Source of the DNA: a virus | Strand: one strand, 5' to 3' | Length of the DNA: 54,213 bases | Virus genome (UHGV): UHGV-0121358 | In this document: positions 1 through 54,213 of the stretch, in pieces | Layout: each line of letters starts with the position of its first letter | Numbering within the stretch: position 1 is the first letter of the stretch | Notes under the pieces: generated by a model | Databases searched by the model: none | What the model saw: only the letters and a program-made list of their open reading frames with translations | Told to the model about the DNA's origin: nothing | Position numbers and translations under genes: made by a program

Positions 1-1392
1 ATGTACCTCACAAAGAACCGTAAAAGGAAGATTATAAAGGTTATTCTTGATTGGGGCTGTCACCATATCGCTTGCGCGCGTCGCCGCCGTCGTTTCTGAT
101 ATAATAAAAGATGATGCGCAAGGGCCATTTTCAACCTGGGGGGTAGCCAGATAAATATAGTCACCAGATTCAACGACGCCACCAGATTTTGGTGCGTATT
201 GTATTGCAGAGGTTATGTAAGTTTCTTCACTTGCTTGAATCGTTGCCTCTACAAAAATCCAGCCCGCAGCTTCATCTTTGTTAACTCGTGCGGTAAGCCT
301 GTCGGCAGCTACACCAGTGATTTCAACCAATAAAGACCGCGTATTAACAATGGCATATCCAAGATTAGATGAAGCGCTGCCATCGAAGGCTTCAAACCTG
401 ATCCTTAACAGGAGTTCCAGATCCGTTTTAAATCTGCACGATGTCGTCACACACTTATTATCGCCTGATACATCGACAGCCCCCGAGGTTGAAACTACTG
501 CCATATTAAGGGCTGTACTTTGCCCAATTAATGATTCATTACAAACAAACTTTCCATAAGTAAAACCAAAACTATCAGTTCCAACCTCAGCGATATTCAT
601 ATTTGCAGATTTACCCCAAGAAGCTGGAGTTGCTGAATTCAACATGTAGTTTGTTCGCTGACCTTCAATCAATAAACCTTCTTTTTCAAATCGTGGCTCA
701 TTAATTTCCGCCGTTTTCAGTTCGCCAGATTTGTTGATATATGTTGCCGTTGATGCGCGACTGAAATTAACCTGTTTATCACTGGCAACCTGAACCACAT
801 TATCACCAATCTTCACTTTTTTATAACCCGGAGAATAGCCCGTAATCATATCCAGCGAATCATTAAAGGGCATCCACACATCCGGCAGAGGCTGTAAAAC
901 ATACGCGTAAGGCTGCGCCGTCTGATTGGCGTATTCGTGGGCTTCGTCTCTGTATGTCTTAGCTGAATCTGCGGCGCTTGTCGCTGTTGTTGCAGCGTTG
1001 GTTGCAGTTGTAGCTGATTCTGATGCTAATTTTGAGGCTGAAATTACATCTTTGTTGTCGCTGAAAAACTCCACAGCGTCCGCTATTTCTGATTCTTTGC
1101 CCTGATAGTAACGCAGTGTTTCTGCAACATCCTGAGCAAGACCATCCACAGAGATCGAATCTGAAAGCAGGATGCTAAATTTAGTCCCAGCCGGAATAGA
1201 CGGACTTGCCGCCGGAGTTACCGACAAACTTGTTGCGCTTTTTACTTCTGTAATTGAGAAAATCTGCACCGGATTGCTAATGGCAATAAGAGTGCAACCA
1301 ACTCTGATCAGAGATAACGCGGCATTGAATTCAGTCCCTGTTCCGGTAACTGTGTTTCCGCTAACGGCTATCGTGCCAGTTGTGTAAATCAT
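1..1392 (-). CDS. side tail fiber protein, 5' portion (gene continues past window start)
   Basis: Own minus-strand translation: ATG at 1390-1392 with GGAG 8 nt upstream; uninterrupted 464-codon frame to the window edge (MIYTTGTIAVSGNTVTGTGTEF...). Lies directly downstream of J, as stf does in lambda. Absent from ORF track because no stop lies inside the window. Confidence 0.55.
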   Translation of the reverse strand, partial: MIYTTGTIAVSGNTVTGTGTEFNAALSLIRVGCTLIAISNPVQIFSITEVKSATSLSVTPAASPSIPAGTKFSILLSDSISVDGLAQDVAETLRYYQGKESEIADAVEFFSDNKDVISASKLASESATTATNAATTATSAADSAKTYRDEAHEYANQTAQPYAYVLQPLPDVWMPFNDSLDMITGYSPGYKKVKIGDNVVQVASDKQVNFSRASTATYINKSGELKTAEINEPRFEKEGLLIEGQRTNYMLNSATPASWGKSANMNIAEVGTDSFGFTYGKFVCNESLIGQSTALNMAVVSTSGAVDVSGDNKCVTTSCRFKTDLELLLRIRFEAFDGSASSNLGYAIVNTRSLLVEITGVAADRLTARVNKDEAAGWIFVEATIQASEETYITSAIQYAPKSGGVVESGDYIYLATPQVENGPCASSFIISETTAATRASDMVTAPIKNNLYNLPFTVLCEVH

Positions 1393-1574
1393 CGCAATGA
1401 CTCCATTATGTTAATTAACGGAATAATTCTACCATTTTGTGATCTGTGTTGCATTTTATGCTTGCACAAAATGTATTTATTGATTTACGTCAATACAATA
1501 AATCATTTACAGTGAATGTAACTTGCCACAATTTATGATGTAAATTATTGGCGTAAAAATAAAAACAATGCATA

Positions 1575-1598
1575 AAAACGGGGCTTATACCCCGTTTT
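1575..1598. terminator. bidirectional rho-independent terminator between J and side tail fiber genes
   Basis: Perfect 9-bp stem AAAACGGGG / CCCCGTTTT with 6-nt loop CTTATA, T-run on both strands; immediately 3' of J stop (1603). Confidence 0.65.
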
Positions 1599-1602
1599 GT
1601 TT

Positions 1603-4600
1603 TTATGCTGTAGTTGATGCGCTGAATGATCCTGTTCCTCTTGATACTAGCATTGTTGGAGAATACAAAGCTGTACAATATGAGTAGCCTTCTGATGCTG
1701 ATGTTTGTGGGCAATATATTTGCCCGGTAATACTTGATGCCGTTAAACCAGAAAAAGCGCATTGCACTGTTAATGTGCATCCACCATAAGGAACGTAATA
1801 TTGAATTGTTTTACTTTTACCTCCGCAACTAAACGTTACGTTATAAGTTGATCTATATTCACCAGATGCTAATGAAATCGTCGCCATAAGCATAACTGAT
1901 TTCCTCAATGGACTATCCGTGCTGTCGTTATATGTGATGGTTGCGTTATAACTTCCGTTATACCCAAGCACTCGATCTGGACCAACCCCCATGTTAGCAA
2001 CATCACCAACAAACGTTTTAGCTTCCACCGTTCCTGTGAATTTACCGCTACTTGCATACACCTTGCCCCTTACAGTTACGTTGTTGAACTCCGCGTTGCC
2101 ATTTTTATCAATCATCCACCCGGCAGATCCTGATGCGTAGTTTGTTGACTGTATTCGCTGTGCAATCTTAGCGGTAGTGATAGCTGCATCTGCAATTTTA
2201 GCCGTCCCTATTGATGCGTCTTTAATAAACGCTTCGCGCACATACATTGCGCCATTGGTGACATAGAAAGGCGATTGATATGTGCCGTTTGCCGCAGTCA
2301 TTAACACGAAGCGATCAACCAGGAAAATACACTGCGATTGAAAGTTAGTCCCGTCACCAGTAAGGCCAAGCGACATACCTGTTGCGTATGTTCTGCCGTT
2401 GCTATCTGTTGCCAGCTTGATTGAATACGACGCATCTACATTACCTTTAAAGTCGGTAAGCGCTTTCGATGTTGTCTCTATAGCGGTTTTGTTCCCGTTA
2501 ACGGTCACTGTCAACTGATCAATTTTGCTTGATAATGCTTCGTCAGCCGTTGCCATAGCCTGCGACCATTCCGTGATGCTTGAATTTACATCTTCGAAAG
2601 ACGCCGAGATCTGGACAAATTTTTCAGCGCTTGATGCCTCGTGATTTGCGAGTGCCGTTGAGACATCCATTATTTTTGCTGAAATGTTTTCATTAATATT
2701 TGCCTCAAGCGATGCTATAGCCTCCGCGCGGGCCTGGGTTTCGTCTGCTATTGCTGTATCGATCCTTGCTATTTCCGCTTTTGTTTTTATCTGGCCTTTC
2801 CTGTATTTCGCCTCAATAACAGTGCCCATCTTGCTTTGCGCTATTGAGTTGTTGATAAGTGCAATCGAGGCGTTTTGCAGACTTGCTTTCGCCTGTTCTA
2901 TCTTGTCGCTGTTTTTATCAACATCACTTTCAACAGAACCAAGCTCCGCGCTGATGCCTGATATTGCCTGTGCGCGGGCGCTTGATTCATCGGCAATCGC
3001 CTGATCCAAGCGTTTAACGCTGGCGTTCGTGCTATTTTCAAGCGTTGTTAAATCAGCCTTAACATCCGTTATTGCGTCGCTTCTTGCCTGCGTTTCATCT
3101 GATATTGCTTTATCAAGGCGGGAAACGCTGGCGTCAGTTTTCTTATCAAGATTGCTTATTGCTGCGTTTACACCGTTAATAGCTTCAGCGCGGGCGCTGG
3201 CCTCGTCAGCAACTGCGCGTTGCACGTTAGAGATTTGGCCTTTAAGGTTGGAATCCATCGTATTCATTTCTGCCGTGATGGTTTCCAGTGATTCCGCAGT
3301 CGCTTTTTTCTCTTCAGCGATAACGTTGTCAATACGGTCAATTTCCGCCTTCGTCTCTGTTCTACCTTTTTTGTACTGAGCGGTAAGAGTTACACGGGTG
3401 TTAGTCTGTGCAAGTGAGTTATTAATAAGAGCAATAGAAGCGTTTTGCAGGCTTGCTCTTGCTTGCGCCAGTTCGCTGTCAACTTTTTCGCTAGATACCT
3501 CCAGCGAGTCTATTCTAGACTCATGCTGTCCAATATCATCGGCGTTTTCCTTAACCTTTTTATAAAGATCTTCCGTTTCTTTTTTAAGTGTATCCGTGTC
3601 AGCTTTTATTGACCCTGTTTCTGTGATTAGGTTGTCAGTAGCAGTTTTAAGGTCATTCGTAGCGCTTTCGATAAGATCGGTGCGGTCGCCAAGATCCTTA
3701 ATATCACTTACCATTCCCTTAAATTGCTCTGAATTCATCACGTCTTTGGTGACGTAATCGGTGATTTCATCAAAGTTTTCTGTTGGCTTGCCTGATGCTT
3801 CAACGAAGTCTGACACACCAAAGGCATTACGCGTGCGCACATAAACGTAATAGGTGTGCCCCGTGTTCATGCCGCCAAAAGTCCACTGATGACCACGCCC
3901 GGTATATTGTGCTTTAGTGGTTACTGATGCCGGATCGGTGATTTGTGTTTCACCTGAGTAATAAAACTCATAACTAGTGTCAGTGGTAAGCGTTGTTCTG
4001 CTGATCGGGTAAACTGTAGCCTGAAATACACCGGGAACCCAGTTAACTCCTACCGGGGCCGCTGGTGCGCCAATAACCAGATCCACAATGCTTTCCGCAC
4101 CCTTCATGCCCGTGTCATTTCTGCCACGAATGCCTAGTGAGTAGTTGCCAGCATCAATACCATAAAAATCATAACTGTAATTCGTAGTTTCGTAGCTTTT
4201 AACTACGGCCCCCTCTGAATTATATACGCGGATTTCAAATGTCAGGCGATGAGTTGTCGTCAGTGTTTCCCATGTTGCGCGGCATTGAACTGTTTCAGAT
4301 CCAATATTTAACACCTTCAGGTTTTCAATGTTCGGTACGCGGAAGTGATTAAGCGTGTCGTTGTTGACCTCAAAGATTGCGCCATTATCTACTACAGCCT
4401 GTTTGTGCGGGTCATGCTGTGATGCCTCTACAGTGTACACGCTATTATTTTCTGTTTCTGCTACGCTGGTGATTCGACACAATACGGGTTTTGCTGCGTT
4501 AGTTGACACAGCAAATACAGTACCGTTACGAATCCATGCCGGGGCGGATGCAAGGGTAATTTTATTTCCGCTAACTCCGGTGATCTGGTGTTTTTTAAAT

Positions 4601-6183
4601 TTGCCATCACTATCAAGCAGGCTGATGGTGTCACCAGGGGCGATATATTCAGAATCAACTTTATCGACCGTGATAACCCTGCCATTGTTTGCCACGATGC
4701 GACCGCCTAAACGAGCGCCTGCGCGGTTATTGTCGAGTATCTCGATAATATCACCAGGGGTGAAGTGAATTGCGTCACGGGCCATTTTAAACGTGAATTT
4801 TGACGGCTCGCGTTTTGCTGTTTCTATCAGCCATTTGCCAGCGCGGTACGCTTGCCCGCGTGACGTGCAACCGAAAGCCTCTAGCGTGGTTTCGTTATAA
4901 CCATCGCGGGCGATCAGTTCATCATCTGCCACATATTCTTTTGATTGCTCCCAGCCGTTTTCTGGGTCAGTCCATGATACGATCACGGCGTTGTAACATT
5001 CTGCAAGCGGAAGGCTTGAGCGAGTAAACGCGCCATCAACGACGTTTGCATTTGTGATGGTGGCAATTGGATCTTGTGGCGCATCAATCATCACGGTAAG
5101 GCGTTGCCCGTCCCATAACGCGATGCCACGGAACATACCTGCGATGTTATCCAGTAGGTCGCGGGCGCTCATTTGCTCCGTAATGTAAGCGTTGAGAGTC
5201 ATGCGAGGTTCAAGGCCACCATAGCCATCATCAACCAACTGATCGCAGTATTGAGAAAGCACATACAAAGCGCCATCATCAACATCAATGTAACCAGCAT
5301 GTCTAGCAAGCCCAAAGCGCTCGTTTTTAACCAGATACCGGAAAATCCACGCAGGGTTATTGGTGTACGCTTTTTTGAATCCACCAAGCCATAAACCCGA
5401 ATATGTGCGCGTTTCTGTGTTGTAGTTATCAGGAACATCAACAATCAGGCCGCGAAGGTGATAGGTACGGGTGGGCGTATCAGTATACTGATCATGGTCA
5501 ATTACAGCGCCAGCCACGGCGGTATGAGGATAAGACAGGTTATCATCTATTATTTCGCTGTAACTACTCCACCGCGTATCATTCCGCAATAGATCGCTGT
5601 TGCTGTCTGCTGTTATGCGACGAACGCGAATATCAAACGGCTTTTCATCAGGCGCGTTGATAACGTGAGCTTCCAGGTATTCACCACTCTGTTTACCAGG
5701 CCCGATTGTAATGTATTTAACAGGCGACCACGTCGATGATAATGATGGCTTAACATCAACCATTAACACAACGGATGTATTGTATTGATTGCCCTTATCA
5801 TCTGACTGAACGAGAGCATCAACACCAAGATTCAACCTGACGCGGGTAACGTTTGGATCTGAAACAGTCCTGATTATTGGCGTGTCGTGAGTTACCTTTG
5901 CGTTGACGATAACGGTTGATTCGATGGCATTAAAACCATTAATCGGCGATTGGTCAGCCGTGCCGTTGCGCCAGGCTATACTAATCCCCGGGATTGATGT
6001 ATTCCCGTTTGCGTCAGTAACAGGTGTGTCATTAAGCATCACATCATTTAGTGGCGCCTTCTGGTTTACCGGACCGTATATCGGCCCTTCGCTGAGAATA
6101 TCTAAAACACGATAAAACTGTTTATGATACAGGTTATCGTTTAATAATACTGGTGTCTTGGCTTTGCCGCCGCCGCTACTCAT
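1603..6183 (-). CDS. J: host specificity / central tail fiber protein J (tip attachment), 1526 aa with expanded coiled-coil middle region
   Basis: Track ORF. N-terminus and several blocks (GPIYGPV, DTPIIRT, WSSYSEIID, RTYHLRGLIVDVPDNYNTETRTYSGLW, FGCTSRGQA, HFTPGDIIEILD) match my recollection of lambda gpJ; sits after I/K/L as in lambda. Confidence 0.9.
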   Translation of the reverse strand: MSSGGGKAKTPVLLNDNLYHKQFYRVLDILSEGPIYGPVNQKAPLNDVMLNDTPVTDANGNTSIPGISIAWRNGTADQSPINGFNAIESTVIVNAKVTHDTPIIRTVSDPNVTRVRLNLGVDALVQSDDKGNQYNTSVVLMVDVKPSLSSTWSPVKYITIGPGKQSGEYLEAHVINAPDEKPFDIRVRRITADSNSDLLRNDTRWSSYSEIIDDNLSYPHTAVAGAVIDHDQYTDTPTRTYHLRGLIVDVPDNYNTETRTYSGLWLGGFKKAYTNNPAWIFRYLVKNERFGLARHAGYIDVDDGALYVLSQYCDQLVDDGYGGLEPRMTLNAYITEQMSARDLLDNIAGMFRGIALWDGQRLTVMIDAPQDPIATITNANVVDGAFTRSSLPLAECYNAVIVSWTDPENGWEQSKEYVADDELIARDGYNETTLEAFGCTSRGQAYRAGKWLIETAKREPSKFTFKMARDAIHFTPGDIIEILDNNRAGARLGGRIVANNGRVITVDKVDSEYIAPGDTISLLDSDGKFKKHQITGVSGNKITLASAPAWIRNGTVFAVSTNAAKPVLCRITSVAETENNSVYTVEASQHDPHKQAVVDNGAIFEVNNDTLNHFRVPNIENLKVLNIGSETVQCRATWETLTTTHRLTFEIRVYNSEGAVVKSYETTNYSYDFYGIDAGNYSLGIRGRNDTGMKGAESIVDLVIGAPAAPVGVNWVPGVFQATVYPISRTTLTTDTSYEFYYSGETQITDPASVTTKAQYTGRGHQWTFGGMNTGHTYYVYVRTRNAFGVSDFVEASGKPTENFDEITDYVTKDVMNSEQFKGMVSDIKDLGDRTDLIESATNDLKTATDNLITETGSIKADTDTLKKETEDLYKKVKENADDIGQHESRIDSLEVSSEKVDSELAQARASLQNASIALINNSLAQTNTRVTLTAQYKKGRTETKAEIDRIDNVIAEEKKATAESLETITAEMNTMDSNLKGQISNVQRAVADEASARAEAINGVNAAISNLDKKTDASVSRLDKAISDETQARSDAITDVKADLTTLENSTNASVKRLDQAIADESSARAQAISGISAELGSVESDVDKNSDKIEQAKASLQNASIALINNSIAQSKMGTVIEAKYRKGQIKTKAEIARIDTAIADETQARAEAIASLEANINENISAKIMDVSTALANHEASSAEKFVQISASFEDVNSSITEWSQAMATADEALSSKIDQLTVTVNGNKTAIETTSKALTDFKGNVDASYSIKLATDSNGRTYATGMSLGLTGDGTNFQSQCIFLVDRFVLMTAANGTYQSPFYVTNGAMYVREAFIKDASIGTAKIADAAITTAKIAQRIQSTNYASGSAGWMIDKNGNAEFNNVTVRGKVYASSGKFTGTVEAKTFVGDVANMGVGPDRVLGYNGSYNATITYNDSTDSPLRKSVMLMATISLASGEYRSTYNVTFSCGGKSKTIQYYVPYGGCTLTVQCAFSGLTASSITGQIYCPQTSASEGYSYCTALYSPTMLVSRGTGSFSASTTA

Positions 6184-6196
6184 GGTTTTTCTCCTG

Positions 6197-6727
6197 TTAA
6201 CTTACAACGTCTAGAGCGTCTCTGTTATTACTTGTGTCTATGCCTAACGACCCGACGTTTGAACCTATTTTCATTTCGCCCAACAGGATCGGCACTGGTC
6301 TACCCTGGCCTACCTTGTTTTCAATGCTGGTGTAGGTGTTATTAGATATGGTGTTATCTTGTGCGCTTTCTGCTGATGTTTTTATCTTCATGTTGCGAGA
6401 CATAAAGATCGAGAACGCAACGCTAACAACCGAAACACCGATCAAAATCCAGCCTACAACGCCAATTCCTGCAATACCGCCTTCCACCACTGGCGCAACA
6501 ATGACAGTAGTCCCGTCCGGGTATTTACTGTTAACCGCTGCTGGCGCGGTCTTTTCGTCATAATCTTTCCCGGCAATTCGTAAGCGCAACGGAGTGCTTA
6601 AAAACGCCTTTTTGAACTCATGATTCTGCGCAACCAGCAAGCCAAGTCCTTGCGCTGGCGTATCAACGTTTAAACACACCTTGCCGTAATATCTTCGAAG
6701 ATTGCCCGTAAATCTAAATTTGAGCAT
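6197..6727 (-). CDS. I: tail assembly protein I
   Basis: Track ORF; position between K and J; C-terminal ILLGEMKIGSNVGS resembles lambda gpI (VLYGEMRVGSRV). Confidence 0.75.
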   Translation of the reverse strand: MLKFRFTGNLRRYYGKVCLNVDTPAQGLGLLVAQNHEFKKAFLSTPLRLRIAGKDYDEKTAPAAVNSKYPDGTTVIVAPVVEGGIAGIGVVGWILIGVSVVSVAFSIFMSRNMKIKTSAESAQDNTISNNTYTSIENKVGQGRPVPILLGEMKIGSNVGSLGIDTSNNRDALDVVS

Positions 6728-7407
6728 TTGTCAGATCTCCATATTGAGTTGGTCTGTCGAACATACGCGGGCCGCATTTGTTCGCGGCGGCTTAACAGTC
6801 CGGCATTGTCATGATGCAAAACAGTGTTATCGCCCAGGTAAATCATCGCGTGACATGGGTCAGCGCCTTTAAACGGCTGGCGGATAATCACATCACCAGG
6901 CTGAATACTTTTCGCGTCAACCATGAAAAACCCGTTCAATGGCAGGTTTTTTATGTACAGGTTTTCCCCACGCAGCCACCATCCGTCGTGGCGTTCAAAA
7001 TCCGGTAGATCCACGCCGCAAAGGTGATAGGCGTCACGAAAAAGCGAGTAGCAGTCTGTTTTCCCGTGCTCAAATTTACGGCCTAACAGGTGCGCCACCG
7101 GGCGGAATTTTCTAACCCTGCCACCGGAACACAAATACCACGGCAGGCCTGAAATAACCTGCTGTTGTCGATCCCGTGCTGACAATACCAACGAATTGTC
7201 AGTATGGGAGTGAAAAACGGCAGTTATAACGCCTAATTCGTCAGCTTTGATATAATCGTCAGGCGAGATTTTAAAGCTGTTGTGCGGCGTTTCAGACACG
7301 TTGGCGCACGGGTAAAAATAATCGTTATCTATCACCAGCCCGCACACTTCCTCGCACTGGTGGGCTGCCGCATAGCGAATCATTTTATCTTCAAGTGCCA
7401 TAATCAA
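6670..7407 (-). CDS. K: tail assembly protein K (JAB/MPN plus NlpC/P60-like)
   Basis: Track ORF; JAMM-like HSHTDNS...S..D motif and Cys/His NlpC/P60-like residues (DCYSL, HHDN); overlaps L stop by 4 nt and I start as in lambda. Confidence 0.8.
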   Translation of the reverse strand: MIMALEDKMIRYAAAHQCEEVCGLVIDNDYFYPCANVSETPHNSFKISPDDYIKADELGVITAVFHSHTDNSLVLSARDRQQQVISGLPWYLCSGGRVRKFRPVAHLLGRKFEHGKTDCYSLFRDAYHLCGVDLPDFERHDGWWLRGENLYIKNLPLNGFFMVDAKSIQPGDVIIRQPFKGADPCHAMIYLGDNTVLHHDNAGLLSRREQMRPAYVRQTNSIWRSDKCSNLDLRAIFEDITARCV

Positions 7408-8108
7408 CCCACCTTACTGGACCCAGGGAAGCACGAAATCGGTAACGGATTCGGGCGTGGAAAACGCAAACGGCAACCGCTAAGGCGGTGGCTGCATTTG
7501 TCCAGCTTTGGATCACTGGTAGATTCGTCTTTATCGGTAGCTACAGGTCCACCACTATATCCGCAACCGTCGCCGCGATATTGCCATTGGCAAACGTCAG
7601 CGAGGATTGTGCGCCCTGGGATAACCGCCTTGTCAGCATCAATTGGCGTTGACAGTTCATATTGCACCTGGTCGGCTGTTTCTTCGCTCATCGCCTCAAC
7701 GACGTAAAAAGACACCGCCTCGATAGATGGATCTGCATCCGGGTTGCCGTTTGGGAAGTTGATGGCGTCCAGGTATTTTACTTCCACCTGGCGGCGTGTA
7801 ACCTTCATTCCTCGCAGGTCGTTGAAATCGTTGTTCATCCCGGTGATTAGCCCGCCAATGTTGGCTACTACCATCTGCGGGCGTGAGTAAACGCCTTCGT
7901 TTTTCATTTCGAAGCCAGTGGCCTCGATTGGGTAGCTGTTGTAAGTCACTCCCTTCCAGATAACCGGGCCGTAATAGCCATTCGCTCCGGAATGGAAGCG
8001 GATAACCTCGCCACCCATGGGCGTGAGGTCTAATTCAAACAAGTCAATGACCGCGCCGACTCCGGCATCGACGGAATCAATAATCATCTCTCTCGGAATA
8101 TTGCGCAT
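7404..8108 (-). CDS. L: minor tail protein L
   Basis: Track ORF 7404..8141 begins at a GTG; internal ATG (MRNIPRE...) has GGTGAG SD. C-terminal CGYSGGP...DKCSHRLSGCRLRF matches lambda gpL (CGYSGPA...DKCSKCLSGCKFR). Confidence 0.85.
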   Translation of the reverse strand: MRNIPREMIIDSVDAGVGAVIDLFELDLTPMGGEVIRFHSGANGYYGPVIWKGVTYNSYPIEATGFEMKNEGVYSRPQMVVANIGGLITGMNNDFNDLRGMKVTRRQVEVKYLDAINFPNGNPDADPSIEAVSFYVVEAMSEETADQVQYELSTPIDADKAVIPGRTILADVCQWQYRGDGCGYSGGPVATDKDESTSDPKLDKCSHRLSGCRLRFPRPNPLPISCFPGSSKVG

Positions 8109-8161
8109 TTTCTCACCTTGTAATTTTGTGATCTGCGTCACGCTAAATCATACCAAAACGG

Positions 8162-8190
8162 TTGATCGCGATTTTTACAATATGTATATT
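8162..8190 (+). promoter_or_regulatory. sigma70-like promoter for plus-strand moron cassette
   Basis: -35 TTGATC (8162-8167), 17-nt spacer, -10 TATATT (8185-8190), directly after the L gene start on the opposite strand. Confidence 0.35.
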
Positions 8191-8206
8191 GTACTCAAAA
8201 GGAAGC

Positions 8207-8392
8207 ATGGTTAACAAAATGGCGCTGAGGTGTGAAATGGATGATAAGGTGTGGAGGTTGACGGTGTTCCTTGCTGATGGCAGGAAAATGACTGTGGCCC
8301 TGTATAAAGATGAAGGCGAGGCACTTACCGACGCGCTCTTACTCGCTGAAGATGAACGCGTTTTGGGGTACAGGATCGAACCTGTCAAATGA
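8207..8392 (+). CDS. hypothetical small protein (moron gene 1); alternative start 8237
   Basis: Track ORF 8162..8392; in-frame ATG at 8207 after AAGGAAG, or ATG at 8237 after GAGGTG. Confidence 0.4.
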   Translation: MVNKMALRCEMDDKVWRLTVFLADGRKMTVALYKDEGEALTDALLLAEDERVLGYRIEPVK

Positions 8393-8404
8393 GAGGTTAA
8401 CGAA

Positions 8405-8755
8405 ATGCAAAAATATAGTTTAGAAATATGGACTGATAAGTGTGAATGGGAGCGCATGGGCCTGTTTGACACATACGCCGCAGCGCGTGATGAAGGTAGT
8501 GAGTTACTTCGCTGTTGGTCTGGCGCTCGTGATTTTGATATTACTCCGGTCCAAGTACCGGACCTGGTGGAAGAGATGAACCCGAAAGATATTAACTTTA
8601 ACGTCAATGTTGAATTTGCAGACTCTATGGATCAGGCTTGCCCTGGTGAAATACACGCAAAAGGTTTTCCGGCTGACGATCCAGAAGCAAAACGAGAATA
8701 CGAAAAAGCTGCGAAAGACTTCTGCATAGATAACCTGGCCGCATTCGATAAATAA
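8405..8755 (+). CDS. hypothetical protein (moron gene 2)
   Basis: Track ORF; GAGAGG SD 8 nt upstream of ATG; no recognised motif. Confidence 0.5.
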   Translation: MQKYSLEIWTDKCEWERMGLFDTYAAARDEGSELLRCWSGARDFDITPVQVPDLVEEMNPKDINFNVNVEFADSMDQACPGEIHAKGFPADDPEAKREYEKAAKDFCIDNLAAFDK

Positions 8756-8764
8756 GGCGGCAAC

Positions 8765-9013
8765 ATGGGGCGGCGCAATCACGGCGATTATGTGTACACG
8801 CTGAAACAGGCCGCCCGCCTCATCGGTTATCATGAGCACGAATTTATTGATTTGCTGATTGAGCGCGGGATACTGTACCAGGTCTGTTTAACGCTGTACC
8901 CGAAAGCGAAATACCTACAGGAAAAGTTATTCATCATCATGACGGATGAAAACCAGGTTAATCATTCATTCGTCACTGATAAGGGATTGACATATTTGAA
9001 GGGGGCGTTATGA
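8765..9013 (+). CDS. hypothetical protein with possible AlpA/excisionase-type HTH (moron gene 3)
   Basis: Track ORF; segment YTLKQAARLIGYHEHEFIDLLIERGIL resembles HTH_17/MerR-type DNA-binding helices (pattern recognition only). Confidence 0.5.
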   Translation: MGRRNHGDYVYTLKQAARLIGYHEHEFIDLLIERGILYQVCLTLYPKAKYLQEKLFIIMTDENQVNHSFVTDKGLTYLKGAL

Positions 9014-9014
9014 G

Positions 9015-9089
9015 ATGTGCGAACATTACGTTCTGGAAATGATCATTATCATTATTGGATTGTTATGCATTCTGCTATCGACACTATAA
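9015..9089 (+). CDS. possible 24-aa hydrophobic mini-protein (MCEHYVLEMIIIIIGLLCILLSTL)
   Basis: Own translation; ATG 1 nt after the stop of the preceding gene, ends 3 nt before the terminator hairpin. Very short, so weak. Confidence 0.25.
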   Translation: MCEHYVLEMIIIIIGLLCILLSTL

Positions 9090-9117
9090 ACCCCGCCGTG
9101 GCGGGGTATTTTTTAAT
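9090..9117 (+). terminator. rho-independent terminator closing plus-strand moron cassette
   Basis: GC hairpin CCCGC-CGTG-GCGGG followed by TATTTTTT. Confidence 0.7.
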
Positions 9118-9295
9118 CGTAGGATAGAAATGCTACTTCTTTGCCATCCCAAGTCGTACAGCCGATATATCCATCACCCATATCATGAAGATACCACGTC
9201 TCGCCGTTATCAGCTTGTACAGTTAGATCATTAATTTCATAGTCGGCAAACAATGTAAAAGCGCCAGTGCGCTCCACTACACAAAAATAAGGCAT
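9113..9295 (-). CDS. hypothetical small protein
   Basis: Track ORF 9113..9325; internal ATG at 9295 preceded by AGGGGAGGGG SD; lies between M and the moron terminator. Confidence 0.4.
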   Translation of the reverse strand: MPYFCVVERTGAFTLFADYEINDLTVQADNGETWYLHDMGDGYIGCTTWDGKEVAFLSYD

Positions 9296-9305
9296 ATCCC
9301 CTCCC

Positions 9306-9659
9306 CTAATTAATAACTTGCTCAAATGTTGCGTTTAGCGTGTATAGCGGTCCGTCTTTAGTCATGCTCCAGCTACGGCAAACAAAAAGCCTTTGCACGT
9401 TATCCATTGACGGCGACCAGTAAAAAGCCTCGACCGCGCCGCGCGCCCTCAAGAATGCTTCCGCCTGGATTGCTACGTTTTCACCATCACCACATCCGGC
9501 GCTACTGCCCTTAAACACCAGGGTGTAGCTATCAAGTAACGGGTTGATACCTTTAACCTGTCTTTGCTCATAACCATCGCCCAGCTTAACAACTGATACG
9601 TCCGGCTCCCTGGTCACGCTGTAGCTTCGTTGCGGCGTCCATCTGAACACTTCCGGCAT
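9306..9659 (-). CDS. M: minor tail protein M
   Basis: Track ORF 9306..9677 begins at GTG; ATG at 9659. FRWTPQ..., GDGYEQRQ and C-terminal FEQVIN match lambda gpM (FRWKV..., GDGYSQRA, FEQVVN). Confidence 0.8.
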   Translation of the reverse strand: MPEVFRWTPQRSYSVTREPDVSVVKLGDGYEQRQVKGINPLLDSYTLVFKGSSAGCGDGENVAIQAEAFLRARGAVEAFYWSPSMDNVQRLFVCRSWSMTKDGPLYTLNATFEQVIN

Positions 9660-9757
9660 AAAACCCCCATAAGTCACATTTTGTATATATCTTTACGCGC
9701 CTCTACGCGAAAAATGAGATCTTAATCACAATGATTATAGCTAGTTTACAAAATGGC

Positions 9758-9786
9758 TTCACATAGTGCGCAACAAGATGTATATA
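9758..9786 (+). promoter_or_regulatory. sigma70-like promoter for second plus-strand moron cassette
   Basis: -35 TTCACA, 17-nt spacer, -10 TATATA; immediately preceded by the recurrent motif TACAAAATGG (9747-9756). Confidence 0.35.
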
Positions 9787-9827
9787 GAAAGCAAGAAGAA
9801 AAGCAGTACCAACGAAGGAGGCCAAAA

Positions 9828-9983
9828 ATGAAACGCTATGTAGTGGTAATGCTGAACAACGCATTCGAACAAGTGGAAATAGCAATCGTTAAGGGCTTCG
9901 ACGACGCATTCAAATACGGTCAATTCATGATGAATGCAAAAGAAGATGAATACCGTGATTTCTTCCTGAAGGCACTCAACTAA
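9828..9983 (+). CDS. hypothetical small protein
   Basis: Track ORF 9753..9983; in-frame ATG at 9828 with strong AAGGAGG SD 7 nt upstream. Confidence 0.5.
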   Translation: MKRYVVVMLNNAFEQVEIAIVKGFDDAFKYGQFMMNAKEDEYRDFFLKALN

Positions 9984-10000
9984 GGATGATGGGGTGAGTT

Positions 10001-10255
10001 ATGAAACTGGTAGCGATTGATAAAAACCTGAAAGTACAGAAAAACGCACAAGACAGGATTATCAAGAAAGGGAAGGAACTGCTTAAAGCATTTTTGAAGA
10101 AAGAGGCGCGCCCCAAAAAGTTACGTGATGGTTATGGCTTTAAATTCGACATCAACCCTGACTGGAGGCTGTTTAGCGAAGACCTAAAAGTCTGGTTAAT
10201 TATCGATCATCTGGAATATAACAGGCACTGTGGAGTCAAAGGGGTGCATAAGTGA
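10001..10255 (+). CDS. hypothetical protein
   Basis: Track ORF; GGGGTGAG SD; basic, no recognised motif. Confidence 0.5.
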   Translation: MKLVAIDKNLKVQKNAQDRIIKKGKELLKAFLKKEARPKKLRDGYGFKFDINPDWRLFSEDLKVWLIIDHLEYNRHCGVKGVHK

Positions 10256-10364
10256 GGTGGGACATGGAGGACGATAAATTCACCTGGCGGGAGATCTGGA
10301 ATATTTGGTTGGTGATGTTCGGCAGTGGTTACGTCGCACGTAACGGAAGATTATAGGAGGAAAA

Positions 10365-10550
10365 ATGATTATTGACGAAACAGAGTTATGTTACGGAGTT
10401 AGGTTAGATCTTGATGAGGATGGTCGGCTATGGATAACCGAACTCATGGGGACTGACACCCTCGTAATTGACAAATCGCAGGCGACGCAACTTATCGCCG
10501 GGCTTCAAAAATTTATAGATGGCACATTTGAGAACGATCAGGAGGATTAA
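10365..10550 (+). CDS. hypothetical small acidic protein
   Basis: Track ORF; strong TAGGAGGA SD. Confidence 0.5.
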   Translation: MIIDETELCYGVRLDLDEDGRLWITELMGTDTLVIDKSQATQLIAGLQKFIDGTFENDQED

Positions 10551-10552
10551 CA

Positions 10553-10840
10553 ATGGATTTAACCGTCATTGGTCACGCACTGGCTGCGGCGGCTATGCAG
10601 GTTGTTATCGGCCTGCTTACTGGTGATTATCTCACTGGCGGCCTGATTGGATGTACATTCTTTTTTGCACGCGAACACACGCAGGCTGAATATCGTTACA
10701 TAGCGGAATTTTGCGGTGGAAAACGGGAAAGAATGCCGTGGTATGGCGGATTATTACCTAAAGCATGGAATATGGCTAGCGTTTGCGACTTCGCCGCACC
10801 TGTATTCCTGTGCTGTTTGATTTATATTCTCACCATGTAA
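10553..10840 (+). CDS. hypothetical membrane protein
   Basis: Track ORF; CAGGAGGA SD; hydrophobic N- and C-terminal segments. Confidence 0.5.
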   Translation: MDLTVIGHALAAAAMQVVIGLLTGDYLTGGLIGCTFFFAREHTQAEYRYIAEFCGGKRERMPWYGGLLPKAWNMASVCDFAAPVFLCCLIYILTM

Positions 10841-10844
10841 AATA

Positions 10845-10865
10845 AAGGCCGCTTATAGCGGCCTT
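10845..10865. terminator. bidirectional terminator hairpin between moron cassette and tape-measure gene
   Basis: Stem AAGGCCGC / GCGGCCTT with loop TTATA; T-rich flank on the minus strand after the tape-measure stop (10870) and moderately T-rich on plus. Confidence 0.55.
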
Positions 10866-10869
10866 AGTG

Positions 10870-13215
10870 TTATTTGCGGCGCGGTTGCAACATCCCGCCA
10901 GGTCTTTGCGATTCCCTTGTTATCATCTTCATTGCTACACGTTCCATTGTTGATTCAAGTCTGCGGCTGTCTTCTTCGCTAAATCCGTTTGTGGTTTGAA
11001 TACTGATACTGACAGGCATACTAAAACCGCCACCGCCGCCAATATCACGACCAGGAATAACCCTGCCGTTCTCGCCTGGGATCATATATTGGTTGCCGTT
11101 AGACGTCTGGAATAGCTCCGGCCTGTTGTGTTCCCCTACGCGGTACATATTGCCACCAATGACGCTACCACCATTAAAGCGACCGCCGCCGAAAATTGAC
11201 GTAGCCAGCGACATGATCGCAGTGAGCGCAGCCGAACCAGCCGCCGCCCAGCTACCGCCAGTTGATGCAGCCGTTGCCGCCGCCGCCGGGGCCGCCGCCG
11301 CCGCGATGCTTCCCTGAGCGGCAACCGCGCTTGCCGTTGTACTTGCTTGAGTTGCCTTGCTTTGTGTTTCCATCATGATCTGATCTGCTATCCAGTCGGC
11401 TGCTATATCAGAAAGTCTGTTGCCAATATTCCCTAGTATATTGCTCCCTAAGTTAGCAAAAACATCGCTCAATGATTGAGTACCGTTAAGCAGGCCGACA
11501 AGCGCATTGCTCATGCCACCTTTAAGGCCATTAACGCAATCACCGATCAGGCCGTTTGTCTGGCTTTGCGCCTGCCATTGCTCCCATTTCAGATCGCGGA
11601 TCTGTTGCTCATAGGCTAACAATGCCTGTTTCTGTTGCGCTTCGGTAGCGCCCAGGTCGATAAGCATTTGCTTACGGACGGCCCATTCATTTTGTACCTG
11701 CTGAATAGGGTCAACCTCGCCTTTAAGCTGATTCATCGGGCTTACTATTTGCGCCCATTTATCACGCAATTCATCTACCGGAATTTGGGCTAATTCTTCC
11801 TTCAGTTCCTTACCTATCCCTTTTTGCGCGGCGCGGTACTCAAGGAGGGTGATTTTACCCTGGGCGAATGCAGCATCAATGGCCTTGCCGTTCTCTAACG
11901 CTTTGCGCATGGCGGCGGCGTCTTTATTGTACTGGTCAGAAACGCTTATACCCTTGTCACCAAGCGTATCCTCTTTGCTTTTCTTGCTGCCACTCTTCTT
12001 ACCCTTTTTAGGCTTATCAACTGGCTTGTCGAATCCGGTGATCTTGCCGTCGTTGGCTTCTGCCTGTTTCTGCATAAACTCATCATAAGCGGCAGTCGCG
12101 TTTTTAATGTCGTTTGCAAAAGTCATGACTTTACCGACTGTAGGGCCGAATTTCTTCTCATTGTTGCTATTTAGTTCTTCCTTGCGCTTATCTACAACCT
12201 CCTTCATCCATTTGTAGGCGTCCATAAGTGCCTTGATTGGCATCACCATTGCGATGATCTTCTCTGCCACCTCGCCAGCCTTCACAGCCACATCATCAAA
12301 CATGTCGATGAATTCGCCACCAGCCGTTTTGAGTGTATCGAAGCAGGTTTTAGCGAATTTAGCGCCCTCACCTAACCCCTTAACGCCTTTTGTGATTAAG
12401 TCGATAGCTGAGACTACGCCATCTGATACGCCGAAAAGATCATCAAGCTGTTCAACAAGACCCATGATTTCGACTTTAAGCTCATTGATAGCCATGCCGG
12501 ATGTGCGCGGCAACTGAGCAAACTGCTCGTTTGTTTCCTGCGTAGCCGCCTGGATTGCGTTAACCATCCTTTCTGCCGTGATCTTGCCGTCCAGCATTTC
12601 GGCGCGGAACTGGCCCATAGATAACCCCATCTGACGGGCCATTGTCTGTACGATGGTCGGGGTGTTTTCAAGTAGGCTGTTAAATTCTTCAGCACGCAGC
12701 ACGCCGCCGTCTATAGACTGGCGGAACTGGCGCATAGAGTTAGACATCTGTTCCGCTGATGCGCCGCCTAACGCCCCCATTTTCTGAATAGTGCCAACCA
12801 GGTTAAGTAATTGCCCTTCCGTAGCTGACGTGTTCTTCAGTGAGATGGCAAGACCTTGCCATAGCTCGCCAGTATCCTTCAGGCTTTGCCCCGTTTCCCT
12901 GGATATTGCTTTCAGGCCGTCGAAAACCCGTCCGGCGGACTCCGCATCGCCCGTAAGCATTTTGATTTTTACGCGAAGCATTTTTGCTTGCTCCGCCATA
13001 TCCATAAATTGGCGCACAGCCTCGGCAGCAATTAGCAAATGGATAACCCTGGTCAGTGCTTTGATGGATGTTTTCAGGGTGTTTACCTGGCGGTCAGCCT
13101 GTTTTGCGCCGCGCTCTATACGGTCAAAGGCCTGGTCTGCCTGTCGTTGTGCAACGAGAAGTTGACCAGTTTTTGCATCAACTTCGTAATAAATTGTACC
13201 TACACTGGTAGCCAT
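10870..13215 (-). CDS. tail tape measure protein
   Basis: Track ORF, 781 aa, largely alpha-helical with Ala/Gly-rich stretches; located upstream of M-L-K-I-J. Confidence 0.85.
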   Translation of the reverse strand: MATSVGTIYYEVDAKTGQLLVAQRQADQAFDRIERGAKQADRQVNTLKTSIKALTRVIHLLIAAEAVRQFMDMAEQAKMLRVKIKMLTGDAESAGRVFDGLKAISRETGQSLKDTGELWQGLAISLKNTSATEGQLLNLVGTIQKMGALGGASAEQMSNSMRQFRQSIDGGVLRAEEFNSLLENTPTIVQTMARQMGLSMGQFRAEMLDGKITAERMVNAIQAATQETNEQFAQLPRTSGMAINELKVEIMGLVEQLDDLFGVSDGVVSAIDLITKGVKGLGEGAKFAKTCFDTLKTAGGEFIDMFDDVAVKAGEVAEKIIAMVMPIKALMDAYKWMKEVVDKRKEELNSNNEKKFGPTVGKVMTFANDIKNATAAYDEFMQKQAEANDGKITGFDKPVDKPKKGKKSGSKKSKEDTLGDKGISVSDQYNKDAAAMRKALENGKAIDAAFAQGKITLLEYRAAQKGIGKELKEELAQIPVDELRDKWAQIVSPMNQLKGEVDPIQQVQNEWAVRKQMLIDLGATEAQQKQALLAYEQQIRDLKWEQWQAQSQTNGLIGDCVNGLKGGMSNALVGLLNGTQSLSDVFANLGSNILGNIGNRLSDIAADWIADQIMMETQSKATQASTTASAVAAQGSIAAAAAPAAAATAASTGGSWAAAGSAALTAIMSLATSIFGGGRFNGGSVIGGNMYRVGEHNRPELFQTSNGNQYMIPGENGRVIPGRDIGGGGGFSMPVSISIQTTNGFSEEDSRRLESTMERVAMKMITRESQRPGGMLQPRRK

Positions 13216-13257
13216 GATTTAACCTCATGCAAAAATGTGATCTGTGTATCTATTTTA

Positions 13258-13297
13258 TACAAAATGGCTTTACTTCAACGACTCCATTTTGTATAAG
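13258..13297 (+). promoter_or_regulatory. promoter-like region with inverted copies of recurrent motif (TACAAAATGG ... CCATTTTGTA)
   Basis: Perfect 10-bp inverted repeat (13258-13267 / 13284-13293) bracketing -35 TTTACT (13269-13274); -10 TATAAG (13292-13297) after a 17-nt spacer; upstream of lipoprotein gene. Confidence 0.45.
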
Positions 13298-13342
13298 GAA
13301 GCCAAAGGGAAAGGTCAGTAAATCAAGTTAGCGTGGTGGGTT

Positions 13343-14002
13343 ATGAAACGGTTAGCAAAAGTGGCAATGATTGCGGCGGTATTGGGTCTGGTTGGTTGCA
13401 ATGAGGATAATGAAAAAGCGCCTATAGTGACCAATCAAGAACAACAAGCATTAGCAGAGAAAAATGCTAAATGGCTTGCAGAACAACAAGCAAAACAAGC
13501 CGCATACGATGCACAGTTAGAAAAAGAAAATGCTGGTAAACAGTGGCTTGTAGTTGAAAGAAAAGATGATATGCAGGACGCAAAAAACGTATTCCTTTTT
13601 GTGAAAGCAGAACAATTCAGCGGAAGTCTTGATGCTTTCCCGACACTGAAGGCACAGGATAAGAATAAACCGGTATTAACAATCGCTTGCCAGGGTAATA
13701 AAACAAAAATGTTCGTAGCATGGTCACACCATGTAACTGACGCCGGGGACACTACTTATATTAACTACCGGATCGGCGTTCACAAAGCTGTAGCTACTGA
13801 GTGGGGGCGGTCAACTAATTATAAAGCTCTTGGATTATGGGATGGCAAAAAAGCCATCCCAATGATTAAAAAAATGGTTAACGAAAAACAATTCATCATT
13901 GAAGTAGTGCCGGAAGCTGGCGACATTGAGAAAGCAGTGTTTAACATTGATGGTCTTTATAACCACATCGACAAAGTGAAAAACGCTTGCAACTGGAATT
14001 AA
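13343..14002 (+). CDS. lipoprotein, function unknown
   Basis: Track ORF; signal peptide with lipobox LVGC (MKRLAKVAMIAAVLGLVGC); opposite strand to flanking tail genes. Confidence 0.7.
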   Translation: MKRLAKVAMIAAVLGLVGCNEDNEKAPIVTNQEQQALAEKNAKWLAEQQAKQAAYDAQLEKENAGKQWLVVERKDDMQDAKNVFLFVKAEQFSGSLDAFPTLKAQDKNKPVLTIACQGNKTKMFVAWSHHVTDAGDTTYINYRIGVHKAVATEWGRSTNYKALGLWDGKKAIPMIKKMVNEKQFIIEVVPEAGDIEKAVFNIDGLYNHIDKVKNACNWN

Positions 14003-14012
14003 GGGGTAAATC

Positions 14013-14387
14013 ATGAAAAACATAATCAAAGCGGCTCTCATTGGTGTTATGGCTTTAGCTCTTACAGGGTGCGCAAGATCAACTGATTTCGTTAAGTTAG
14101 CTGATAAAAAATTGCAAGTTGGAATGACTTGTGAGCAAGTGAATAAAATAATGGGGGAACCACAAAGAATCGAGCATGACGGTAATTATAGTTATCACGT
14201 ATGGTATTCAGTAACCAGCACGATAGGATTTACTTACATGGATGTTGAAGAATTATCCCCTTCAAGGGTTATCGCAAAGTTTGATAACTGCATCCTAAAA
14301 GAATGGAAAGATCGCAGTAAGGCAAAGTCTGTATACAATACAATCACACACAGTTCACCAGGTACAGCAATTAAAGATTTCAATTAG
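14013..14387 (+). CDS. lipoprotein with BamE/SmpA-OmlA-like segment
   Basis: Track ORF; lipobox LTGC; GMTCEQVNKIMGEP resembles the BamE-type motif (pattern recognition only). Confidence 0.6.
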   Translation: MKNIIKAALIGVMALALTGCARSTDFVKLADKKLQVGMTCEQVNKIMGEPQRIEHDGNYSYHVWYSVTSTIGFTYMDVEELSPSRVIAKFDNCILKEWKDRSKAKSVYNTITHSSPGTAIKDFN

Positions 14388-14401
14388 CAAAACGCCCTGA
14401 T

Positions 14402-15088
14402 CTACCGGGCTTTTTCTTGCTCACGATTTTTCATTCTTTCTAGTGCCTTTTTAGCGGCCTCCATTTGCTCGTCATAAGCACGTTTATTTATGTGAATGTT
14501 TGGCTTGCTTCTCTCGTTTCTTTCGTCTGGCGGCGTTTTAGCGCGTACAGCGGCCCTATATCCGGTCATTGTCATATTCCATGCTTCCGATTCTGACAAG
14601 CCCAGGTGAGCAACGGCAGAATAAACGAATTCCAGCACGTTAAAAGTAGGCTTATATTCCCCTTCCCGGATCTCTCCGGCGTCTTCTTCCGGCCCGTCAC
14701 CGATTAAGCCGTGGTACATGCAATGCTGCGCCAGCGTGATAACGTCACTGGTAGGCATCAGTCCTGGTCTTAGCCGTAACTTGCCGGAAGGAGTAAACCT
14801 ACATTCGCCTAATAGCGTGCCTATTTCGTCGTCTGAGCAACATTTCAGGATGTGCATGGACGTTTGCACCATTTCACCATAACACCGCGCCATAATGCGA
14901 TTGCGAAGGTCTGGATCCGCTGGCAATCGTGATGGATATTTGCCACCGTGTATGGTTGCGAAGTATTCGACCAGTTCGCTGTCACTGCCGATTTTAGCCA
15001 TTGCAGCGAAGCAGGGATTAAACACGTACCGCCTGCCGTCTACCACCGCCGCAAATTGTCCCGTTCGAACATGGATCATAGCTGTCAC
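14402..15088 (-). CDS. putative tail assembly chaperone (between tail tube and tape measure)
   Basis: Track ORF; assignment by position only. Confidence 0.4.
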   Translation of the reverse strand: MTAMIHVRTGQFAAVVDGRRYVFNPCFAAMAKIGSDSELVEYFATIHGGKYPSRLPADPDLRNRIMARCYGEMVQTSMHILKCCSDDEIGTLLGECRFTPSGKLRLRPGLMPTSDVITLAQHCMYHGLIGDGPEEDAGEIREGEYKPTFNVLEFVYSAVAHLGLSESEAWNMTMTGYRAAVRAKTPPDERNERSKPNIHINKRAYDEQMEAAKKALERMKNREQEKAR

Positions 15089-15133
15089 CTTAAAAGAAAG
15101 GGGCCAGATGGCCCCGATTGTTAATATTGATTA

Positions 15134-15610
15134 TTATGCTGCTGGGATGTCGCCAACCGTCACCTTGCCAGCACTTGAACACTCAATGGACCAGGTGGAA
15201 ACGTCGTCGTTAGGGTCTTCTTCTTTAAAGGAAGTGCAAAGAAACGGACCTTCAGTCACATCAGCCGGGGAAACAATTTTAAGCCAAACATATGGTTGCG
15301 ATCCGGTTGTTTCGCCTGGGTTAATAACGTGGCGTTTAAGTGCCTTCTGATTATGAATTTCTTCAGTACGGGATACGCCGTCACCTGAGAAAGAAACAGA
15401 TTTGTAAGTGACAAGTGATTCTTTGGTGTAGTCTGCTGATTTATCAGCGGTGGCGTCTGCGGTTTCCCATTCTACGGAAAGCGTTTTGCCGCGCATCATG
15501 CCTAACGCTTTATAAGAGCCGTCTTCAGGTTTCACGTTAGGACAAGCGATAGCGTAGAATACAGCAACGTCGCGGCCTAAAAACGCGCCTTTTTCGCAAG
15601 TCTGAGACAT
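15134..15610 (-). CDS. major tail (tube) protein
   Basis: Track ORF, 158 aa, between head-tail joining genes and chaperone/tape measure; beta-rich composition. Confidence 0.6.
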   Translation of the reverse strand: MSQTCEKGAFLGRDVAVFYAIACPNVKPEDGSYKALGMMRGKTLSVEWETADATADKSADYTKESLVTYKSVSFSGDGVSRTEEIHNQKALKRHVINPGETTGSQPYVWLKIVSPADVTEGPFLCTSFKEEDPNDDVSTWSIECSSAGKVTVGDIPAA

Positions 15611-15623
15611 GTTTAATTACCTC

Positions 15624-16010
15624 TTATCTGGATATGATGGTTTGAAAAGCTACGGTAAAAATAAAGCGCCCTTCTCTTGTCTGCATCGCAGGAATAGCGC
15701 CAACTGGCTTCATGTGTGTAATTTTATCAGTTTTATATTCTGTTAACATACTTTGACGGATGGCGTCGGCAAGGTCTTCCACTTCACTGATATTTGCATC
15801 ATTACGCGCTGAAATAACCAGGATGCGGAAATAATCACGGGTTATTGCTTCTTCACCAGCCGCGCCGCCGTTCTGCTGGATCACGATGTATCTGTCATTA
15901 TTCGAATTACTTCGCTCATTCCAGAAACGGGCCTGCAAAATATAGCCCTCATCGTATCCGTGAGACTGTATCCAGTCTCTTATATTGTCGTAGACTTCGC
16001 TGCGTTTCAT
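15624..16010 (-). CDS. tail completion / tail terminator-like protein
   Basis: Track ORF; position in head-tail joining block. Confidence 0.45.
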   Translation of the reverse strand: MKRSEVYDNIRDWIQSHGYDEGYILQARFWNERSNSNNDRYIVIQQNGGAAGEEAITRDYFRILVISARNDANISEVEDLADAIRQSMLTEYKTDKITHMKPVGAIPAMQTREGRFIFTVAFQTIISR

Positions 16011-16447
16011 ACTTTGTAACCTTCTACAATCTCTTTATAAATATCGTCTGCGTTGTTTGGATCTTCGAATGCCTTGCGCAAAAATTCCGGCTCCGCGTTT
16101 GGATCCCAATATTTACCTTTTCCAGTACCGCCGCCGAATTCAACCCCTTCGCTAGTCTTGCCGAAATGTTCGCGCGGCTGTCCTTTTAATTTACCTGGCA
16201 TATTGTGCACCCATTCAGCATACCTGGCCGTATATCCCAGCCGTAACTGCATACCATCCGCCGTGCTACCTATATACTGAAATTGGCTGTTAATTAAAAA
16301 ACCCGTATCAACTGGGGTCATGTTCGCCGCGAAGCCACCAGCCAGCATCCCTACTCGCCATAACACCTCATGAGTTTTCTTATCTGTGATTTCCTTTAGC
16401 TCCTGCTTTAATCGCTCCCTGACACGTTTAACACCCTTGATAGGCAT
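16007..16447 (-). CDS. HK97 gp10-family head-tail joining protein
   Basis: Track ORF; N-terminus MPIKGVKRVRERL typical of the HK97 gp10-like family as I recall it. Confidence 0.6.
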   Translation of the reverse strand: MPIKGVKRVRERLKQELKEITDKKTHEVLWRVGMLAGGFAANMTPVDTGFLINSQFQYIGSTADGMQLRLGYTARYAEWVHNMPGKLKGQPREHFGKTSEGVEFGGGTGKGKYWDPNAEPEFLRKAFEDPNNADDIYKEIVEGYKV

Positions 16448-16449
16448 GA

Positions 16450-16818
16450 TTAACCCCCTGTCACGATCTTATAATCCGGCGTGTCATTAAACATACTCAT
16501 GTCCCATTCAACGATTCCGGTTATAACGTTGGCCCCGGCCGCCAGCGGGTCGGAAATATCAGCGGTGTTACCAGTAGCAATCATCCAGCCTTTTTCCGGG
16601 CGCTGTACTGGCTGCATATTGTGAAGCAGTTCGGTAAATACGGTTATTGTATTGCTAACCTCATTGCCGTTTGCGTCTGTTGCCGTGCCGTCGGTGCGCT
16701 CCCATGAGCAATCAATCAGGTATGGTGCACCGTATACATCGGAGTTTGTCCAGTCGTCACGCGTTACGGGGTAAATGGTGGCTAACGCCTTGTAAGTGAA
16801 TCGTGATAATTTACTCAT
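16450..16818 (-). CDS. head-tail adaptor / head closure protein
   Basis: Track ORF; size and position. Confidence 0.45.
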   Translation of the reverse strand: MSKLSRFTYKALATIYPVTRDDWTNSDVYGAPYLIDCSWERTDGTATDANGNEVSNTITVFTELLHNMQPVQRPEKGWMIATGNTADISDPLAAGANVITGIVEWDMSMFNDTPDYKIVTGG

Positions 16819-16996
16819 ATCCGTTGCTCCATTTGATGATTCTCGGATGGGTTTCAGCCACGCGCGGGCAAAGAATTACCCATTCACCAGCATCATTGAG
16901 GTAGGCTGCCACCTGTCGCCCGGTGTCTGTCTTCACCCACACGCGGGTAAACAGTTTCGGCAATAGCGGATCCGGTAATGTCAGGTCGTTCCACAT
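16811..16996 (-). CDS. hypothetical small protein
   Basis: Track ORF within connector gene block. Confidence 0.35.
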   Translation of the reverse strand: MWNDLTLPDPLLPKLFTRVWVKTDTGRQVAAYLNDAGEWVILCPRVAETHPRIIKWSNGYE

Positions 16997-16998
16997 TA

Positions 16999-17385
16999 TT
17001 ACATCCTCCCGCTTTTACCTATCCACAGTCCGGCGTGCGCGGTGTTTTCTGGATCTGCTGGAATTAGTTCGGCTGTACAGTGATGTTTATCAAGTGAGTA
17101 AAGCAACGAATAGGCCGCCTTCCATCGTTTGTTGAAATCGACATAGCGGTATGACTGGCTTGCACCGTTCGGACCCGTCTGCGATGAGACGTATTTATCA
17201 GCCTGGCTGAGTCCTAACAGTCCAATCAGATAAAGCTGAATCAATGTTGCAGTGGAGGCCGGATAGTTGGCATCAAGGCATTCATTAACGCTATTTGCCT
17301 GCTCCACCAGCAAAGATAAGATAATGTCTGGCAGGTCAATACCCTGGCTTTCAAGATATTCCCGCGCCTGTTCTGTAGTGACCAT
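16999..17385 (-). CDS. gp6-like head-tail connector protein
   Basis: Track ORF 16999..17421; internal ATG at 17385 with GGAG SD (MVTTEQAREYLESQGIDLP...). Confidence 0.55.
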   Translation of the reverse strand: MVTTEQAREYLESQGIDLPDIILSLLVEQANSVNECLDANYPASTATLIQLYLIGLLGLSQADKYVSSQTGPNGASQSYRYVDFNKRWKAAYSLLYSLDKHHCTAELIPADPENTAHAGLWIGKSGRM

Positions 17386-17402
17386 TTTGTTTACTCCACA
17401 TA

Positions 17403-17431
17403 CAAAAAAAATCCCCGGCATCGCGCCGGGG
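17403..17431 (-). terminator. rho-independent terminator downstream of major capsid gene
   Basis: Stem CCCCGGC / GCCGGGG with loop ATCGC, followed on the minus strand by TTTTTTTT. Confidence 0.7.
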
Positions 17432-17451
17432 AGTTACAGGAAACGTTCTAA

Positions 17452-18504
17452 TTAAGAATTTTTGCCGTAAACGACACCGGAACGGCCTAACATGTCGCAG
17501 GTGATTTGTAAACCTTCGGCAGACATGATTTTGAAGTTATAGTTATCAGTCGGCATAAAGCGCGGTACAGGTACAACGCCAGTAGTCATACCGATCAGCG
17601 GGGTAATGACATCACGGCGGCGCTGATAAGCAATAATTTCATTGCCTTTCAGTGCAAAGGTCTGGCGGATTTCACCTACCGGGGCGAACGGCATAACCGT
17701 TTGCAGCACGCTACCAACGACAGCACCGTTAACGATGTGCGGGCGGGCAAGGTTAGCCATGATTTCAGGTGATACCCACATCACATCATATTTAGCAACG
17801 AAGTTATTGCGGGCCAGAACACCGAATTCACCAACGGTGAAGAAGTCGATCAGTGCGTCAAATCTTGCAGTGGTCAGGTCAGTTGTCAGGGTTAGTTGCT
17901 GGGTGTTTTTGTGGTTTTTAATACCCATAGCCTTATGACCATCAACCTTGATGTTTTCGTTACCGTTCAGATAGAAGTTAACGCGTGCTTTGTTGAATTT
18001 TTTCAGTTTCAGGCGTTGGCTATCAAGTGCAAGGTCGATACCTACAGTATTCAGACCCTGAGCAAGACGCCAGTTGACACCATAACCAGCCGCGAACATC
18101 GGGATCGGGTCGCCATCGCTGCCGTATTCGGTGTGATCAAAGCCGTGTGGCGCTTGACCATCCATAGACATTACGACTTCATCGTTGATGTCGCCGGATA
18201 CGCTGTACATTTTCAGCGTTTTACCGATAGGAAGTACAGTCTGTACAGCCATAAGGTCGTTTACGATCTCGATGCCGATTTCTTCGGTGTTCAGTTCGAT
18301 GATCTGGTTATCAATTTCTTTCCAGAATGATTTTTCAAAACCACCAACGGCGTTACAAGCAATCATTTCAGCGGTCATGTTTGCTTTGTTCGCTGCAATC
18401 ATGGCGTCATGCTGATCGTTGAAGATATTGCGTTGCGCCCACAGTTCATTCCAGTGTGCCTGCATCCGGCTGTTAGTGGCGAGGTTTTCTTTTGTAAAGT
18501 ACAT
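17452..18504 (-). CDS. major capsid protein
   Basis: Track ORF, 350 aa, follows decoration and scaffold genes and precedes a strong terminator. Confidence 0.8.
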   Translation of the reverse strand: MYFTKENLATNSRMQAHWNELWAQRNIFNDQHDAMIAANKANMTAEMIACNAVGGFEKSFWKEIDNQIIELNTEEIGIEIVNDLMAVQTVLPIGKTLKMYSVSGDINDEVVMSMDGQAPHGFDHTEYGSDGDPIPMFAAGYGVNWRLAQGLNTVGIDLALDSQRLKLKKFNKARVNFYLNGNENIKVDGHKAMGIKNHKNTQQLTLTTDLTTARFDALIDFFTVGEFGVLARNNFVAKYDVMWVSPEIMANLARPHIVNGAVVGSVLQTVMPFAPVGEIRQTFALKGNEIIAYQRRRDVITPLIGMTTGVVPVPRFMPTDNYNFKIMSAEGLQITCDMLGRSGVVYGKNS

Positions 18505-18521
18505 GTTTTTCCCCTTTTAAA

Positions 18522-18893
18522 TTAAGCGACGCGAACGCGGATGAAGTCTTCCGCTTCCAGTTTTACGTCTTCCTGGCAGTATGCGACGGTTACATCACCG
18601 ACCTGGATGGCCTGGTCTTTAGTGTAAGTACCCATGGCAACGCGCATTGCAAACTCGCGGCCTTGTTCCACGTAGTCAGCTACAACGGTTTCACCTGCTG
18701 CGATCGCATCGGCAATGGTTTTACCTTCATGAAATGCAGGGTTAACGATATACAGACGTCCTTCTGCGGTTGTTGCTTTGACGAATTTACCGCTTTCCAG
18801 TTTCACCAGTTCACCCGGTTTTAATTCAGCACCAGCGAGGCGGGTTTCTGTGATTGATTTACCATCAATATTTACACGACGAAAACGAAACAT
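18522..18893 (-). CDS. head decoration protein
   Basis: Track ORF, 123 aa, immediately upstream of capsid gene. Confidence 0.5.
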   Translation of the reverse strand: MFRFRRVNIDGKSITETRLAGAELKPGELVKLESGKFVKATTAEGRLYIVNPAFHEGKTIADAIAAGETVVADYVEQGREFAMRVAMGTYTKDQAIQVGDVTVAYCQEDVKLEAEDFIRVRVA

Positions 18894-18909
18894 TGTGATC
18901 CCCTTTTAA

Positions 18910-20238
18910 TTAGAAATAAGTGTTAAAGTCTGGTACTTCGCCTTTTTTACCTTCGCTTGCTGCGTTGGTAGCCATCGGCGCTGCTTTGCCCAGGGATTTA
19001 AACATTGCATCGAGCGCATCACCGCTTAATGCGTTAGCAACAATTTCGCCGTGTACTTTCGCAACTGCGGCGCGTTTTTCTGCTTCTTCTTTATTTGCGT
19101 TTGCTGCAATTTCTTCTTTAATTGCTTTCTGGTTGGTCTGCAATTCTTCTTGGTTGGTCTGTAATTCTTCAACGCTTGCCTGTAATGGTTTTAATGCCTC
19201 TGCTACTGCATTAGCGATATTGGCGGATAAGCCTTCGTTAATTTCTTTTACCAGTTCGGCGCGTTCTTCTTTGGTCAAAGGCATGGGATCGTCCTCCGAT
19301 TTATTGGCCTTAATTTTTTCATTCAGGGAGAAAAGATTAGAAAGGTGTTCAGCGAACTGAGCAAACCATGATTTACTTTCCTCGTTGGTTGCAAGCTCGC
19401 CATTATTGAGAATAATTTTATCAGCCTGTTTTTCGTATGCGCAAACTTGAGCACTTTCAGTATTAGTGGCGATCGTCACTTCTTTATCAGTGAAGTCCAC
19501 CACGTACACATAATCGGCATCAGGGAATAATTCCCGCGCCGCGTCGGTTAATTGTTTCTCAAGCGTGCGGTAGCTGTTTTCTTTCATTGCCACCGCCATT
19601 AACGGTTTCGCCTGGTCAGTATTAACCATCAACCCTACACCCTGTTCAGGTGAGGCTGCTGGCGGCTCATGCAGCAAAATAGCGTCATGGTCGATCGACA
19701 TAATTTTAACAACGCTGTCAGCGCCCTGGGCTTTCATCTCTTCAGTAGCTGGCATACGTTGACGATATACAGCGACGGACGACCAGATAGGATCTTTGCT
19801 TTCACCTTTTTCCAGTGCTTCCAGTCTGCTTAATAATTCGCGGCCTTGTTCTGAATGGCTGGCGGTTTCCACATCCACCCATTTTTCCACATAAACACGG
19901 TTGCCGCGTAATTCAACGTTTCTGTTCCACGCCCCACAAAAACCAGTGTTTAATCCTTCCGGGCTAAATGCGGAAACAAATTTACCGTCAACGGTAGGAT
20001 GACCCAGCGGGGCGAGTGTCCCCTCCAGTGACTGGTAATTAGCGATAATTTCAGCTTCAGGGTAATATTCCCGATTCATAACGATGTTAAATGGTAACGT
20101 GTAGGACGGGACGACAATATGTTCCCGCCCGTTATACGTTTCCCGGCGGATGGTATTAGCGGTTAATTTGGTATTAACCTGAATCAGTTCTTTACTCACG
20201 GTTTTACTCCCAATCTTCGCCATATTTAGCGTGCGCAA
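18910..20238 (-). CDS. prohead scaffolding / maturation protein (coiled-coil C-terminus)
   Basis: Track ORF, 442 aa, between morphogenesis and decoration genes; C-terminal heptad-like Glu/Lys/Ala-rich region. Confidence 0.5.
   Translation of the reverse strand: MRTLNMAKIGSKTVSKELIQVNTKLTANTIRRETYNGREHIVVPSYTLPFNIVMNREYYPEAEIIANYQSLEGTLAPLGHPTVDGKFVSAFSPEGLNTGFCGAWNRNVELRGNRVYVEKWVDVETASHSEQGRELLSRLEALEKGESKDPIWSSVAVYRQRMPATEEMKAQGADSVVKIMSIDHDAILLHEPPAASPEQGVGLMVNTDQAKPLMAVAMKENSYRTLEKQLTDAARELFPDADYVYVVDFTDKEVTIATNTESAQVCAYEKQADKIILNNGELATNEESKSWFAQFAEHLSNLFSLNEKIKANKSEDDPMPLTKEERAELVKEINEGLSANIANAVAEALKPLQASVEELQTNQEELQTNQKAIKEEIAANANKEEAEKRAAVAKVHGEIVANALSGDALDAMFKSLGKAAPMATNAASEGKKGEVPDFNTYF
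19130..19171. repeat. 21-bp tandem duplication inside scaffold gene
   Basis: TGGTTGGTCTGCAATTCTTCT / TGGTTGGTCTGTAATTCTTCA (2 mismatches), encoding EELQTNQ twice. Confidence 0.6.
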
Positions 20239-21148
20239 CCTTATAGTTTTCTTGCGCCCGATCTAATATTCGTTTGTTTAATATGTTACCGTCTTCGTCA
20301 ACCAATACGGTAATCGTGCTACATTTGCAGTTAATTGAATTTGGGGATCTGCTCCACCATTCGCGCTGCTCATCTATGGTGTATGTTTTCCCGTGCCGCT
20401 GCGCGTGCGATAGCCTGGTAGTCGGTGACAATGCCGAAATGTGCATTTGCATGGTGCGCAGATTAAGCTCTTCTGTCGCCGCTTCTGCCTCATCCATACG
20501 CGCTGTGCGTAACGCTGTGCATATTTCAGTTCGGGCAATACGTTTGCACCTGTATAGCGGCAATTGCGTTTCCTGCTGCAATGTGCGCGCTATTTCCAGT
20601 GGATTTAAACCACGGGCCATCCCTTCGGTTAATCGTCGGGCCATATCCTTCTTGATCTGTGCTGTTAGCCCGCGCATTTCCTCAAATACACGGGTACGAA
20701 CAAGGGCAAGGCGCGTGCGGTAAGTCGTACTTGATAGCACGGCGGATACATCAGGATAAGCGCTTGAGTAAGTAACAGACTGGTTGGCAAGGTTGGCGTA
20801 CTCCTGTGCCGTGCCGCGCTGATATGCCACCTTCACGTATTCCTGCCAAAACCAAAAACTTTCCGGGTCGGTTAGCTCGAATATCTCATCAATCATGTCG
20901 CTGGCGTCCTCCAGCATGTCGTGCAATTCATCCATGTAAATCTGGAAGGTGTATTTTTTATTAACAGCCAGGCTATATTGTATTCTGTCCAGTATGGCGA
21001 TATACGGATCTGCAACTTTCTTCAGGCAGGCTTTAAAACGCTTAATAGCACCAGACCGTAACTTCCATGTCATGGTCGGGTCTTCGGTGTTAGATGGCAT
21101 TATCGCGGCTGGAGGTATTCGCCTGATTATCTTCTTCACCTTCATCAT
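20204..21148 (-). CDS. head morphogenesis protein (Mu gpF / SPP1 gp7-like); true start may be 21100
   Basis: Track ORF, follows portal; overlaps portal 3' end; alternative in-frame ATG at 21100 or 21073. Confidence 0.65.
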   Translation of the reverse strand: MMKVKKIIRRIPPAAIMPSNTEDPTMTWKLRSGAIKRFKACLKKVADPYIAILDRIQYSLAVNKKYTFQIYMDELHDMLEDASDMIDEIFELTDPESFWFWQEYVKVAYQRGTAQEYANLANQSVTYSSAYPDVSAVLSSTTYRTRLALVRTRVFEEMRGLTAQIKKDMARRLTEGMARGLNPLEIARTLQQETQLPLYRCKRIARTEICTALRTARMDEAEAATEELNLRTMQMHISALSPTTRLSHAQRHGKTYTIDEQREWWSRSPNSINCKCSTITVLVDEDGNILNKRILDRAQENYKVAHAKYGEDWE

Positions 21149-22460
21149 CGTCTTCCTCTTCCGTTTCCACTACACTGGCAGGGCCGTCGTATCCGGCAGC
21201 CTCGCGGATTTCGTCACCGCTAAATATTTCTTCACCAGTAGCCAAACAAGCCTGATTGATTTGTGCCATCTTGTCTGCGGCTTCCAGTAGCTCTGCTTTG
21301 GTCATGGCGTTCAGGTCGTCCCATATAACCGATACGTCAATTGGCATACTGATAAGGCGGAGATCTGCCATCTTGCGGAATAGATCCTCAAGCTCACCGC
21401 CGATTTCCTCCCTGCGGGTCATGCAGCGGCTGTTGAAGTAACGCAGGTCTTCGGTTGATGCGCGTTCTCCCTGCTGGTTCCCAACCAAGATGCGGGTTGG
21501 AATATCAACACCAGCGGCGGCGGTTTGCAGGTTTACGTCATAGGTTGATGACGGGTCAGATACGGCAGTAACCAGCGGGCTTACTGTCGCACCCTGTAAC
21601 GCCATCATTACGTCATTACCCTTATTCATTTCAGCCGTAGCCTCATTGAATCTTTCGCGTAACTCTGTAACGTCGCAATCGTATGTTGCAGCCAGGGAAC
21701 GGAAGTCAATCTCTTTATCGAACGAAATGGCAAGCTGACGCGCTGCGTTTTTCAGGAATGATTCACCACTACCGCCTTCCACTTTTTCCAGTGATACGAA
21801 TGCGTTGTAGGAAGGTTCAAGGAAAGCGATGACATCATCAGAATAGTCGCCAAAGATGAATATGCGGTCAGGGTGGATCTTTCTGGCAATGGTCTTACTG
21901 TTAATGCGTTCTTTGTATTCCCACCACGTTGGCAGGCCATAGTTTTCATTATCCGGGTTTTCTTCGAAGTCCTTCGGTGTAAGAGCGCCAGCCCACACAG
22001 GGGTAAATTTTGCAATGCCTACGCCTTTTGTCACTGGCTGATCCCACGGCTTGTTATCTCTGATATGAATTAACAGACCAGAGTAACGACCAATGAGGCG
22101 GCGGCGATCACATTCAGCAACAGTGCGCCAAAATCTGTTGTTAAATTTCTTCTTGATTTCTCTTTCCCACGGTGTTTCCTTTTTCGCTTTCTCGTCTTCA
22201 GTTCCTTCAATCATCTTTGGCTTGGTGCGCCAGCAAGTAGTAACAATCTTTTCTACAGCACCGTGAGCGATGCCGCCGCGTCTGTACAGTTTGTATAGAT
22301 CGTGATACGTGATCTCTTCTTTAAATCCGTATTCACTCCACGCAGCATCACGTTTGGCATCTATCCCCATAGTGAACGGATGTGCCGCTGCATAGCGGGC
22401 AAAGGCCGCCTGTCGTTGTGACAAGGCAGCATTAACCGCCAGTTCTATATTAGATGGCAT
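21090..22460 (-). CDS. portal protein
   Basis: Track ORF 21090..22481; ATG at 22460 with AGGAG SD; ~456 aa with acidic C-terminal tail; directly downstream of terL. Confidence 0.8.
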   Translation of the reverse strand: MPSNIELAVNAALSQRQAAFARYAAAHPFTMGIDAKRDAAWSEYGFKEEITYHDLYKLYRRGGIAHGAVEKIVTTCWRTKPKMIEGTEDEKAKKETPWEREIKKKFNNRFWRTVAECDRRRLIGRYSGLLIHIRDNKPWDQPVTKGVGIAKFTPVWAGALTPKDFEENPDNENYGLPTWWEYKERINSKTIARKIHPDRIFIFGDYSDDVIAFLEPSYNAFVSLEKVEGGSGESFLKNAARQLAISFDKEIDFRSLAATYDCDVTELRERFNEATAEMNKGNDVMMALQGATVSPLVTAVSDPSSTYDVNLQTAAAGVDIPTRILVGNQQGERASTEDLRYFNSRCMTRREEIGGELEDLFRKMADLRLISMPIDVSVIWDDLNAMTKAELLEAADKMAQINQACLATGEEIFSGDEIREAAGYDGPASVVETEEEDDDEGEEDNQANTSSRDNAI

Positions 22461-22538
22461 AATGTTTACTCCTGAATACATGTTTACGCGTTGCTACGCG
22501 AAAAATAGAAAAACTTGTGGGTAGTTGTGAGTCAGATT

Positions 22539-24053
22539 TTAAAATCCGCGCAGGCGCTTCGGTAACATGAGGCCCATCGCCTGTGGCTGGCTTAGTTCGG
22601 TAATGCCCCATACCATTGCGTCCATACGGTCAGGGGATTTTTTTGCGGTAGCTGGCACGTATTCCATCATTTGATTTTCCAGCGTGTACAGCTCACCAGT
22701 GTGGGCTACTCTGCCCTGTGCATACAGTGCAGATATTGGTTCAGCGCGGGCGAATTTGCCTTTGCTTGCGTGTACCTTAACAATGCGGCCTTTGAATCCG
22801 GCATTGCGTAGCGTGGCCTCTGCCATTTCACCGCCCTGGTTTGTTTCGATAACTATCGCGTCAGCTTCATGGATGTTGTAGGCGTTCATTGCTGCTTGCG
22901 CCCAGTCATTAGGTGACATGCGGCCTGAGTAGTCACCGTCTACTGAATACTGAGCATTCTTGCCACCACCATAAGCGGAACAGGCTACAATCCCTGTTTC
23001 GTCTGACTCATCAGATGATGTTGTCGCCGGGTCGATGGCTATCACCGTGCGAATTTTCTCCTGCGTTATCTGCATCATGTGCGCGGCGGTTATCATCGCT
23101 TCAGTCCACAATGCGCCCTCTTGATCGAACTTGCGCGGACACTGCATATATTGAGCTTCGAATGTTCGGCGATGTGATTTAAGAGTTGATTCATCTTTAT
23201 CACTATGCTTATGCAACCATAGCCAGCCATCCGGCAGGTTGTGAGGAACAGGAATAGCAAATTTGTTTTCCGGGTACAGATCCCAATAGTCAAGACTGTT
23301 GTCGATCTTCACTGGCAGGCAAAGGTGATGCCATTTCTCACCACTACCGCCACGTAACAGGTAGCCGGATAAATCATCGTAGTGGATACGCTGCATGATG
23401 ACGATCACTGGCGTTGTTTGCACAGCCAGGCGCGAAGAAAGCGTGTCGTTGTAATTGGTATTAACCTGCTTTCGCACCACATCAGAATAAGCGTCAGCTG
23501 GTTTCAGGGGGTCATCAATAATCATTGCGCCGTTAAACCCAGGTTCCATGTACCCGGCGCGGAACCCTGTCACCTGTCCAAGCGATGACGTCGCATACAC
23601 GCCGCCACCCTGAGTGGTCCACCACAGGTTTTTCGCGTTCGAATCGTTGCGCATTTGCATAGGCCACAATTCCTGATATTGCGGCATCGTGATTATGTTT
23701 CTTGTCTCTGAGGAATTAAGCAAGGCGAGTCCGTGTGAATACGATACATGCAGGAATCTGGTGCGGGGTTCTATTGCGAGGCAGCGGGCCATCATGTGAA
23801 TTGTGGCAATCATTGTTTTGCCATAGCCCGGTGGGATGTTGATTATCAACCTGGTGATTTCACCATTAATAACTCGTTGTAGCGTATCGGCAATTATTCT
23901 GTGATGACGCCCAACCAAAAAGTCCTTGCCAACCTGTTGCTTATAAAAGTAGGAACTAAAAAACAAAGGTGCTGATATGTCTTTGGGAGCACAACCTTTA
24001 ACACACAACCCCCTTAGAACCTCTCTGTCAATCTTTGTCGTCGCAGTCTCCAT
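22539..24053 (-). CDS. terL: terminase large subunit
   Basis: Track ORF, 504 aa; Walker A-like PPGYGKT near N-terminus; follows terS with 26-nt overlap. Confidence 0.9.
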   Translation of the reverse strand: METATTKIDREVLRGLCVKGCAPKDISAPLFFSSYFYKQQVGKDFLVGRHHRIIADTLQRVINGEITRLIINIPPGYGKTMIATIHMMARCLAIEPRTRFLHVSYSHGLALLNSSETRNIITMPQYQELWPMQMRNDSNAKNLWWTTQGGGVYATSSLGQVTGFRAGYMEPGFNGAMIIDDPLKPADAYSDVVRKQVNTNYNDTLSSRLAVQTTPVIVIMQRIHYDDLSGYLLRGGSGEKWHHLCLPVKIDNSLDYWDLYPENKFAIPVPHNLPDGWLWLHKHSDKDESTLKSHRRTFEAQYMQCPRKFDQEGALWTEAMITAAHMMQITQEKIRTVIAIDPATTSSDESDETGIVACSAYGGGKNAQYSVDGDYSGRMSPNDWAQAAMNAYNIHEADAIVIETNQGGEMAEATLRNAGFKGRIVKVHASKGKFARAEPISALYAQGRVAHTGELYTLENQMMEYVPATAKKSPDRMDAMVWGITELSQPQAMGLMLPKRLRGF

Positions 24054-24543
24054 GAGTATTGTACTCCTTATTCAGGTTATCGATTATCTCAAGGACAGTA
24101 GTCTGATTTACTTCTACCTGGACGGGTGCTTCTTCCTTGTTACCGACGATCTCCTGTGTGACGCGTTCGCCGTATTTACGCGGTTGCAGTTTTGCCAGTA
24201 ACCATTTACGAGTTTCAATCATCAGTTGATGGCGGCGGCATTGGTCTTTATCGGTGTTCTCCGCTGCGTCTGCTATGTCGATAATCTCATCAGCCAATAT
24301 CTCAAAACCGATCTCCTTCGCGCGCATGTACATGTCCGAGAACTCCGGCACGTCTCTGAACCATTTAAGGATTGTTGAACGCGCAGGCATATCAGGCATC
24401 TTCGAAATTTTGTTAATACTCTGACCGTCCGCCACCAGCTCACAGATTTCTAATGCCTTTTCTTCGGTATAACCATGCGGACGGCCCGTCTTTTTGGCTG
24501 CTGGCTTTTTATCGTCAGCATTTGCCTTTTTAGTGCGGGCCAT
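24028..24543 (-). CDS. terS: terminase small subunit
   Basis: Track ORF, 171 aa; basic N-terminus (MARTKKANADDKKPAAKKTGRPHGYTEE) with HTH-like segment; immediately upstream of terL. Confidence 0.7.
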   Translation of the reverse strand: MARTKKANADDKKPAAKKTGRPHGYTEEKALEICELVADGQSINKISKMPDMPARSTILKWFRDVPEFSDMYMRAKEIGFEILADEIIDIADAAENTDKDQCRRHQLMIETRKWLLAKLQPRKYGERVTQEIVGNKEEAPVQVEVNQTTVLEIIDNLNKEYNTHGDCDDKD

Positions 24544-24553
24544 AATTCACCTC

Positions 24554-24697
24554 TTAATCATCTTTACCAAATCTTAATTTAAATTCATTCATCATCTTTT
24601 CTACTTCCTGTTCGGAAAGATAGATGGTTTCATTATTTTCTGCTGAATCAAGTGCCTTTCTTATTTCATCTGCTATTTTTAGTTCTTCATCGTTCAT
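24554..24697 (-). CDS. small acidic protein (47 aa)
   Basis: Track ORF 24554..24838 truncated to ATG at 24697 with AAGAGGTGA SD (MNDEELKIADEIRKALDSAENNETIYLSEQEVEKMMNEFKLRFGKDD). Confidence 0.4.
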   Translation of the reverse strand: MNDEELKIADEIRKALDSAENNETIYLSEQEVEKMMNEFKLRFGKDD

Positions 24698-24708
24698 ATC
24701 GTCACCTC

Positions 24709-24792
24709 TTAATATTTGTTGATGATATATACGCAAGCTACAAAACTTGCGCAGTATGTTAAAACTTCCAACCAGTCGAACAGCTCTTTCAT
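24709..24792 (-). CDS. mini-ORF P9, 27-aa hydrophobic peptide (MKELFDWLEVLTYCASFVACVYIINKY)
   Basis: Own translation; AAAGG SD 7 nt upstream; stop TAA lies in the SD region of the next gene. Confidence 0.35.
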   Translation of the reverse strand: MKELFDWLEVLTYCASFVACVYIINKY

Positions 24793-24801
24793 TGTTTACC
24801 T

Positions 24802-24846
24802 TTATGCGAAGAAAACGATAACGACTAACAACGTGCATATAGCCAT
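24802..24846 (-). CDS. possible mini-ORF P10, 14 aa (MAICTLLVVIVFFA)
   Basis: Own translation; no clear SD; may be a decayed array member. Confidence 0.15.
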   Translation of the reverse strand: MAICTLLVVIVFFA

Positions 24847-24862
24847 AATTAAGAAGTCACTG

Positions 24863-24937
24863 TCAGACGTTGATAATCACCCCAATAATAATTAACGCAA
24901 CGGTACACACGATCAACATAATATCAATAGCATTCAT
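24863..24937 (-). CDS. mini-ORF P8, 24-aa hydrophobic peptide (MNAIDIMLIVCTVALIIIGVIINV)
   Basis: Own translation, verified codon by codon; AGGTGA SD 5 nt upstream. Confidence 0.45.
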   Translation of the reverse strand: MNAIDIMLIVCTVALIIIGVIINV

Positions 24938-24945
24938 GCGTTCAC

Positions 24946-25014
24946 CTATTGAGTTAACGCGATCATGGTAAAAACAATCGCAACGATCAGGAAAAAGAAA
25001 TCAAGCCATTTCAT
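24946..25014 (-). CDS. mini-ORF P7, 22-aa hydrophobic peptide (MKWLDFFFLIVAIVFTMIALTQ)
   Basis: Own translation; GGGAGATG SD; ATG overlaps stop of P6 (ATGA). Confidence 0.45.
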   Translation of the reverse strand: MKWLDFFFLIVAIVFTMIALTQ

Positions 25015-25091
25015 TTTTTCATCTCCCGGTATACGTCCACAGCAATAACCACAACTACAGCCACCAGCAATAGCATCTCATATGCGTTCAT
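25011..25091 (-). CDS. mini-ORF P6, 26-aa hydrophobic peptide (MNAYEMLLLVAVVVVIAVDVYREMKK); alternative start 25076
   Basis: Own translation; start overlaps 3' end of P5; AGGTAG SD-like. Confidence 0.4.
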   Translation of the reverse strand: MNAYEMLLLVAVVVVIAVDVYREMKK

Positions 25092-25185
25092 TGACACTAC
25101 CTATAACCAGACCAATGATGATAATTACGGCTACTACGCAAAACATCATCCCGCACATAATCGCCAGTAATTCGAATATATCCAT
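25078..25185 (-). CDS. mini-ORF P5, 35-aa hydrophobic peptide (MDIFELLAIMCGMMFCVVAVIIIIGLVIGSVNERI)
   Basis: Inner part of track ORF 25078..25290; ATG at 25185 with AGGTGA SD 5 nt upstream. Confidence 0.45.
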   Translation of the reverse strand: MDIFELLAIMCGMMFCVVAVIIIIGLVIGSVNERI

Positions 25186-25193
25186 GCCGTCAC

Positions 25194-25268
25194 CTATACA
25201 ACATTCTTCCACCAGAAACAGATAATGACGGCGACCAACGACCACCAGATGAGATCGTAAATATTCAT
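25194..25268 (-). CDS. mini-ORF P4, 24-aa hydrophobic peptide (MNIYDLIWWSLVAVIICFWWKNVV)
   Basis: Own translation; GAAGG SD-like 8 nt upstream. Confidence 0.4.
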   Translation of the reverse strand: MNIYDLIWWSLVAVIICFWWKNVV

Positions 25269-25279
25269 GGTGAATACCT

Positions 25280-25354
25280 TCAGCTTTCAATGAGTATCAT
25301 GATCGCCAGCCATACAGCGACGCAGACAGAAAGGATAATTAGCGGGTCAATCAT
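25280..25354 (-). CDS. mini-ORF P3, 24-aa hydrophobic peptide (MIDPLIILSVCVAVWLAIMILIES)
   Basis: Own translation; GGGGTGA SD 6 nt upstream, overlapping the stop of P2. Confidence 0.45.
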   Translation of the reverse strand: MIDPLIILSVCVAVWLAIMILIES

Positions 25355-25359
25355 ATTTT

Positions 25360-25464
25360 TCACCCCACCAAATACTTGATATATACGTTTATCAGCGCAA
25401 CTATAATAGAACCCACAAGAAACACAGAAACGCCGATTAATCCGGCGATGATGTAAGCATCCAT
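25360..25464 (-). CDS. mini-ORF P2, 34-aa hydrophobic peptide (MDAYIIAGLIGVSVFLVGSIIVALINVYIKYLVG)
   Basis: Own translation; weak SD, but ATG lies 4 nt after P1 stop (translational coupling). Confidence 0.4.
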   Translation of the reverse strand: MDAYIIAGLIGVSVFLVGSIIVALINVYIKYLVG

Positions 25465-25468
25465 AATA

Positions 25469-25537
25469 TCAATGTCCGTATATCAAGATCACAGCGGCAG
25501 CTATGCCAACAAATACGCCTAACAGAAAAGTAAACAT
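25469..25537 (-). CDS. mini-ORF P1, 22-aa hydrophobic peptide (MFTFLLGVFVGIAAAVILIYGH)
   Basis: Own translation; GAGAGGG SD; ATG 2 nt after the stop of the upstream 190-aa gene. Confidence 0.45.
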   Translation of the reverse strand: MFTFLLGVFVGIAAAVILIYGH

Positions 25538-25539
25538 AA

Positions 25540-26112
25540 TTACCCTCTCTTAAAGCTCATAACGCGCGGTACAAGCGCCTCTTTTGCTTTCGGCTTACGT
25601 TTGCCTTTCTTAGCTGGTTTTTTCTCTTCTTTCGGCTCCTCTGCCTGTTCTGCTGCATCAGTCGCCTGCTCTGCCTTTTCTAACGCCTGCTCAACGACTT
25701 CAGCCGCCTGCATCGCTGTGATCTGTGCTTCGTTTGATTCAGCCAGGATTGGGAAGAATGCGTCAAAGATACGTCCAACCATGTAAGCGTAAGTCTCATT
25801 CGCAGGATGAGTAGGATCAGTGGTCGCCACGACGCCTACATCACTTAAAACGTGGAATGTAGTGTGAGCGCATTCATGGACCAGCGTTCCAGTCTCATTG
25901 TTGAATACTGCGATCACGTAGAAATTACCGCCGGTCTCACCAGTACAGGTTAACGTCAGACCGCCAGCTAGTTCGAAATCAGGTTCGATTGGTATTCCGG
26001 CCTTTTCGCAAAATTCATAGAACATCTCGCGGGTCGGGCAAAAGAAAACGGTTGTATGCTCAAAGAGCGGGACTTTGAATTGAGGCAACTTAATGCCTTT
26101 AGCCTTAGCCAT
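25540..26112 (-). CDS. hypothetical protein with HExxH motif (HECAH) and Lys/Ala/Glu-rich C-terminal tail
   Basis: Track ORF, 190 aa; GGAG SD; motif LVHECAHTTFH; low-complexity basic tail. Confidence 0.6.
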   Translation of the reverse strand: MAKAKGIKLPQFKVPLFEHTTVFFCPTREMFYEFCEKAGIPIEPDFELAGGLTLTCTGETGGNFYVIAVFNNETGTLVHECAHTTFHVLSDVGVVATTDPTHPANETYAYMVGRIFDAFFPILAESNEAQITAMQAAEVVEQALEKAEQATDAAEQAEEPKEEKKPAKKGKRKPKAKEALVPRVMSFKRG

Positions 26113-26381
26113 CAGAATAATCTCCTGTCTGGTTTGCTTTTACTTCCTGTTTATACAGCGGCAGGAATGACATAAAACACTGAGAACGGCGCTTCATCAG
26201 TACCGTTTCCAGAATTTTATAAAATTGGTGAATGGCGCTTTCTTCTACCCAGGTAGCGCCCGACCTGTTAATGGGACTGTTGATCCGGTATTACGTGTTT
26301 TTGACTATTCCGCCGTCGCTCGCGGGAAGGATTGACCCGGTTATGGCTGGCTGGCAGAAACGGCGACACGTCCACGCGCTG

Positions 26382-26870
26382 TTATTCTTTGCGTAAGCAC
26401 TGCGTATTGATGTAGTCCTGCAATCCGGTGATCTTCGCGTCTTTTTCTTTTAATTGTTCTCTGAGGGATAGATAAGCCGATTCAGCGTCTGGAGTGAGTC
26501 TACAGGTGGCTCCATCAATGCGGCTGGCGGTTCCGGTATTGTCGAGCAATCGCACTGGTTCGGCGTTGACGTGCAACCGGATAGCGCCGCTATCAATACC
26601 AGTGCGCAGATCGGCAATGTCAGATCTGATAGCTTTAATCTCATCGTGATACCTCTTATCAAGTTTTGACAGTTCGGCGTTTCGCTCCTTCATCTGCTGA
26701 ATAGTGTTACTTGCCGTTTTCAGTGCGCCTTTCGTTACCGTGACTTCTTCCTGTAACCTTGCCGCCTCACCCTGGTAATAACATGTTACGGCGGTCAGTC
26801 CGGCAATAATGCAAACAACAGCGGCGATAATTAACGCCTTCACCTTGTCCACGTTTCCCCCCATTCGCAA
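26382..26870 (-). CDS. Rz: i-spanin Rz
   Basis: Track ORF; N-terminal TM segment then coiled-coil; follows endolysin; contains embedded Rz1 frame. Confidence 0.75.
26450..26644 (-). CDS. Rz1: o-spanin Rz1 (embedded in Rz, alternate frame)
   Basis: Track ORF 26450..26662; from ATG at 26644 gives [24 protein letters not shown]... with lipobox LSGC and Pro-rich mature region. Confidence 0.65.
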   Translation of the reverse strand: MRLKLSDLTLPICALVLIAALSGCTSTPNQCDCSTIPEPPAALMEPPVDSLQTLNRLIYPSENN

Positions 26871-27331
26871 ACGGCATATTCAACCTCGCGGCGGTTTACC
26901 AGGCCTTGCCACTTCTTACCGCCAGCGTATACCCAGCGTTTAAGCTGTGCGCACGCTTCTGATTTCTTGCCGTCATTGAGTAGTTTTAGTAAGGTTGATG
27001 TTTTGAAGTTGGTAGCGCCTACGTTATAGGCGAAGGAATAAAGTGCAGCGCGGGTAAAATCTGATATTTCGACTTTGATATATGGGTCAATCGCTTTTGC
27101 GGTCTTGTGTAGATCTTTATTTAACAAAGCATCGCATTCTGATTGCGTGTAAGTCTTACCAAGCATGATGTCTTTTCCGACGTGTCCATAACATATCGTG
27201 TAAACACCGATGACATCTCTGTACGGCTTATACTCAACGCCTTCAAGATCTTTTATCATCATCCCCGCAATAGCGATCGCCCCACCAGCCGCCGCCGCAA
27301 TAATCTTATTTTTCAGCGATTGGCTAATCAT
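26840..27331 (-). CDS. SAR endolysin (phage-21 R21-like lysozyme)
   Basis: Track ORF 26840..27412; ATG at 27331. N-terminal signal-anchor ([13 protein letters not shown]) then [21 protein letters not shown]...[11 protein letters not shown]...LLNKDL...NPYIKV...[14 protein letters not shown] closely matches my recollection of phage 21 R21. Confidence 0.85.
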
Positions 27332-27332
27332 G

Positions 27333-27533
27333 TTACTTATTCCCCATTCGCGCGTCGTGTTCCTCTTGCGCTCGCTTGTTCTCCTGTGATTTGAAGTAAT
27401 AATTAACGGCAAATGTGCCTACGGTTGATAAGATACCCACAAAGACGGCAATATCATTGATGGTTATCGCGCCGAAAAAAGCAGTTACGGCCCCAGTCAC
27501 ATACGCACATGCCTCCCGTATTCTGTCGAACAT
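27333..27533 (-). CDS. holin (pinholin-like, two TM segments)
   Basis: Track ORF 27333..27578; ATG at 27533 with GGAGGT SD; 66 aa, two hydrophobic segments and charged C-terminus, paired with a SAR endolysin. Confidence 0.75.
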
Positions 27534-27550
27534 AGATTTACCTCCAACAA

Positions 27551-27575
27551 AGCAAAAACCCGGCGCGTGGCCGGG
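27551..27575 (-). terminator. rho-independent terminator immediately upstream of holin (tR'-like)
   Basis: Stem CCCGGC / GCCGGG with loop GCGTG, followed on the minus strand by TTTTTGCTTTG. Confidence 0.65.
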
Positions 27576-27638
27576 CAATTACAATTTCGCATTGTTAGGA
27601 AATATTTTAATCTATTTGTTTTTTATGCGCGATTATGG

Positions 27639-27836
27639 TTACAAATCACCAACCTTGCGCCAGTATCTATGATTAACCATCGTGATAACTTCTTTCGCTG
27701 TCATAGGTAAAAATGGCTCATGCCACCGATCAAGACTACCGAGGCGCATCAAAACGTGCTCACCTTCGAGGCGGTAATAAGCTCGCGTAGCCAATGACTG
27801 ATAAACGCCATCATATTCATGGTCGCTATTTCCCAT
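27639..27836 (-). CDS. hypothetical protein
   Basis: Track ORF; co-oriented with late operon; no recognised motif. Confidence 0.4.
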   Translation of the reverse strand: MGNSDHEYDGVYQSLATRAYYRLEGEHVLMRLGSLDRWHEPFLPMTAKEVITMVNHRYWRKVGDL

Positions 27837-28068
27837 TTTTACGCTCCTTAATGGCTCGCCTGATTTGCTCTGCCGTAGCGTCGAAGAAAGCGATAAACAC
27901 AGTCACAGGCCAAAAAGGAATCTCAAGTCCACCATGTTCGGCACCGCTAAACTTAATAAAACATGACATCAGGATCGCGCCAGCGATATAAAGCAAAACA
28001 GTCACAGCAATAAGGCATTCAATCATAATCATCGTCCTCGTCGTCATGTTCAGCCATGAAATCATCAA
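27826..28068 (-). CDS. hypothetical membrane protein
   Basis: Track ORF; two hydrophobic segments. Confidence 0.4.
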   Translation of the reverse strand: MMISWLNMTTRTMIMIECLIAVTVLLYIAGAILMSCFIKFSGAEHGGLEIPFWPVTVFIAFFDATAEQIRRAIKERKNGK

Positions 28069-28273
28069 CGTCGCGGTAAGTTATCGGCGGGATGTATTCG
28101 AAATCATCAGAATCAAGACCAAGCGTCCTGCTGTCGCCATCGTCATCAATCGTATTCATCCCTAACTCACCGAAAGGACCGTATCCAATGTGGCCCAGGT
28201 ATTCGCAACCAGTCGTAAAGCCAGGGTATTCACCTTTACACCTGATTTTGTATACCTTATTTGATGCGCTCAA
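28019..28273 (-). CDS. hypothetical protein, acidic C-terminus
   Basis: Track ORF; Asp/Glu-rich tail (EHDDEDDDYD). Confidence 0.4.
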   Translation of the reverse strand: MSASNKVYKIRCKGEYPGFTTGCEYLGHIGYGPFGELGMNTIDDDGDSRTLGLDSDDFEYIPPITYRDVDDFMAEHDDEDDDYD

Positions 28274-28580
28274 TTTTAATTCCCCCTTCTTCTCCTTCAG
28301 TCATTTTATATTCTGCCACTAGTTCAGCTCCAACCAATCCCACATCAGCATTAGCTATGCCAGGGAACGCCAGATAGGCAAAAATAAGGCTTTTAATTCT
28401 ATTCAGGTCTTCAAGATGGTCTGCATTAAAAGGCGGTTCAGATACGTGAAAGCATTTAACGTGCGCATCGTCTTCAGTAGCTACACGGAAACATACGCCA
28501 CGTTCACCTGCGAATTGTCCAATTTCTTTATCTTCTGGAAAATTGCCACGAAAAACCTTAACGCTGATAAACTTAGACAT
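28257..28580 (-). CDS. hypothetical protein
   Basis: Track ORF; tightly packed with neighbours. Confidence 0.45.
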   Translation of the reverse strand: MSKFISVKVFRGNFPEDKEIGQFAGERGVCFRVATEDDAHVKCFHVSEPPFNADHLEDLNRIKSLIFAYLAFPGIANADVGLVGAELVAEYKMTEGEEGGIKIERIK

Positions 28581-28603
28581 TTATTATTCCCCTTCGTAAT
28601 AAA

Positions 28604-28903
28604 TTAAAACTCCGCACCAGGTAAGCTACGCGCTTTATTTATAACATCTTGTTTTAACAATAATAGTGAGTGATAATGCATGTTAAACATGCTGCAAAGT
28701 GGCGTTTCACTATTTTCTGACTTAATTTTGAATAACTGGTTTGCAGTAAAAATCATGTCGTCGTCTGTTATGTATAACCAGTCTCCGCGCTTGCCAACTA
28801 CAACATGAGATTTTCCCCAACTGTCTTTAAATTCATAATCGCAGAAGGCATCACCTTTAGGCACTTCAACAAAACAGCACGCAATGAATTTATCGCTTTT
28901 CAT
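28604..28903 (-). CDS. hypothetical protein
   Basis: Track ORF 28604..28972 truncated to in-frame ATG at 28903 (MKSDKFIACC...). Confidence 0.4.
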   Translation of the reverse strand: MKSDKFIACCFVEVPKGDAFCDYEFKDSWGKSHVVVGKRGDWLYITDDDMIFTANQLFKIKSENSETPLCSMFNMHYHSLLLLKQDVINKARSLPGAEF

Positions 28904-28975
28904 GATTAAACCCTTCTGGCTTGATGGGGTCATTTGCCCCACTGGTTCGCATATCTTCCGTGAAAGTAACATTAA

Positions 28976-29227
28976 TCAGAAAACACCTTTATAATCGACA
29001 GTGTATTTTGCTACTAATTTCCATTCACAATAGTTTTCCATGTCGCGCGGTTGCCAGCCTTTCATGCCTACCGCACTCCGCGCACCGTGACGACGATAAT
29101 CATCGTTATAGTCAGCTATGCACCACGGCTGAAGTACAAACATATAATTGGCCTCGTTAACCAGGATCGCCATCTGCTTTCCTGTTGCCTTATCTTTCGC
29201 CCGGAAATAACTTACCCTGATTTTCAT
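28976..29227 (-). CDS. hypothetical protein
   Basis: Track ORF. Confidence 0.45.
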   Translation of the reverse strand: MKIRVSYFRAKDKATGKQMAILVNEANYMFVLQPWCIADYNDDYRRHGARSAVGMKGWQPRDMENYCEWKLVAKYTVDYKGVF

Positions 29228-29438
29228 TTTTAATTACCTCAATCAACATTTCTTCTTCCAGGTTAGCCGGACGTTTACGAAATATCCCGGCAAAAACCAG
29301 ATCGTCGAGTAGGTCTTTACGCTTAAATAACCACTCCTTCATTACCATCCCGTCGTCGCTGCGATATACAACGCCGTTTTTCAAAAAATAAAAAGTGTGG
29401 GTATTCGTCTGAAGGTATAGATCTTCGTAAACGTCCAT
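29190..29438 (-). CDS. hypothetical protein
   Basis: Track ORF 29190..29537 truncated to in-frame ATG at 29438 (MDVYEDLYLQ...). Confidence 0.4.
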   Translation of the reverse strand: MDVYEDLYLQTNTHTFYFLKNGVVYRSDDGMVMKEWLFKRKDLLDDLVFAGIFRKRPANLEEEMLIEVIKNENQGKLFPGER

Positions 29439-29442
29439 GATA

Positions 29443-29670
29443 TTAACCCTCGACCACTTGCAGCCCGCGCCCCTTGTCGCCAACGAAGTCACCCAGGCTG
29501 AACGTATACGACCACGCCGGATTGATGTAATGATCATCAGCGCCAGCGGCGATTAAATCAGCACCGTTAATCATGCAAGTGACATCATCGCTATGAACGA
29601 CATTAACGACCTTACCAACAACCTGTTTCAATGACGGATAACCGTGATCGTGCAAGAATTTGACTTTCAT
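29443..29670 (-). CDS. hypothetical protein
   Basis: Track ORF. Confidence 0.45.
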   Translation of the reverse strand: MKVKFLHDHGYPSLKQVVGKVVNVVHSDDVTCMINGADLIAAGADDHYINPAWSYTFSLGDFVGDKGRGLQVVEG

Positions 29671-29672
29671 CT

Positions 29673-29951
29673 TTACCCCTTATAAGTAACAGCATCAGAG
29701 ATCAACAACACCGCCAACATCTCACCGTCATGTAACGGATCTGGAATACCAAAAAATATATCGCTTTTACTGTCAGGCACTACTACGCGCATATTGCCTT
29801 GTTTATCTTCATGTACGAACCACGGCTTTTCGTGTGGCTCAAACATTCCAAAAAGCAATTTAAGATCTATCTCTTCACCCTTCGTGAATAACGATACATC
29901 CGTTGTAGCGATAACTAACGCTTTCTGATCTGCTGTTTTCTTTGTTCTCAT
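29673..29951 (-). CDS. hypothetical protein
   Basis: Track ORF; stop/start overlap with next gene. Confidence 0.45.
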   Translation of the reverse strand: MRTKKTADQKALVIATTDVSLFTKGEEIDLKLLFGMFEPHEKPWFVHEDKQGNMRVVVPDSKSDIFFGIPDPLHDGEMLAVLLISDAVTYKG

Positions 29952-30226
29952 TCTTCTGTCCCCCAGCGCTCAATGCTGATTAAAAAGTCCCGGATAGCGT
30001 GGCGCTCGTAGCGCGTTGGTTTACGCTTGCGGTATATTTTGAAATCGAACCATTCTTTTTCCTGCTCGAAATCCAGATCGTAAGCAAGCGCCTCAATGTA
30101 TCCGCATTCGTGATACTGGTATGCAACGCCAGCACGAACAAAAAAGCGGGTTTTATCCCGCTTGTGCTCATAGATACGCATATTTACCCCGTTATGCAGT
30201 TGTGTAGCTGTCAACCAGCTTTTCAT
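29948..30226 (-). CDS. hypothetical protein
   Basis: Track ORF. Confidence 0.45.
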   Translation of the reverse strand: MKSWLTATQLHNGVNMRIYEHKRDKTRFFVRAGVAYQYHECGYIEALAYDLDFEQEKEWFDFKIYRKRKPTRYERHAIRDFLISIERWGTEE

Positions 30227-30422
30227 CTTTCATTCTGGCAAGCTGGTCGATGTTCATCGTGTAGCCGCCATCGGAGAAAAGCAATTCCGCCGCTGCGCGA
30301 CGAAAAGCAATATCATCGTGGTTGCGTGTCCATGTAGCGATCACAACGCGTTTCCCGTTAGTGGCGAACATAGACAATTCATTATCAACTACGTCGATAG
30401 CCTGCCAGATTTTTAGCTCCAT
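30192..30422 (-). CDS. hypothetical protein
   Basis: Track ORF. Confidence 0.4.
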   Translation of the reverse strand: MELKIWQAIDVVDNELSMFATNGKRVVIATWTRNHDDIAFRRAAAELLFSDGGYTMNIDQLARMKDEKLVDSYTTA

Positions 30423-30778
30423 GATTTACCCCCGTAAATTTTGAATAATTCCCGTGCCTCCTGATCTCCAAATATCTTCATATGCAGGTCATGCAGTCGT
30501 CGCATTGTGCGGAAGCGCGGTCTAAATTCCTGACTTCGTTTAATGTATTTACCGCCAATTGAATAAATATGCCCGTATGCATACCATCTGTTTCCTACCC
30601 ATATGTCATATTCTTTGCCTTCGTAATTAAATTTGATTGTTAGCTCCCCGAATTCCATTATTAACCCTTTGTCGAGGATGTCATTAAGCATTTCGTCCCA
30701 TTCTTTCAGGAATGGTTGCTGATAAAAACCGAAAAGCGTATTTGCAGCGTGGCAAAGGTAATCAATGATTATTTGCAT
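30413..30778 (-). CDS. hypothetical protein
   Basis: Track ORF. Confidence 0.45.
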   Translation of the reverse strand: MQIIIDYLCHAANTLFGFYQQPFLKEWDEMLNDILDKGLIMEFGELTIKFNYEGKEYDIWVGNRWYAYGHIYSIGGKYIKRSQEFRPRFRTMRRLHDLHMKIFGDQEARELFKIYGGKSWS

Positions 30779-30782
30779 ATTA

Positions 30783-30998
30783 TCACCACATCATATAATA
30801 AACGTTATCGTTAGCTACTTCGTCGGCTCGTTCTTGTGTTAATAGCGGCGCACTTTCCATAAAAGCATCAAAATAATGCCACTTATAAACAAGCATACGC
30901 GCCCATTTGCGGCGCTGGCGCTTATTGTGTCGCAGATCATCAAAAGCCTTTAACGCTTTGTCATACGCCCTTACCAGGCGTTTACGGTTACTTTTCAT
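30783..30998 (-). CDS. hypothetical basic protein
   Basis: Track ORF. Confidence 0.4.
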   Translation of the reverse strand: MKSNRKRLVRAYDKALKAFDDLRHNKRQRRKWARMLVYKWHYFDAFMESAPLLTQERADEVANDNVYYMMW

Positions 30999-31203
30999 TT
31001 TTCACCCTTCCTATTTCCTTGATCTCAATATTGCGCAACCGGACGTCGCACGGCGTTTCAGATTTACCAGTAAGCGCCAGCGTCAGGTTTTCAGGTGTCG
31101 TGTAAAGAATTATCTCTTTACCAGTGCTAAATTTAATTTCTATGCGGATCTCGTTTTCATCACCGCACAATACGCGGCTAATTGACAGGCCAGCTTTTTT
31201 CAT
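30988..31203 (-). CDS. hypothetical protein
   Basis: Track ORF. Confidence 0.4.
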   Translation of the reverse strand: MKKAGLSISRVLCGDENEIRIEIKFSTGKEIILYTTPENLTLALTGKSETPCDVRLRNIEIKEIGRVKNEK

Positions 31204-31231
31204 TGCTCAACAAACCTTAAAATCTGTATTG

Positions 31232-31516
31232 CTAGTAAATATCACACTTTATTGCGAATACCTTCACCGGATCAGGGCCGAATAGTGGATGTTGAATCAA
31301 CTTGATTTCGTACCCCATGTAAGGCAATACGATAATCCGGTCTTTCTCATCATCCGATGGATAACCCCATTTAATGATTAATCTTGTGTACTCCCGCCCC
31401 TCCAGGCGTTTACGCCAGTATTCATTGTAAAGCCGGTATTCCTCAACCTTCTTCCCCGCCCGGATAGCGTGGAAGTATTCTCCTTTTAAATTCAAATGCA
31501 GGTGTTTATTTGCCAT
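31232..31516 (-). CDS. hypothetical protein, possibly ASCH/DUF3850-like
   Basis: Track ORF 31232..31549 truncated to ATG at 31516 (MANKHLHLNLKGEYFHAIRAGKKVEEYRL...); family guess from motif memory only. Confidence 0.4.
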   Translation of the reverse strand: MANKHLHLNLKGEYFHAIRAGKKVEEYRLYNEYWRKRLEGREYTRLIIKWGYPSDDEKDRIIVLPYMGYEIKLIQHPLFGPDPVKVFAIKCDIY

Positions 31517-31853
31517 CACTATCACCCTTAAAATATTGCTCAAGCGCACGTTTGACGTTCATTTCACGCTGATAATTGTTATCGCCGTAGATTGCGGCTG
31601 CCGATACGTGATCGATAATTTGCTGTAATAAATCAGGATGAATTTTTATTTTTTCATCAAGGACAATGCGCTCTGGTTCTTGCGCTACGGCGTTATCTTC
31701 AATAATTTCTATCTCACCACTACCACCGCATCGCGGACAAACAAACTTATCGCCTTGATACAGAAGGAGGCCGCAGCCTTTTTCAGTCTTAACAACCATG
31801 CCGTCGTCGTCGCAGTTTTCGCAATATAACCAACCGATATTAATCATTTTCAT
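31506..31853 (-). CDS. zinc-ribbon protein (CxxC...CxxC)
   Basis: Track ORF 31506..31913 truncated to ATG at 31853 with AAGGGG SD; CENC-x19-CPRC. Confidence 0.45.
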   Translation of the reverse strand: MKMINIGWLYCENCDDDGMVVKTEKGCGLLLYQGDKFVCPRCGGSGEIEIIEDNAVAQEPERIVLDEKIKIHPDLLQQIIDHVSAAAIYGDNNYQREMNVKRALEQYFKGDSDGK

Positions 31854-32040
31854 TGTCGCCCCTTTTATAGATATGCACTGGCTTAACAGGGATGGCGGGC
31901 AATTCGCCATCATTTAACGCGCTTGCCATACCCAATATTAAGCGCGCTTCAGCACCAGTGACTTTTTTTACAACATGCGCCGCCTGTTTTATCTTCGAAT
32001 AAGATAACGGCAAACTGATCGTTTATTTCCAGTTTATCCA

Positions 32041-32763
32041 TCATTCACCTCGCGTCACTCGTTTAATTTCGTTATCAGCCCGCGCCTCTTCTTTGAACAA
32101 TTCAGCGATGGCGTCTTCATAGAAAACCCGGTATTTTTTCCACCATGTTGATCGGCTTACCGGAAATACAAGCTGATTAACCGCACGCCGGACAAGATCT
32201 ACAGGGAAACGCGAGTACCCGCGCCCGCCGCAATGCTGGCACGTTTTGAACACTGGCATTTCCGCTGCTTCACTGGCTGCTTTATCCGGTATCTCGCCGC
32301 GCCCTTTGCATCGTTTACAATGATTGCGAACTTTTCCATGCCCCTTGCATTTTTTGCAAAGGTGTTTTTCTCCGTAGTCGTCAAACGTAAATTTATATCC
32401 GCCGCAATCCATACAAGTTTTTTCTGTCGCGGCACTCTGGCAGTAATCCCGAAACGCGAAAACGGCAACAAGAATAATAAGATCATTGCGTTTGTCCTCG
32501 TCCAGCTCCATGACGTATTCGTAATCTTTTGCCATAGCTCTTAAACGCTCTGTAAGCAAAACTACGGCCCTGTGTTTTTCGGCTTGCGATAGTTCCATCT
32601 TCCCTAAAAAAGCGCTGTAACCAAGCTCTACGCGCGATTGCGCCATACCTGCAGCGGTTAGCGCATCAGTCGTATTAAGCGCATCCGGGGATGTGCCCCG
32701 GCTTTCGTCTGATAATCGCGGTGATTTGGGAAAGTGGAATTTCAGAATGGATTCTAAATTCAT
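32041..32763 (-). CDS. Q: late-gene antiterminator Q (lambda Q family)
   Basis: Track ORF; N-terminus MNLESILKFHFPKSPRLSDESRGTSPD...AAGMAQS and C-terminal Cys-rich motifs (CKRCKGRG, CQHCGGRGYSRFP) match my recollection of lambda Q. Confidence 0.8.
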   Translation of the reverse strand: MNLESILKFHFPKSPRLSDESRGTSPDALNTTDALTAAGMAQSRVELGYSAFLGKMELSQAEKHRAVVLLTERLRAMAKDYEYVMELDEDKRNDLIILVAVFAFRDYCQSAATEKTCMDCGGYKFTFDDYGEKHLCKKCKGHGKVRNHCKRCKGRGEIPDKAASEAAEMPVFKTCQHCGGRGYSRFPVDLVRRAVNQLVFPVSRSTWWKKYRVFYEDAIAELFKEEARADNEIKRVTRGE

Positions 32764-32945
32764 TATTTCCCCCCGTAACGAGCAATAAGTTGTTTACGAT
32801 CAGAAATAGACTGGACTAACTTTTTCTCAAGCTCTTTCAATGCAAGCAATTCGCGCATATGAAAAGCCCGGATTTGTCGGACTGTAGCTAAATCATGCTC
32901 ATCGCGCTGAATATCTATTTGCAGATCTTTAACTTCGTTTTTCAT
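32763..32945 (-). CDS. hypothetical coiled-coil protein
   Basis: Track ORF; overlaps neighbours by 1-4 nt. Confidence 0.4.
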   Translation of the reverse strand: MKNEVKDLQIDIQRDEHDLATVRQIRAFHMRELLALKELEKKLVQSISDRKQLIARYGGK

Positions 32946-33349
32946 TGCTCACCCCACATATTAGTCGCGTATTCGTCAATATCCGGTAGTAGGTCGCCGC
33001 GTTCGCGGATCTTAATAAACAAGCGTCCGCCTTTTACCTTCCGGCAGCGGACAATTTTTATTGAGTCAATTTGTCCATCATCTTTCCAAAATCCGGCATA
33101 AGTAAGGCTGTCAAATAGGCATTTAGGGATATTATCAAGATCCCTGGTCCGGTTATCAGGCGGCGCGGCATAAATGGCGATTGCCAGTCGGCAAGACAGG
33201 TTAATGTCTAGATTTAATAATTCGATGATGTCTTTTACTTGTTCCCGGTATTCCTTCCCCACTTCGCTGATATAGTGAAAACCCCGTGAATGTCGGTAAT
33301 AGCGGTTATTCGATGGCGGGTAAGGCAGGCTAAAAGTATATTCATTCAT
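32942..33349 (-). CDS. rusA: Holliday-junction resolvase RusA
   Basis: Track ORF; LPYPPSNNRYYR...RDLDNIPKCLFDSLTYAGFWKDDGQI matches the RusA family signature (E. coli RusA LPWPPSNNRYYR). Confidence 0.85.
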   Translation of the reverse strand: MNEYTFSLPYPPSNNRYYRHSRGFHYISEVGKEYREQVKDIIELLNLDINLSCRLAIAIYAAPPDNRTRDLDNIPKCLFDSLTYAGFWKDDGQIDSIKIVRCRKVKGGRLFIKIRERGDLLPDIDEYATNMWGEQ

Positions 33350-33951
33350 GCTGCCTTTCTCCTTAAGGCGTCCAATTTCGCCTGATAGATGTTTATTAGC
33401 TCCTTACATTCTGCGATCGTCCATTTATGCGTATCATTGTTGTTTTCCAGTGCTACCACCCTTGCGAGGCCAATTTTTCGAATCAGTGCCGGGCGATACC
33501 CTCCGATGCTGCCGTCTAGTGTCTGGTTGCAGTGCCTACATTGCTTATGGCAATTATCCTCGTTGAAGCGAAGGTGTCCGGCGGCGGCTACCGTCCTGTA
33601 ATGACCTGCATCCCACCCGCATTGCTCACCGTAGTAAGTCCCGCAAGATATACACGGCAAGCGCGCGTCACGTTCGCGAATATAGGCGTTAAATACATTT
33701 TGAACTTGTTTGATCCAATAACTACGCGGATTTAACTGTTTACGCTTCCGGTTGCGTTCTTCCCTCTGGCTATCACGGCGTTTCTTCCGCTCCATAGCCT
33801 TCATAGCCTTCTCACGGTCGCGGCATAGCTGGTCAAACTTCAGTTCTTCCAGACATTCATCGCTGCACCACGTTTGATTGTGATATTTAGGCTCAAAAAA
33901 AACGCCGCAGCATTTGCAACGGCGTCTTATTGGTTTCTTAGGGTTTTGCAT
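33346..33951 (-). CDS. ninG: NinG (Rap) recombination protein
   Basis: Track ORF 33346..34041 truncated to ATG at 33951 with GGGGTGG SD; RRRCKCCG...PRSYWIKQVQ...FNAYIRERDARLPCISCGT...WDAGHYRT...HKQC...WTIAECK matches lambda NinG as recalled. Confidence 0.85.
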   Translation of the reverse strand: MQNPKKPIRRRCKCCGVFFEPKYHNQTWCSDECLEELKFDQLCRDREKAMKAMERKKRRDSQREERNRKRKQLNPRSYWIKQVQNVFNAYIRERDARLPCISCGTYYGEQCGWDAGHYRTVAAAGHLRFNEDNCHKQCRHCNQTLDGSIGGYRPALIRKIGLARVVALENNNDTHKWTIAECKELINIYQAKLDALRRKAA

Positions 33952-33965
33952 AAAAACCACCCCGA

Positions 33966-34142
33966 TTATTCTTGATTCTCTGTTTCGTTCAGCCTTTCGG
34001 CGTGTCCAGCCCTTAGCAAGCGATCTACGCATTCGTTGCACTCGTTACATTCTCCCTTCTTCGTGCTGCATACACTGCACATTGCACGCATGACACTTTC
34101 CCGTTCATAGTCGTCATGCCATTGGTAATTCTCAAAAGACAT
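33966..34142 (-). CDS. ninF: NinF-like Cys-rich small protein (58 aa)
   Basis: Own translation (below track cutoff); AAGGAGAGAG SD; MSFENYQWHDDYERESVMRAMCSVCSTKKGECNECNEC...; RESVMRAMCSVC resembles lambda NinF (KESVERALTCANC). Confidence 0.5.
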   Translation of the reverse strand: MSFENYQWHDDYERESVMRAMCSVCSTKKGECNECNECVDRLLRAGHAERLNETENQE

Positions 34143-34302
34143 AATGCTCTCTCCTTTTTCAGGTGATTTTTACGCATTTCAGCGTTACCGGATTTTTAAA
34201 GAGCATTTTGTTTGTTTGAAGTATACAAAACGGATACATGCGAACAAACAATAAAGCGCCATTATGTGATCCGCATCACACAATGACGCCATTTTGTAAA
34301 CA

Positions 34303-35067
34303 TCAATCCGGTAAAACGCGGTTAAGAGTAGTCCGCGTGATTGCCCGGTCATTAGCCAGGAATACAGCACGGGCGAATCCTCGCGGCGTGAGTGAGCGGA
34401 TCATCTTAGTGCGCTTCGACTTCCCGCCTAACTTCGCGTGCTGCTTACTATCTTCCCACTCATCAGGCATTGGTACAGGCCGAAATAGCGGCTGTTTAAA
34501 TCCGTTGCCGCACCAGATACAAGTTTTCTTCGTGTAGGCGTCGCGGTCGGCGATGTATTCCGGGAAAGCTGGATGCTTATCATCTTCCGGCAGGTAGCCA
34601 CCGTAAGCGCACGGATTAAAAATGAAATCCGGCTTACGCCATAACGTTGACAGTGCTCCAACCGGGTTTTCCACCATCCACGGGACGTGGTACATGTCAG
34701 CAAGCGTTTCTACCAGTTTTGCGTTGTATGCCGCCTTCTGCTGGAAGTAAGGATCTTTTTCACGCTTGCTTGAAAACCAACGAGCGCCGGACACCGCAAG
34801 ATCGTCGCACGGAGGAAAGCCCAGGATAATGTCAGGATCTGGATAAACAGACAATTCAGGGGAGAACATTACCAGGAAATGGCTGTCAATCCATACGTTG
34901 ACATATTCAATGTTAGGATGAATGATCTTGACGCCTTCATAATCGCCATGATTAGCGCCGTCATAATTGAAACAATAACACTTATAGCCAGCGTCGGCCC
35001 AATCTTTAACGGCGTACCCGCTGCCGTCGTACAGCGACCACACCACCCAATTTCTAAGCCCACTCAT
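34303..35067 (-). CDS. C5 cytosine DNA methyltransferase-like protein (noncanonical PCD motif)
   Basis: Track ORF; motif-IV-like GFPPCDDLAVSG and motif-VI-like VENPVG; 254 aa is short for a C5-MTase. Confidence 0.5.
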   Translation of the reverse strand: MSGLRNWVVWSLYDGSGYAVKDWADAGYKCYCFNYDGANHGDYEGVKIIHPNIEYVNVWIDSHFLVMFSPELSVYPDPDIILGFPPCDDLAVSGARWFSSKREKDPYFQQKAAYNAKLVETLADMYHVPWMVENPVGALSTLWRKPDFIFNPCAYGGYLPEDDKHPAFPEYIADRDAYTKKTCIWCGNGFKQPLFRPVPMPDEWEDSKQHAKLGGKSKRTKMIRSLTPRGFARAVFLANDRAITRTTLNRVLPD

Positions 35068-35639
35068 TTCCTACCCTCGAACGTAAAATAGCGACGAATG
35101 ATGATAGTGATCACCGTTACAGCCGCCATTTTTGAGATGAATTGCATAGCTGATATTTCCGGCATAAATGCCATAAACGATAGCGTGGGAAAAATTAACG
35201 CATCACCAATGGCGGACGCTATATTCGCAGGCCAGCGTTTTGAATCGAAATCGCCAGGTAAAATCCGGTAAACACCGCCAGAAATAAGCGCACCGGAAAC
35301 AACCGCGACGAATGACGCGATCGCCACCATCCCGGCATCGTAGTTTATCAGCACCGTGATTGCGCCAGCGGCGGCGCATGTTGTAGCCGACCATTTCAGG
35401 CCGCCGTCATATAACAGGAAGTCACGGATCATCATATTGACGCACACGGCGGCTACCGTGGTGATCGGAATTACCCACGGGCCGCAGTGGTTAACAATAA
35501 GGTTAATGATCACGAAAACGGCGACATAAATGCAGGCCAATAACCTGTCAATTGTCACCCTTTCCATTTTTATGATACCCCGCCGCGCGTAGTAGTGATT
35601 CGTTATCACACTTACCATCAAGCCTGTTTGCAAGGACAC
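35064..35639 (-). CDS. integral membrane protein, unknown function
   Basis: Track ORF; several hydrophobic segments; start uncertain (M1, M8 or M25). Confidence 0.5.
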   Translation of the reverse strand: MSLQTGLMVSVITNHYYARRGIIKMERVTIDRLLACIYVAVFVIINLIVNHCGPWVIPITTVAAVCVNMMIRDFLLYDGGLKWSATTCAAAGAITVLINYDAGMVAIASFVAVVSGALISGGVYRILPGDFDSKRWPANIASAIGDALIFPTLSFMAFMPEISAMQFISKMAAVTVITIIIRRYFTFEGRK

Positions 35640-35705
35640 TATTTAGCGTTACCTTGCTGCTGGCGATTAAGTCGCCTGGTATTGAGGCATTCTTACAGCC
35701 GCAAT

Positions 35706-36056
35706 TTAACGGTATATCAAAACAGCCCGTTTCTTTCTTTGGGCTTCCTCCCGCTCCGTTAATATTTGCTCCGCTTTTAGCGCGTTATAGCTAATCAAAT
35801 CAATTAGCGTGTCTGTCGGATCTGATTTATTGCTTAAAATGGCCTCTAAACGCGCCTCCTTGAGACAAATTAGCAGATCCCATACATCAAGCGGGGTTAA
35901 ATCTGCTCCCTTCTTAGCGTTGTAAATAGTGGCTATTTTTGGCGCTGATTTTTCCTCTTTTTTGTCGTAGCCGTTTTGTTTACCTCTTTGCTCTATGGTT
36001 TCCGCTGCAAGTCTCAATAAATCTGCTGCCTTAGTCATTATCTGCACCTCTTGCAT
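35706..36056 (-). CDS. hypothetical protein
   Basis: Track ORF; overlaps 3' end of methyltransferase gene. Confidence 0.45.
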   Translation of the reverse strand: MQEVQIMTKAADLLRLAAETIEQRGKQNGYDKKEEKSAPKIATIYNAKKGADLTPLDVWDLLICLKEARLEAILSNKSDPTDTLIDLISYNALKAEQILTEREEAQRKKRAVLIYR

Positions 36057-36570
36057 ATAGCTCTTTACGTGTTATCTGCGTGAAAATACATTCATGTCTG
36101 CACCGTGGATGCCAGATCAAGAACAAGCTCCCCTTATTGTTTCCGCTTGCTGGTTTACCCGTCGCGGCATTAATAAACGCCAGCCGCCCGCGCGTGATTA
36201 ATCGGCATTCATTTGCCGTCTCCACGCCGTTCATAAACCAACTAACAGAAGTGTCGGCTGGCAATAACATTACACAGCCAATATGATTTCGGTGGTGTTC
36301 AAACGCCGCCTTATCAACGAATGGTCCCGGATTAGAATATGGTGGATTCATCCAGACATATTCACCAGGCATCGCCACCGCTCCCCACGGGTAATTAAGC
36401 GTGTTCATTTCTTCGGTTATATATCGCGGAACTAATGCATTTGCCTTGTTTGCCGCCACGTCCGCGACGAATTCGAATTCCCGATCCATTCCTCTAAAAA
36501 CAGGTTTCGGCGTCTGCCATAGGTCTTTTATTTCTTTCGGCGTATGACTGCCGCCGTAATCATTTTTCAT
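36031..36570 (-). CDS. phage N6-adenine DNA methyltransferase (Dam-like)
   Basis: Track ORF; NPPY catalytic motif (VWMNPPYSNPGPF), size ~180 aa typical of small phage Dam-type MTases. Confidence 0.7.
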   Translation of the reverse strand: MKNDYGGSHTPKEIKDLWQTPKPVFRGMDREFEFVADVAANKANALVPRYITEEMNTLNYPWGAVAMPGEYVWMNPPYSNPGPFVDKAAFEHHRNHIGCVMLLPADTSVSWFMNGVETANECRLITRGRLAFINAATGKPASGNNKGSLFLIWHPRCRHECIFTQITRKELYARGADND

Positions 36571-36580
36571 TGCGTCCCCC

Positions 36581-36814
36581 TTAGAAATAATCCTGCTCCG
36601 TCCCCCAGCGGTTATTCAGATACCCCACCAACCACACAAAACGCTCAATGCTGATTAGCGGGGCGACCTTGCGATAATGCTTGTCGAGTATCAGCCGCGT
36701 GGCTTTATCGCTGTAGCCGTTCTTCTCTACCTCCGCTTTGCAGGCCGAAAGCGCGGCGCGGGCGGCAGTCTTTACGGCGTTAAATTGCGGCTCTGACATA
36801 TTGAATAAGGCCAT
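36581..36814 (-). CDS. hypothetical protein
   Basis: Track ORF 36581..36973 truncated to ATG at 36814 (MALFNMSEPQF...). Confidence 0.4.
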   Translation of the reverse strand: MALFNMSEPQFNAVKTAARAALSACKAEVEKNGYSDKATRLILDKHYRKVAPLISIERFVWLVGYLNNRWGTEQDYF

Positions 36815-36818
36815 AGGA

Positions 36819-37070
36819 TCACCATGTGTCAGTCCAATCCGGCGCGGCAGTCCAGCAAAAACCAATGAATGCGCTAACAGCCAATAAAGCGCGGGCTGCA
36901 AAAAGAATATTCCCAATGTCGTTAAATTCAGGAAGCGACCACGTAATAAACATAGCCCCCAGCATAATAACACCGATAACAGTCAGGGCCGCCAGGAAAA
37001 CAAAAAGCGTAGCCAAAAGCCACGCCCCCAACCAGTTAAAAAAGCTCTTAAGCATTTTAAACGTCCTCAA
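36819..37070 (-). CDS. hypothetical membrane protein
   Basis: Track ORF; three hydrophobic segments. Confidence 0.4.
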   Translation of the reverse strand: MRTFKMLKSFFNWLGAWLLATLFVFLAALTVIGVIMLGAMFITWSLPEFNDIGNILFAARALLAVSAFIGFCWTAAPDWTDTW

Positions 37071-37260
37071 TTACCCCGCCTTTCACGCGCTCTTTAATAT
37101 CCCATACGTGAGGCTTGCATATTTCTTGATAGTAGTGATCCGGCCTGCTGCCGAAATACCATTTGCCATCCATATAAAAATAAACGCCAGAAAAATTTCC
37201 TGGCGCTGCCTTTGTTGCTGCTTCTGGAATTTTCCATTCCATGTAATGTTTAAATTTCAT
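37057..37260 (-). CDS. hypothetical protein
   Basis: Track ORF. Confidence 0.4.
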   Translation of the reverse strand: MKFKHYMEWKIPEAATKAAPGNFSGVYFYMDGKWYFGSRPDHYYQEICKPHVWDIKERVKGGVIEDV

Positions 37261-37444
37261 GAGTTTTTAAATAACCTCTTCTGAATGCTTTGATGTAAAT
37301 TCCTAATCTCCTTATATGTTGAACGCCATCAATAAGACGTATTAAATAAATCGCTCCTTTTGCGTCAGATACAAATCTACACCCGAAACCAATGCCAACT
37401 AATTTTAGGCTATCAGGTATTCGATAATCAGTTTCTTGTTCCAT
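37250..37444 (-). CDS. hypothetical protein
   Basis: Track ORF. Confidence 0.35.
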   Translation of the reverse strand: MEQETDYRIPDSLKLVGIGFGCRFVSDAKGAIYLIRLIDGVQHIRRLGIYIKAFRRGYLKTHEI

Positions 37445-37542
37445 ACATTACCTCATATGGTATTCAATAAACCACCTGATAAACAGGTATAAGGCAATAA
37501 AACCCCAGAAACAGCACATATAAAACAATGTATCGTCCATAA

Positions 37543-37818
37543 TTAAGCCTCAATAACACCGTAATCAAACGTGCCTAAATACCGTTCGATACTTACAACC
37601 TCAATACCATCAATACACCGTTTCCACACAGACACCTGGCTTTCATTTTCTCTGAAGTGCATATTAGAAAGCACTTCATCGGCTGGATAGTCTTTCCCGG
37701 CGACGTAGGCATCGTGACCTACGCCACCTTCTACGCAATAAAGCATCAATTCGCGTTCCATTTTTGCTTCCTCCGCACCGTAAACCTTTTGATTTCGGCT
37801 TACAAAACGGATATACAA
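37543..37818 (-). CDS. hypothetical protein
   Basis: Track ORF; start uncertain. Confidence 0.4.
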   Translation of the reverse strand: MYIRFVSRNQKVYGAEEAKMERELMLYCVEGGVGHDAYVAGKDYPADEVLSNMHFRENESQVSVWKRCIDGIEVVSIERYLGTFDYGVIEA

Positions 37819-37860
37819 TCACAATACAAAATGTATATTTATGTGATCGGAATTACTCGG

Positions 37861-38481
37861 TTAATGCAGTACACGTTTTCCCTGTTCAGGCGTCGGCTGT
37901 GCGTTTTTCCGTGCGTAATTAAGCACAGCGATAGCCGCCTGTACGCCGAAATCATTTGCACGCATATCATTGCCAACCATTTCACCGTAAAACAATGGCA
38001 TGAGCGCTTTTACTTCTTCCTCTTTGTGGCCTTCCTCAATGCATTTCTGCAACATCTTAACCTCAAAGATATTTTTCATCAGGACGCGCATAGAATGCAG
38101 TGAAACACTACCAAGCTGTTCCTTGTTCAACGGGAAAATGACAGCACTTCCGAACGCGAGCGGATCAACCTCTTCCGGCACTGGTACGCGTCCGAATTCT
38201 TCCTCCATGCGCTTCACAAAAGTAAGAGAGAATACATAACGCGCTACCGATGTTTTTTCTTCCATACTTAAAGACACGTAATCGCGGATTGACGCACCCA
38301 TCACAATATCAACAACCTGTAGCGCCAGATTCAAATCAGCGTCATACGCGCCAGCTTCCATATCTTTCAATACTTCGTGATAATCTTTAATTTCCACTTC
38401 GTGAAAGTTTGCATCATCTGTATAGCGAGTGATCAACATACCTTCATTACCGAGAGAGTAAGCTGTTTTGATGTCGTTCAT
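37861..38481 (-). CDS. hypothetical protein (206 aa)
   Basis: Track ORF. Confidence 0.5.
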   Translation of the reverse strand: MNDIKTAYSLGNEGMLITRYTDDANFHEVEIKDYHEVLKDMEAGAYDADLNLALQVVDIVMGASIRDYVSLSMEEKTSVARYVFSLTFVKRMEEEFGRVPVPEEVDPLAFGSAVIFPLNKEQLGSVSLHSMRVLMKNIFEVKMLQKCIEEGHKEEEVKALMPLFYGEMVGNDMRANDFGVQAAIAVLNYARKNAQPTPEQGKRVLH

Positions 38482-38494
38482 GATATTTATCCTT

Positions 38495-38827
38495 TTATAG
38501 TGGGTGATGCCATTTCATTTCAGTTTCTGAATTAAACGGGTTTCCTTCGCTTGAAAGGAATAAATCACGCTCCCGTTTCAGTTCTTCCGGGCTTATTTCT
38601 ATTTCATCAATCTGACCGAACGATCCCGGCATCATTCGTTTTAAATCAGATAGCGGACGCATAAGGCCGCAGCCGCGTAACAGCATATCGACCGCGAATT
38701 GTCTACGTCCGCCAGCGTCATTGAAGCGCCGCGCCCAGGGCACAACCACGATCCGGCGTTCGAATTCGATAAATAGTGATAGCTTGTTTGTTTCGCTATC
38801 ATATGCTTTATGGAATTTAATTTTCAT
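38495..38827 (-). CDS. hypothetical protein
   Basis: Track ORF. Confidence 0.45.
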   Translation of the reverse strand: MKIKFHKAYDSETNKLSLFIEFERRIVVVPWARRFNDAGGRRQFAVDMLLRGCGLMRPLSDLKRMMPGSFGQIDEIEISPEELKRERDLFLSSEGNPFNSETEMKWHHPL

Positions 38828-39008
38828 TTAACACCTCAACATATTGTTCAAGATGCCATTGACCCACCTCATCATCTTCCTCGTCAAATAATGTTACCTG
38901 ACCACCAGGCCCAAAAGAAAAGGCAGCTATGATAAATTTATACCCATACCACGTACGGATCTTTTCGCCGCCTTTTAAATCTTTAACTTTTACCAATTTT
39001 ATAGCCAT
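38817..39008 (-). CDS. hypothetical protein
   Basis: Track ORF. Confidence 0.4.
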   Translation of the reverse strand: MAIKLVKVKDLKGGEKIRTWYGYKFIIAAFSFGPGGQVTLFDEEDDEVGQWHLEQYVEVLNEN

Positions 39009-39271
39009 ACGCCGAACATCCCATTCAGTCCGGCGAACAATTTCCGCCAGTGGTCTTCAACATAAGCCCGGAACGGCTTAACGCGAACGTTACGGGCCTT
39101 CAGTTCGATCTTGTCAAAGAAGCGCGGCTCTATAATTGTTCCGTCCAGATATTTAACCAGGATCGGACGCTCAAGATCGTTATATGTCTTATTCAGCACA
39201 ACCAGACCAGGGTCTTTACGGTATTCCGGGAGCACGACCAGATCACCCGTTTTGATATTCATGAATGGCAT
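38999..39271 (-). CDS. hypothetical protein
   Basis: Track ORF 38999..39274 (GTG) with ATG at 39271; ATG overlaps stop of upstream mini-ORF. Confidence 0.45.
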   Translation of the reverse strand: MPFMNIKTGDLVVLPEYRKDPGLVVLNKTYNDLERPILVKYLDGTIIEPRFFDKIELKARNVRVKPFRAYVEDHWRKLFAGLNGMFGVWL

Positions 39272-39387
39272 CACATCACCCCGCCGATATAGCTAATAAT
39301 TGCCGCAGTCGCGCCAGCTATTACCACCATGAAGACGAAAGCGACCACATAGAAAACAGCCTTGACAGTATTTTTGTCGACTCGCAT
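39271..39387 (-). CDS. possible 38-aa membrane mini-protein (MRVDKNTVKAVFYVVAFVFMVVIAGATAAIISYIGGVM)
   Basis: Own translation; GAGG SD 6 nt upstream; below track cutoff. Confidence 0.3.
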   Translation of the reverse strand: MRVDKNTVKAVFYVVAFVFMVVIAGATAAIISYIGGVM

Positions 39388-39394
39388 ATAAACC

Positions 39395-39502
39395 TCACAT
39401 GTCAGTAATCAGCTTAACAATCGCCACAGTGATATAGAGTGACGCACTAAGGTAAACAGCCGCCACAGCAACGGCGGCGGATAACATTGCAATCTTTTTC
39501 AT
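39395..39502 (-). CDS. possible 35-aa membrane mini-protein (MKKIAMLSAAVAVAAVYLSASLYITVAIVKLITDM)
   Basis: Own translation; GGAGGGTGG SD; ATG overlaps stop of upstream gene (ATGA). Confidence 0.3.
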   Translation of the reverse strand: MKKIAMLSAAVAVAAVYLSASLYITVAIVKLITDM

Positions 39503-39750
39503 TTGCCACCCTCCGCAATGAACTTATCAAGCCATTTGTTATTAGCCAGCCGTTCGGCATCTTCGCCAAATGATTTACGTTCGCTTAATTCCTTGCGCGT
39601 CGGGAAAGGCCATTTATCGTGCCAGCCCGCCGACGTTTCGAATTCATAGTTATCGCCACCGAATTCGACAAATACATCACCATCGTCTGAGGTTTCCGCA
39701 GTCCCCTGAAAACCGCGCCCGTTATTTTCGCTTAATGTTGTAGCTGTCAT
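39499..39750 (-). CDS. hypothetical acidic protein
   Basis: Track ORF. Confidence 0.45.
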   Translation of the reverse strand: MTATTLSENNGRGFQGTAETSDDGDVFVEFGGDNYEFETSAGWHDKWPFPTRKELSERKSFGEDAERLANNKWLDKFIAEGGK

Positions 39751-39762
39751 GGTAATACCTCA

Positions 39763-40041
39763 TTAATCGTTAATAACCTTGCCCATACGCCCGCGATATT
39801 TGCGCATTCGTGGATCAACATATTCAGGCCACTGCATATCATCAGTTTTCTGTAGCGGGTAAGAACTCGCTCGCCAGTTGTCAAACCAGATTTGCTTCGC
39901 GTACAGGTCACTAAATCTTTTCGCCATTCGATCCGCTGCCGTGCCGCATAAAAAAAGCCCGCGATCGATTTGATCGCGGGCTTCTTTTAATACTTGCTCT
40001 TTTGTTCGTGGTTGCGGTGGCGGTTTTAGACAATCACTCAT
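39763..40041 (-). CDS. hypothetical protein
   Basis: Track ORF 39763..40173 truncated to ATG at 40041, 16 nt after the SSB stop. Confidence 0.4.
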   Translation of the reverse strand: MSDCLKPPPQPRTKEQVLKEARDQIDRGLFLCGTAADRMAKRFSDLYAKQIWFDNWRASSYPLQKTDDMQWPEYVDPRMRKYRGRMGKVIND

Positions 40042-40057
40042 CGCTAACACATTGATT

Positions 40058-40477
40058 CTAAAAAGGAATATCGTCGTCGAAGTCCATCGGAGGCGGATTA
40101 TTCCCGTTATTATTCTGCTGCTGCGGCGGCGCTTTCTGCTGCTGTCCTTGCTGCTGGCCTTGTTGGTTAACATTCATGAATTCAAATTCATTAACCGCCA
40201 CTTCTACCGCAGTCCCCTTCGTGCCGTCGTTCCGGTCATATTGCCGAACATCCAGGCGACCGCTTACCACTATTTTTCCACCCTTGCGGATATGTGGCGC
40301 TAATTTTTCCGCACGCTCACCAAATACCAGGCAAGTGATCCACATTGTCCGCTTGTTATCACCGTAGCCATTCGTTACAGCTAACGGAAAACTACCAATC
40401 GCTTTACCGTTTTGCGTGTAGCGAACTTCCATGTCGTTTCCGATATTCCCGCCCAGCGTAATTGAATTCAAACTCAT
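40058..40477 (-). CDS. ssb: single-stranded DNA-binding protein
   Basis: Track ORF; OB-fold-like N-terminal region, Gln/Gly-rich linker and acidic C-terminal tip DFDDDIPF characteristic of SSB. Confidence 0.85.
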   Translation of the reverse strand: MSLNSITLGGNIGNDMEVRYTQNGKAIGSFPLAVTNGYGDNKRTMWITCLVFGERAEKLAPHIRKGGKIVVSGRLDVRQYDRNDGTKGTAVEVAVNEFEFMNVNQQGQQQGQQQKAPPQQQNNNGNNPPPMDFDDDIPF

Positions 40478-41121
40478 TAACCCATCTCCCCGTTAAGCTC
40501 TGCGACCCGGATGTCATAAACATCTTTTGCCTTGATTCGATGTTCCGATCCTTCCGGTAGTAATTTCCAGCATTTGCCAAATATTTCACGCAGCTTGTTA
40601 GCGTCCTGCGCTTTCGCTGCTGCATCACAGAAACGTGCTAATACTTCATCAGGATTTGGCGGCGCTTTCTTCTGCTGCGGTTGTTGTTTTGGTGGGTTTT
40701 TCTGTTGTCGCGGCTGCTGGCCTGTCTGCTTCGCGTAAGCATCAGTATCAGGATCGCGAGCATCATCTATACAGAATAAACCGTTCAAAGCATATTTACG
40801 CGCGTAACTTGATGTTGCTCCTGTTAGCTGGCTGGCGTCCATACCCTTCTTGTTTTCTTCCTCCCTGGCATAAGCAGTTACCGCTATTACGTCTTCACCG
40901 TCGCTTAGCGTCGCCGTTGCTTTCACATAATAGCGATTGCCGATCAGGACAATTTCATCACTAACAGTCAGCGTGATATTTTGAAGCAGTGGTTTAACCG
41001 CCTCTAAAATATCCTCCGCCGACCTGTAATTATATCCACCAAAATTATTACGCTGATTTTTCGGCGCGTTCAGCGTTTGCTGAATCGTCCATAGCTTTTT
41101 ATGTAACTCTGTTTTCACCAT
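40477..41121 (-). CDS. erf: Erf single-strand annealing recombinase
   Basis: Track ORF; blocks LNAPKNQ, EDILEAVKPLL, DEIVLIGNRYYVKATAT, AREEENKKGMDASQLTGATSSYARKYALNGLF closely match my recollection of P22 Erf. Confidence 0.85.
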   Translation of the reverse strand: MVKTELHKKLWTIQQTLNAPKNQRNNFGGYNYRSAEDILEAVKPLLQNITLTVSDEIVLIGNRYYVKATATLSDGEDVIAVTAYAREEENKKGMDASQLTGATSSYARKYALNGLFCIDDARDPDTDAYAKQTGQQPRQQKNPPKQQPQQKKAPPNPDEVLARFCDAAAKAQDANKLREIFGKCWKLLPEGSEHRIKAKDVYDIRVAELNGEMG

Positions 41122-41267
41122 TTAATCTCCCGTGCTGTTAACACTATGTATAAGGCTTTATTCGCGGCGCTCCACATTTCGGCATCGTGAAGCATTTCCG
41201 CTACTGCCAGTTTGAATTGAAGCGCCTGAATAACCATAATGTCATCTCCGGATGTTTACATTTTGTA

Positions 41268-41558
41268 TTAATGGTAGCGGACTTTATCCAGGGGTTTTTC
41301 CCCTAAATGGCGTGGTTGCGTTGCGTGGTAGTAGCTGCCGCTTTCATTTTCCGTATACCATTTTACTGATCCTTTGCGACGTTCTTTAATGCTATTTGGT
41401 TTGCATCTTTCCTCGTTTGCAAATCGAATAGCTTTATCCACATTGTCTGTTTTATTGATTGCAGGTGATGATTTTCTTTCGTTTTCTCTTTTTATCCTTC
41501 TGCGTTCCCTGGCATTCATTTTGCTATCACATTTACCATATATAATTGTAACGCTCAT
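41268..41558 (-). CDS. N: N-like transcription antiterminator (P22 gene 24-like)
   Basis: Track ORF; GGAG SD; N-terminus MSVTIIYGK...NARERRRIKRE with arginine-rich motif resembles P22 gp24 (MTVITYGK...AKTRRHERRR); nut-like site upstream. Confidence 0.7.
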   Translation of the reverse strand: MSVTIIYGKCDSKMNARERRRIKRENERKSSPAINKTDNVDKAIRFANEERCKPNSIKERRKGSVKWYTENESGSYYHATQPRHLGEKPLDKVRYH

Positions 41559-41614
41559 AATCTGATCTCCGTATATCCTTGATGATACTTAATAAAAAAT
41601 CATCTTCGTTAATT

Positions 41615-41652
41615 GCCGCACTTCCAGCGGCTGACCAGATTGTTAATGAGCG
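41615..41652 (-). promoter_or_regulatory. putative nutL (boxA-like CGCTCATTAA plus boxB-like hairpin)
   Basis: On minus-strand transcript: CGCTCATTAA (41652-41643), 11-nt spacer, hairpin GCCGC-UGGAAGU-GCGGC (41631-41615), between pL candidate and N start. Confidence 0.4.
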
Positions 41653-41906
41653 GCTTAACATCTTTCAACTAATCCCGCAATCATCGCCGTTCCCGGCGTG
41701 ACCTTGCTCACTCCAAGCAAGCTGACTCGTCGCCTTGCGTGCGGTTTCGTGGGGGATGTAACGCTTTAAACACCCCATGCGCCTTGTTATCAGTGCCGCT
41801 TTCGGTCCCCCATCGGGGAGTTACTCCACGGTTGACAAGGTGTTAAGCCTGATTTTTAAAGTGCCAGGAAGTTGCTTTTGTTACCTGCGCCCTTCCTTTG
41901 ACTCGC

Positions 41907-41935
41907 AATATACGCCCCGTAAAACATCGAGTCAA
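41907..41935 (-). promoter_or_regulatory. candidate early-left promoter pL
   Basis: Minus strand -35 TTGACT (41935-41930), 17-nt spacer, -10 TATATT (41912-41907); recurrent motif TACAAAATGG abuts the -35 on its upstream side. Confidence 0.45.
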
Positions 41936-42035
41936 TCCATTTTGTATACTTTTTTAAAATATTTTATATGCCATTGATATTTAAATAATAAATAACGTTT
42001 TCTGTTTACGTTTTGGTGTTTTCCAGGCAAAGAAA

Positions 42036-42053
42036 AGCCGCCATTCGGCGGCT
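42036..42053 (-). terminator. rho-independent terminator after repressor gene
   Basis: Stem AGCCGCC / GGCGGCT with loop ATTC; T-rich tract follows on the minus strand; 6 nt downstream of cI stop. Confidence 0.6.
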
Positions 42054-42058
42054 AATGT

Positions 42059-42706
42059 TTATGGCAGGTTTACGATCTTCGCATCAACCACCACGCCTAT
42101 AATTTTTGATTCTGGATTCATAGGGATTGGCGGATACAGCGGATTGAGCGAACGTAAAAGCCTTTGACCTCCATCAATAATCAACTGTTTAAACGTCGGT
42201 ATCTGCCCTTCCTCAAGCTGGGCTATAACCAGTTTGCCGTCAATAGCTGGCGCGTGCGGGTCCACAAGTATCATCGTCCCCGCCGGGATGCTCAACCCCT
42301 GCGGCGCGTTCATTGATTCACCTTTGGCAACCAGCCAGTAACTGTCATCTGAACAAATAACGCTAGTCGTAACGTGTCGTAATGCTGAACGCCTTGCGTC
42401 ATCCATATTGTTTACTGTGTCCTTCCAGTCAATAACCGGGTAACTACCTAAATCACGCGGCGGCACGGCCTGAAGTGTATTAGAAACAGAATCATCAATG
42501 ACCATGCCATCATGTGTAACAGTAAACTGCCGACGACCAAGCTCGCGCATAATCCGCGCAATATCTTCAAGATTTGGCTCTCGGCGACCGTTCAGCCAGT
42601 GTGACAGGCCGCCTTTAGTTATCCCCATACGATCCGCGAGCGAATCCTGGCTCATGCCCTGCGCCCGCATGAGCTGCTTTGCTAAGTCATACCATTTTGT
42701 TTTCAT
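42059..42706 (-). CDS. cI: cI-type repressor (HTH_XRE N-terminus, LexA/S24 peptidase-like C-terminus)
   Basis: Track ORF; N-terminal HTH (QDSLADRMGITKGGLSHWLNG), C-terminal S24-like region with conserved Ser (GESM) and Lys (PTFKQL); divergent from replication operon. Confidence 0.85.
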   Translation of the reverse strand: MKTKWYDLAKQLMRAQGMSQDSLADRMGITKGGLSHWLNGRREPNLEDIARIMRELGRRQFTVTHDGMVIDDSVSNTLQAVPPRDLGSYPVIDWKDTVNNMDDARRSALRHVTTSVICSDDSYWLVAKGESMNAPQGLSIPAGTMILVDPHAPAIDGKLVIAQLEEGQIPTFKQLIIDGGQRLLRSLNPLYPPIPMNPESKIIGVVVDAKIVNLP

Positions 42707-42736
42707 GTCGCTACCCTATAACCTCAAAAAGTTTGA

Positions 42737-42820
42737 TGCAAGTCACAAAACGTGTATTTTAAGCCTTGATCTTAAAATTCCATTTTGTAAACTTGCAGAC
42801 AAGGTAAGGCCATACTTGCA
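42737..42820. promoter_or_regulatory. candidate operator region: three copies of heptamer ACTTGCA/TGCAAGT
   Basis: TGCAAGT at 42737-42743; ACTTGCA at 42791-42797 and 42814-42820, each followed by CAAGG; in the cI / right-operon intergenic region. Confidence 0.35.
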
Positions 42821-43011
42821 AAGACGCAAGGAAAAAGATAACGGAAGGCACAAAAAGGCACTTACCTTATGCTCTTTAAAAATCCGGTGTCGCTGCGAAG
42901 CGAAAAACAAATATCACGCAACGGCGGGATCTGTTGAGCGGTCAGTCACTGCTATCTAATGCTAATGGGATGCCCGCCCGCGCGTTCACTCTAACCATAG
43001 GAGAAAATGCG

Positions 43012-43269
43012 ATGAGTATAAACATGATTAGTAAAGCATGGAACGTAAAACTTAATAGCCCGATTCAAAAACTTGTCTTAATGGCTCTGGCTGAAAAGGC
43101 AGATAACAAAGGACGGGTACATGATGCATCACGCAAAGAAGTAGCCGCAATGTGTGAACTTCCTGTTCATACGGTACATGATGCCTTCGCCGCGTTAATG
43201 GATAAAGGATTTGTTTGTCGTCTTGATGCATTCAGTGATGTCTATGTAGTGATGTTGCCGGAGGGATGA
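43012..43269 (+). CDS. HTH DNA-binding protein (first gene of rightward operon)
   Basis: Track ORF 42934..43269 truncated to ATG at 43012 with AGGAG SD; KLVLMALAEKADNKGRV...SRKEVAAMCELPVHTVHDAFAALMDKGFV resembles HTH domains of replication initiator N-termini. Confidence 0.55.
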   Translation: MSINMISKAWNVKLNSPIQKLVLMALAEKADNKGRVHDASRKEVAAMCELPVHTVHDAFAALMDKGFVCRLDAFSDVYVVMLPEG

Positions 43270-43272
43270 TCT

Positions 43273-44325
43273 ATGAAGTGGTTTAAGCATGACAGCGATG
43301 CGAACCGCGATGAAAAACTTCAAAACGTTTTGTTAGATTATGGCCTGGAAGGGTACGGGCTTTATTGGTATTGCCTCGAACTAATAACTTATGACGTAGA
43401 TCAGCACAATCTGACTTTTGACCTACGACATGACGCGAGAATCATTGCGCGAAACGTCGGATCGACTGAAAAACGTATAGAAGAAATGATGAAATACTTC
43501 ATCGAAATTGGTTTGTTTGAATGTTCTCAAGGCCACATAACTTGTTTAAAGTTATTGAAAAGGCTTGACCAATCAATGACTTCTAAAAGCGCGTACAGGG
43601 CCGCCATAAACACAGCTAAGGAGCAATTAAAATTAGAAAAGTTAATCAATCCAACACAAAAAGGTCATGATAGGGTCATGACCGGGTCAGGAAAGGGTCA
43701 TGAATTAGAATTAGAAGTAGAAGAAGAAAGAGAAAAAGATATATACACTTCGTGTATTGTCGAAAATGAACAAAAAATGGTCAATCATGATGGCGTAAAC
43801 GAAGCGGCGTTGCGTTGCCTGGCCTTCTACAACGACAAGGCAGGATGCAAATGTCGTGATGCGAAGCCATTCATCGAACTACTGACAGAAACAAAAACAC
43901 GTAAAGCGTATACGGAGGATGAGATCACATTAGTGATTGAGTGGGCTTTAACGCAATGGCGTAGCCGTGGTGGAACACCTAAGCCTATCAATATTTGCCG
44001 GGTAACTAAATTTGATGGGTATCTGACTGATGCTGAACAATGGCGCAAACTGTCAGCCACTGCAAACGCTGCCGACGTGGTGGAAGCATTTAACAGCACG
44101 TTTGACGGCCTGTTACCACCTGTCGAACTGGATCGGGATCTTGAACGCAAGATCTATGCGTTCACTGACTACCTGAAAGACAAAAGCATTAACGGCTTTG
44201 TCGCCTACTTCGAAACATTCAAAAACACGGCTTCAGATTTTTACTTCGGCAATGGCTTCACAGCGACACTTGATTTCCTGCTTAAACCAAAAACGCTACG
44301 CGACACACGCGCAGGCGCTCTTTGA
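43273..44325 (+). CDS. replisome organizer / replication initiation protein (DUF4373-like N-terminus)
   Basis: Track ORF; N-terminus MKWFKHDSDANRDEKL...YGLEGYGLYWYCLEL matches the Lin1244/DUF4373 pattern as I recall it; followed by helicase gene. Confidence 0.7.
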   Translation: MKWFKHDSDANRDEKLQNVLLDYGLEGYGLYWYCLELITYDVDQHNLTFDLRHDARIIARNVGSTEKRIEEMMKYFIEIGLFECSQGHITCLKLLKRLDQSMTSKSAYRAAINTAKEQLKLEKLINPTQKGHDRVMTGSGKGHELELEVEEEREKDIYTSCIVENEQKMVNHDGVNEAALRCLAFYNDKAGCKCRDAKPFIELLTETKTRKAYTEDEITLVIEWALTQWRSRGGTPKPINICRVTKFDGYLTDAEQWRKLSATANAADVVEAFNSTFDGLLPPVELDRDLERKIYAFTDYLKDKSINGFVAYFETFKNTASDFYFGNGFTATLDFLLKPKTLRDTRAGAL

Positions 44326-44458
44326 CCAACCACGATTCGCAAAAATCCAAAATTACCCACAAAACAACCTCACCAGCGAGCTAAAACACGCATGGTGCTA
44401 CGATTGCATATCTTTAGCTATTTAGCTCGTTATAGAGCGTTTTAGAGAGGATTTTAAA

Positions 44459-44560
44459 ATGGACGGTAAACACGTTTTCGCCCTGGCCTTTGCCATCGCT
44501 GCTGCAATCGCTGTTAACGTCGCTTTGTTCGGCGGTTTGTTCCTTCTTATCAATCCATAA
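44459..44560 (+). CDS. possible 33-aa hydrophobic mini-protein (MDGKHVFALAFAIAAAIAVNVALFGGLFLLINP)
   Basis: Own translation; GAGAGGA SD 8 nt upstream. Confidence 0.3.
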   Translation: MDGKHVFALAFAIAAAIAVNVALFGGLFLLINP

Positions 44561-44713
44561 CCTTCATACCAGCCTGTAAATCAAAAATTAGCCACCTGAG
44601 AGCGCCTCTGACGCAATAAGACACTGCAACCTGTGCAAACGGGTTACGCGGTGGGATTTTTGCGTTGTAGCACGTCTGAGGCGTTATATATAAAATTAAG
44701 AAAAGAGGTACAT

Positions 44714-45769
44714 ATGATTGCCACTTATCATGTGAAACTAAATTGTAAGGACACGCAATTACTATCTGTTAATAATCTTGTTTCTGAACTTGAAATCGAT
44801 AGGCTTAAATCATTTGTTAAATACTCTGATCTTTACGGATTTGAGGAATACAAGGATTTTATTATTGATGGTGATGATGTGTATATCACACCTATAACGT
44901 TTATTAGATTCGTTACACCTGGTAAATATAGACATTATGAATATAATGAAAATTGGGTTAAGCCAGTTATTGAATCTTGTGGATTAGTTGATTTACAAGA
45001 TGTGTTTAATAAATATTCAAATAATACCAGAAAAGATAGTCCTTATGCTTATAATTATGTTTTATGGTGTAACAACTATGTTGAAACTAGTGATACTCCC
45101 GGGCGATGCTCTGTGTATGTGTCAAAGGAAGATGCTGAAAAGTATAAAAAATGGTTGTTCGTTACTCGCGGAGTATCAATAGAAAAACTATGGGTAAGGT
45201 TGTTTCATTCAAGCGATATTGCAGATCCAGATACGTTTTTAAATGAACATCTTAATAATGATGAGTTTACCATTGATTTAAATATTGAATATTTTACAGT
45301 TAAAACAAATTATGGATATGAAAGATATATTAGCGATAAGATAGCGGAAAAGTATCATACATGGGGTCAAAATAAAGGTCTTAGTAATAATTTTGAATGC
45401 GGTAATTATAACGACATAGAAAACTTTATTGAATTAAAAAGCGACAAGAATGTAATTGAGGAAATAAAAAGGGAATGTGACGAGAAATTATCAGAAATGA
45501 GTTATAATTGTAAAAATATGATTAGGAAGCGTTATGAACATGCTGGATTAACTATGTACGAAAAACTAAAAGGAGTTAAATTAATAAGGCAATATCCTGT
45601 TAATGTTGCTGGCAACAAGTATTTTATTGATGGCTACGATCTTGTGAATAATATTGCTGTAGAAATTGATGAATCACATCACAAACGGCAAGCAAAAAGC
45701 GATGCGATAAGACAAAAACGCATTGAGGATTATTTGGGGTGCAAGTTTTTTCGTTGTGCTATATCCTGA
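44714..45769 (+). CDS. AT-rich moron protein with C-terminal Vsr/DUF559-like PD-(D/E)xK endonuclease motif
   Basis: Track ORF 44633..45769 truncated to ATG at 44714 with AAGAGGTA SD; strongly AT-rich codons; C-terminus YFIDGYDLVNNIAVEIDESHH...D..R...I...LG..FFR. Confidence 0.6.
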   Translation: MIATYHVKLNCKDTQLLSVNNLVSELEIDRLKSFVKYSDLYGFEEYKDFIIDGDDVYITPITFIRFVTPGKYRHYEYNENWVKPVIESCGLVDLQDVFNKYSNNTRKDSPYAYNYVLWCNNYVETSDTPGRCSVYVSKEDAEKYKKWLFVTRGVSIEKLWVRLFHSSDIADPDTFLNEHLNNDEFTIDLNIEYFTVKTNYGYERYISDKIAEKYHTWGQNKGLSNNFECGNYNDIENFIELKSDKNVIEEIKRECDEKLSEMSYNCKNMIRKRYEHAGLTMYEKLKGVKLIRQYPVNVAGNKYFIDGYDLVNNIAVEIDESHHKRQAKSDAIRQKRIEDYLGCKFFRCAIS

Positions 45770-45803
45770 TGTATACAAAATGTAAACCTGAGGAATTAAC
45801 ATT

Positions 45804-46922
45804 ATGTCGCAAAGAAAAATCAGCGATGAGCAATTGATCGCTGAATATAACAACGGTTTAACGTACAAGCAGATTGCTGAAAAATATGGCATGTCAAAAC
45901 GCAATGTCGAGCGCCTGGGCGCAAAACTGGCGAAACGTGGTTTATTATCAACACGCCGCGCTCCTGGTTTTGGCGTCAATGGCGAGTCGTTGCTAGTCGA
46001 TAAGAACGGCAATGTTATCATGCGCTGGATTAAAACAGCCCGTGACCGCGAAGAAATGGAACAGCTAATGGAAGCGGCCCGCGACGCTTTCACTGATGAA
46101 ATACCACGCGCGGAGGCTGTGCCAGTGCCTGAAATTGATTTTCAAAAAAGCCTGGCACTTTATCCGGTGTTTGATCTGCATATCGGGGCGCTTGCTCATA
46201 AAGCTGAATGCGGTGAGAGCTACGATACTGGGATCGCTGAGCGCGTGTTGAATGACTTCTTTGACTACGCTGTTGGCGCTGCTCCGATGTCTGAAAAAGC
46301 TGTTTTACTTCTCGGCGGTGATGTGCTTCACACTGACGGCCTGTTACCAGTGACGCCATCAAGTAATCACGTTTTAGATTGTGATTCACGCTACGCAAAA
46401 CTGGTTTATGTGGCGATCCGGTCGGTCCGGCGTGCGGTCGGGAAGATGTTACTAAATCATAAGGATGTCGAGATCCAGGTATTATCCGGTAATCACGACC
46501 AATCAGGTATGATCTGGCTACGTGCTGCGCTTGCGGCTTTTTACGAAGATGAGCCGCGCGTGACTGTTGACGTGTCACCTGCCATTGTCCACCACACACA
46601 GTATGGCAAAACATTCCTTGCTTACCACCACGGGCACACTATCAAAAAGCCGGAAAATTTATTGTCTGCTTGCGTAGCTGACTGGCGGGAGGATTTCGGA
46701 AGGTCTGTGGCTGTTTACGCTCACACTGGACATCTGCACCATCAATCAGTTGTTGAAACATCACTTGGAATAGTTGAGCACCACGGCACATTAGCTGGCA
46801 AAGACGCATATTCAACTAATGGCGGCTGGCGGTCGCGGCGTCTGGCAGCGGTGATTATTTACAGCCCGGATCATGGGGAAATTGGGCGCTTTGTTTATTA
46901 CCCTGAATATTCCATTTTGTAA
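45804..46922 (+). CDS. HTH-containing calcineurin-like metallophosphoesterase
   Basis: Track ORF; GAGGAA SD; N-terminal HTH (LTYKQIAEKYGMSKRNVERLGAKL); phosphoesterase motifs DLH, GGDVLH, GNHD, GH-H. Confidence 0.65.
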   Translation: MSQRKISDEQLIAEYNNGLTYKQIAEKYGMSKRNVERLGAKLAKRGLLSTRRAPGFGVNGESLLVDKNGNVIMRWIKTARDREEMEQLMEAARDAFTDEIPRAEAVPVPEIDFQKSLALYPVFDLHIGALAHKAECGESYDTGIAERVLNDFFDYAVGAAPMSEKAVLLLGGDVLHTDGLLPVTPSSNHVLDCDSRYAKLVYVAIRSVRRAVGKMLLNHKDVEIQVLSGNHDQSGMIWLRAALAAFYEDEPRVTVDVSPAIVHHTQYGKTFLAYHHGHTIKKPENLLSACVADWREDFGRSVAVYAHTGHLHHQSVVETSLGIVEHHGTLAGKDAYSTNGGWRSRRLAAVIIYSPDHGEIGRFVYYPEYSIL

Positions 46923-46940
46923 ACCGGAGGCAATAACATA

Positions 46941-48362
46941 ATGGTAACTGAGCAAATAAACTCACTACGGCAGGAACGTGAAGCGTCAGTTATCGGCGGG
47001 CTACTGTTAGGTGGCCTTACTCCTAACGCGCAAGATGTTCTCGCCACACTTGATCCTGAAGTGTTCACGATCCCGCTTTATAAACGTGCGTTTGAAGTTA
47101 TCCGGGCGCAAGCCAGAAACAGAAATCTTATCGACGCGTTATTGGTTGGCGATGAGATTGGCAATGAAAACTTTGTACCGCTAATGCAAACGGCACGATC
47201 GTGCCCTTCTGCTGCCAACCTGAAAGGATATGCGCAACTACTACAGGAAGAACACCAGCGTCGGCAAATGCTGGAACTAATGGAAGACATTCGCTACAAG
47301 CTGGAAACAGGGACGCTTGAAGTCGTCAGGGAGACGATGAAAGATTTTGATTCCCGGTATTCAAAATTAAAGGTAACAAAAGATCAAATTATCCCGGTGC
47401 TGTTGCGCGATGCGGTCCAGGAATACACGGAAGTGTTAAGTAAACGCATGGAGTGTGGCGTGAACTCTGACAACATCAAAACAGGGATTGACCCACTCGA
47501 CGAAATGTTAGGCGGCATTAACGCTACTGATCTGGTGCTTATCGCCGGACGCCCAGGGTCTGGTAAATCGGCGTTGGCGTTGGCAATTGCCCGCGCGGCG
47601 GCTGAACGCCCATACCCTGGAGGCGAAGGTCAGCGGGTCGGCGTTTTGCTGTTCACGCTTGAAATGTCGCTCGATCAGATGACTGAACGCGCTATCGCTG
47701 GCGCAGGGAACTTGTCAACGGATTGCTTACGTAATCCGGTAAAACTGGATGACGAAGGATGGGCGCACGTTGCCCAGGGAATGAGCGCACTTGCTGATCT
47801 CGATGTGTGGATTGTTGATGCATCACAGTTAACTGTCGAGGAAATACGCGCCACAACTGAACGAATGAAGCAGGATTATCCCAACCTGGGTATGGTAATG
47901 ATTGACTACATCGGGTTAATGAAGCTGGCTAAGGCAGAACGTCACGATCTCGCTGTAGGGCAATTGTCGTGGTCATTGAAAATGATGGCGAAAGAATTGC
48001 GCGTACCAGTGGCGGCGCTGGCGCAATTATCCCGCCGCGTCGAGGAACGACCGAACAAGCGACCGAACAATTCTGATCTGCGCGATTCCGGCAATCTTGA
48101 ACAGGACGCAGACCGGATCATCATGGTATACCGCGACGGCTACTACAACGAACAATCTGTTGCACGCGAATACATGGAGATTATCGTTTCAAAAAACCGT
48201 CACGGAAAAACCGGGACTGTTTACCAGCGTTTTGACGACAACGGCAACATATTACCGTGTGACCAGGCCCGCGCGGCGTCAGCTTGCATCCAGTCAATGC
48301 AACAACGTCCGGCGGTAAGCCGATTCTCGCCACGAAACAACCAGAATAAAGCATCTTTTTAA
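46941..48362 (+). CDS. replicative DNA helicase (DnaB family)
   Basis: Track ORF; GGAGG SD; Walker A GRPGSGKS, Walker B-like VMIDYIGLM, and C-terminal motifs typical of DnaB-type helicases. Confidence 0.9.
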   Translation: MVTEQINSLRQEREASVIGGLLLGGLTPNAQDVLATLDPEVFTIPLYKRAFEVIRAQARNRNLIDALLVGDEIGNENFVPLMQTARSCPSAANLKGYAQLLQEEHQRRQMLELMEDIRYKLETGTLEVVRETMKDFDSRYSKLKVTKDQIIPVLLRDAVQEYTEVLSKRMECGVNSDNIKTGIDPLDEMLGGINATDLVLIAGRPGSGKSALALAIARAAAERPYPGGEGQRVGVLLFTLEMSLDQMTERAIAGAGNLSTDCLRNPVKLDDEGWAHVAQGMSALADLDVWIVDASQLTVEEIRATTERMKQDYPNLGMVMIDYIGLMKLAKAERHDLAVGQLSWSLKMMAKELRVPVAALAQLSRRVEERPNKRPNNSDLRDSGNLEQDADRIIMVYRDGYYNEQSVAREYMEIIVSKNRHGKTGTVYQRFDDNGNILPCDQARAASACIQSMQQRPAVSRFSPRNNQNKASF

Positions 48363-48441
48363 TTAACTTGAGCAAACGGCTTACCGGAAAGTTTACCGCT
48401 TTCTGGTGGCTGTTTTCGCGCTTAAATTGAGGCTAAAAACA

Positions 48442-48999
48442 ATGAGCATTGAACTTGAAACAAAAATTATCAACATCCTTGAACTGGATGGCATCGACAC
48501 AATGCAGCAGTTACGCCAGAAAACAGGATTATCAGCGGAATATGACGAAGCAGGATGCTTGCCTGAGACAATTAAACACTTAATCGACACTGGCATTGTC
48601 GAGCGTGTATATACATATTTCGGACCACGCCGCCGCTTGCTTGGTTATCGGATTAAATATTTGTATGCACAACGTCGCGATCGTGTGGCGGCGTTATTTA
48701 GTGACTACAGCGTCAAAAAGCGTATGCGTGACATTAGCGCTGAAACAGGTATCCCGTGGAATTATCTTTCGCGCACCCTGCGTTTAATGGTGCTTGATGA
48801 GACACTTTGCATTGATACAAATAAACATGGCCTTAATTTTTATTCACTGTTTAAACCTGGGCGCTTCGGTCACGCTAATGATCTTGCATTTGATTTTGAC
48901 AGCCGCCTGAATGAATACCGGAAAAATAACGGCCTGCTGCCGGATAAACCAGTATTTGAGATCGAAAAACTTAATGGTGAAACTGGATTGGAATTATGA
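48442..48999 (+). CDS. hypothetical protein
   Basis: Track ORF 48406..48999 begins at GTG; in-frame ATG at 48442 with GAGG SD. Confidence 0.5.
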   Translation: MSIELETKIINILELDGIDTMQQLRQKTGLSAEYDEAGCLPETIKHLIDTGIVERVYTYFGPRRRLLGYRIKYLYAQRRDRVAALFSDYSVKKRMRDISAETGIPWNYLSRTLRLMVLDETLCIDTNKHGLNFYSLFKPGRFGHANDLAFDFDSRLNEYRKNNGLLPDKPVFEIEKLNGETGLEL

Positions 49000-49202
49000 G
49001 ACGTGTAATCTTTTATTTAGTTGAAACATTCATTGATGAATCACATTTCCGTTTCCCATGCAATTCTTGCGGCGCGATGGTTTATACACCGCCACTAATG
49101 CGGAAATATAAACACGTAAAATTTAACCGGTTTTTTGTACCAATGCGTGATGCACTGCGCGCGCTGCGCGGTGAATTACGAAACACAATGCGTATTGTGT
49201 GA
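48996..49202 (+). CDS. hypothetical small protein
   Basis: Track ORF; start overlaps previous stop (ATGA). Confidence 0.4.
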   Translation: MRRVIFYLVETFIDESHFRFPCNSCGAMVYTPPLMRKYKHVKFNRFFVPMRDALRALRGELRNTMRIV

Positions 49203-49211
49203 GGTGGCGTT

Positions 49212-49409
49212 ATGGATAAGGAATTAGATTTAACAGTTGAAGACCTGAGCACGATTGCGGAATACATGCGCGGCGATGATCCTGATCGTCCTGTCGTCGT
49301 TGATATGAAAAAACTAAAAAACGACCATATGGCTAGTTCAAGGCTCATTTCTTTATGGGCGATCATGTATGCGCGTGCACCGCGTGAAAATAGTAACGGT
49401 GTATCATGA
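49212..49409 (+). CDS. hypothetical small protein
   Basis: Track ORF; GAGGTGG SD. Confidence 0.4.
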   Translation: MDKELDLTVEDLSTIAEYMRGDDPDRPVVVDMKKLKNDHMASSRLISLWAIMYARAPRENSNGVS

Positions 49410-49837
49410 AACAAATTAGATTTGAAATAGTTAATGACGCTGTGAAAGAAAATGCTATCAGGCAGATAATGGAAATACAGCCTGATAGCAAAAGCCCGCT
49501 GATAATTACCATCCAGGAGAAAACCCGCTCGCTGAGTCAAAATGCGTTGCTTTGGGCGCTGTTAACCGACATTAGCGATCAGGTTAATTGGTACGGTAAA
49601 AAGCTATCGCCGGAAGACTGGAAATCGGTATTCACTGCCGGGCTTAAAAAATATGGCGTCGTCCCTAATTTGGATAAATCAGGCTTTGTTGTGCTGGGAA
49701 CGTCAACCAGCCGGATGAGTAAATCAGAATTCAGTGAACTAATAGAACTGATCTACTCGTTCGGCGCGGAACATGATGTTCAATGGTCGGGTGATACGAA
49801 ATTAAATGATGAATTCATAAAACGCTGGGGGCAATAA
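49406..49837 (+). CDS. ninB: NinB (Orf-family recombination mediator)
   Basis: Track ORF; blocks FEI...QNAI, ITIQE.TRSL.QNALLWA, VFTAGLKKYGVVPNL, GFVVLGTSTSRMSKSEFSELIELI match lambda NinB as recalled. Confidence 0.85.
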   Translation: MKQIRFEIVNDAVKENAIRQIMEIQPDSKSPLIITIQEKTRSLSQNALLWALLTDISDQVNWYGKKLSPEDWKSVFTAGLKKYGVVPNLDKSGFVVLGTSTSRMSKSEFSELIELIYSFGAEHDVQWSGDTKLNDEFIKRWGQ

Positions 49838-50013
49838 TGGTTAGTTATTACATGGCTAGATCAACGGGGATTTTGTACAAAATAGATCGCCATACGGTGT
49901 ACTACTTCAATAATCAAGCGAATGAATGGCGGGAATGTTTTTCTAAGTTTAAATCTGAAATAGAAAACAACCATGAATATTACATTAAGGTTGACAATGT
50001 AACCGTGGCGTAA
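49837..50013 (+). CDS. hypothetical small protein (58 aa)
   Basis: Own translation (below track cutoff); ATG overlaps NinB stop by 1 nt. Confidence 0.35.
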   Translation: MVSYYMARSTGILYKIDRHTVYYFNNQANEWRECFSKFKSEIENNHEYYIKVDNVTVA

Positions 50014-50027
50014 TTGAGGATAAATAA

Positions 50028-50684
50028 ATGAGTGAATCTAAAGCAATTGGCGTGATTAGCCATCGCACTAACCCTGAATGCTACCCATCGTTTGAAGTAT
50101 CGACATGCAGGGAAGAATATAATTTTGGATCATGTTATTTGGTTGGTGTTCGCGCTGATCGCGACACTTATTCTGTTATGGCGGCAAGCTGGAAGTTTGA
50201 TAAATATGCCAATTTATCTAATAAAGATGATGATGGCATGAATAAAGAAAGTGAAATCATTGACGAATTAATCGAAGATGAGCGGCATGATTGCGATACG
50301 CCAGAAGTTACGGAATGGATGGCAGGAGAAAAGCCTCCATGCGGAGTATGGCTTGAGCTTCTAGATCCTGTCGATGGTCGGAAATATGTTATTCTGAAAT
50401 ACAAGTATATAAGTGATCGCCTTGCTCTTTTTGTAGAAATGGATGCGCCTGATTTTGAACAAGCCGGGGAATGGAAGCATTTCGCTCATAAGTTGTATGT
50501 AGATCCGAAAGAAAAAACACTGGCTGAAATTGCGTTTGCACTTGCTACTAAGGTTATCGGCGAAGATGCTGCAAAAGAAATTGATTTTAACCGCGACAAC
50601 GAATTTTCGTGCGATTATCGCAATATGGCGCAAGCTATTATAGACGGATGTATAGGACACGTTGAATATACGGGTGGTGAATAA
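50028..50684 (+). CDS. hypothetical protein (218 aa)
   Basis: Track ORF; GAGGA SD. Confidence 0.5.
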   Translation: MSESKAIGVISHRTNPECYPSFEVSTCREEYNFGSCYLVGVRADRDTYSVMAASWKFDKYANLSNKDDDGMNKESEIIDELIEDERHDCDTPEVTEWMAGEKPPCGVWLELLDPVDGRKYVILKYKYISDRLALFVEMDAPDFEQAGEWKHFAHKLYVDPKEKTLAEIAFALATKVIGEDAAKEIDFNRDNEFSCDYRNMAQAIIDGCIGHVEYTGGE

Positions 50685-50902
50685 TGGATAAGATCGGGAC
50701 AATACTTATTAATCGTGAGCAAGTGCAAAAAATGTTAGGCGGGCTTAGTAAGTCCGCCTTTTTTAAGCTCGTTAAAAAATGGAAAGATTCTGGAACTCCT
50801 TTTCCTGAACCTGTTAAGGGGATGCCAGCATTAAAGCGCGGCGGATCTCTTTACCGTTATCAGGACGTTATTTCATTTTGTAAATCAATGGGCTTCATGT
50901 AG
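50684..50902 (+). CDS. AlpA/excisionase-like small DNA-binding protein
   Basis: Track ORF; INREQVQKMLGGLSKSAFFKLVKKWKDSGTPFPEPVK fits the AlpA/Xis HTH pattern; 3' end overlaps the integrase 3' end on the opposite strand. Confidence 0.55.
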   Translation: MDKIGTILINREQVQKMLGGLSKSAFFKLVKKWKDSGTPFPEPVKGMPALKRGGSLYRYQDVISFCKSMGFM

Positions 50903-52059
50903 TAATCAGCCAGTTTATTCATCGCCTCGATTTGTTCCCTCACATAGTCATACTGATCATATATAGCCATCATTCCCGCCAGTTTATGACCTAAAACCTT
51001 TTCGGCTACGTGTGGCGCAATGCCAAGCGCTGAAAGGTTTGTCCTTACAGTGCGGCGCAGATCGTGACATGACCACGACTCGCCGCCCATCCTTAGCATT
51101 AAATCCCTTGCAGCTGTTTTCGGCACGCTCCTGTCTACCGCTTCATTCCTTCCAGAAAGCACGGGAACGAAGATAAAATTAAAGCCGTGCAAATCCATAG
51201 CCTCACGCAATAAATCAACGCTAACTGCGGATAAACCGCGTTTAAACTCGTTTCTGTTCTTACTCAATGCGCCAGGAACGGTCCACACACAATTATCAAG
51301 ATCAAAATGCTCGCGTTTTGCGTTTGTTAGTTCGCTTGTTCTGCATCCGGTGAATATAATCAGCTTCATCAATATCTGATTTAGCCGCGCCATTTTTGAA
51401 CTGTCTATAATGCTGATTAGATGGTGAATTTCTTGTATTGATAAAACTCGCTTCCTTTGCGCCGGGTTTTTCCCTACATCCTTCACGCGTAGCAACGATA
51501 TGTCGTCACGCTCCACGCGGCGGCGGCGCATGGCATATTTTATAACCGCCTTCATCCTGTTTAAGACTATTCCGGCCTGAACGGGTGCGCCACCATTAGC
51601 AACCTTTCTAAAAATCCCCTCCCACATTATGGCGTCCATATCATCGACGATATAGCTACCGCATGGTCTGACAATATGCTTACTTAGCATCGCCTCGACT
51701 TGCTTATAGTTGACCATGTTTCTTGCCTGCGGTGATTCCATGTACTCCCTAACAATATCTTCAATCGTTGCCCGTGTAGTAACGCGGGACAAGTGCATTC
51801 TTTTTACGATCGATGGATCTCGCCCTGAGTTTAATACCTCCTTATGCTCCGCCACCGCCGCGCGGGCTTCTTTGAGTGTTATTTCTCCGTAAGTGCCAAT
51901 CTTCATCCGTCGCGGCTTGCCGTTGAATCGGTAGCGATACTGAAAAGATATAACGCCGCGCGGGCTTATCCTGGCAGACAATCCGCCCGCGTCCGGGACT
52001 TCTTCCGGGCCGTCATATGGCTTGCCGTGGATGTTTCGTAATTTGGTATCTGTAAGCAT
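50860..52059 (-). CDS. int: tyrosine integrase (P4-type)
   Basis: Track ORF 50860..52107; ATG at 52059 gives MLTDTKLRN... typical of P4-like integrase N-termini; C-terminal R...HDLRRT...Y catalytic region. Confidence 0.85.
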   Translation of the reverse strand: MLTDTKLRNIHGKPYDGPEEVPDAGGLSARISPRGVISFQYRYRFNGKPRRMKIGTYGEITLKEARAAVAEHKEVLNSGRDPSIVKRMHLSRVTTRATIEDIVREYMESPQARNMVNYKQVEAMLSKHIVRPCGSYIVDDMDAIMWEGIFRKVANGGAPVQAGIVLNRMKAVIKYAMRRRRVERDDISLLRVKDVGKNPAQRKRVLSIQEIHHLISIIDSSKMARLNQILMKLIIFTGCRTSELTNAKREHFDLDNCVWTVPGALSKNRNEFKRGLSAVSVDLLREAMDLHGFNFIFVPVLSGRNEAVDRSVPKTAARDLMLRMGGESWSCHDLRRTVRTNLSALGIAPHVAEKVLGHKLAGMMAIYDQYDYVREQIEAMNKLADYYMKPIDLQNEITS

Positions 52060-52105
52060 AATTTGGTCACTATTTGGTACACACATTTTATGCATGGATA
52101 GTATC

Positions 52106-52198
52106 ATGATAGAAAACGATATGACACGATAGAATAAATATTTCTTTTAGAATCAATATGAAGCGGTGACGATGTGACACGATATGAAATGATAGAAA
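52106..52198. repeat. direct repeats upstream of integrase (candidate arm-type sites)
   Basis: ATGATAGAAA at 52106-52115 and 52189-52198; TGACACGATA at 52122-52131 and 52175-52184. Confidence 0.4.
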
Positions 52199-53413
52199 TG
52201 GCGTTATCCGCTTATCGGTTAAGCCGGTAAGTTGAGTGATAAACGCCATGTCGACCATCTGGTCATCCATCAGCGAAACAGGGGTAGCCATGAGAATGTT
52301 CCTCCGGATGTTGTTAAACCAGCCGGTGTGGTCATGAAAACAGCGCGCCACCTTCACTGGCATAACAACCGGGGAGAAACGTAAAAAATAATCGGGAATG
52401 TGGCTGTCCGGAGATAAACGGGGGGATTGCGATGGCAGAGCCGTAGCGGAATCCCGGGGGGTTGTTGCGAAAAGATGCTTCCGCACGCACGCGCGATAAA
52501 GGAGGGAGGACTTTCGTGAGACAAGGGGAAAACTAGCGTTCTGATAATTGCAGAGTTGTTTTCGGAGGTGGTTACAGTGAGTCAGCCCGTTCCTGGCGAG
52601 GAGGAGACTGATATCACCGATGGGATAAGGCTGTCTGATTGGTATTATAAATATAAGAAGTCATCAGAGAGTAACGTAAAGGATTTGCCAGAGTAAGCTA
52701 AGAGAGTAAATCTCTCCGGTAACAGAGCGCTGTGAAGCATTCTGTATCAGAGTGCAAATACATGAACGCTGATGCGTAAAATCAGCAGTGACACGCCAGC
52801 TCCCCCTGTGCCCATTCCTGTATAAGACATGAACTGAGCGTATTAATGCTCCTGCCCTGAGACTGAGCCGGTGAGTGAGGGGCTGAGAAATCCCTCTTGA
52901 CACTGCTCTAACCAGAAATACTTCCCCGGTTGTTGCGGTGCGTCCGGATCCCCGATAACGGAACACTAAGGCTGTATTGCGGGACACCGGGTAAGTGGCA
53001 GCCTGTAATGTGTTCTGTCAACGCCAGAAAAAATGATTTTTCACACGCGTTATAGACTCACTCCTGTGGACCTGGAAGCCCGTAACTCTGCGGTTGCCCA
53101 CCGACTGACGGAACTGACCGCAAACTTTACGAGTGCGTGCAGGGCTTCAGTCTGGTCACCTGAGCGTTCGGTAACGGAGGCGCGGGCGGTAATAGACTGA
53201 TTTTCAGGTATTACCGGCTTACGGCGTGTGGTTGATATTGAGGGGCTGTGAGTTTCGCGTATTTGTCAGAAACCCAGACGAGTTTTCCTGTATGGGACGA
53301 AATAAGGCAGCGGCAATACCTGGAAAAATTTAATATGGTATGAAGGAGAACCTGTCGGTTACGCTTAATATACCCGGTACACTGTCAGCTCAGGGGATAC
53401 ATGAACCGTTATC

Positions 53414-53614
53414 TCACCAGCTACACAGTATATACACACTGACGCTGACAGTAGTCAGCAGGACCACAATAATCAGTGCCAGCAGTATGGTAACGATACG
53501 GTCTGTATTCCGGTAATAGCCGAAGGGGTCGACAGAACCACAATACGGGCAACACACTGTATTATGAGTAATCGCGTTTCCACAGTCCCTGCACTTCTTT
53601 TTGCGTATCACCAT
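53414..53614 (-). CDS. small zinc-ribbon membrane protein
   Basis: Track ORF 53414..53617; ATG at 53614 with GAGGAGGG SD; CRDCGN...CPYCG then C-terminal hydrophobic helix. Confidence 0.4.
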   Translation of the reverse strand: MVIRKKKCRDCGNAITHNTVCCPYCGSVDPFGYYRNTDRIVTILLALIIVVLLTTVSVSVYILCSW

Positions 53615-53813
53615 CACTCCCTCCTCACAGCCTTACCCGTAACCGGTTTTTTACATTAAAAAAACAACGCTGAAAATTCAACCGTCAGTCCGGAGACGAC
53701 CGTTCGGGTTATCACAGAGTGCCTGAGACAGTGTCCTGCCGGAGGTCACCTCAGGGGCTCTGCGCATTTTTTACGACGTGGTTATTCCGTATGAACCATA
53801 CGGAGATTTAACC

Positions 53814-54213
53814 ATGACCTACAAATACAACCCCTTCTGGCAGCAACGTATTCGTGAGACGGTGCGGCACGCACTGAATGTTCATCCCCGCCTGACGGCA
53901 TTGCGGGTTGACCTGCGTTTCCCGGATGTACCGGCAGCAACGGACGCAGCTGTGATATCCCGCTTCATCAATGCCCTGAAAGCCCGAATCGACGCTTACC
54001 AGAAACGTAAGCATCGGGAAGGTAAACGCGTGCATCCCACAACCCTGCATTACGTCTGGGCCCGGGAGTTTGGGGAGTGCAAAGGTAAAAAACACTATCA
54101 CCTGATGCTGCTGGTCAACCGGGATACCTGGTGTCGTGCCGGCGATTACCGCGCTCCGGGATCACTGGCCGGGATGATTAAACAGGCGTGGTGCAGTGCC
54201 CTGGGAGTGGATG
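53814..54213 (+). CDS. YfjJ/YagK-family (inovirus Gp2-type) protein, 5' part (runs off window end)
   Basis: Own translation from ATG at 53814 with GGAG SD: MTYKYNPFWQQRIRETVRHALNVHPRLTALRVDLRFPD..., resembling E. coli cryptic-prophage YfjJ/YagK proteins as recalled; no stop before window end. Confidence 0.55.
   Translation, partial: MTYKYNPFWQQRIRETVRHALNVHPRLTALRVDLRFPDVPAATDAAVISRFINALKARIDAYQKRKHREGKRVHPTTLHYVWAREFGECKGKKHYHLMLLVNRDTWCRAGDYRAPGSLAGMIKQAWCSALGVD

What the first reader, a model, noticed from the sequence alone, without database searches (positions are those of the whole stretch)
13258..14420. Two lipoprotein genes on the opposite strand inside the tail operon (candidate superinfection-exclusion cargo)
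Between the tape-measure start and the putative tail chaperone are two plus-strand genes with signal peptides and lipoboxes (LVGC, LTGC); the second has a BamE/SmpA-OmlA-like segment. They have their own promoter, embedded in the inverted TACAAAATGG repeat. Prophage lipoproteins expressed from tail-region morons are known to block receptors or modify the envelope (for example Cor and Llp), so these are candidates for envelope remodelling or receptor masking.
Basis: partly seen in the sequence, partly recalled or inferred. Interest (0 to 1): 0.6.

Follow-up and report, generated by a model that had tools for sequence, protein, structure and literature searches.

The report
Two-lipoprotein moron in prophage tail operon
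An E. coli prophage carries, between its tail-chaperone and tape-measure genes, a swappable opposite-strand cassette encoding two outer-membrane lipoproteins (one with a VasI/IalB fold, one BamE-like) that most likely help the lysogen resist incoming phages, though this has not been tested.

Summary
ORF1 (13343-14002, 219 aa, lipobox LVGC) and ORF2 (14013-14387, 124 aa, LTGC) are real, conserved plus-strand genes. They lie between the tape-measure gene (10870-13215, minus) and a DUF6246 gene in the tail-chaperone position (14402-15088, minus).

Its AF2 model is a lipid-anchored helical stalk plus an IalB-like beta-sandwich. ORF2 has a BamE/OsmE/BLIP fold.

The window is a prophage of the published mEpimmI group. 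This locus is a variable cargo hotspot in that group. Other phages carry unrelated secreted or membrane proteins there, behind the same conserved upstream region. ORF1 and ORF2 also occur separately.

None of the nine VasI homologues I checked lies in a T6SS cluster, and eight lie in prophages, so the TagO label is probably misleading.

The 13-bp inverted repeat is real and its 11-bp core is nearly invariant across relatives. The sigma-70 promoter inside it is only plausible.

Superinfection exclusion is the best-supported function, but the support is by analogy only: HK97 gp15 at the same position, mEpimmI Lpp lipoproteins at another locus, and the VasI-like-fold defence protein SDIC4B. I rate this an ordinary-to-moderately interesting moron: a new member of a known kind.

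The parts
10870..13215 (-). Tape-measure protein gene (left flank of the cassette)
   Evidence: Pfam TMP_3 1.9e-49; phrog_1538 1.9e-150
13236..13242 (+). Invariant TGTGATC motif (CRP-like half-site, centred about 62 bp upstream of the putative transcription start)
   Evidence: Invariant in 13/13 related loci. The same TGTGATCTG(T/C)GT block recurs at 1438 and 8127. The CRP reading is my inference.
13255..13267 (+). Left arm of the 13-bp perfect inverted repeat (TTATACAAAATGG); an A/T-rich stretch in the position of an UP element
   Evidence: The 11-bp core TATACAAAATG is invariant in all 13 related loci.
13284..13296 (+). Right arm of the inverted repeat (CCATTTTGTATAA); it overlaps the putative -10 element
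   Evidence: As RNA the repeat folds at -14.3 kcal/mol, z -3.6.
13269..13297 (+). Putative sigma-70 promoter TTTACT-17 nt-TATAAG (TATAAA in most relatives)
   Evidence: Read directly from the sequence; not called by the scanner. A paralogous module at 8162-8190 (TTGATC-17-TATATT) is called.
13343..14002 (+). ORF1: 219-aa lipoprotein precursor (lipobox LVGC, Cys19). It has a helical stalk followed by a VasI/IalB-fold beta-sandwich (residues about 55-218, nt 13505-13996). Cys116 and Cys216 are conserved.
14013..14387 (+). ORF2: 124-aa lipoprotein precursor (lipobox LTGC, Cys20). Its core has a BamE/OsmE/BLIP fold (residues about 25-100, nt 14085-14312). Cys40 and Cys93 are invariant.
   Evidence: phrog_18614. 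Sub-threshold BamE, DUF7738 and OsmE hits. AF2 core pLDDT 77-96 over most of the domain, with one loop near 58. Foldseek top hits are BamE, BtiO, OsmE and BLIP. Most of the distant relatives scanned (6 of 10) carry BamE or related domains.
14394..14418 (+). Terminator-like hairpin GCCCTG-ATCTA-CCGGGC followed by TTTTTCTT. It overlaps the stop codon of the DUF6246 gene. The window copy has a G-to-T mismatch in the stem.
   Evidence: Fold -9 kcal/mol, z -1.8. Relatives have a perfect 6-bp stem, and mEp013 carries an ARNold-annotated terminator at the same place.
14402..15088 (-). DUF6246 gene in the tail-assembly-chaperone position (right flank of the cassette)
   Evidence: Pfam DUF6246 2.7e-56, with only faint Phage_TAC hits. 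Homologues occur in 311 phage records.

Best explanation
This is a moron: a horizontally exchanged transcription unit of its own, inserted antisense into the late tail operon of an mEpimmI-type E. coli prophage. It sits at the chaperone/tape-measure junction, which serves as a variable cargo hotspot. [quoted passage not shown] ORF1 places a disulfide-stabilised VasI/IalB-type beta-sandwich into the periplasm on a helix of about 33 residues. ORF2 is a small BamE/OsmE/BLIP-fold protein-binding module. The most likely role is protection of the lysogen at the envelope level, in other words superinfection exclusion or defence at the adsorption-to-DNA-entry step. The proteins would do this by binding either a periplasm-exposed host component or the penetrating tail apparatus. 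What is shown: gene reality, lipoprotein signals, folds, the variability of the locus, and the prophage rather than T6SS context of the family. What is inferred: expression in lysogens, outer-membrane location, the anti-phage role and its mechanism.
For: The lipoboxes are invariant. Each mature protein has a conserved Cys pair, which fits a periplasmic location. GC is low compared with the flanks. The cassette is 99.1% identical in genomes whose 2.5-kb region, flanks included, is only about 95% identical. The flanks are therefore about 91% identical by my arithmetic, which marks the cassette as a recently exchanged module. The hotspot holds at least six unrelated cargo types in related phages. 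Every first-position cargo I saw has a signal peptide or transmembrane helices, and several share the MKRL(A/V/I)K signal-peptide start. ORF1 occurs without ORF2 (L016, M1/5) and ORF2 without ORF1 (mEp013). The 5' block and the 3' hairpin are conserved. Of nine VasI homologues checked, eight lie in prophages, and three of those are beside tail-chaperone and tape-measure genes. HK97 gp15, an exclusion protein, lies at the same position (PMC3594210). Opposite-strand lipoprotein morons of this phage group exclude phages experimentally (PMC11893012). SDIC4B, a VasI-like-fold protein, is sufficient for 10-200-fold phage protection (bioRxiv 10.1101/2024.01.28.577318). [quoted passage not shown]
Against: There is no functional or expression data for either protein. 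PADLOC returns nothing. Neither protein is related to Cor, Llp or the tested mEpimmI Lpp proteins. The sigma-70 promoter is weak on paper because it lacks the -7 T. ORF1 is not strictly tied to one J receptor-binding tip: 10 of 15 ORF1-positive prophages share the window-like tip and 5 do not. That argues against a simple block of the phage's own receptor. The VasI/IalB fold has no known biochemical activity.
Confidence: 0.45

Rival explanations
1. The cassette provides immunity-like protection against periplasm-acting antibacterial weapons such as T6SS effectors, colicins or lysozymes, rather than against phages. One or both lipoproteins would bind and neutralise an incoming toxin.
For: The ORF2 fold matches the Bacteroides T6SS immunity protein BtiO (9uu1) and the BLIP enzyme inhibitors as well as BamE. 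The VasI domain was named from its occurrence in T6SS clusters. Periplasmic lipoproteins are a common format for T6SS immunity proteins (my own knowledge). Cor also protects against colicin M.
Against: No cognate effector gene lies nearby. BtiO shares only 12% identity with ORF2, and its Foldseek score is no better than those of BamE and OsmE. VasI has no documented immunity role; a review lists its function as unknown.
Confidence: 0.2
2. The cassette is a lysogenic-conversion fitness or virulence factor, in the manner of Bor, Lom or IalB. The lipoproteins would alter envelope properties such as serum resistance, adhesion or invasion, or the osmotic and envelope stress response, possibly by mimicking BamE or OsmE.
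Against: The same fold appears in strictly lytic T4-like phages such as RB16, KP15 and Aeromonas phage 65.2, where host virulence is irrelevant. The mEpimmI phages in which the hotspot is best documented (mEp013, mEp021, mEp010) were propagated on E. coli K-12 from human faeces.
Confidence: 0.15
3. ORF1 is a genuine T6SS accessory protein (TagO/VasI), supplied by the prophage to modulate the host's own T6SS.
For: The Pfam VasI hit is above threshold. PGAP names it TagO.
Against: The NCBIfam VasI equivalog model scores 45.8 bits against a cut-off of 124.2. None of the nine homologue contexts contains T6SS genes. Homologues occur in phages of Brucella, a genus without a T6SS to my knowledge, and of Pasteurella. 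The Serratia preprint reaches the same conclusion for its own VasI-like proteins.
Confidence: 0.05

Closest known systems
HK97 gp15 moron (superinfection exclusion)
   Same: [quoted passage not shown] Both are independent cargo units that encode an envelope protein (PMC3594210).
   Different: gp15 is a small inner-membrane YebO-like protein. Here there are two outer-membrane-type lipoproteins with unrelated folds, transcribed antisense to the operon.
mEpimmI Lpp exclusion lipoproteins (Lpp021 = mEp021 gp81; Lpp010 = mEp010 gp116)
   Same: They belong to the same phage group. They are opposite-strand lipoprotein genes embedded in the structural cluster, and exclusion has been demonstrated experimentally (PMC11893012).
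   Different: They are different genes at a different locus. mEp021 gp81 is 72 aa and lies downstream of J. ORF1 and ORF2 are not mentioned in the text or supplements that I searched.
Cor (phi80, N15, HK022) and Llp (T5)
   Same: They are small phage lipoproteins of the outer-membrane inner leaflet that protect the cell by binding the periplasmic face of the receptor FhuA.
   Different: No Cor or Llp family appeared in the Pfam or PHROG scans. ORF1 is about three times larger and has a VasI/IalB fold. Its receptor linkage is incomplete.
SDIC4B, the VasI-like-fold anti-phage protein of Serratia and enterobacterial defence islands
   Same: It carries a VasI-like fold, lies outside T6SS clusters, is predominant in Klebsiella, Salmonella, Citrobacter, Enterobacter and E. 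coli, and confers phage protection on its own.
   Different: The authors say SDIC4B has no BLAST identity to T6SS VasI, whereas ORF1 hits Pfam VasI directly. Its context is BrxR-linked islands, not a tail operon.
T6SS VasI/TagO (Pfam PF11319; TIGR03360)
   Same: They share the domain family.
   Different: ORF1 scores below the equivalog cut-off. It has no T6SS neighbourhood. It has a lipoprotein anchor and helical stalk in place of the RLxCYD-type N-terminus seen in other family members.
BamE / OsmE / BLIP fold family
   Same: ORF2 is a lipoprotein with an alpha-alpha-beta-beta-beta core, and its top structural matches come from this family.
   Different: ORF2 scores below the Pfam BamE gathering threshold. 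Its family is narrow: only 12 hits among 1.84 billion representatives. It has an extra C-terminal tail. There is no evidence that it joins the BAM complex.

Membership tests
Bacterial lipoprotein (Lgt/Lsp substrate; PROSITE PS51257-type signal) | Basic n-region, uncharged h-region, and a lipobox [LVI][ASTVI][GAS]C with the Cys at position 15-35 | tested here: met
   ORF1 has K2, R3, K6, then MIAAVLGLVG-C19. ORF2 has K2, K6, then IGVMALALTG-C20. The Gly-Cys is invariant in homologues.
Bacterial lipoprotein (Lgt/Lsp substrate; PROSITE PS51257-type signal) | Actual lipidation, Lsp cleavage and Lol sorting | not testable with these tools
   This needs globomycin sensitivity, palmitate labelling and membrane fractionation. 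The +2 residues (Asn, Ala) predict the outer membrane under the E. coli Asp+2 rule, which I cite from my own knowledge.
Pfam VasI (PF11319) | Score above the Pfam gathering threshold | tested here: met
   57.9 bits against 26.5, covering residues 55-218 and profile positions 25-184 of 184.
T6SS accessory protein VasI/TagO (NCBIfam TIGR03360 equivalog) | Score above the equivalog cut-off | tested here: not met
   45.8 bits against a cut-off of 124.2.
T6SS accessory protein VasI/TagO (NCBIfam TIGR03360 equivalog) | Encoded within or next to a T6SS gene cluster | tested here: not met
   The window is a prophage. None of nine homologue neighbourhoods contains T6SS genes.
BamE (PF04355, SmpA_OmlA) | Score above the Pfam gathering threshold | tested here: not met
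   20.2 bits against 23.2, and only residues 32-51 align.
BamE (PF04355, SmpA_OmlA) | Alpha-alpha-beta-beta-beta fold on a lipoprotein | tested here: met
   The AF2 elements are H26-33, H40-47, E52-55, E59-66, E84-91 and E94-100. The top Foldseek PDB hits are BamE chains with probability 1.00 and E-value about 3e-3, followed by OsmE, BLIP and BtiO.
BamE (PF04355, SmpA_OmlA) | Subunit of the BAM complex | not testable with these tools
   This would need co-purification with BamA or BamD.
Moron (Juhala/Hendrix sense) | Extra DNA between genes that are adjacent in related phages, with deviant base composition | tested here: met
   Cargo at the junction varies across 34 E. coli prophages and across the phages examined. 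In L017, DUF6246 and the tape-measure gene are directly adjacent. GC is 0.38-0.41 against 0.48-0.54.
Moron (Juhala/Hendrix sense) | Own promoter and terminator | tested here: inconclusive
   The terminator-like hairpin is conserved. The upstream block is strongly conserved, but its -10 element lacks the -7 T and the scanner did not call it. A paralogous module at 8162-8190 is called.
Moron (Juhala/Hendrix sense) | Expressed from the repressed prophage | not testable with these tools
   No transcript data were available.
Cor/Llp-type receptor-blocking exclusion lipoproteins | Sequence homology to Cor or Llp | tested here: not met
   No such family appeared among the Pfam, PHROG, NCBIfam or PADLOC hits.
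Cor/Llp-type receptor-blocking exclusion lipoproteins | Co-variation with the phage's own receptor-binding protein | tested here: inconclusive
   10 of 15 ORF1-positive prophages share the window-like J C-terminus, against 1 of 19 ORF1-negative ones. However, three ORF1-positive lineages (STEC306-308, MLI107, GF66.2) have other tips, and the counts are not phylogenetically independent.
SDIC4 anti-phage system (VasI-like fold) | Homology to SDIC4B | not testable with these tools
   The SDIC4B sequence is not given in the text I could read. Only the shared 'VasI-like fold' label links the two.

The most novel reading that the evidence does not exclude
Periplasmic proteins with the VasI/IalB fold may be a widespread, so far unrecognised class of prophage-borne envelope defence. 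They recur at moron sites of lambda-like siphoviruses, P2-like myoviruses and other temperate phages, and they would interfere with trans-envelope penetration devices, meaning phage tails and possibly T6SS spikes. On this reading, most 'TagO/VasI' annotations in Enterobacteriaceae mark prophage cargo rather than T6SS parts, and the BamE-like partner is an independent second layer of protection.
Probability: 0.2. Interest if true: 0.7.

Novelty: new member of a known kind. Interest (0 to 1): 0.4.

Why it matters
If the cassette does exclude phages, it would add a new protein family (VasI/IalB fold) to the short list of lipoprotein-type superinfection-exclusion factors. It would also give a first function to a domain listed as "unknown" in T6SS reviews, and it would correct a systematic annotation: "T6SS-associated TagO" applied to prophage cargo in E. 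coli, Klebsiella, Salmonella, Enterobacter and Pectobacterium. The chaperone/tape-measure hotspot, with its conserved upstream block and swappable mature domains behind a shared signal-peptide start, is also a convenient natural library of envelope-acting phage proteins to screen. If no phenotype is found, this remains an ordinary moron of unknown function.

Tried and rejected
- **Sequence search against the PDB.** Nothing useful was found for either protein.
- **PADLOC defence models.** There were no hits.
- **Fold library afdb50.** It was not available. BFVD returned only uncharacterised phage proteins.
- **Consensus promoter scan of 13000-14700.** It did not call the proposed promoter, and the only terminator-like site it found (14666-14679) lies outside the cassette, inside the DUF6246 gene.
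- **Is the inverted repeat a CI operator?** I rejected this. The CI-like repressor gene (42059-42706; HTH_3 plus Peptidase_S24) is preceded by CTTGC-N6-GCAAG-type palindromes that are unrelated to TATACAAAATG (my reading).
- **Is the repeat a terminator?** I rejected this. No U-run follows the hairpin on either strand.
- **Are ORF1 and ORF2 the published mEpimmI Lpp exclusion proteins?** I rejected this for the one whose position I checked. mEp021 gp81 is a 72-aa gene downstream of J. The supplements do not mention TagO, VasI or the two N-terminal sequences.
- **Genuine T6SS accessory role.** I rejected this.
- **Linkage to the receptor-binding J tip.** The test was inconclusive.
- **Exhaustive search with mature ORF2.** It gave only 12 hits. 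The family is narrow, and the search added only BamE-clan hints.
Full report
**1. What is in the sequence**

The region holds two plus-strand ORFs, at 13343-14002 (219 aa) and 14013-14387 (124 aa). They are separated by 10 nt, and ORF2 has its own GGGG ribosome-binding site. On the minus strand, the cassette is flanked by a tape-measure gene (10870-13215; Pfam TMP_3 1.9e-49) and a DUF6246 gene (14402-15088; 2.7e-56). The DUF6246 gene sits directly downstream of the tail-tube gene, in the position normally held by a tail-assembly chaperone.

Both N-termini have Lys/Arg residues, an uncharged hydrophobic core and a lipobox: LVGC with Cys19, and LTGC with Cys20. The residues after the Cys are Asn and Ala, not Asp, so outer-membrane sorting is expected under the E. 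coli rule (my own knowledge). A scan of every start codon in the window found only one other credible lipobox ORF, the o-spanin at 26450-26644. The lipobox Gly-Cys is invariant in all homologues. Each mature protein also has a conserved Cys pair (C116/C216 and C40/C93), which fits a periplasmic location.

Cassette GC is 0.38-0.41, against 0.48-0.54 in the flanking genes.

**2. What the two proteins are**

- **ORF1.** It is a member of Pfam VasI (PF11319; 57.9 bits against a gathering score of 26.5) and of phrog_1848, which has no assigned function. [quoted passage not shown] It scores only 45.8 bits against the 124.2-bit cut-off of the NCBIfam VasI equivalog model.
- **ORF2.** It belongs to phrog_18614. 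It gives only sub-threshold hits to BamE (20.2 against 23.2 bits), DUF7738 and OsmE. Its AF2 core has pLDDT 77-96 over most of the domain, with one loop near 58, and an alpha-alpha-beta-beta-beta topology. The top Foldseek PDB hits are BamE chains, then the Bacteroides T6SS immunity protein BtiO, OsmE and BLIP.
- **ORF2 relatives.** An exhaustive search of 1.84 billion representatives found only 12 relatives. Most of the distant ones scanned (6 of 10) carry BamE, DUF7738, DUF3192 or DUF3862 domains.

**3. Context: a cargo hotspot in a known phage group**

The window is a prophage of the mEpimmI group of Nus-dependent, non-lambdoid E. coli siphoviruses. Its relatives include mEp013, mEp021 and MagusPhagus (PMC11893012). 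Thirty-four of 5,426 complete E. coli genomes carry the backbone around this locus, and 15 of them carry ORF1.

The content between the tape-measure and DUF6246 genes differs among relatives:

| Cargo at the hotspot | Found in |
|---|---|
| 137/138-aa secreted protein | MagusPhagus, LSU61, 09-00049, E21845 |
| 116-aa and 165-aa secreted proteins | strains 127 and M15 |
| 100-aa two-TM protein | UMNK88, N1286, 127, E21845 |
| 59-aa TM protein plus an ORF2 homologue (85% identity) | mEp013 |
| ORF1 plus an unrelated 106-aa protein | M1/5 |
| ORF1 alone | L016 |

ORF1 and ORF2 are therefore separable modules. Several unrelated cargos begin with the same MKRL(A/V/I)K signal-peptide start, so the recombination boundary lies inside the signal peptide.

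The cassette is 99.1% identical in genomes whose 2.5-kb region, flanks included, is only about 95% identical. By my arithmetic the flanks are about 91% identical, which points to recent exchange of the cassette as a unit.

**4. Regulatory elements**

Upstream of ORF1 lies a perfect 13-bp inverted repeat (13255-13267 / 13284-13296, with a 16-nt spacer). Its left arm is unchanged in all 13 related loci. The 11-bp core of the right arm is unchanged in 12 of them, and the exception has a single substitution. A TGTGATC motif at 13236 is invariant. This conservation holds even where the tape-measure N-terminus and the cargo differ.

A sigma-70-like TTTACT-17-TATAAG (TATAAA in most relatives) overlaps the right arm. 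It lacks the -7 T, and the scanner did not call it.

A paralogous module precedes another plus-strand island in the tail operon. It consists of TGTGATCTGCGTCACG, then ATACCAAAACGG, then TTGATC-17-TATATT at 8127-8190, and there the scanner does call a promoter. A third, partial copy lies at 1433-1475.

The repeat is not followed by a U-run on either strand, so it is not a terminator. It is also unlike the palindromes upstream of the CI-like repressor gene. I therefore regard an independent promoter as likely but unproven. The repeat may be a regulator-binding site.

Downstream of ORF2 lies a GC-rich hairpin with a T-run (14394-18). Its stem is a perfect 6 bp in relatives, and mEp013 has a terminator annotated at the same place. 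The window copy carries one mismatch in the stem. The phage encodes a Q-type antiterminator (32041-32763), which could explain how late transcription passes through these sites. That last point is my inference.

**5. Is ORF1 a T6SS protein?**

The evidence says no.

- It does not reach the equivalog cut-off.
- I examined nine homologue neighbourhoods. Three lie beside tail-chaperone and tape-measure genes of siphovirus-type prophages (L016, L017, L028).
- Five lie at the right end of P2-like prophages, after ogr, usually paired with a 110-117-aa gene that in some copies encodes a zinc-ribbon membrane protein (L018/L019, L020, L021, L022, L026).
- One lies in a small island at the cpxP-fieF site (L027).
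- None contains T6SS genes.
- tblastn also finds the domain in temperate phages of Klebsiella, Citrobacter, Pasteurella, Brucella and Labrenzia.

The search was seeded with phage sequences, so it says nothing about the T6SS-encoded branch of the family. It does show that the branch containing ORF1 is prophage cargo.

**6. Most likely function**

Three independent lines point to protection against incoming phages.

- HK97 gene 15, the archetypal moron and a proven exclusion protein, sits at exactly this junction.
- In the same phage group, other opposite-strand lipoprotein genes exclude phages when expressed alone. These are Lpp021 and Lpp010, which are different genes; Lpp021 lies downstream of J.
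- A preprint shows that SDIC4B, a protein with a VasI-like fold that is not found in T6SS clusters, is sufficient for 10-200-fold phage protection.

In addition, every alternative first-position cargo I saw at the hotspot is targeted to the envelope.

All of this is analogy. No datum bears directly on ORF1 or ORF2. PADLOC is silent. ORF1 is only loosely linked to a particular receptor-binding J tip. I put the anti-phage reading at about 0.45.

The rival readings are toxin immunity (0.2, based on the BtiO and BLIP resemblance of ORF2), a fitness or virulence factor (0.15, based on the IalB and OsmE resemblance), and a true T6SS accessory role (0.05).

**7. Verdict**

The feature is a new member of a known kind: a moron encoding envelope proteins at a classical hotspot. 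It offers two points of moderate interest:

- a probable systematic mis-annotation of prophage VasI-domain proteins as T6SS parts;
- a testable candidate function for a domain of unknown role.

Noticed in passing
window 13343-13399; L002, L009, L010, L012 cargo genes: Unrelated cargo proteins at the hotspot share the same start, MKRL(A/V/I)K followed by a hydrophobic core, in both signal-peptidase I and lipoprotein versions. The recombination boundary therefore lies inside the signal peptide. The hotspot swaps mature domains behind a fixed promoter, RBS and export signal.
   Followed up: partly
L002 about 5200-5290, and the equivalent positions in L005-L008 and L010-L012 (absent from the window): Many relatives carry an extra 27-aa ORF (MKNVNYRPNEHERYADFIEEMLKALKK) between the inverted repeat and the cargo gene. 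It has a strong RBS and is preceded by a CCGGATTAACCGG hairpin. STEC308 has this element together with ORF1 and ORF2, while the window lacks it. It may be a leader peptide or a small regulator.
   Followed up: no
window 8127-8190, 9715-9756, 1433-1475: Modules paralogous to the one upstream of ORF1 occur elsewhere. They contain TGTGATCTG(T/C)GT or a CRP-like TGTGA-N6-TCAC(G/A), an ACAAAA(T/C)GG motif, and a sigma-70-like promoter. They precede the other plus-strand islands in the tail operon and also occur past the end of J. CRP-like sites number 5 against 1.8 expected (5 of 100 shuffles reach 5). This suggests a shared, possibly cAMP-CRP-responsive, control of the morons.
   Followed up: partly
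whole window: The 8-mer ACAAAATG occurs 19 times against about 2.3 expected from base composition. TATACAAAATGG with up to 2 mismatches occurs 22 times against 6.9 expected. Several of these are RBS-to-ATG contexts (AAAATGG), and the rest are unexplained.
   Followed up: partly
window 8405-9013 and 9753-10840 (plus strand): Two further opposite-strand cargo islands lie inside the tail operon. They include a KilAC-domain antirepressor-like protein (8765-9013) and a ParE-like toxin domain protein (10001-10255), along with small ORFs of unknown function.
   Followed up: partly
L013 3436-4666; L014 3358-4588; L019, L021, L022, L026: P2-like prophages of E. coli, Klebsiella, Enterobacter, Pectobacterium and Citrobacter carry a two-gene unit after ogr at the prophage end. 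It consists of a 110-117-aa gene (a zinc-ribbon plus transmembrane protein where I checked) and a secreted VasI-domain protein. In the two I translated (P88-4B11, 500465-2) the VasI protein has three RLxCYD repeats. The Salmonella copy (L020) has the VasI gene without that partner. This pair may correspond to the two-gene SDIC4 system of the Serratia preprint, but I could not check that.
   Followed up: partly
L015 2497-7516 / L028 5572-10591 (Pasteurella phage Pmp14 and a related prophage): In this Pasteurella phage the chaperone/tape-measure junction holds a large same-strand island. It includes a secreted VasI-domain protein, two other secreted proteins, a 652-aa HATPase_c_3 protein that looks like a defence gene, and a KilA-N protein.
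   Followed up: no
window 14394-14410: The terminator stem of the window copy carries a G-to-T change (GCCCTG against GCCCGG in relatives). This weakens the hairpin to -9 kcal/mol.
   Followed up: yes
window 1603-2050 (3' end of the J-like gene) compared with the ORF1 cassette: 10 of 15 ORF1-positive E. coli prophages share the window-like J C-terminus at 88-90% identity, against 1 of 19 ORF1-negative ones. STEC306-308, MLI107 and GF66.2 carry ORF1 with other tips. No genome in the collection matches the window's J tip closely.
   Followed up: partly
L017 5166-6675: In one metagenomic relative, DUF6246 directly abuts the tape-measure gene. The VasI lipoprotein cassette sits on the other side of DUF6246. 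This shows that the cargo is dispensable at the junction and that the insertion point can shift.
   Followed up: no

Follow-up and report, generated by a model that had tools for sequence, protein, structure and literature searches.

Very short hydrophobic membrane proteins are known from several phage and bacterial systems. Filamentous-phage genes VII and IX encode minor coat proteins of 33 and 32 aa that are components of the virion, and, as substrates, the Pf3 coat and M13 procoat depend on YidC and the pmf. Accessory lysis regulators such as P2 LysA, P1 LydB, T4 RI, and Mu releasin lie beside lysis cassettes, the usual agents of injection-blocking exclusion are small inner-membrane proteins (T4 Imm, P22 SieA), and type I toxins include Ibs (18–19 aa) and ShoB (26 aa). 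The BPV E5 oncoprotein and artificial 'traptamers' are minimal transmembrane (TM) helices that bind target TM domains laterally and sequence-specifically. Among bacterial proteins, AcrZ, KdpF, MgrB, and MgtS are no longer than 50 aa, have a single predicted TM, are missed by annotation, evolve under purifying selection, and are expected to bind larger membrane proteins; intergenic hydrophobic smORFs have been described in Enterobacteriaceae (PMC11188072), and small membrane proteins have been reviewed (PMC12648545). The phage locus described here shares the features by which such smORF proteins are recognized (no more than 50 codons, a start with a Shine-Dalgarno [SD] motif, one bilayer-length hydrophobic segment, and purifying selection), and its peptides presumably also bind larger membrane proteins. 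However, the bacterial proteins are solitary or partners within one operon, whereas the phage genes are chained, coupled, and combinatorial in content, and we found no sequence relationship between the two in Pfam or NCBIfam.

The array lies at positions 25537–24709 on the minus strand of the window (the whole 54,213-nt stretch analyzed, virus genome UHGV-0121358), and we confirm that it consists of real genes, almost wholly unannotated. Upstream is a gene for a 190-aa protein with an HExxH motif (HECAH; 25540..26112, minus strand; phrog_1365; pN/pS 0.08). Nine mini-ORFs of 22–35 codons have ATG starts, and when we checked all nine, their coordinates and translations were as given in the initial annotation. 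In order along the minus strand, and with the numbers of intact occurrences among related phages, these are A (25469..25537; 22 aa, MFTFLLGVFVGIAAAVILIYGH; intact 19/19; pN/pS 0.30), B (25360..25464; 34 aa, MDAYIIAGLIGVSVFLVGSIIVALINVYIKYLVG; canonical length in 40/43, the other three being C-terminal variants or a fusion; pN/pS 0.26), C (25280..25354; 24 aa, MIDPLIILSVCVAVWLAIMILIES; intact 47/47; pN/pS 0.30), D (25194..25268; 24 aa, MNIYDLIWWSLVAVIICFWWKNVV; intact 40/42; pN/pS 0.46), E (25078..25185; 35 aa, MDIFELLAIMCGMMFCVVAVIIIIGLVIGSVNERI; intact 24/25; pN/pS 0.12), F (25011..25091; 26 aa, MNAYEMLLLVAVVVVIAVDVYREMKK; intact 48/48; pN/pS 0.25), H (24946..25014; 22 aa, MKWLDFFFLIVAIVFTMIALTQ; intact 46/46; pN/pS 0.13), I (24863..24937; 24 aa, MNAIDIMLIVCTVALIIIGVIINV; I and I2 together intact 34/34; pN/pS 0.18–0.27), and L (24709..24792; 27 aa, MKELFDWLEVLTYCASFVACVYIINKY; intact 45/45; pN/pS 0.09, the lowest of the families). 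A possible tenth ORF of 14 codons had been noted at 24846–24802; it is present, starting at an internal ATG at 24846 and encoding MAICTLLVVIVFFA, but it is what remains of J (24802..24870, minus strand), a conserved family of 22 codons whose start has been lost in this lineage, with ACG at 24870–24868 instead of ATG. Elsewhere, family J is a 22-aa ORF (MSDSDFLIIAISSLLVVIVFFA) intact in 31 of 34 occurrences. Beyond L lies N (24554..24697, minus strand), which encodes a 47-aa acidic, soluble small protein and no membrane peptide; it is an optional 155-nt cassette, present in 8 of 50 arrays and bounded exactly by duplicated T(A/G)AGAGGTGA junctions. The start of terS, an Sf6-type small terminase gene (24028..24543, minus strand; PF20901 at 1.5e-37; phrog_1482; pN/pS 0.18), is 10 nt past the N stop, with GAGGTGA between them.

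Two considerations favor reading the region as chance ORFs in a T-rich spacer, or as a functional element of the DNA itself, for instance a packaging site: the sense strand is 37% T, which favors hydrophobic codons, and the array is just upstream of terS, the position of the cos site in lambda. However, the array contains eight TM-like ATG mini-ORFs, seven of them with an SD, against means of 0.91 and 0.16 (maxima of five and three) in 2000 dinucleotide shuffles; its antisense strand has none, and elsewhere in the window the median is zero per 829 nt. Across 50 distinct arrays, 458 of 467 family occurrences (98%) are intact at a pS of about 0.28, with no more than a single frameshift and two losses of the start codon, independent of each other, among the lesions; this census uses canonical lengths, and queries taken from the first ATG were N-terminally over-extended. 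Decay of the frames in homologous regions and a composition-matched null had been proposed as ways in which the coding interpretation could fail, and on both counts it holds. In frame, pN/pS is 0.25, compared with 1.04 and 1.40 off-frame and 0.18 for terS in the same loci, which are phylogenetically non-independent; variable sites are distributed 130/81/231 by codon position, an excess at third positions (chi-square p = 6e-18). Purifying selection on the mini-ORFs is frame-specific, with per-family pN/pS values of 0.09–0.46, and starts, stops, and SDs are conserved. The shuffle null, the intactness, and the frame-specific selection refute the non-genic explanation, which we regard as barely credible.

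The comparison set of 58 related loci, representing the 50 distinct arrays, derives from mEpimmI coliphages and Escherichia coli prophages. About 20 peptide families occur in a fixed order, with 3–13 per phage; we assigned families by prototype, and single-linkage clustering at 55% identity fused most of them because of their low-complexity hydrophobicity. C is present in 47 of 50 arrays and L or L2 in every array examined, and together with F and H they form a near-universal core, the remaining families being optional. Content varies combinatorially between otherwise close phages, and mEp021, which plates on K-12, has about five array ORFs while other phages keep up to 13. Gain and loss of cassettes take place at the repeated stop+SD junctions; the array evolves by the turnover of whole cassettes through recombination there, and coupling is preserved. 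Shared N-terminal motifs had suggested paralogous duplication, and this is upheld for the subsets G-K-H, D-D2, and Dx-F-I-I2, but does not extend to all families. Among phage records, only those of seven mEpimmI phages bear the array, searches for it on plasmids gave no matches, and codon-degenerate patterns of F and C searched outside the group matched only already known IMG/VR contigs, so far as these searches reach placing the array solely in this E. coli phage group. The phage carrying the window array is a member of the mEpimmI group, siphoviruses termed 'Nus-dependent non-lambdoid' by their describers (PMC11893012), and the lambdoid label first given to it needs a minor correction.

Such turnover could reflect an anti-defense or host-takeover function, in which the helices would each block a separate protein of the host inner membrane, such as an abortive-infection TM effector that would fire when terminase and portal appear, with an arms race driving the exchange of cassettes. 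The combinatorial content (50 distinct arrays in 58 loci), the many unrelated families within one array, their nature as lineage-restricted orphans without a known family, and the position directly upstream of terS/terL, with which the array is predicted to be co-expressed, all fit this idea. Yet the near-universal and strongly conserved C, F, H, and L families (pN/pS 0.09 for L) make a core function likelier than arms-race cargo, and there is no signal of positive selection, pN/pS being below 0.5 in every family. The peptides also have no homology to known anti-defense proteins, and PADLOC and other libraries are silent, although anti-defense peptides are not listed there. We consider this explanation doubtful.

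The first ORF of the array starts 2 nt past the HExxH stop in every array, whatever its family, and the same spacing reported for A in the window is correct. Neighboring ORFs had been described as joined by ATGA overlaps or gaps of 2–4 nt; the near-abutting or overlapping arrangement stands, but F→H is the sole true ATGA overlap in the window array, E→F overlap by 14 nt and I→J by 8 nt, and the remaining gaps are 2–11 nt. Of 443 junctions in the comparison set, 94% are within 20 nt or overlapping (28% overlap), and 405 (91%) have an SD-like motif, in keeping with the claim that SDs are nearly universal, except that in the window B has only a weak SD (GGA) and the J remnant lacks one. Typically, the upstream stop lies inside or abuts the next SD (TAGGTGA, TAAGAGGTGA, ATGA overlaps). 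This geometry supports translational coupling of the array ORFs, in a chain that is unbroken from the HExxH gene through the array to terS at its downstream end; these two genes, and not the lysis genes, are the coupling partners. We envisage that the ORFs would be read successively from one mRNA, from the HExxH gene into terS/terL, and because a stop is in or next to the following SD at nearly every junction, ribosomes would be handed from ORF to ORF along the chain.

A purely cis-acting role would make the peptides by-products: the mini-ORFs would merely keep ribosomes on the mRNA from the HExxH gene to terS, protecting it from Rho and RNases and delivering ribosomes to terS. An unbroken chain with an invariant first spacing, whose coupling survives cassette loss, is what such a relay would look like. 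However, a relay needs only frames and SDs, yet the amino acid sequences are conserved to a degree like that of terS, and an acidic-N/TM/basic-C design is kept in all families. Moreover, mEp021 manages with few ORFs where others keep 13, and P22-like phages, which have an HExxH homologue at the equivalent position without the array, span the HExxH-to-terS interval with an ordinary gene. We think it quite unlikely that the array is only a relay.

As had been expected, the array is largely invisible to standard annotation, and it is among the clearest comparative-genomic cases of such a gene block. PGAP calls no genes across this stretch, and in phage records based on PHANOTATE under half of the array ORFs are called, often off-frame, leaving the region partly annotated in the wrong frame. 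Eight of the 10 window peptides are missing from a collection of 15 billion proteins; only B, the sole hydrophobic array member found in protein databases, and the soluble N are present. Searches of Pfam, PHROG, NCBIfam, and PADLOC gave no family match at threshold, with no array peptide matching holin families (PHROG, Pfam) or known exclusion proteins (PHROG, Pfam, PADLOC), and our literature search found no paper describing the array or containing its peptide strings.

A matches an NCBIfam model of a type I toxin below threshold (11.6 bits, with a cut-off of 60; E = 0.29), which raises the question of whether the ORFs are toxin-antitoxin-like loci, with hydrophobic toxins in the style of Ibs, ShoB, or Ldr paired with antisense RNAs. 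Those toxins are likewise very short, extremely hydrophobic, and sometimes encoded in tandem repeated loci, and the array peptides resemble Ibs and ShoB in size and composition. Type I toxins, however, belong to known families and are independent units with an antisense RNA and promoter, and we found none of these for the array: plus-strand (antisense) promoter-like sites number three against 7.4 expected, no Pfam or NCBIfam toxin family is matched at threshold, and Rfam yields no family over the array, only a sub-threshold CRISPR-DR10 noise match within terS. There is also no stand-alone transcription unit, since packing within 20 nt together with coupling leaves no room for the promoter, 5′ UTR, and antisense unit that each such locus would need of its own. 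The promoter, Rfam, family, and packing results largely refute a type I toxin-antitoxin system, which is very improbable.

The peptides were initially described as a short polar N-terminus followed by one hydrophobic stretch, and this description is accurate. The layout is an acidic N-flank of 4–5 residues, then a single hydrophobic core, then a C-flank of 0–8 residues that is neutral or basic; uncharged cores are 13–30 residues long, and Kyte-Doolittle maxima over a 13-residue window are 2.3–3.8. By these properties, the peptides fit single-pass TM helices, and under the positive-inside rule the flanks predict an N-out/C-in orientation in the inner membrane. The charge layout is similar to that of the Pf3 coat and M13 procoat, and filamentous VII/IX together with the Pf3 coat provide a broader parallel: tandem, overlapping, coupled genes for hydrophobic proteins of about 30 aa, which are N-out with acidic N-tails and follow a YidC/pmf-type route. 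However, those are two genes of membrane-assembling virions (Inoviridae), whereas the array, with ten or more cassettes, is in a tailed siphovirus and has no homology to them. Holins and antiholins are also different, being typically at least 60 aa with one or more TMDs and a charged cytoplasmic C-terminal domain, and in 88 comparisons the array peptides are unlike the TM segments of the phage's own holin, SAR, Rz, and Rz1 (maximum Z = 3.8). Variable positions have no significant one-sided helical pattern of the kind that a specific interaction face would leave; of 13 tests, J alone gave p = 0.03.

Having hardly any mass outside the membrane, the peptides could act only within the bilayer, either through lateral helix-helix binding to partner TM segments or by perturbing the membrane. 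By analogy with BPV E5 and traptamers, which are eukaryotic-viral or synthetic, the array could be a natural recombining library of minimal TM helices ('natural traptamers'), each cassette directed against a different host or competitor TM domain, with the junctions as a shuffling system that would allow cassettes to be swapped without loss of expression. Targets would include defense effectors, DNA-entry channels, and the holin. We find this doubtful; if true, it would constitute an unrecognized mode of phage-host conflict borne by genes below annotation cut-offs.

We favor, as the probable explanation, an array of coding TM micro-gene cassettes that act late in the inner membrane, perhaps tuning lysis. 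The phage carries terS and terL, portal, and tail genes, and a lysis cassette with a two-TMD holin, a SAR-type endolysin, and Rz/Rz1. As read from the sequence, the endolysin N-terminus is SAR-like and the 66-aa holin is without a dual start; a homologous locus has Pfam matches to a holin (Phage_holin_2_3) and a lysozyme. Because the array is positioned between the lysis cassette and the packaging genes, its peptides are probably made late in infection. Our best single guess, which we hold only tentatively, is that they tune a membrane-potential-dependent holin/SAR-endolysin lysis clock, and a lysis-timing function is the most likely one by analogy with accessory lysis regulators. LysA, LydB, RI, and releasin are similarly small membrane proteins made with or beside holin and endolysin, and they shift lysis timing. 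A further precedent is outlined for hokW, a small hydrophobic prophage peptide that aids Sp5 phage release (PMC8621323). These regulators differ in being one or two proteins of about 50–140 aa with extramembrane domains, whereas the array encodes bare helices that are numerous, optional, and without homology to them. Several observations speak against lysis tuning: the chain couples to the HExxH gene and terS while the lysis genes, including the real holin upstream, are set apart from the array by the HExxH gene and a gap of about 270 nt toward Rz; a copy number of 3–13 with free presence and absence is unusual for a timing function; and there is the dissimilarity to the phage's own lysis TM segments. 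Terminators are annotated within the Rz-side gap in mEp021 and mEp013. The initial annotation's caution that membrane-active roles are conjectural was, in our judgment, right.

Another alternative is superinfection exclusion, in which the peptides would block DNA entry of other phages (at ManYZ- or PtsG-type TM surfaces) or lower pmf. Small inner-membrane proteins are typical of injection blocking, as with T4 Imm and P22 SieA, and variable cassettes would suit varied competitors. DicB, a small prophage protein described as blocking inner-membrane receptor proteins, offers a precedent (PMC6832061). However, the prophage itself normally expresses its exclusion genes, and a crude consensus scan predicted no sigma-70-like promoters on the coding strand across 23900–27900; the ORFs are instead coupled into the lysis-packaging gene block, and the known exclusion functions of the mEpimmI group are others, an Lpp lipoprotein and the repressor (PMC11893012). 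We consider exclusion unlikely. Were the peptides to modulate lysis, defense, or exclusion via TM-TM contacts, the array, with its unusual architecture of up to 13 bare TM helices linked by stop-embedded SDs and shuffled at the same junctions, would offer a compact, genetically tractable system for helix-target recognition, and phage accessory repertoires would be underestimated.

One homologue of the HExxH protein is named 'PolyVal metallopeptidase superfamily domain'. The AlphaFold2 model of the HExxH protein is unusable (mean pLDDT 47); the protein has no significant match among PDB sequences and no relatives in 100,044 species-representative genomes. We also considered Ipe, the haemolysis-inducing protein of mEp021, as an array member and rejected it, its 77-aa product being outside the array. 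The mEpimmI coliphage group is reported to be common in the human gut (PMC11893012).

On its minus strand, the window carries Rz/Rz1 (26870-26382), a gap of ~270 nt (26381-26113), a gene coding for a 190-aa HExxH protein (26112-25540), an array of mini-ORFs (25537-24709), a gene (N) for a soluble 47-aa acidic protein (24697-24554), terS (24543-24028), and terL (24053-22539). The ORFs we find in the array agree with the nine originally proposed, all on the minus strand: A (25537-25469, 22 aa, MFTFLLGVFVGIAAAVILIYGH), B (25464-25360, 34 aa, MDAYIIAGLIGVSVFLVGSIIVALINVYIKYLVG), C (25354-25280, 24 aa, MIDPLIILSVCVAVWLAIMILIES), D (25268-25194, 24 aa, MNIYDLIWWSLVAVIICFWWKNVV), E (25185-25078, 35 aa, MDIFELLAIMCGMMFCVVAVIIIIGLVIGSVNERI), F (25091-25011, 26 aa, MNAYEMLLLVAVVVVIAVDVYREMKK), H (25014-24946, 22 aa, MKWLDFFFLIVAIVFTMIALTQ), I (24937-24863, 24 aa, MNAIDIMLIVCTVALIIIGVIINV), and L (24792-24709, 27 aa, MKELFDWLEVLTYCASFVACVYIINKY). 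Neighbouring ORFs in the window overlap by as much as 14 nt or lie up to 11 nt apart, and at most junctions the next Shine-Dalgarno (SD) sequence contains or adjoins the upstream stop codon, as in gtaTAGgtgacggcATG, caaTAGgtgaacgcATG, attTAAgaggtgacgatATG, and aaaaaATGA. A 94-aa ORF (24838-24554, minus strand) is a chimera in which the J-family remnant and L, both read off-frame, are joined to the genuine 47-aa N gene; gene callers may prefer it, but pN/pS is 0.09 in the L frame, and relatives have N annotated on its own.

The array substantially exceeds the composition-matched null named in the initial annotation. We counted ATG-initiated ORFs 20-40 codons long in which a 13-residue Kyte-Doolittle window scores ≥2.0. 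There are eight such transmembrane (TM)-like mini-ORFs in the 829-nt region, compared with a mean of 0.91 and a maximum of 5 in 2000 dinucleotide-preserving shuffles; if an SD is also required there are seven (shuffle mean 0.16, maximum 3). The antisense strand of the region has none by the same criteria, and no other 829-nt stretch of the window is comparable (median 0). The suspicion that the array is unannotated was also well founded: PGAP leaves the interval blank (for example, as an 841-nt gap in NZ_CP030768), and the PHANOTATE-based phage records, in which some tiny 'hypothetical proteins' are called, include fewer than half of the conserved ORFs, and several of their CDS are either off-frame or too long, beginning at a TTG or GTG. 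None of the four phage records checked has a correctly framed call for C, F, H, or L. Of the ten window peptides, a 15-billion-protein collection contains B and N only.

DNA matches are found in seven phage records (mEp021, mEp010, mEp013, mEp044, mEp515, mEp554, and MagusPhagus; the mEpimmI group) and ~35 E. coli prophages. The array had initially been viewed in a lambdoid context, but the mEpimmI group is described as Nus-dependent and non-lambdoid (PMC11893012). Our comparison drew on 12 loci with annotation, 47 from IMG/VR for which the HExxH protein served as anchor, and a single ENA contig of greater divergence; the HExxH-to-terS interval is recognisable in 58 of these (318-1154 nt), giving 50 distinct intervals. 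There are ~20 peptide families, with 3 to 13 per phage, in a single conserved order: A/A2/A3/A4/P, B, (Dx), C, D/D2, (Q), E, F, G, H, I/I2, J, K, M, L/L2, (N). Near-universal families are L (or L2; 50/50 arrays), F (48/50), C (47/50), H (46/50), and B (43/50). The peptides are almost unchanged in one locus (L060) whose HExxH protein is only 59% identical, and in another (L019) with a different terS type. Downstream of the array, at least three terS/terL types occur: in the window, a 171-aa terS that overlaps a 504-aa terL (24053-24028); at other loci, a 161-aa terS with a 492-aa terL; and in L019, a 208-aa terS. The region is thus a mosaic.

Conservation of the frames in relatives, a check that had been proposed earlier, holds in 458 of 467 family occurrences, as judged by a blastn-based census with canonical-length queries. 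The exceptions are a single frameshift (D in L027), loss of the D start in L051, loss of the J start (ATG to ACG) in three loci of the window's lineage (the window, NZ_CP030768, and L016), B copies that differ in C-terminal length, one fusion of B to C in frame, and a read-through of E. The fusion (L034) yields a 60-aa two-helix product and loss of the E stop in L017 extends that peptide to 55 aa, which shows that larger membrane proteins can arise by the merging of mini-ORFs. Given the J start loss, the 14-codon ORF initially put forward as a possible tenth member is instead a remnant of family J (24870-24802, minus strand), and reflects either recent pseudogenisation or a change to a 14-aa product that starts at an internal ATG (24846).

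Selection acts on the encoded peptides. The pooled in-frame pN/pS is 0.25 (0.09-0.46 by family), whereas the same DNA gives 1.04 and 1.40 in the +1 and +2 frames, and although the sequences compared in pairs lack phylogenetic independence and intact copies alone were aligned, neither of these can yield a frame-specific four- to five-fold contrast. At the same loci, pN/pS is 0.18 for terS and 0.08 for the HExxH N-domain. Variable sites fall 130/81/231 at codon positions 1/2/3 (chi-square p = 6e-18). That the ORFs are non-coding or chance occurrences is thus exceedingly improbable, and this amino-acid-level constraint also disfavours a pure translational relay, in which the act of translation would be what matters; we consider that quite unlikely.

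Junction geometry fits the proposed translational coupling throughout the set. Among 443 junctions, 94% have a gap of ≤20 nt, overlaps make up 28%, and an SD-like motif lies 4-18 nt upstream in 91%; most of the larger gaps contain an ORF of a family outside those assigned. The first ORF always starts 2 nt past the HExxH stop, whatever its family. The window and NZ_CP030768 (99.8% identical) differ by a 155-nt indel comprising precisely N and a single junction, flanked by two copies of T(A/G)AGAGGTGA, and the stop-plus-SD junctions are therefore recombination points for cassette gain and loss. Paralogous duplication, also suggested initially, is supported for seven pairs (Dx-F, Z = 9.7; G-K, 8.6; I-I2, 7.8; D-D2, 7.6; G-H, 5.8; H-K, 5.4; F-I, 5.4; baseline median 1.1) and does not extend demonstrably to all families.

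A consensus scan of 23900-27900 predicts no sigma-70-like promoter on the coding strand, and an Rfam search of the region gave no family match. From its position in a long co-directional block, we infer that the array is expressed late. Antisense promoter-like sites are fewer than expected (3 versus 7.4 in shuffles), and since such sites are rarer than chance, a 10/12 sigma-70 match within the array (TTGACA, 17 nt, AATGAT; plus strand, 25119-25091) is probably without meaning. In mEp021 and mEp013, the stretch that separates Rz from the HExxH gene has annotated terminators. This Rz-HExxH gap has a candidate 30-aa ORF in the window (26197-26105, minus strand) and PHANOTATE-called candidates of 30-42 aa in relatives.

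The ORFs are conserved, tightly coupled, and code for single hydrophobic helices; our confidence in the genes is high, and in any function low. The peptides are dominated by I, V, L, A, M, and F, with an N-flank of 4-5 residues that has a net charge of -1 to -2 in nearly all families (D/E being commonest at position 5), an uncharged core of 13-30 residues, and a C-flank of net charge 0 to +3.8. By the positive-inside rule, this acidic-to-basic layout predicts an N-out/C-in topology and seems to resemble that of Pf3 coat and M13 procoat, two substrates that depend on YidC and the pmf. We propose that the peptides would be translated serially from a transcript running on into terS and terL, and would insert in the inner membrane in that orientation; having almost no soluble part, they could act only within the bilayer.

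The adjacent lysis genes (~27610-26840, minus strand) code for a 66-aa two-TMD holin without a dual-start Met and an endolysin with a Gly/Ala-rich, SAR-like N-terminus, which suggests a pinholin/SAR-type system without a built-in antiholin. As phage 21-type lysis is triggered by membrane depolarisation, tuning of the lysis clock is our tentative choice as the single most likely output of the array. Against it, the array has its coupling with the HExxH gene and terS and not with lysis genes, its copy number varies widely, the peptides are unlike the phage's own lysis-protein TM segments, and a one-sided conservation pattern is not detectable. Peptides confined to the bilayer might instead bind TM segments in anti-defence or host takeover, a weaker possibility, or act in superinfection exclusion, which we regard as unlikely; type I toxin-like activity is very doubtful.

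No peptide matches PHROGs, Pfam, NCBIfam, or PADLOC at threshold. Array DNA is confined to the seven mEpimmI phages among phage records and is absent from the plasmids searched, and codon-degenerate F and C patterns match only IMG/VR contigs already known through the HExxH anchor. P22-like Salmonella phages have a 47%-identical HExxH homologue (ST64T, L105 2501-2890; ST104, L106) in the same position, between the lysis genes and terS, but what comes next is an ordinary 134-aa gene and no array. From this distribution, the array is an insertion specific to the mEpimmI lineage of E. coli phages. PMC11893012 makes no mention of small ORFs or TM peptides for this region, and the peptide sequences appear in no paper of the literature searched. 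Phage smORFs and small membrane proteins with a single pass have been described before (PMC11188072, PMC12648545), but in the literature searched we found no tailed phage with an array like this one, in which up to 13 bare-TM micro-genes are translationally coupled and shuffled as cassettes.

The HExxH protein belongs to phrog_1365 (no assigned function), with one homologue labelled 'PolyVal metallopeptidase superfamily domain', and has no relative in 100,044 species-representative genomes; an AlphaFold2 model was too poor (pLDDT 47) and was discarded. A 32%-identical paralogue adjoins sieA in P22 (13861-14193; hkcC in HK620). In mEp013 an inserted HNH endonuclease gene separates the HExxH gene from the array (L007 1733-2218), and in L060 one lies between the endolysin and Rz genes (2252-2773); these differing points suggest mobile homing-type insertions.

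What the first reader, a model, noticed from the sequence alone, without database searches (positions are those of the whole stretch)
32041..50902. Non-canonical operon architecture consistent with an inversion of the immunity/replication/recombination segment
The early-left type genes (N-like, Erf, SSB) are contiguous and co-oriented with the nin genes (NinF, NinG, RusA), Q and the whole late operon. The replication genes (replisome organizer, DnaB helicase) and NinB are on the opposite strand, in an operon that ends at an AlpA/Xis-like gene next to the integrase. In lambda/P22 the replication genes precede nin/Q on the late strand, while N and the recombination genes lead to xis/int. The observed order is what a single inversion of that segment would produce. 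No separate Cro-sized gene was found between cI and the first rightward gene.
Basis: partly seen in the sequence, partly recalled or inferred. Interest (0 to 1): 0.5.

Follow-up and report, generated by a model that had tools for sequence, protein, structure and literature searches.

The report
Native gene order of mEp021-type prophage
The unusual "flipped" early-gene layout is real, but it is the normal, fixed layout of an already described group of E. coli gut phages (mEp021 / mEpimmI), not a fresh inversion or an assembly error.

Summary
On the - strand, the cI-like repressor, N-like antiterminator, Erf, SSB, NinF/NinG/RusA and Q run on into the late genes. The replication initiator, DnaB, NinB and a small Xis/AlpA-like gene run the other way and end against the integrase. 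Against P22 and lambda this equals one reversal of the block erf..N..cI..rep..ninB.

It is not an event in this genome. The whole window is collinear with the isolated phage mEp021. All 43 IMG/VR relatives show the same order and orientation, and so do the two most divergent N-like relatives over the partial stretch held for them. None of 57 E. coli genomes with a match shows an opposite-strand piece.

No inverted repeats beyond chance mark the proposed endpoints. The one strong inverted repeat is the nutL/nutR2 pair of N-utilisation sites. The integrase orientation is not explained by a single reversal.

No Cro homologue was found. The 81-aa first gene of the replication operon resembles a replication-initiator N-terminal domain.

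Whether an ancient inversion or mosaic joining created the layout cannot be settled here. Interest is low.

The parts
32041..32763 (-). Late-gene antiterminator Q (lambda-Q type)
   Evidence: Pfam PF03589 1.6e-29. 35% identical to lambda Q over 238 aa. 93% identical to mEp021_37.
32942..33349 (-). RusA Holliday-junction resolvase
   Evidence: Pfam PF05866 7.3e-16.
33346..33951 (-). NinG. The ORF is open up to a GTG at 34041; the 201-aa form matches homologues.
   Evidence: Pfam PF05766 1.9e-65. 52% identical to lambda NinG and 51% to P22 NinG.
33966..34142 (-). NinF-like gene, 58 aa (corrected coordinates)
   Evidence: 86% identical to mEp021_34 'putative NinF'. Its weak hits fall inside lambda ninF and P22 ninF. 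An AAGGAG ribosome-binding site is visible. No Pfam hit.
34168..34206 (-). nutR2: boxA TGCTCTTTAAAAA plus a boxB hairpin, in the NinF-side 'breakpoint' interval
   Evidence: 39-nt inverted repeat with nutL, 85% complementary. boxA is an exact match. The hairpin folds. Conserved upstream of NinF in 44 of 45 relatives. nutR2 is described in PMC11893012.
34255..34290 (-). Intrinsic terminator t4, just upstream of nutR2
   Evidence: Terminator scan. Maps onto TERM_4 of the mEp021 record.
34303..35067 (-). DNA methyltransferase, last gene of the accessory stretch before the nin genes
   Evidence: PHROG 757 1.2e-87.
36031..36570 (-). Dam-type N6-adenine methyltransferase
   Evidence: 93% identical to mEp021_30. 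RefSeq names the homologue 'phage N-6-adenine-methyltransferase'.
40058..40477 (-). SSB
   Evidence: Pfam PF00436 5.2e-24.
40477..41121 (-). Erf single-strand annealing protein
   Evidence: Pfam PF04404 1.3e-42. 53% identical to P22 Erf.
41268..41558 (-). N-like antiterminator (Gp17 orthologue) with an arginine-rich motif: R17, R19, R20, R21, R24
   Evidence: PHROG 271 1.3e-13. 92.7% identical to mEp021 Gp17. Sequence. Gp17 function is cited in PMC11893012.
41615..41652 (-). boxA (CGCTCATTAACAA) plus boxB hairpin (GCCGC UGGAAGU GCGGC), about 94 nt upstream of the N-like gene. Candidate nutR1.
   Evidence: boxA-like match. Conserved in nearly all relatives, with the hairpin. Which element the authors call nutR1 could not be checked, because their 2023 paper is not held.
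41851..41865 (-). Second boxA-like element (GGCACTTTAAAAATC), the alternative nutR1 candidate
   Evidence: (I25). Present in 34 of 46 sequences.
41907..41935 (-). Sigma-70 promoter-like site TTGACT-17-TATATT. Candidate early promoter of the N / recombination / nin / Q operon.
   Evidence: Best - strand hit of the promoter scan, 10 of 12. Its function is inferred.
42036..42053 (-). Terminator t1, directly after the repressor gene
   Evidence: Terminator scan, found on both strands. Maps onto mEp021 TERM_1.
42059..42706 (-). CI-type repressor (HTH_3 + Peptidase_S24), immunity group I
   Evidence: Pfam. 94.9% identical to Rep021. Rep021 immunity is shown experimentally in PMC11893012.
42869..42907 (+). 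nutL: boxA plus boxB (UCGCU GCGA AGCGA) at the head of the replication operon
   Evidence: Conserved in 42 of 45 relatives.
43024..43269 (+). 81-aa winged-helix protein (mEp021_14 position), first gene of the + strand operon. Resembles a replication-initiator N-terminal domain, not Cro.
   Evidence: PHROG 4617 9.5e-20 and four other replication-initiator families. Only 34% identical to mEp021 gp14, although the repressor is 95% identical.
43273..44325 (+). Replication initiator / replisome organiser (Lin1244_N). Its C-terminus resembles that of P22 gp18.
   Evidence: Pfam PF14297 6.9e-11. C-terminal 86 aa are 36% identical to P22 gene 18.
46941..48362 (+). DnaB-type replicative helicase
   Evidence: Pfam DnaB_C 2e-75. 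57% identical to P22 gp12.
49406..49837 (+). NinB
   Evidence: Pfam PF05772 2.3e-46. 53% identical to lambda and P22 NinB.
50684..50902 (+). Small HTH protein in the Xis/AlpA position; its 3' end overlaps the integrase gene convergently
   Evidence: Pfam AlpA E=0.2. AF2 model pLDDT 81.5. Best PDB folds are MerR-type winged helices and a putative excisionase, none significant.
50860..52107 (-). Tyrosine integrase (P4-type arm-binding domain), mEpimmI integrase type II (abgT site)
   Evidence: Pfam Arm-DNA-bind_3, Phage_int_M and Phage_integrase. 93-95% nucleotide identity to the integrases of RM9245, UMNK88 and GN04592, which Table 2 of PMC11893012 lists as type II.

Best explanation
Window 32041-50902 is the early region of a prophage of the mEp021 / 'mEpimmI' group, carrying that group's native, fixed gene order.

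The core is a lambda-like immunity block. A CI-type repressor gene sits between two divergent early promoters. Downstream of the repressor, on the same strand, come a terminator, a promoter, a nut site and the N-like gene Gp17, as in lambda. On the other side lies the replication operon.

The difference from lambda and P22 is how this block joins the rest of the genome. The N operon (N, Erf, SSB, about 5 kb of accessory and methylase genes) runs on through terminators t2-t4 and a second nut site (nutR2) into ninF-ninG-rusA-Q and then the late genes. The replication operon (nutL, wHTH, initiator, DnaB, NinB) runs the other way and ends at a small Xis/AlpA-like gene that meets the integrase head-on.

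So Q and late expression depend on N-mediated read-through of the recombination-side operon, not of the replication-side operon. Formally the map is a lambdoid map with one reversal of the block erf..ninB. That reversal is a feature of the whole clade, not a rearrangement or error in this genome.

Shown here: gene identities, strands, collinearity with relatives, and nut-site positions. Taken from the literature: Gp17, nut and repressor function. Inferred: the promoter positions and the route of transcription into Q.
For: Whole-window blastn against mEp021 gives 23 HSPs, all on one strand and in monotonic order, from 1063 to 52114.

Megablast of the region matches mEp010, mEp013, mEp021, mEp044, mEp515 and mEp554 with 82-88% coverage, as one place on one strand in each record. 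It matches 57 E. coli genomes; 34 have at least 80% coverage and each has exactly one place.

The annotations of mEp021 and of the E. coli M15 prophage show the same order and strands.

All 43 IMG/VR loci found with the N-like protein show Int+ orf218- NinB- DnaB- Rep- cI+ N+ Erf+ SSB+ Dam+ NinG+ RusA+ Q+, or a truncation of it, with no exception. The most divergent N-like proteins (65-67% identity) sit in the same cI-to-RusA/Q order over the 12 kb held for each, with genes on the opposite strand upstream of cI.

The repressor is 94.9% identical to Rep021 and the N-like protein 92.7% identical to Gp17.

boxA/boxB elements sit at the three published positions and are conserved in 42-44 of 45 relatives.

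Terminators map onto mEp021 TERM_1-4.

The published description reports a conserved architecture, 50 syntenic core genes and three nut sites (PMC11893012).
Against: Nothing found argues against membership of the group.

The transcription scheme is inferred. Apart from one good sigma-70 match (41935-41907), promoters were not identified above background: 15 promoter-like sites against 17.6 expected.

The Xis/AlpA assignment is weak.

The right-hand flank beyond about 52208 is not the abgT locus expected for a type II integrase. The context of this particular copy is therefore unusual, but that lies outside the region in question.
Confidence: 0.93

Rival explanations
1. Evolutionary origin by a literal inversion. 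A lambdoid ancestor underwent one inversion of the segment from the recombination genes to ninB. The product became fixed and founded the mEpimmI lineage. nutR2 was gained at the ninF-side junction to carry N-modified polymerase into nin-Q. This concerns origin and is compatible with the best explanation.
For: The signed order of seven anchors against P22 is exactly one reversal. Against lambda, P22 and the Klebsiella phage RAH1, every late, lysis, Q and NinG anchor has one relative orientation, and Erf, cI, Rep, DnaB and Dam have the other. NinB is separated from NinF/NinG, which are neighbours in lambda and P22. The internal topology of the block (cI, terminator, promoter, nut, N on one side; replication genes on the other) is that of lambda. 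The nearest non-mEp head module (11 proteins, 28-66% identity) belongs to a phage with the canonical lambda order. nutR2 lies in the 160-bp junction interval and is the nut site most like nutL (PMC11893012).
Against: The endpoints carry no scars or inverted repeats beyond chance: I9 and I18 are 17-25 nt, at levels expected for 21 kb. No intermediate or un-inverted sister was found. The integrase orientation needs a second change or a module replacement. Cro, cII and cIII homologues are missing. Phage mosaicism can give the same map by joining modules. The nutL/nutR2 similarity can be functional constraint; lambda's own nutL and nutR are similarly alike (own knowledge).
Confidence: 0.35
2. Origin by mosaic module joining. 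The lambda-like immunity, replication and recombination block was joined to a nin-Q-late module and a P4-type integrase module in this orientation by illegitimate or short-homology recombination between different phages. No inversion happened within one genome.
For: Identities to lambda and P22 differ strongly by module (34-57%). The integrase is a P4-type module with its own orientation logic. The replication-origin module (wHTH plus the initiator N-terminus) is visibly exchanged even within the clade: 34% identity or no match, against more than 85% in the flanking genes. A short motif recurs at module boundaries.
Against: The result is exactly one reversal of a canonical map, including the split of the nin cluster. 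That is more economical than several independent joins.
Confidence: 0.4
3. A recent inversion in this particular host genome, or an assembly error that flipped the segment.
For: Only that the order departs from lambda and P22. The junction at about 52208-52216, outside the region, is unique among 5426 complete E. coli genomes, so this assembly does contain at least one unusual join.
Against: The same order and orientation occur in an isolated, virion-purified, sequenced phage, in five further isolates, and in all 43 viral contigs checked; none of the 57 matching E. coli genomes shows an opposite-strand piece. Both junction intervals align continuously with mEp021: HSP 32037-40040 spans the NinF junction, and HSPs 46898-49409 and 49405-51094 abut across the NinB start and run through the NinB-int stretch.
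Confidence: 0.01
4. A programmed invertible segment (Gin/Cin/Hin-type switch) caught in one orientation.
For: None beyond the divergent layout.
Against: No invertase or resolvase appears in the annotations of mEp021 or the M15 prophage. There are no flanking inverted repeats at the endpoints. Only one orientation is seen in the roughly 100 relatives examined.
Confidence: 0.01

Closest known systems
Enterobacteria phage mEp021 and the mEpimmI group (mEp010, mEp013, mEp044, mEp515, mEp554, MagusPhagus and E. coli prophages); Negrete-Mendez et al. 2025, PMC11893012
   Same: Collinear over the whole window. Same order and strand of all anchor genes. Repressor 95% and N-like Gp17 93% identical. Same three nut positions and same terminators. 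Type II integrase of that group.
   Different: About 82-89% nucleotide identity in the early region. A different allele of the wHTH gene plus initiator N-terminus, and a DUF559 cassette where mEp021 has zinc-ribbon and HNH genes. The right flank is not abgT.
Lambdoid early regions (lambda J02459, P22 BK000583)
   Same: The same parts list: CI/S24 repressor between divergent early promoters, an N-type antiterminator with boxA/boxB nut sites, Erf or Red recombination genes, an O-like initiator plus DnaB/P, the nin genes, RusA/NinG, and Q leading to the late operon. Identities are 34-57% for Q, NinG, NinB, DnaB, Erf and cI.
   Different: The block erf..N..cI..rep..ninB is reversed relative to nin-Q-late. 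Three or four nut elements instead of two. No Cro, cII or cIII homologue found. The integrase is co-oriented with the late genes. The literature reports no hybrids with lambda and no UV induction (PMC11893012).
Klebsiella phage vB_Kpn_RAH1 and Cronobacter phages ES2 and ENT47670 (nearest non-mEp packaging and head module)
   Same: TerL 66%, major capsid 65%, portal 54% identical, plus eight more head and tail proteins. Q and NinG homologues are present.
   Different: RAH1 has the canonical lambda order: int- rec- regulator- | cII+ O+ P+ ren nin NinG Q+ lysis late+.

Membership tests
mEpimmI (mEp021-like) phage group | Genome-wide collinearity and nucleotide similarity with the archetype mEp021 | tested here: met
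   23 HSPs on one strand, in monotonic order, 70-95% identity, spanning window 1063-52114.
mEpimmI (mEp021-like) phage group | Immunity-I repressor (Rep021 type, about 96% similar across the group) | tested here: met
   94.9% identity over 215 aa. HTH_3 + Peptidase_S24.
mEpimmI (mEp021-like) phage group | Gp17 N-like antiterminator with conserved arginines at positions 17, 19, 20 and 24 | tested here: met
   92.7% identity. The sequence ...NARERRRIKR... has R17, R19, R20, R21 and R24.
mEpimmI (mEp021-like) phage group | Three nut sites: upstream of the repressor, upstream of gp17, and downstream of the C-methylase | tested here: met
   boxA/boxB at 42869-42907 (+), at 41615-41652 and/or 41851-41865 (-), and at 34168-34206 (-).
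mEpimmI (mEp021-like) phage group | One of four integrase types, with its matching att locus (ydaM, abgT, mppA or unknown) | tested here: inconclusive
   The integrase is type II and the match runs into an abgT fragment up to 52216. From 52208 onward the flank is island DNA, not abgT. The left end of the prophage lies outside the window.
Lambdoid phages (functional sense) | N/nut and Q antitermination plus CI-type immunity | tested here: met
Lambdoid phages (functional sense) | Canonical order int-xis-rec-N-cI-cro-rep-nin-Q-late, which allows viable hybrids with lambda | tested here: not met
   The block is reversed. The literature reports no recombinants with lambda (PMC11893012). Hybrid formation itself cannot be tested here.
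Site-specific invertible DNA segments (Gin/Cin/Hin type) | Adjacent serine invertase, inverted repeats at both ends, and both orientations present in populations | tested here: not met
   No invertase in the annotations. No endpoint inverted repeats beyond chance. Only one orientation in about 100 relatives.
AlpA/Xis (MerR-like winged-helix excisionase) family, for 50684-50902 | Significant profile or fold match to AlpA, HTH_17 or excisionase | tested here: inconclusive
   Pfam AlpA E=0.2, below the cut-off. No NCBIfam hit. AF2 pLDDT 81.5; the top Foldseek hits are MerR-type winged helices and a putative excisionase, at E>=0.28.
Cro, for 43024-43269 | Homology to Cro and co-variation with the repressor and operators | tested here: not met
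   Matches replication-initiator N-terminal domains. Only 34% identical to mEp021 gp14 while the repressor is 95% identical.

The most novel reading that the evidence does not exclude
The mEpimmI family arose from a lambdoid ancestor by a single reversal of the pL-cI-pR block (recombination genes through ninB). This rewired Q and late-gene expression onto the N operon. It selected for an extra nut site (nutR2) exactly at the ninF-side breakpoint. It also genetically isolated the lineage from lambdoids, because a single crossover between inverted homologous modules gives inviable products. That would explain the reported failure to form lambda hybrids despite shared parts. This relation is not spelled out in the one group paper I could read.
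Probability: 0.3. Interest if true: 0.35.

Novelty: already known. Interest (0 to 1): 0.15.

Why it matters
For the scan, this removes a false alarm. The layout is neither a rearrangement nor a misassembly, and the element can be labelled an mEpimmI-type prophage with a type II integrase.

For phage biology the residual point is modest. Stating the mEpimmI architecture as 'lambda with one block reversed' gives a compact account of three things: why the group needs an extra nut site ahead of nin-Q, why late expression depends on the N-side operon, and why these phages do not recombine productively with lambdoids. Each of these can be tested.

Tried and rejected
Inverted repeats over 31500-52600: the only strong pair (39 nt, 85%) is nutL/nutR2. 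Pairs touching the proposed endpoints (I9, 25 nt at 72%; I18, 17 nt at 94%) are at chance level for 21 kb.

GTDB representative genomes scanned with the N-like protein: no relatives.

Rfam over the whole window: no family.

Valencia-Toxqui et al. 2023, the nut-site paper, is not held, so I could not tell which of the two boxA elements upstream of N is their nutR1.

Literature searches for an explicit 'inversion' description of this group or of similar lambdoid variants found nothing relevant.

NCBIfam and Pfam gave nothing for NinF, orf58, orf218 or the Xis-like gene.

The fold search for the Xis-like protein gave only non-significant MerR-type winged-helix matches.

The promoter scan was not above background overall.

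I considered nutL/nutR2 as recombination substrates for an inversion. Flipping 34206-42869 would not give a lambda-type map, so I dropped the idea.

Full report
**What is there.**

On the - strand Pfam finds Q, RusA, NinG, SSB, ERF and a CI-type repressor with HTH_3 and Peptidase_S24 domains. On the + strand it finds a Lin1244_N replication protein, a DnaB helicase and NinB. A P4-type tyrosine integrase lies on the - strand at 50860-52107.

The 96-aa gene at 41268-41558 matches the PHROG family 'anti-termination protein N-like'.

Three details need correction:
- NinF is 33966-34142, not 34025-34177.
- The Xis/AlpA label of 50684-50902 rests on position and on weak, non-significant profile and fold matches.
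- A Cro-sized gene does exist at 43024-43269, but it resembles the N-terminal winged helix of replication initiators.

**It is a known phage group.** Megablast of the region matches six isolated coliphages (mEp010, mEp013, mEp021, mEp044, mEp515, mEp554) at 82-88% coverage, as one place on one strand in each, plus MagusPhagus in part. It also matches 57 complete E. coli genomes. Thirty-four of these have at least 80% coverage, and each has exactly one place, so none carries an oppositely oriented piece.

A blastn of the entire window against the rebuilt mEp021 genome gives 23 HSPs, all on the same strand and in monotonic order, from 1063 to 52114. The GenBank annotation of mEp021 and the RefSeq annotation of the closest prophage (E. 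coli M15, 95% identity) list the same genes in the same order and orientation.

The repressor is 94.9% identical to Rep021, and the N-like protein is 92.7% identical to Gp17, with its arginine-rich motif intact.

The group is described in Negrete-Mendez et al. 2025 (PMC11893012). It comprises 48 genomes with 'conserved genome architecture', 50 syntenic core genes, a lambda-CI-like repressor, an N-like antiterminator acting at three nut sites, and four integrase types. The window's integrase is their type II.

**How far the arrangement reaches.** The N-like protein found 43 loci in IMG/VR, at 69-100% identity. Mapping 14 anchor proteins onto them gave the same signed order in all 43, or a truncation of it, with no exception.

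In a 5.8-billion-protein collection the N-like family is narrow: 31 clusters, none below 60% identity. For the two most divergent members on long contigs, about 12 kb of DNA was available per locus. Both show cI, N, ERF, SSB, Dam, NinF, NinG and RusA on one strand (one locus also reaches Q), with genes on the opposite strand upstream of cI. These stretches are too short to show the replication genes.

The arrangement is therefore a fixed character of the clade.

**Is it 'what an inversion would give'?** As geometry, yes.

Against P22, the anchors Erf (53%), C2/cI (40%), the gp18 C-terminus (36%), gp12/DnaB (57%) and NinB (54%) appear in reversed order and on the reversed strand. NinG (51%) and gene 23/Q (34%) keep their place. 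That is a signed permutation one reversal away from P22.

A whole-window comparison shows the same split against lambda, P22 and the Klebsiella phage RAH1. Every late, lysis, Q and NinG anchor has one relative orientation, and Erf, cI, Rep, DnaB and Dam have the other.

Inside the block the topology is that of lambda: repressor gene, terminator, promoter, nut, N and recombination genes on one side, replication genes on the other. The breakpoints fall between ninB and ninF, which are neighbours in lambda and P22, and at the distal end of the recombination and accessory operon.

The nearest phages outside the group by packaging and head genes (TerL 66%, capsid 65%, portal 54%) include RAH1, which has the canonical lambda order.

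**What a single reversal does not explain.**
- The integrase points away from the prophage end into the element, co-oriented with the late genes and convergent with the Xis-like gene. This is typical of P4-type integrase modules (own knowledge).
- No Cro, cII or cIII homologue was found.
- The proposed endpoints carry no inverted repeats beyond chance.
- No intermediate or un-inverted close relative was found.

Whether the layout arose by a literal inversion or by mosaic joining of modules cannot be decided with these data. I give the two origins similar weight.

**The one strong inverted repeat is functional.** The arms 34168-34206 and 42869-42907 (39 nt, 85% complementary) each consist of boxA (TGCTCTTTAAAAA), a spacer and a short boxB hairpin. 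They are nutR2 on the - strand, just upstream of NinF, and nutL on the + strand, at the head of the replication operon.

A further boxA and a well-formed boxB (GCCGC UGGAAGU GCGGC) lie about 94 nt upstream of the N-like gene, at 41615-41652. A boxA-like element lies at 41851-41865. These positions are conserved in 42-44 of 45 relatives.

nutR2 and terminator t4 (34255-34290) both sit inside the 160-bp ninF-side junction interval.

**How it most likely works.** Steps 1 and 2 rest on sequence plus the cited experiments on mEp021. Steps 3 to 5 are inference.

1. In the lysogen the Rep021-type repressor holds both early promoters off (PMC11893012).
2. On derepression, transcription from the promoter-like site TTGACT-17-TATATT at 41935-41907 crosses the nut element or elements and makes the N-like protein.
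3. With host Nus factors, that protein lets RNA polymerase read through the terminators at about 39.9/39.47 kb, 37.2 kb and 34.27 kb. This expresses Erf, SSB and the accessory and methylase genes.
4. With nutR2 in the transcript, polymerase continues into ninF-ninG-rusA-Q, and Q then turns on the late genes further along the same strand.
5. The divergent transcript carries nutL and expresses the wHTH protein, initiator, DnaB, NinB and finally the Xis-like gene.

Compared with lambda, the path to Q runs through the recombination side rather than the replication side. This plausibly explains the extra nut site.

**On Cro.** The 81-aa protein and the N-terminal half of the initiator are a different allele from mEp021's: 34% identity and no match respectively, while the flanking genes are above 85%. 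All these phages share one immunity. A Cro would have to co-vary with the repressor's operators, so this protein more likely belongs to origin recognition.

A 16-nt motif, TCCRTTTTGTAWACTT, occurs 8 times against 0.12 expected. Perfect copies lie next to the promoter at 41.9 kb, in the cI/replication intergenic region and beside nutR2, and the motif holds syntenic positions in relatives. It is a candidate operator or promoter element, and I could not resolve which.

**Verdict.** The explanation is ordinary: this is the native architecture of a published phage group. The 'single reversal of a lambdoid map' description is valid and is not spelled out in the one paper I could read. It is a restatement of known genomes, not a new feature.

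Novelty: already known. Interest: low.

Noticed in passing
window 34219-34234(-), 34288-34303(+), 41936-41951(+), 42779-42794(+), 45140-45155(-), 45769-45784(-), 46911-46926(+), 9742-9757(-): The 16-nt motif TCCRTTTTGTAWACTT occurs 8 times (up to 2 mismatches) against 0.12 expected. Perfect copies abut the -35 of the promoter upstream of N, lie in the cI/replication intergenic region, and sit 13 nt upstream of nutR2. Copies hold syntenic positions in mEp021, the M15 prophage and IMG/VR relatives. It may be an operator or promoter element, or a module-boundary sequence; which one is unexplained.
   Followed up: partly
window 41615-41652(-) and 41851-41865(-): There are two boxA-like elements upstream of the N-like gene, not one. 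The proximal one has a clean boxB hairpin and is conserved in nearly all relatives; the distal one is present in 34 of 46 sequences. The early right operon may therefore carry three nut-like elements in all. I could not establish which of these two is the published nutR1.
   Followed up: partly
window 52108-54213: The type II integrase match, including an abgT fragment, ends at 52216. From 52208 the sequence is 99% identical to an island segment ('inovirus Gp2 family protein', HTH regulator) found in about 3750 E. coli genomes. No complete genome has this junction. It could be a rearrangement next to the prophage, a different insertion context, or an assembly join.
   Followed up: partly
window 43024-43760: The wHTH gene and the N-terminal half of the initiator are a different allele from mEp021's: 34% identity and no match, against 86% for the initiator C-terminus. 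This looks like an exchange of the origin-specificity module within a homoimmune group, analogous to the variability of the lambdoid O N-terminus.
   Followed up: partly
window 44633-45769(+): A 378-aa ORF with a C-terminal DUF559 (Vsr-like endonuclease) domain occupies a variable slot between the initiator and orf372. mEp021 carries a zinc-ribbon protein and an HNH endonuclease in that operon instead. GC content falls to 0.34 in 45-46 kb. It is probably a mobile or accessory cassette.
   Followed up: no
window 39949-39989: A near-perfect 18-nt palindrome with T-runs on both sides, that is, a bidirectional intrinsic terminator. It lies between SSB and the anti-RecBCD-like gene and is not among the terminators annotated in mEp021.
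   Followed up: no
window 1-1600: The left end of the window is still inside tail-fibre genes, so the prophage's left attachment site is not in the window.
   Followed up: no
L052 (Klebsiella phage vB_Kpn_RAH1) compared with window 10870-27412: Eleven head, tail and lysis proteins of this prophage have 28-66% identical homologues in a Klebsiella phage with the canonical lambda order. Cronobacter ES2 and ENT47670 and several Pseudomonas phages share the TerL. The late module is therefore related to ordinary lambdoid siphoviruses, although the group is called non-lambdoid.
   Followed up: partly

Follow-up and report, generated by a model that had tools for sequence, protein, structure and literature searches.

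A viral genome of 54,213 nt (UHGV-0121358; the whole stretch is called the window here) carries two DNA methyltransferase genes, one for a Dam-type N6-adenine methyltransferase and one for a short protein with motifs of DNA cytosine-5 methyltransferases (C5-MTases). A reading of the sequence alone had noticed that the short protein has Pro-Cys-Asp (PCD) where Pro-Cys-Gln (PCQ) is usual and had proposed that its chemistry might be altered or lost, and that the gene pair could provide broad anti-restriction methylation. Is the short protein an active cytosine methyltransferase, and what would the two enzymes do for the phage? Three things could be established directly: the order of the genes, the families to which the proteins belong, as judged from sequence and from predicted fold, and how well the catalytic residues are conserved.

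The gene block and its phage

All elements of the sequence-only reading were recovered on the minus strand, in the order Dam, DUF6378 gene, six-helix membrane protein and 254-aa compact C5-like protein. The two methyltransferase genes are 964 bp apart (given earlier as 1 kb), and a membrane protein gene and a small gene, that of the DUF6378 protein, lie between them as described. The profile scores of Dam and the 2367 homologues of the 254-aa protein (E≤0.001) show that these genes are not chance open reading frames. At the block, the window matches an E. coli M15 prophage with 100% identity, and mEp021 and MagusPhagus with 85–91%. We assign the window to the mEp021-like temperate coliphages (mEpimmI group), as an E. 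coli prophage. Gene order is shared with mEp021 (Dam, DUF6378, membrane protein, methyltransferase, terminator, NinF, NinG, RusA, Q); the window has the allele of the M15 prophage, which differs from mEp021 at the 3′ end of the DUF6378 gene.

The block is situated in the early-right operon, between recombination and accessory genes and the NinG-RusA-Q region. A scan located a terminator-like hairpin (34,255–34,290, minus strand) 13 nt 3′ of the stop codon of the 254-aa gene, with a stem of 16 pairs and, after it, a T-rich tail. Its position is that of TERM_4 of mEp021, and the paper on the mEp021 phage group places terminator t4 and the antitermination site nutR2 there. This predicted terminator closes the co-directional block of four genes.

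The Dam gene (36,031–36,570, minus strand; 179 aa) encodes a phage N6-adenine DNA methyltransferase of the T1/Stx-phage Dam type (PF05869, TIGR01712, phrog_111). The protein matched PF05869 over 166 of 169 profile positions (E=2.4×10−52; 177.5 bits, cutoff 28.1) and the TIGR01712 equivalog with 142.7 bits (cutoff 97.05). With both scores far above their cutoffs, the earlier identification of a Dam-type enzyme with an NPPY motif is solid; NPPY corresponds to residues 75–78 (nt 36,337–36,348) inside WMNPPYS and fits the catalytic [DN]-Pro-Pro-[YF] motif. RefSeq names the protein 'phage N-6-adenine-methyltransferase', homologues occur in 1966 phage records, and identity is ~42% to Stx-phage Dam proteins and ~40% to T1-like phage Dams. 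Studied members of the T1/Stx-phage Dam family methylate GATC, and we assumed GATC specificity for this Dam as well. The window contains 243 GATC sites compared with 260 expected, indicating that GATC is not avoided.

Motifs and family of the compact protein

The compact C5-MTase-like protein (WP_001530101.1; 34,303–35,067, minus strand) has several recognizable motifs, and conservation was counted over 115 diverse family representatives that are <50% identical to one another. The motif-I-like cofactor loop SLYDGSG (residues 11–17; 35,017–35,037, minus strand) aligns with LSLFDGIATG of DNMT3A/B and with PF00145 from position 4 onward. The enterobacterial clade conserves G15, S16 and G17, and in the family at large the loop reads D-x-[TS]-G. 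Motif I had been called degenerate; it does depart somewhat from the canonical form, but only mildly, as the glycine-rich D-G-S-G loop is kept. At the acidic position of motif II, 104 of the 115 representatives have Asp, whereas the clade of the 254-aa protein has Asn (Asn34).

Motif IV, GFPPCDDLAVSG (residues 83–94; 34,786–34,821, minus strand), contains the presumed nucleophile Cys87 (nt 34,807–34,809) followed by Asp88, and motif VI, VENPVG (residues 132–137; 34,657–34,674, minus strand), contains the presumed general acid Glu133. Both strings had been reported before, and their coordinates were confirmed. In the AF2 model, motif IV comes after the β-strand 80–83, as in canonical enzymes, and VENPVG lies at the end of the β-strand 130–134, aligning with FMENV of HhaI and LFENV of DNMT3A.

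Two further blocks follow. DAYTKKTCIWCGNGF (residues 176–190; 34,498–34,542, minus strand) occupies the motif VIII region, with D176, Y178, K180, T182 and W185 near-invariant. It aligns loosely with HRARYFWGNLPG of DNMT3A; its match to HRARYFW is of low confidence, with no clear equivalent of the motif VIII arginines. The last conserved element is the motif-IX-like IRSLTPRGFARAVF (residues 223–236; 34,360–34,401, minus strand), which aligns with TRKLHPRECARVM of HhaI. A helix at residues 229–239 might occupy the place of motif X. Among 201 family members, the tail after this block has a median length of 11 aa, and a motif X (GN[SA]V-like string) after the last conserved block was found in none. 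In the same 201 sequences, a median of 36 residues separates the motif-VIII-like Trp from the motif-IX-like Arg, compared with ~103 residues between motifs VIII and IX in M.HhaI, which also has a GN[SA]V motif X. Canonical C5-MTases (PF00145; M.HhaI, M.HaeIII, Dcm) carry PCQ and ENV, whereas the compact family has PCT or PCD and ENP. The short recognition region, the lack of a recognizable motif X and ENP in place of ENV are traits of the whole family.

No profile search assigned the 254-aa protein to a family other than methyltransferases; such an assignment is what the earlier reading had named as refuting its proposal. The protein itself had no match at E<0.1 among Pfam and NCBIfam profiles, and phmmer against PDB sequences returned nothing; phrog_757 was matched with E=1.2×10−87. 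Eleven of 25 close homologues match PF00145 at E<1. Three of these homologues (P0069, P0101 and P0012; 57–60% identical) reach 28.5, 25.4 and 24.7 bits, compared with a gathering score of 22, in matches that cover only motifs I–IV (profile positions 4–94 of 324). It is only the N-terminal third of the compact family that scores on PF00145. Profiles of 25 and 90 homologues gave weak matches to solved C5-MTases (E 0.28–0.8), confined to motifs I–IV and intermixed with short-chain dehydrogenases. By hhalign, the family profile matched DNMT3A over motifs I–IV with E=1.9×10−4, and single M.HhaI over motif IV only (E=0.12). An M.HhaI-family profile was also made from 80 viral loci; local alignment with it was collinear over motifs I, IV, VI and IX and statistically weak (P=0.04).

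The AF2 model of the protein (pLDDT 88.4) has a class I methyltransferase fold with the catalytic-domain architecture of C5-MTases. Foldseek agreed with this assignment, and DNMT3A/B was the closest structural match. The catalytic domains of mammalian DNMT3A and DNMT3B, ~12–17% identical to the compact protein, possess motif X (GRSWSVP) and extend further in their C-terminal half, neither of which holds for the phage protein; the resemblance may in part reflect the small recognition domains on both sides.

Naming in the databases is uneven. RefSeq lists WP_001530101.1 as hypothetical and a 96% identical allele as 'DNA cytosine methyltransferase', and GenBank lists the orthologue gp33 of mEp021 (AXN54152.1; PHROG family 757) as 'putative DNA cytosine methyltransferase'. 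The methyltransferase names of gp33 and PHROG 757 derive from similarity alone. A literature search, motif strings included, found no experimental characterization of any member of the compact family. The ~230-aa family occurs in 1516 of 50,697 phage records, over many genera, and a canonical M.HhaI-type query found 1665, so that the two types are about equally common. Common as it is in phages, the family lacks a Pfam or NCBIfam model of its own. The 254-aa protein can be placed as a new member of this large family, next to an ordinary Dam; since orthologues are already annotated in mEp021 and PCD is not special, the window itself carries little weight.

The residue after the cysteine and the case for activity

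PCD is real in this protein, but the deviation is not from a family norm of PCQ. The family consensus is PCT: of the 115 representatives, 99 have Thr directly behind the catalytic Cys and 5 have Asp, and proteins 81–87% identical to the 254-aa protein interchange Thr and Asp at position 88. Active human DNMT3A and DNMT3B have Asn after the motif IV Cys, so a missing Gln after Pro-Cys does not disqualify a C5-MTase. With the position variable in the family and taken by Asn in active DNMT3A/B, PCD does not point to altered chemistry or to loss of activity, and the weight earlier placed on it is not justified. PCD is best read as a local substitution within the lineage.

Might the protein still be an inactive relic of a methyltransferase, or serve in DNA binding or regulation as DNMT3L does, without modifying anything? 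The Asn at the acidic motif II position, the absent motif X, the Asp after the Cys, the RefSeq name 'hypothetical' and the lack of a Pfam match would fit such a protein. However, the active-site signature is conserved. Cys87 is retained in 108 of the 115 representatives and is invariant in an alignment of 90 sequences, in the context F84-P85-P86-C87. In motif VI, Glu is found in 113, Asn in 107 and Pro in 114 of the 115, with the Val of ENV replaced by Pro throughout. Besides Cys and Glu-Asn-Pro, ~20 further positions are near-invariant among these representatives. Among >100 clusters that are <50% identical, Cys and Glu scarcely vary, which speaks against an inactive enzyme, as do the retention of the glycine-rich cofactor loop in the clade and the spread of the family over many phage genera. 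We therefore regard an inactive protein as very unlikely.

We consider it most likely that the 254-aa protein is a miniature, active SAM-dependent DNA cytosine-5 methyltransferase. The model that follows infers that it is active, on what substrate and with what specificity, when it acts and what it does for the phage. Cys87 of motif IV would attack C6 of a flipped-out cytosine, Glu133 of motif VI would protonate N3, and the methyl group would be placed onto C5 before the enzyme is released. As ~36 residues stand in place of a target-recognition domain of ~100 residues, the recognition site is probably very short or relaxed. Counts of k-mers in the window (GATC, CCWGG and others) gave no hint of specificity.

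Recognition, coupling to adenine methyltransferases and proposed role

Retention of the catalytic Cys and Glu in proteins that lack motif X and have hardly any target-recognition domain opens the possibility that the family is no conventional site-specific writer of 5-methylcytosine. Its members might be near-sequence-independent or dinucleotide-level modifiers, partner-dependent modules, or enzymes with another substrate or cofactor; taken as a whole, we place this proposal on the unlikely side. M.EcoGII is a non-specific prophage adenine enzyme, and a near-sequence-independent cytosine modifier would be its counterpart. Should an unconventional writer be the right reading, the DNMT3-like motif details would make the compact family a candidate viral relative of the DNMT3 catalytic core, the prokaryotic source of which is unresolved in the literature.

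For a protein that is catalytic without writing 5-methylcytosine in DNA, the substrate could be RNA or tRNA, on which Dnmt2 acts, or single-stranded DNA. Another group could also be transferred, such as carboxymethyl from carboxy-SAM, which is made by CmoA in E. coli. The phage DNA cytosine C5-carboxymethyltransferase CmoX (PDB 8YF3) is a full-length enzyme that has SPPC, uses Arg350 in motif X to bind carboxy-SAM, and is encoded beside cmoA. The compact protein, in contrast, has FPPC, no identified motif X and no cmoA-like gene among the neighbours examined. Arg224 was considered as a possible mimic of CmoX Arg350; by sequence its block resembles motif IX more than motif X. We hold such alternative substrates or groups to be distinctly unlikely.

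The short recognition region and the missing motif X would also suit a catalytic subunit that borrows DNA recognition from a partner (Dam, a second copy of itself or a host protein) and methylates cytosines beside the partner's site. DNMT3A/B, the closest structural match, work as oligomers. Coupling to adenine methyltransferases is recurrent and is consistent with such a subunit. In family member P0254, the compact module and a D12-class adenine DNA methyltransferase (PF02086) are fused into one polypeptide, and in D6, a P1-like phage, the family gene runs into the start of an adenine methylase gene (D6_64/D6_63). A Dam gene lies within ~1–2 kb of the compact gene in loci L118–L120 and in all 14 mEp021-like loci. 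The cases are alike in coupling a compact C5-like module to an N6-adenine DNA methyltransferase, but the adenine enzymes of P0254 (D12) and D6 (annotated as P1 Dmt-like) belong to other classes than the T1-type Dam of the window, where two unrelated genes intervene. Against dependence on a partner, a T1-type Dam is absent within 6 kb in 63 of the 66 viral loci outside the mEp021 group; the count of loci where the two co-occur is a lower bound because single-sequence phmmer would miss other Dam classes. Moreover, deletion variant L090 keeps the compact C5-like gene and has lost most of Dam. Pairing with Dam thus appears lineage-specific rather than general, and a partner-dependent subunit seems unlikely to us.

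The joint explanation that we favour, with moderate confidence, is that a compact active DNA C5-MTase and Dam both methylate replicating phage DNA and are expressed from an antiterminated early operon. By analogy with mEp021, the block would be transcribed only in lytic growth, through antitermination by the phage N-like protein Gp17. Both enzymes would then mark new phage DNA before packaging, as a 'Trojan horse' against restriction. The earlier proposal of broad anti-restriction methylation by the putative enzyme pair is plausible; a point against it is that, in Drexlerviridae, the BASEL phage study did not see resistance to restriction track such genes in any simple way. Knowledge of compact-family specificity would aid the reading of phage methylomes and help to explain how sensitive phages are to restriction and to McrBC and other methylation-dependent nucleases. 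The family might also supply a very small cytosine-modifying tool enzyme.

The two genes between the methyltransferases were also inspected. The six-helix membrane protein (167 aa; 35,064–35,567, minus strand) starts at the ATG at 35,567 that homologues and RefSeq use; the full open reading frame (35,064–35,639) extends up to a GTG at 35,639. Its stop codon and the start of the 254-aa gene overlap by 4 nt, and the protein may be ECF-S/VUT-like. The idea that the block is a cassette for 7-deazaguanine or carboxymethyl hypermodification, in which the membrane protein would transport a precursor, was rejected because no DpdA, Que or cmoA-type genes were found among the neighbours. The DUF6378 protein (116 aa; 35,706–36,056, minus strand; start at 36,038 according to RefSeq) scored 32.2 bits with PF19905 (cutoff 27.1), and its gene overlaps the end of Dam. 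The 3′ third of the gene is unlike the versions in mEp021 and MagusPhagus, a sign of a mosaic joint. DUF6378 and Dam occur together in 13 of the 14 mEp021-like loci, the exception being the deletion variant L090, and in three unrelated loci.

Gene block, origin and transcription

The sequence-only reading had described a Dam-type gene and a second, cytosine-methyltransferase-like gene separated by two others. This arrangement was confirmed: 34303–36570 contains four co-directional genes, all on the minus strand. The Dam ORF (179 aa, 36031–36570) overlaps that of a 116-aa DUF6378 protein (35706–36056), which is followed by a membrane protein gene (35064–35567 from its ATG, in an ORF reaching 35639); the stop codon of the latter shares a 4-nt overlap with the ATG of the gene for a 254-aa protein (34303–35067). 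A hairpin of 16 pairs with a T-rich tail (34255–34290) lies after the last stop codon. Downstream of the block are a small NinF-like ORF, NinG, RusA and antiterminator Q, and upstream are an ipe homologue, more small ORFs, an Abc2-like gene, Erf recombinase and a repressor gene. The ipe homologue, directly upstream of Dam (36581–36814, minus strand), encodes a 77-aa protein that shares 96% identity with Ipe ('inducer of pleiotropic effects') of mEp021; the GTG at 36973, which would give a 130-aa ORF, is probably not its real start.

The block is 100% identical to that of a prophage of E. coli M15 and 85–91% identical to those of phages mEp021, mEp010/013/044/515/554 and MagusPhagus, and a search of 5426 complete E. 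coli genomes found a related block in 35. Phage mEp021 has these genes in the same order; there the orthologue of the 254-aa protein is annotated as "putative DNA cytosine methyltransferase", and a terminator is predicted after its gene. A paper on the mEp021 phage group describes nutR2, a third antitermination site, and terminator t4 just downstream of the putative mEp021 methyltransferase gene, so the block would most likely be part of the early-right transcript antiterminated by the N-like Gp17.

The DUF6378 gene product passes the Pfam threshold and is shorter here than in mEp021 and MagusPhagus (116 aa compared with 165–170 aa). The last third of the gene and the following spacer (35640–35800, minus strand) are unrelated to the counterparts in these phages, which are also unlike each other over this stretch; this mosaic joint lies inside the gene and accounts for the shorter ORF.

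Dam is an ordinary phage Dam, with its NPPY motif at residues 75–78. It scored 177.5 bits against PF05869 (cutoff 28.1) and 142.7 bits against the TIGR01712 equivalog (cutoff 97.05), and 1966 phage records contain a homologue, among them Stx-converting, T1-like and Klebsiella phages with ~36–44% identity. The earlier interpretation was supported in part: the Dam assignment stood, while the Pro-Cys-Asp (PCD) motif of the 254-aa protein lost its value as a clue to chemistry because the position is variable, as described below.

The compact cytosine-methyltransferase-like family

The 254-aa protein itself had no match in Pfam, NCBIfam or PDB sequences but matched phrog_757 "DNA methyltransferase" (E=1.2e-87). 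Among 5.8 billion proteins, 2367 homologues were found at E≤0.001. Clustered at 50% identity, the family comprises 2076 clusters, of which 211 reach E≤1e-30, and its members are usually 210–260 aa long. Of 50,697 phage records, 1516 contained a match, the majority being Escherichia, Klebsiella and Salmonella phages from a wide range of genera. By comparison, 1665 records were matched when a canonical M.HhaI-type query was run under the same settings. The 254-aa protein is another example of an already annotated type, and the interest lies not in PCD but in how common and experimentally unexplored this miniature DNMT3-like family is: we found no experiment on any member in the literature. The family is a borderline case for annotation rules, without its own model in Pfam or NCBIfam. 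RefSeq calls exactly this protein 'hypothetical protein' (E. coli M15 locus L085, 1501–2265), whereas an allele that is 96% identical and likewise has PCDD (Ecol_244 locus L086, 1497–2261) is named 'DNA cytosine methyltransferase'. The host distribution is odd in that 39 of the 1516 records are from Campylobacter. Members in MG065677.1 and MG065648.1, labelled Campylobacter phages, are 53–59% identical to the query, the level of rV5-like and other coliphage copies; such records may be mislabelled or contaminant genomes.

PF00145 matched 11 of 25 close homologues at E<1, and three passed its gathering score, over motifs I–IV only. An AlphaFold2 model built from 25 sequences was confident (pLDDT 88.4, pTM 0.88), and its first 45 Foldseek matches were DNMT3, DNMT1 or DIM2. 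A 90-sequence family profile matched DNMT3A over motifs I–IV (sequence identical to PDB 5YX2_A; E=1.9e-4) but M.HhaI (checked against 10MH_A) at only E=0.12. In a local profile–profile alignment to the M.HhaI family, which was statistically weak, motifs I, IV, VI and IX were collinear.

Conservation and proposed catalytic role

Conservation was counted in 115 family representatives that share less than 50% pairwise identity. Cys87 is present in 108, Glu133 in 113, Asn134 in 107 and Pro135 in 114, whereas position 88 is Thr in 99 and Asp in five. Among the nearest relatives, position 88 is Asp in proteins 96%, 86% and 65% identical and Thr in one 81% identical, and the active DNMT3A/B have Asn there. 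Substitutions are therefore tolerated at position 88, and nothing about chemistry can be read from PCD. Besides both catalytic residues, about 20 further positions are strongly conserved, which argues for an active enzyme; that the protein is an inactive relic is the least probable of the readings considered.

Other features are atypical. Throughout the family, motif VI reads ENP in place of ENV; motif I is D-x-[ST]-G, and D-G-S-G in the clade of the 254-aa protein; the acidic position of motif II is Asp in 104/115 and Asn in the enterobacterial clade. Between the motif-VIII-like Trp and the final conserved block there are only 36 residues (median), compared with ~103 for the corresponding span of M.HhaI. 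This block, R-S-L-T-P-R-G-F-A-R-A-V-F, resembles motif IX (R-x-L-T-P-R-E-x-A-R); a tail of median 11 aa follows before the protein ends, and the final helix of the model, residues 229–239, is a possible structural substitute for motif X. As a sequence string, motif-X-like G-N-[SA]-V followed the block in none of 201 members. We consider it unlikely that the 254-aa protein is a catalytic module dependent on a partner, and slightly less likely still that it acts with another substrate or cofactor.

The reading we favour, with some reserve, is that both methyltransferases would be made in lytic growth and would methylate replicating phage DNA prior to packaging. Dam would act at GATC, which we take to be its specificity from studied relatives, and the compact enzyme at cytosine C5 through Cys87 and Glu133, presumably at a short or relaxed site, given that its recognition domain is almost absent. 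The BASEL study reported that, in Drexlerviridae, genes of this kind are not tied to restriction resistance in any simple way.

Across the whole window, GGCC is markedly rarer than expected from a Markov model (121 observed, 199 expected) and AGCT moderately so (143 and 184); GATC (243 and 260) and CCWGG (119 and 129) are not avoided.

Association with adenine methyltransferases

Pairing was surveyed in 80 viral contigs that encode a member of the family, taking in at most 6 kb on either side of its gene, or less where the contig ended sooner. Each of the 14 mEp021-like loci had matches to Dam and the membrane protein, the C5-like gene and NinG, and 13 had DUF6378. The exception, L090 (IMGVR_UViG_3300045988_049781), carries a deletion that took DUF6378 and most of the Dam and membrane protein genes, leaving one short ORF (5648–6001; likewise protein P0278) in which the N-terminus of Dam is fused to the C-terminus of the membrane protein. 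Its C5-like gene is intact, making L090 a natural variant with the two methyltransferases uncoupled.

Among the other 66 loci, none had the membrane protein, and a T1-type Dam together with DUF6378 occurred close by in only three (L118–L120). There are nevertheless independent couplings: one member forms a fusion protein with a D12-class adenine methyltransferase, and in phage D6, which is P1-like, the start of an adenine methylase gene and the family gene overlap. Pairing with adenine methyltransferases is thus recurrent but not obligatory. In L118–L120, unrelated, siphovirus-sized viral contigs of ~44–45 kb, the C5-like gene, T1-type Dam and DUF6378 lie within ~3 kb; since Dam and DUF6378 are again close to the C5-like gene there, these two may travel together.
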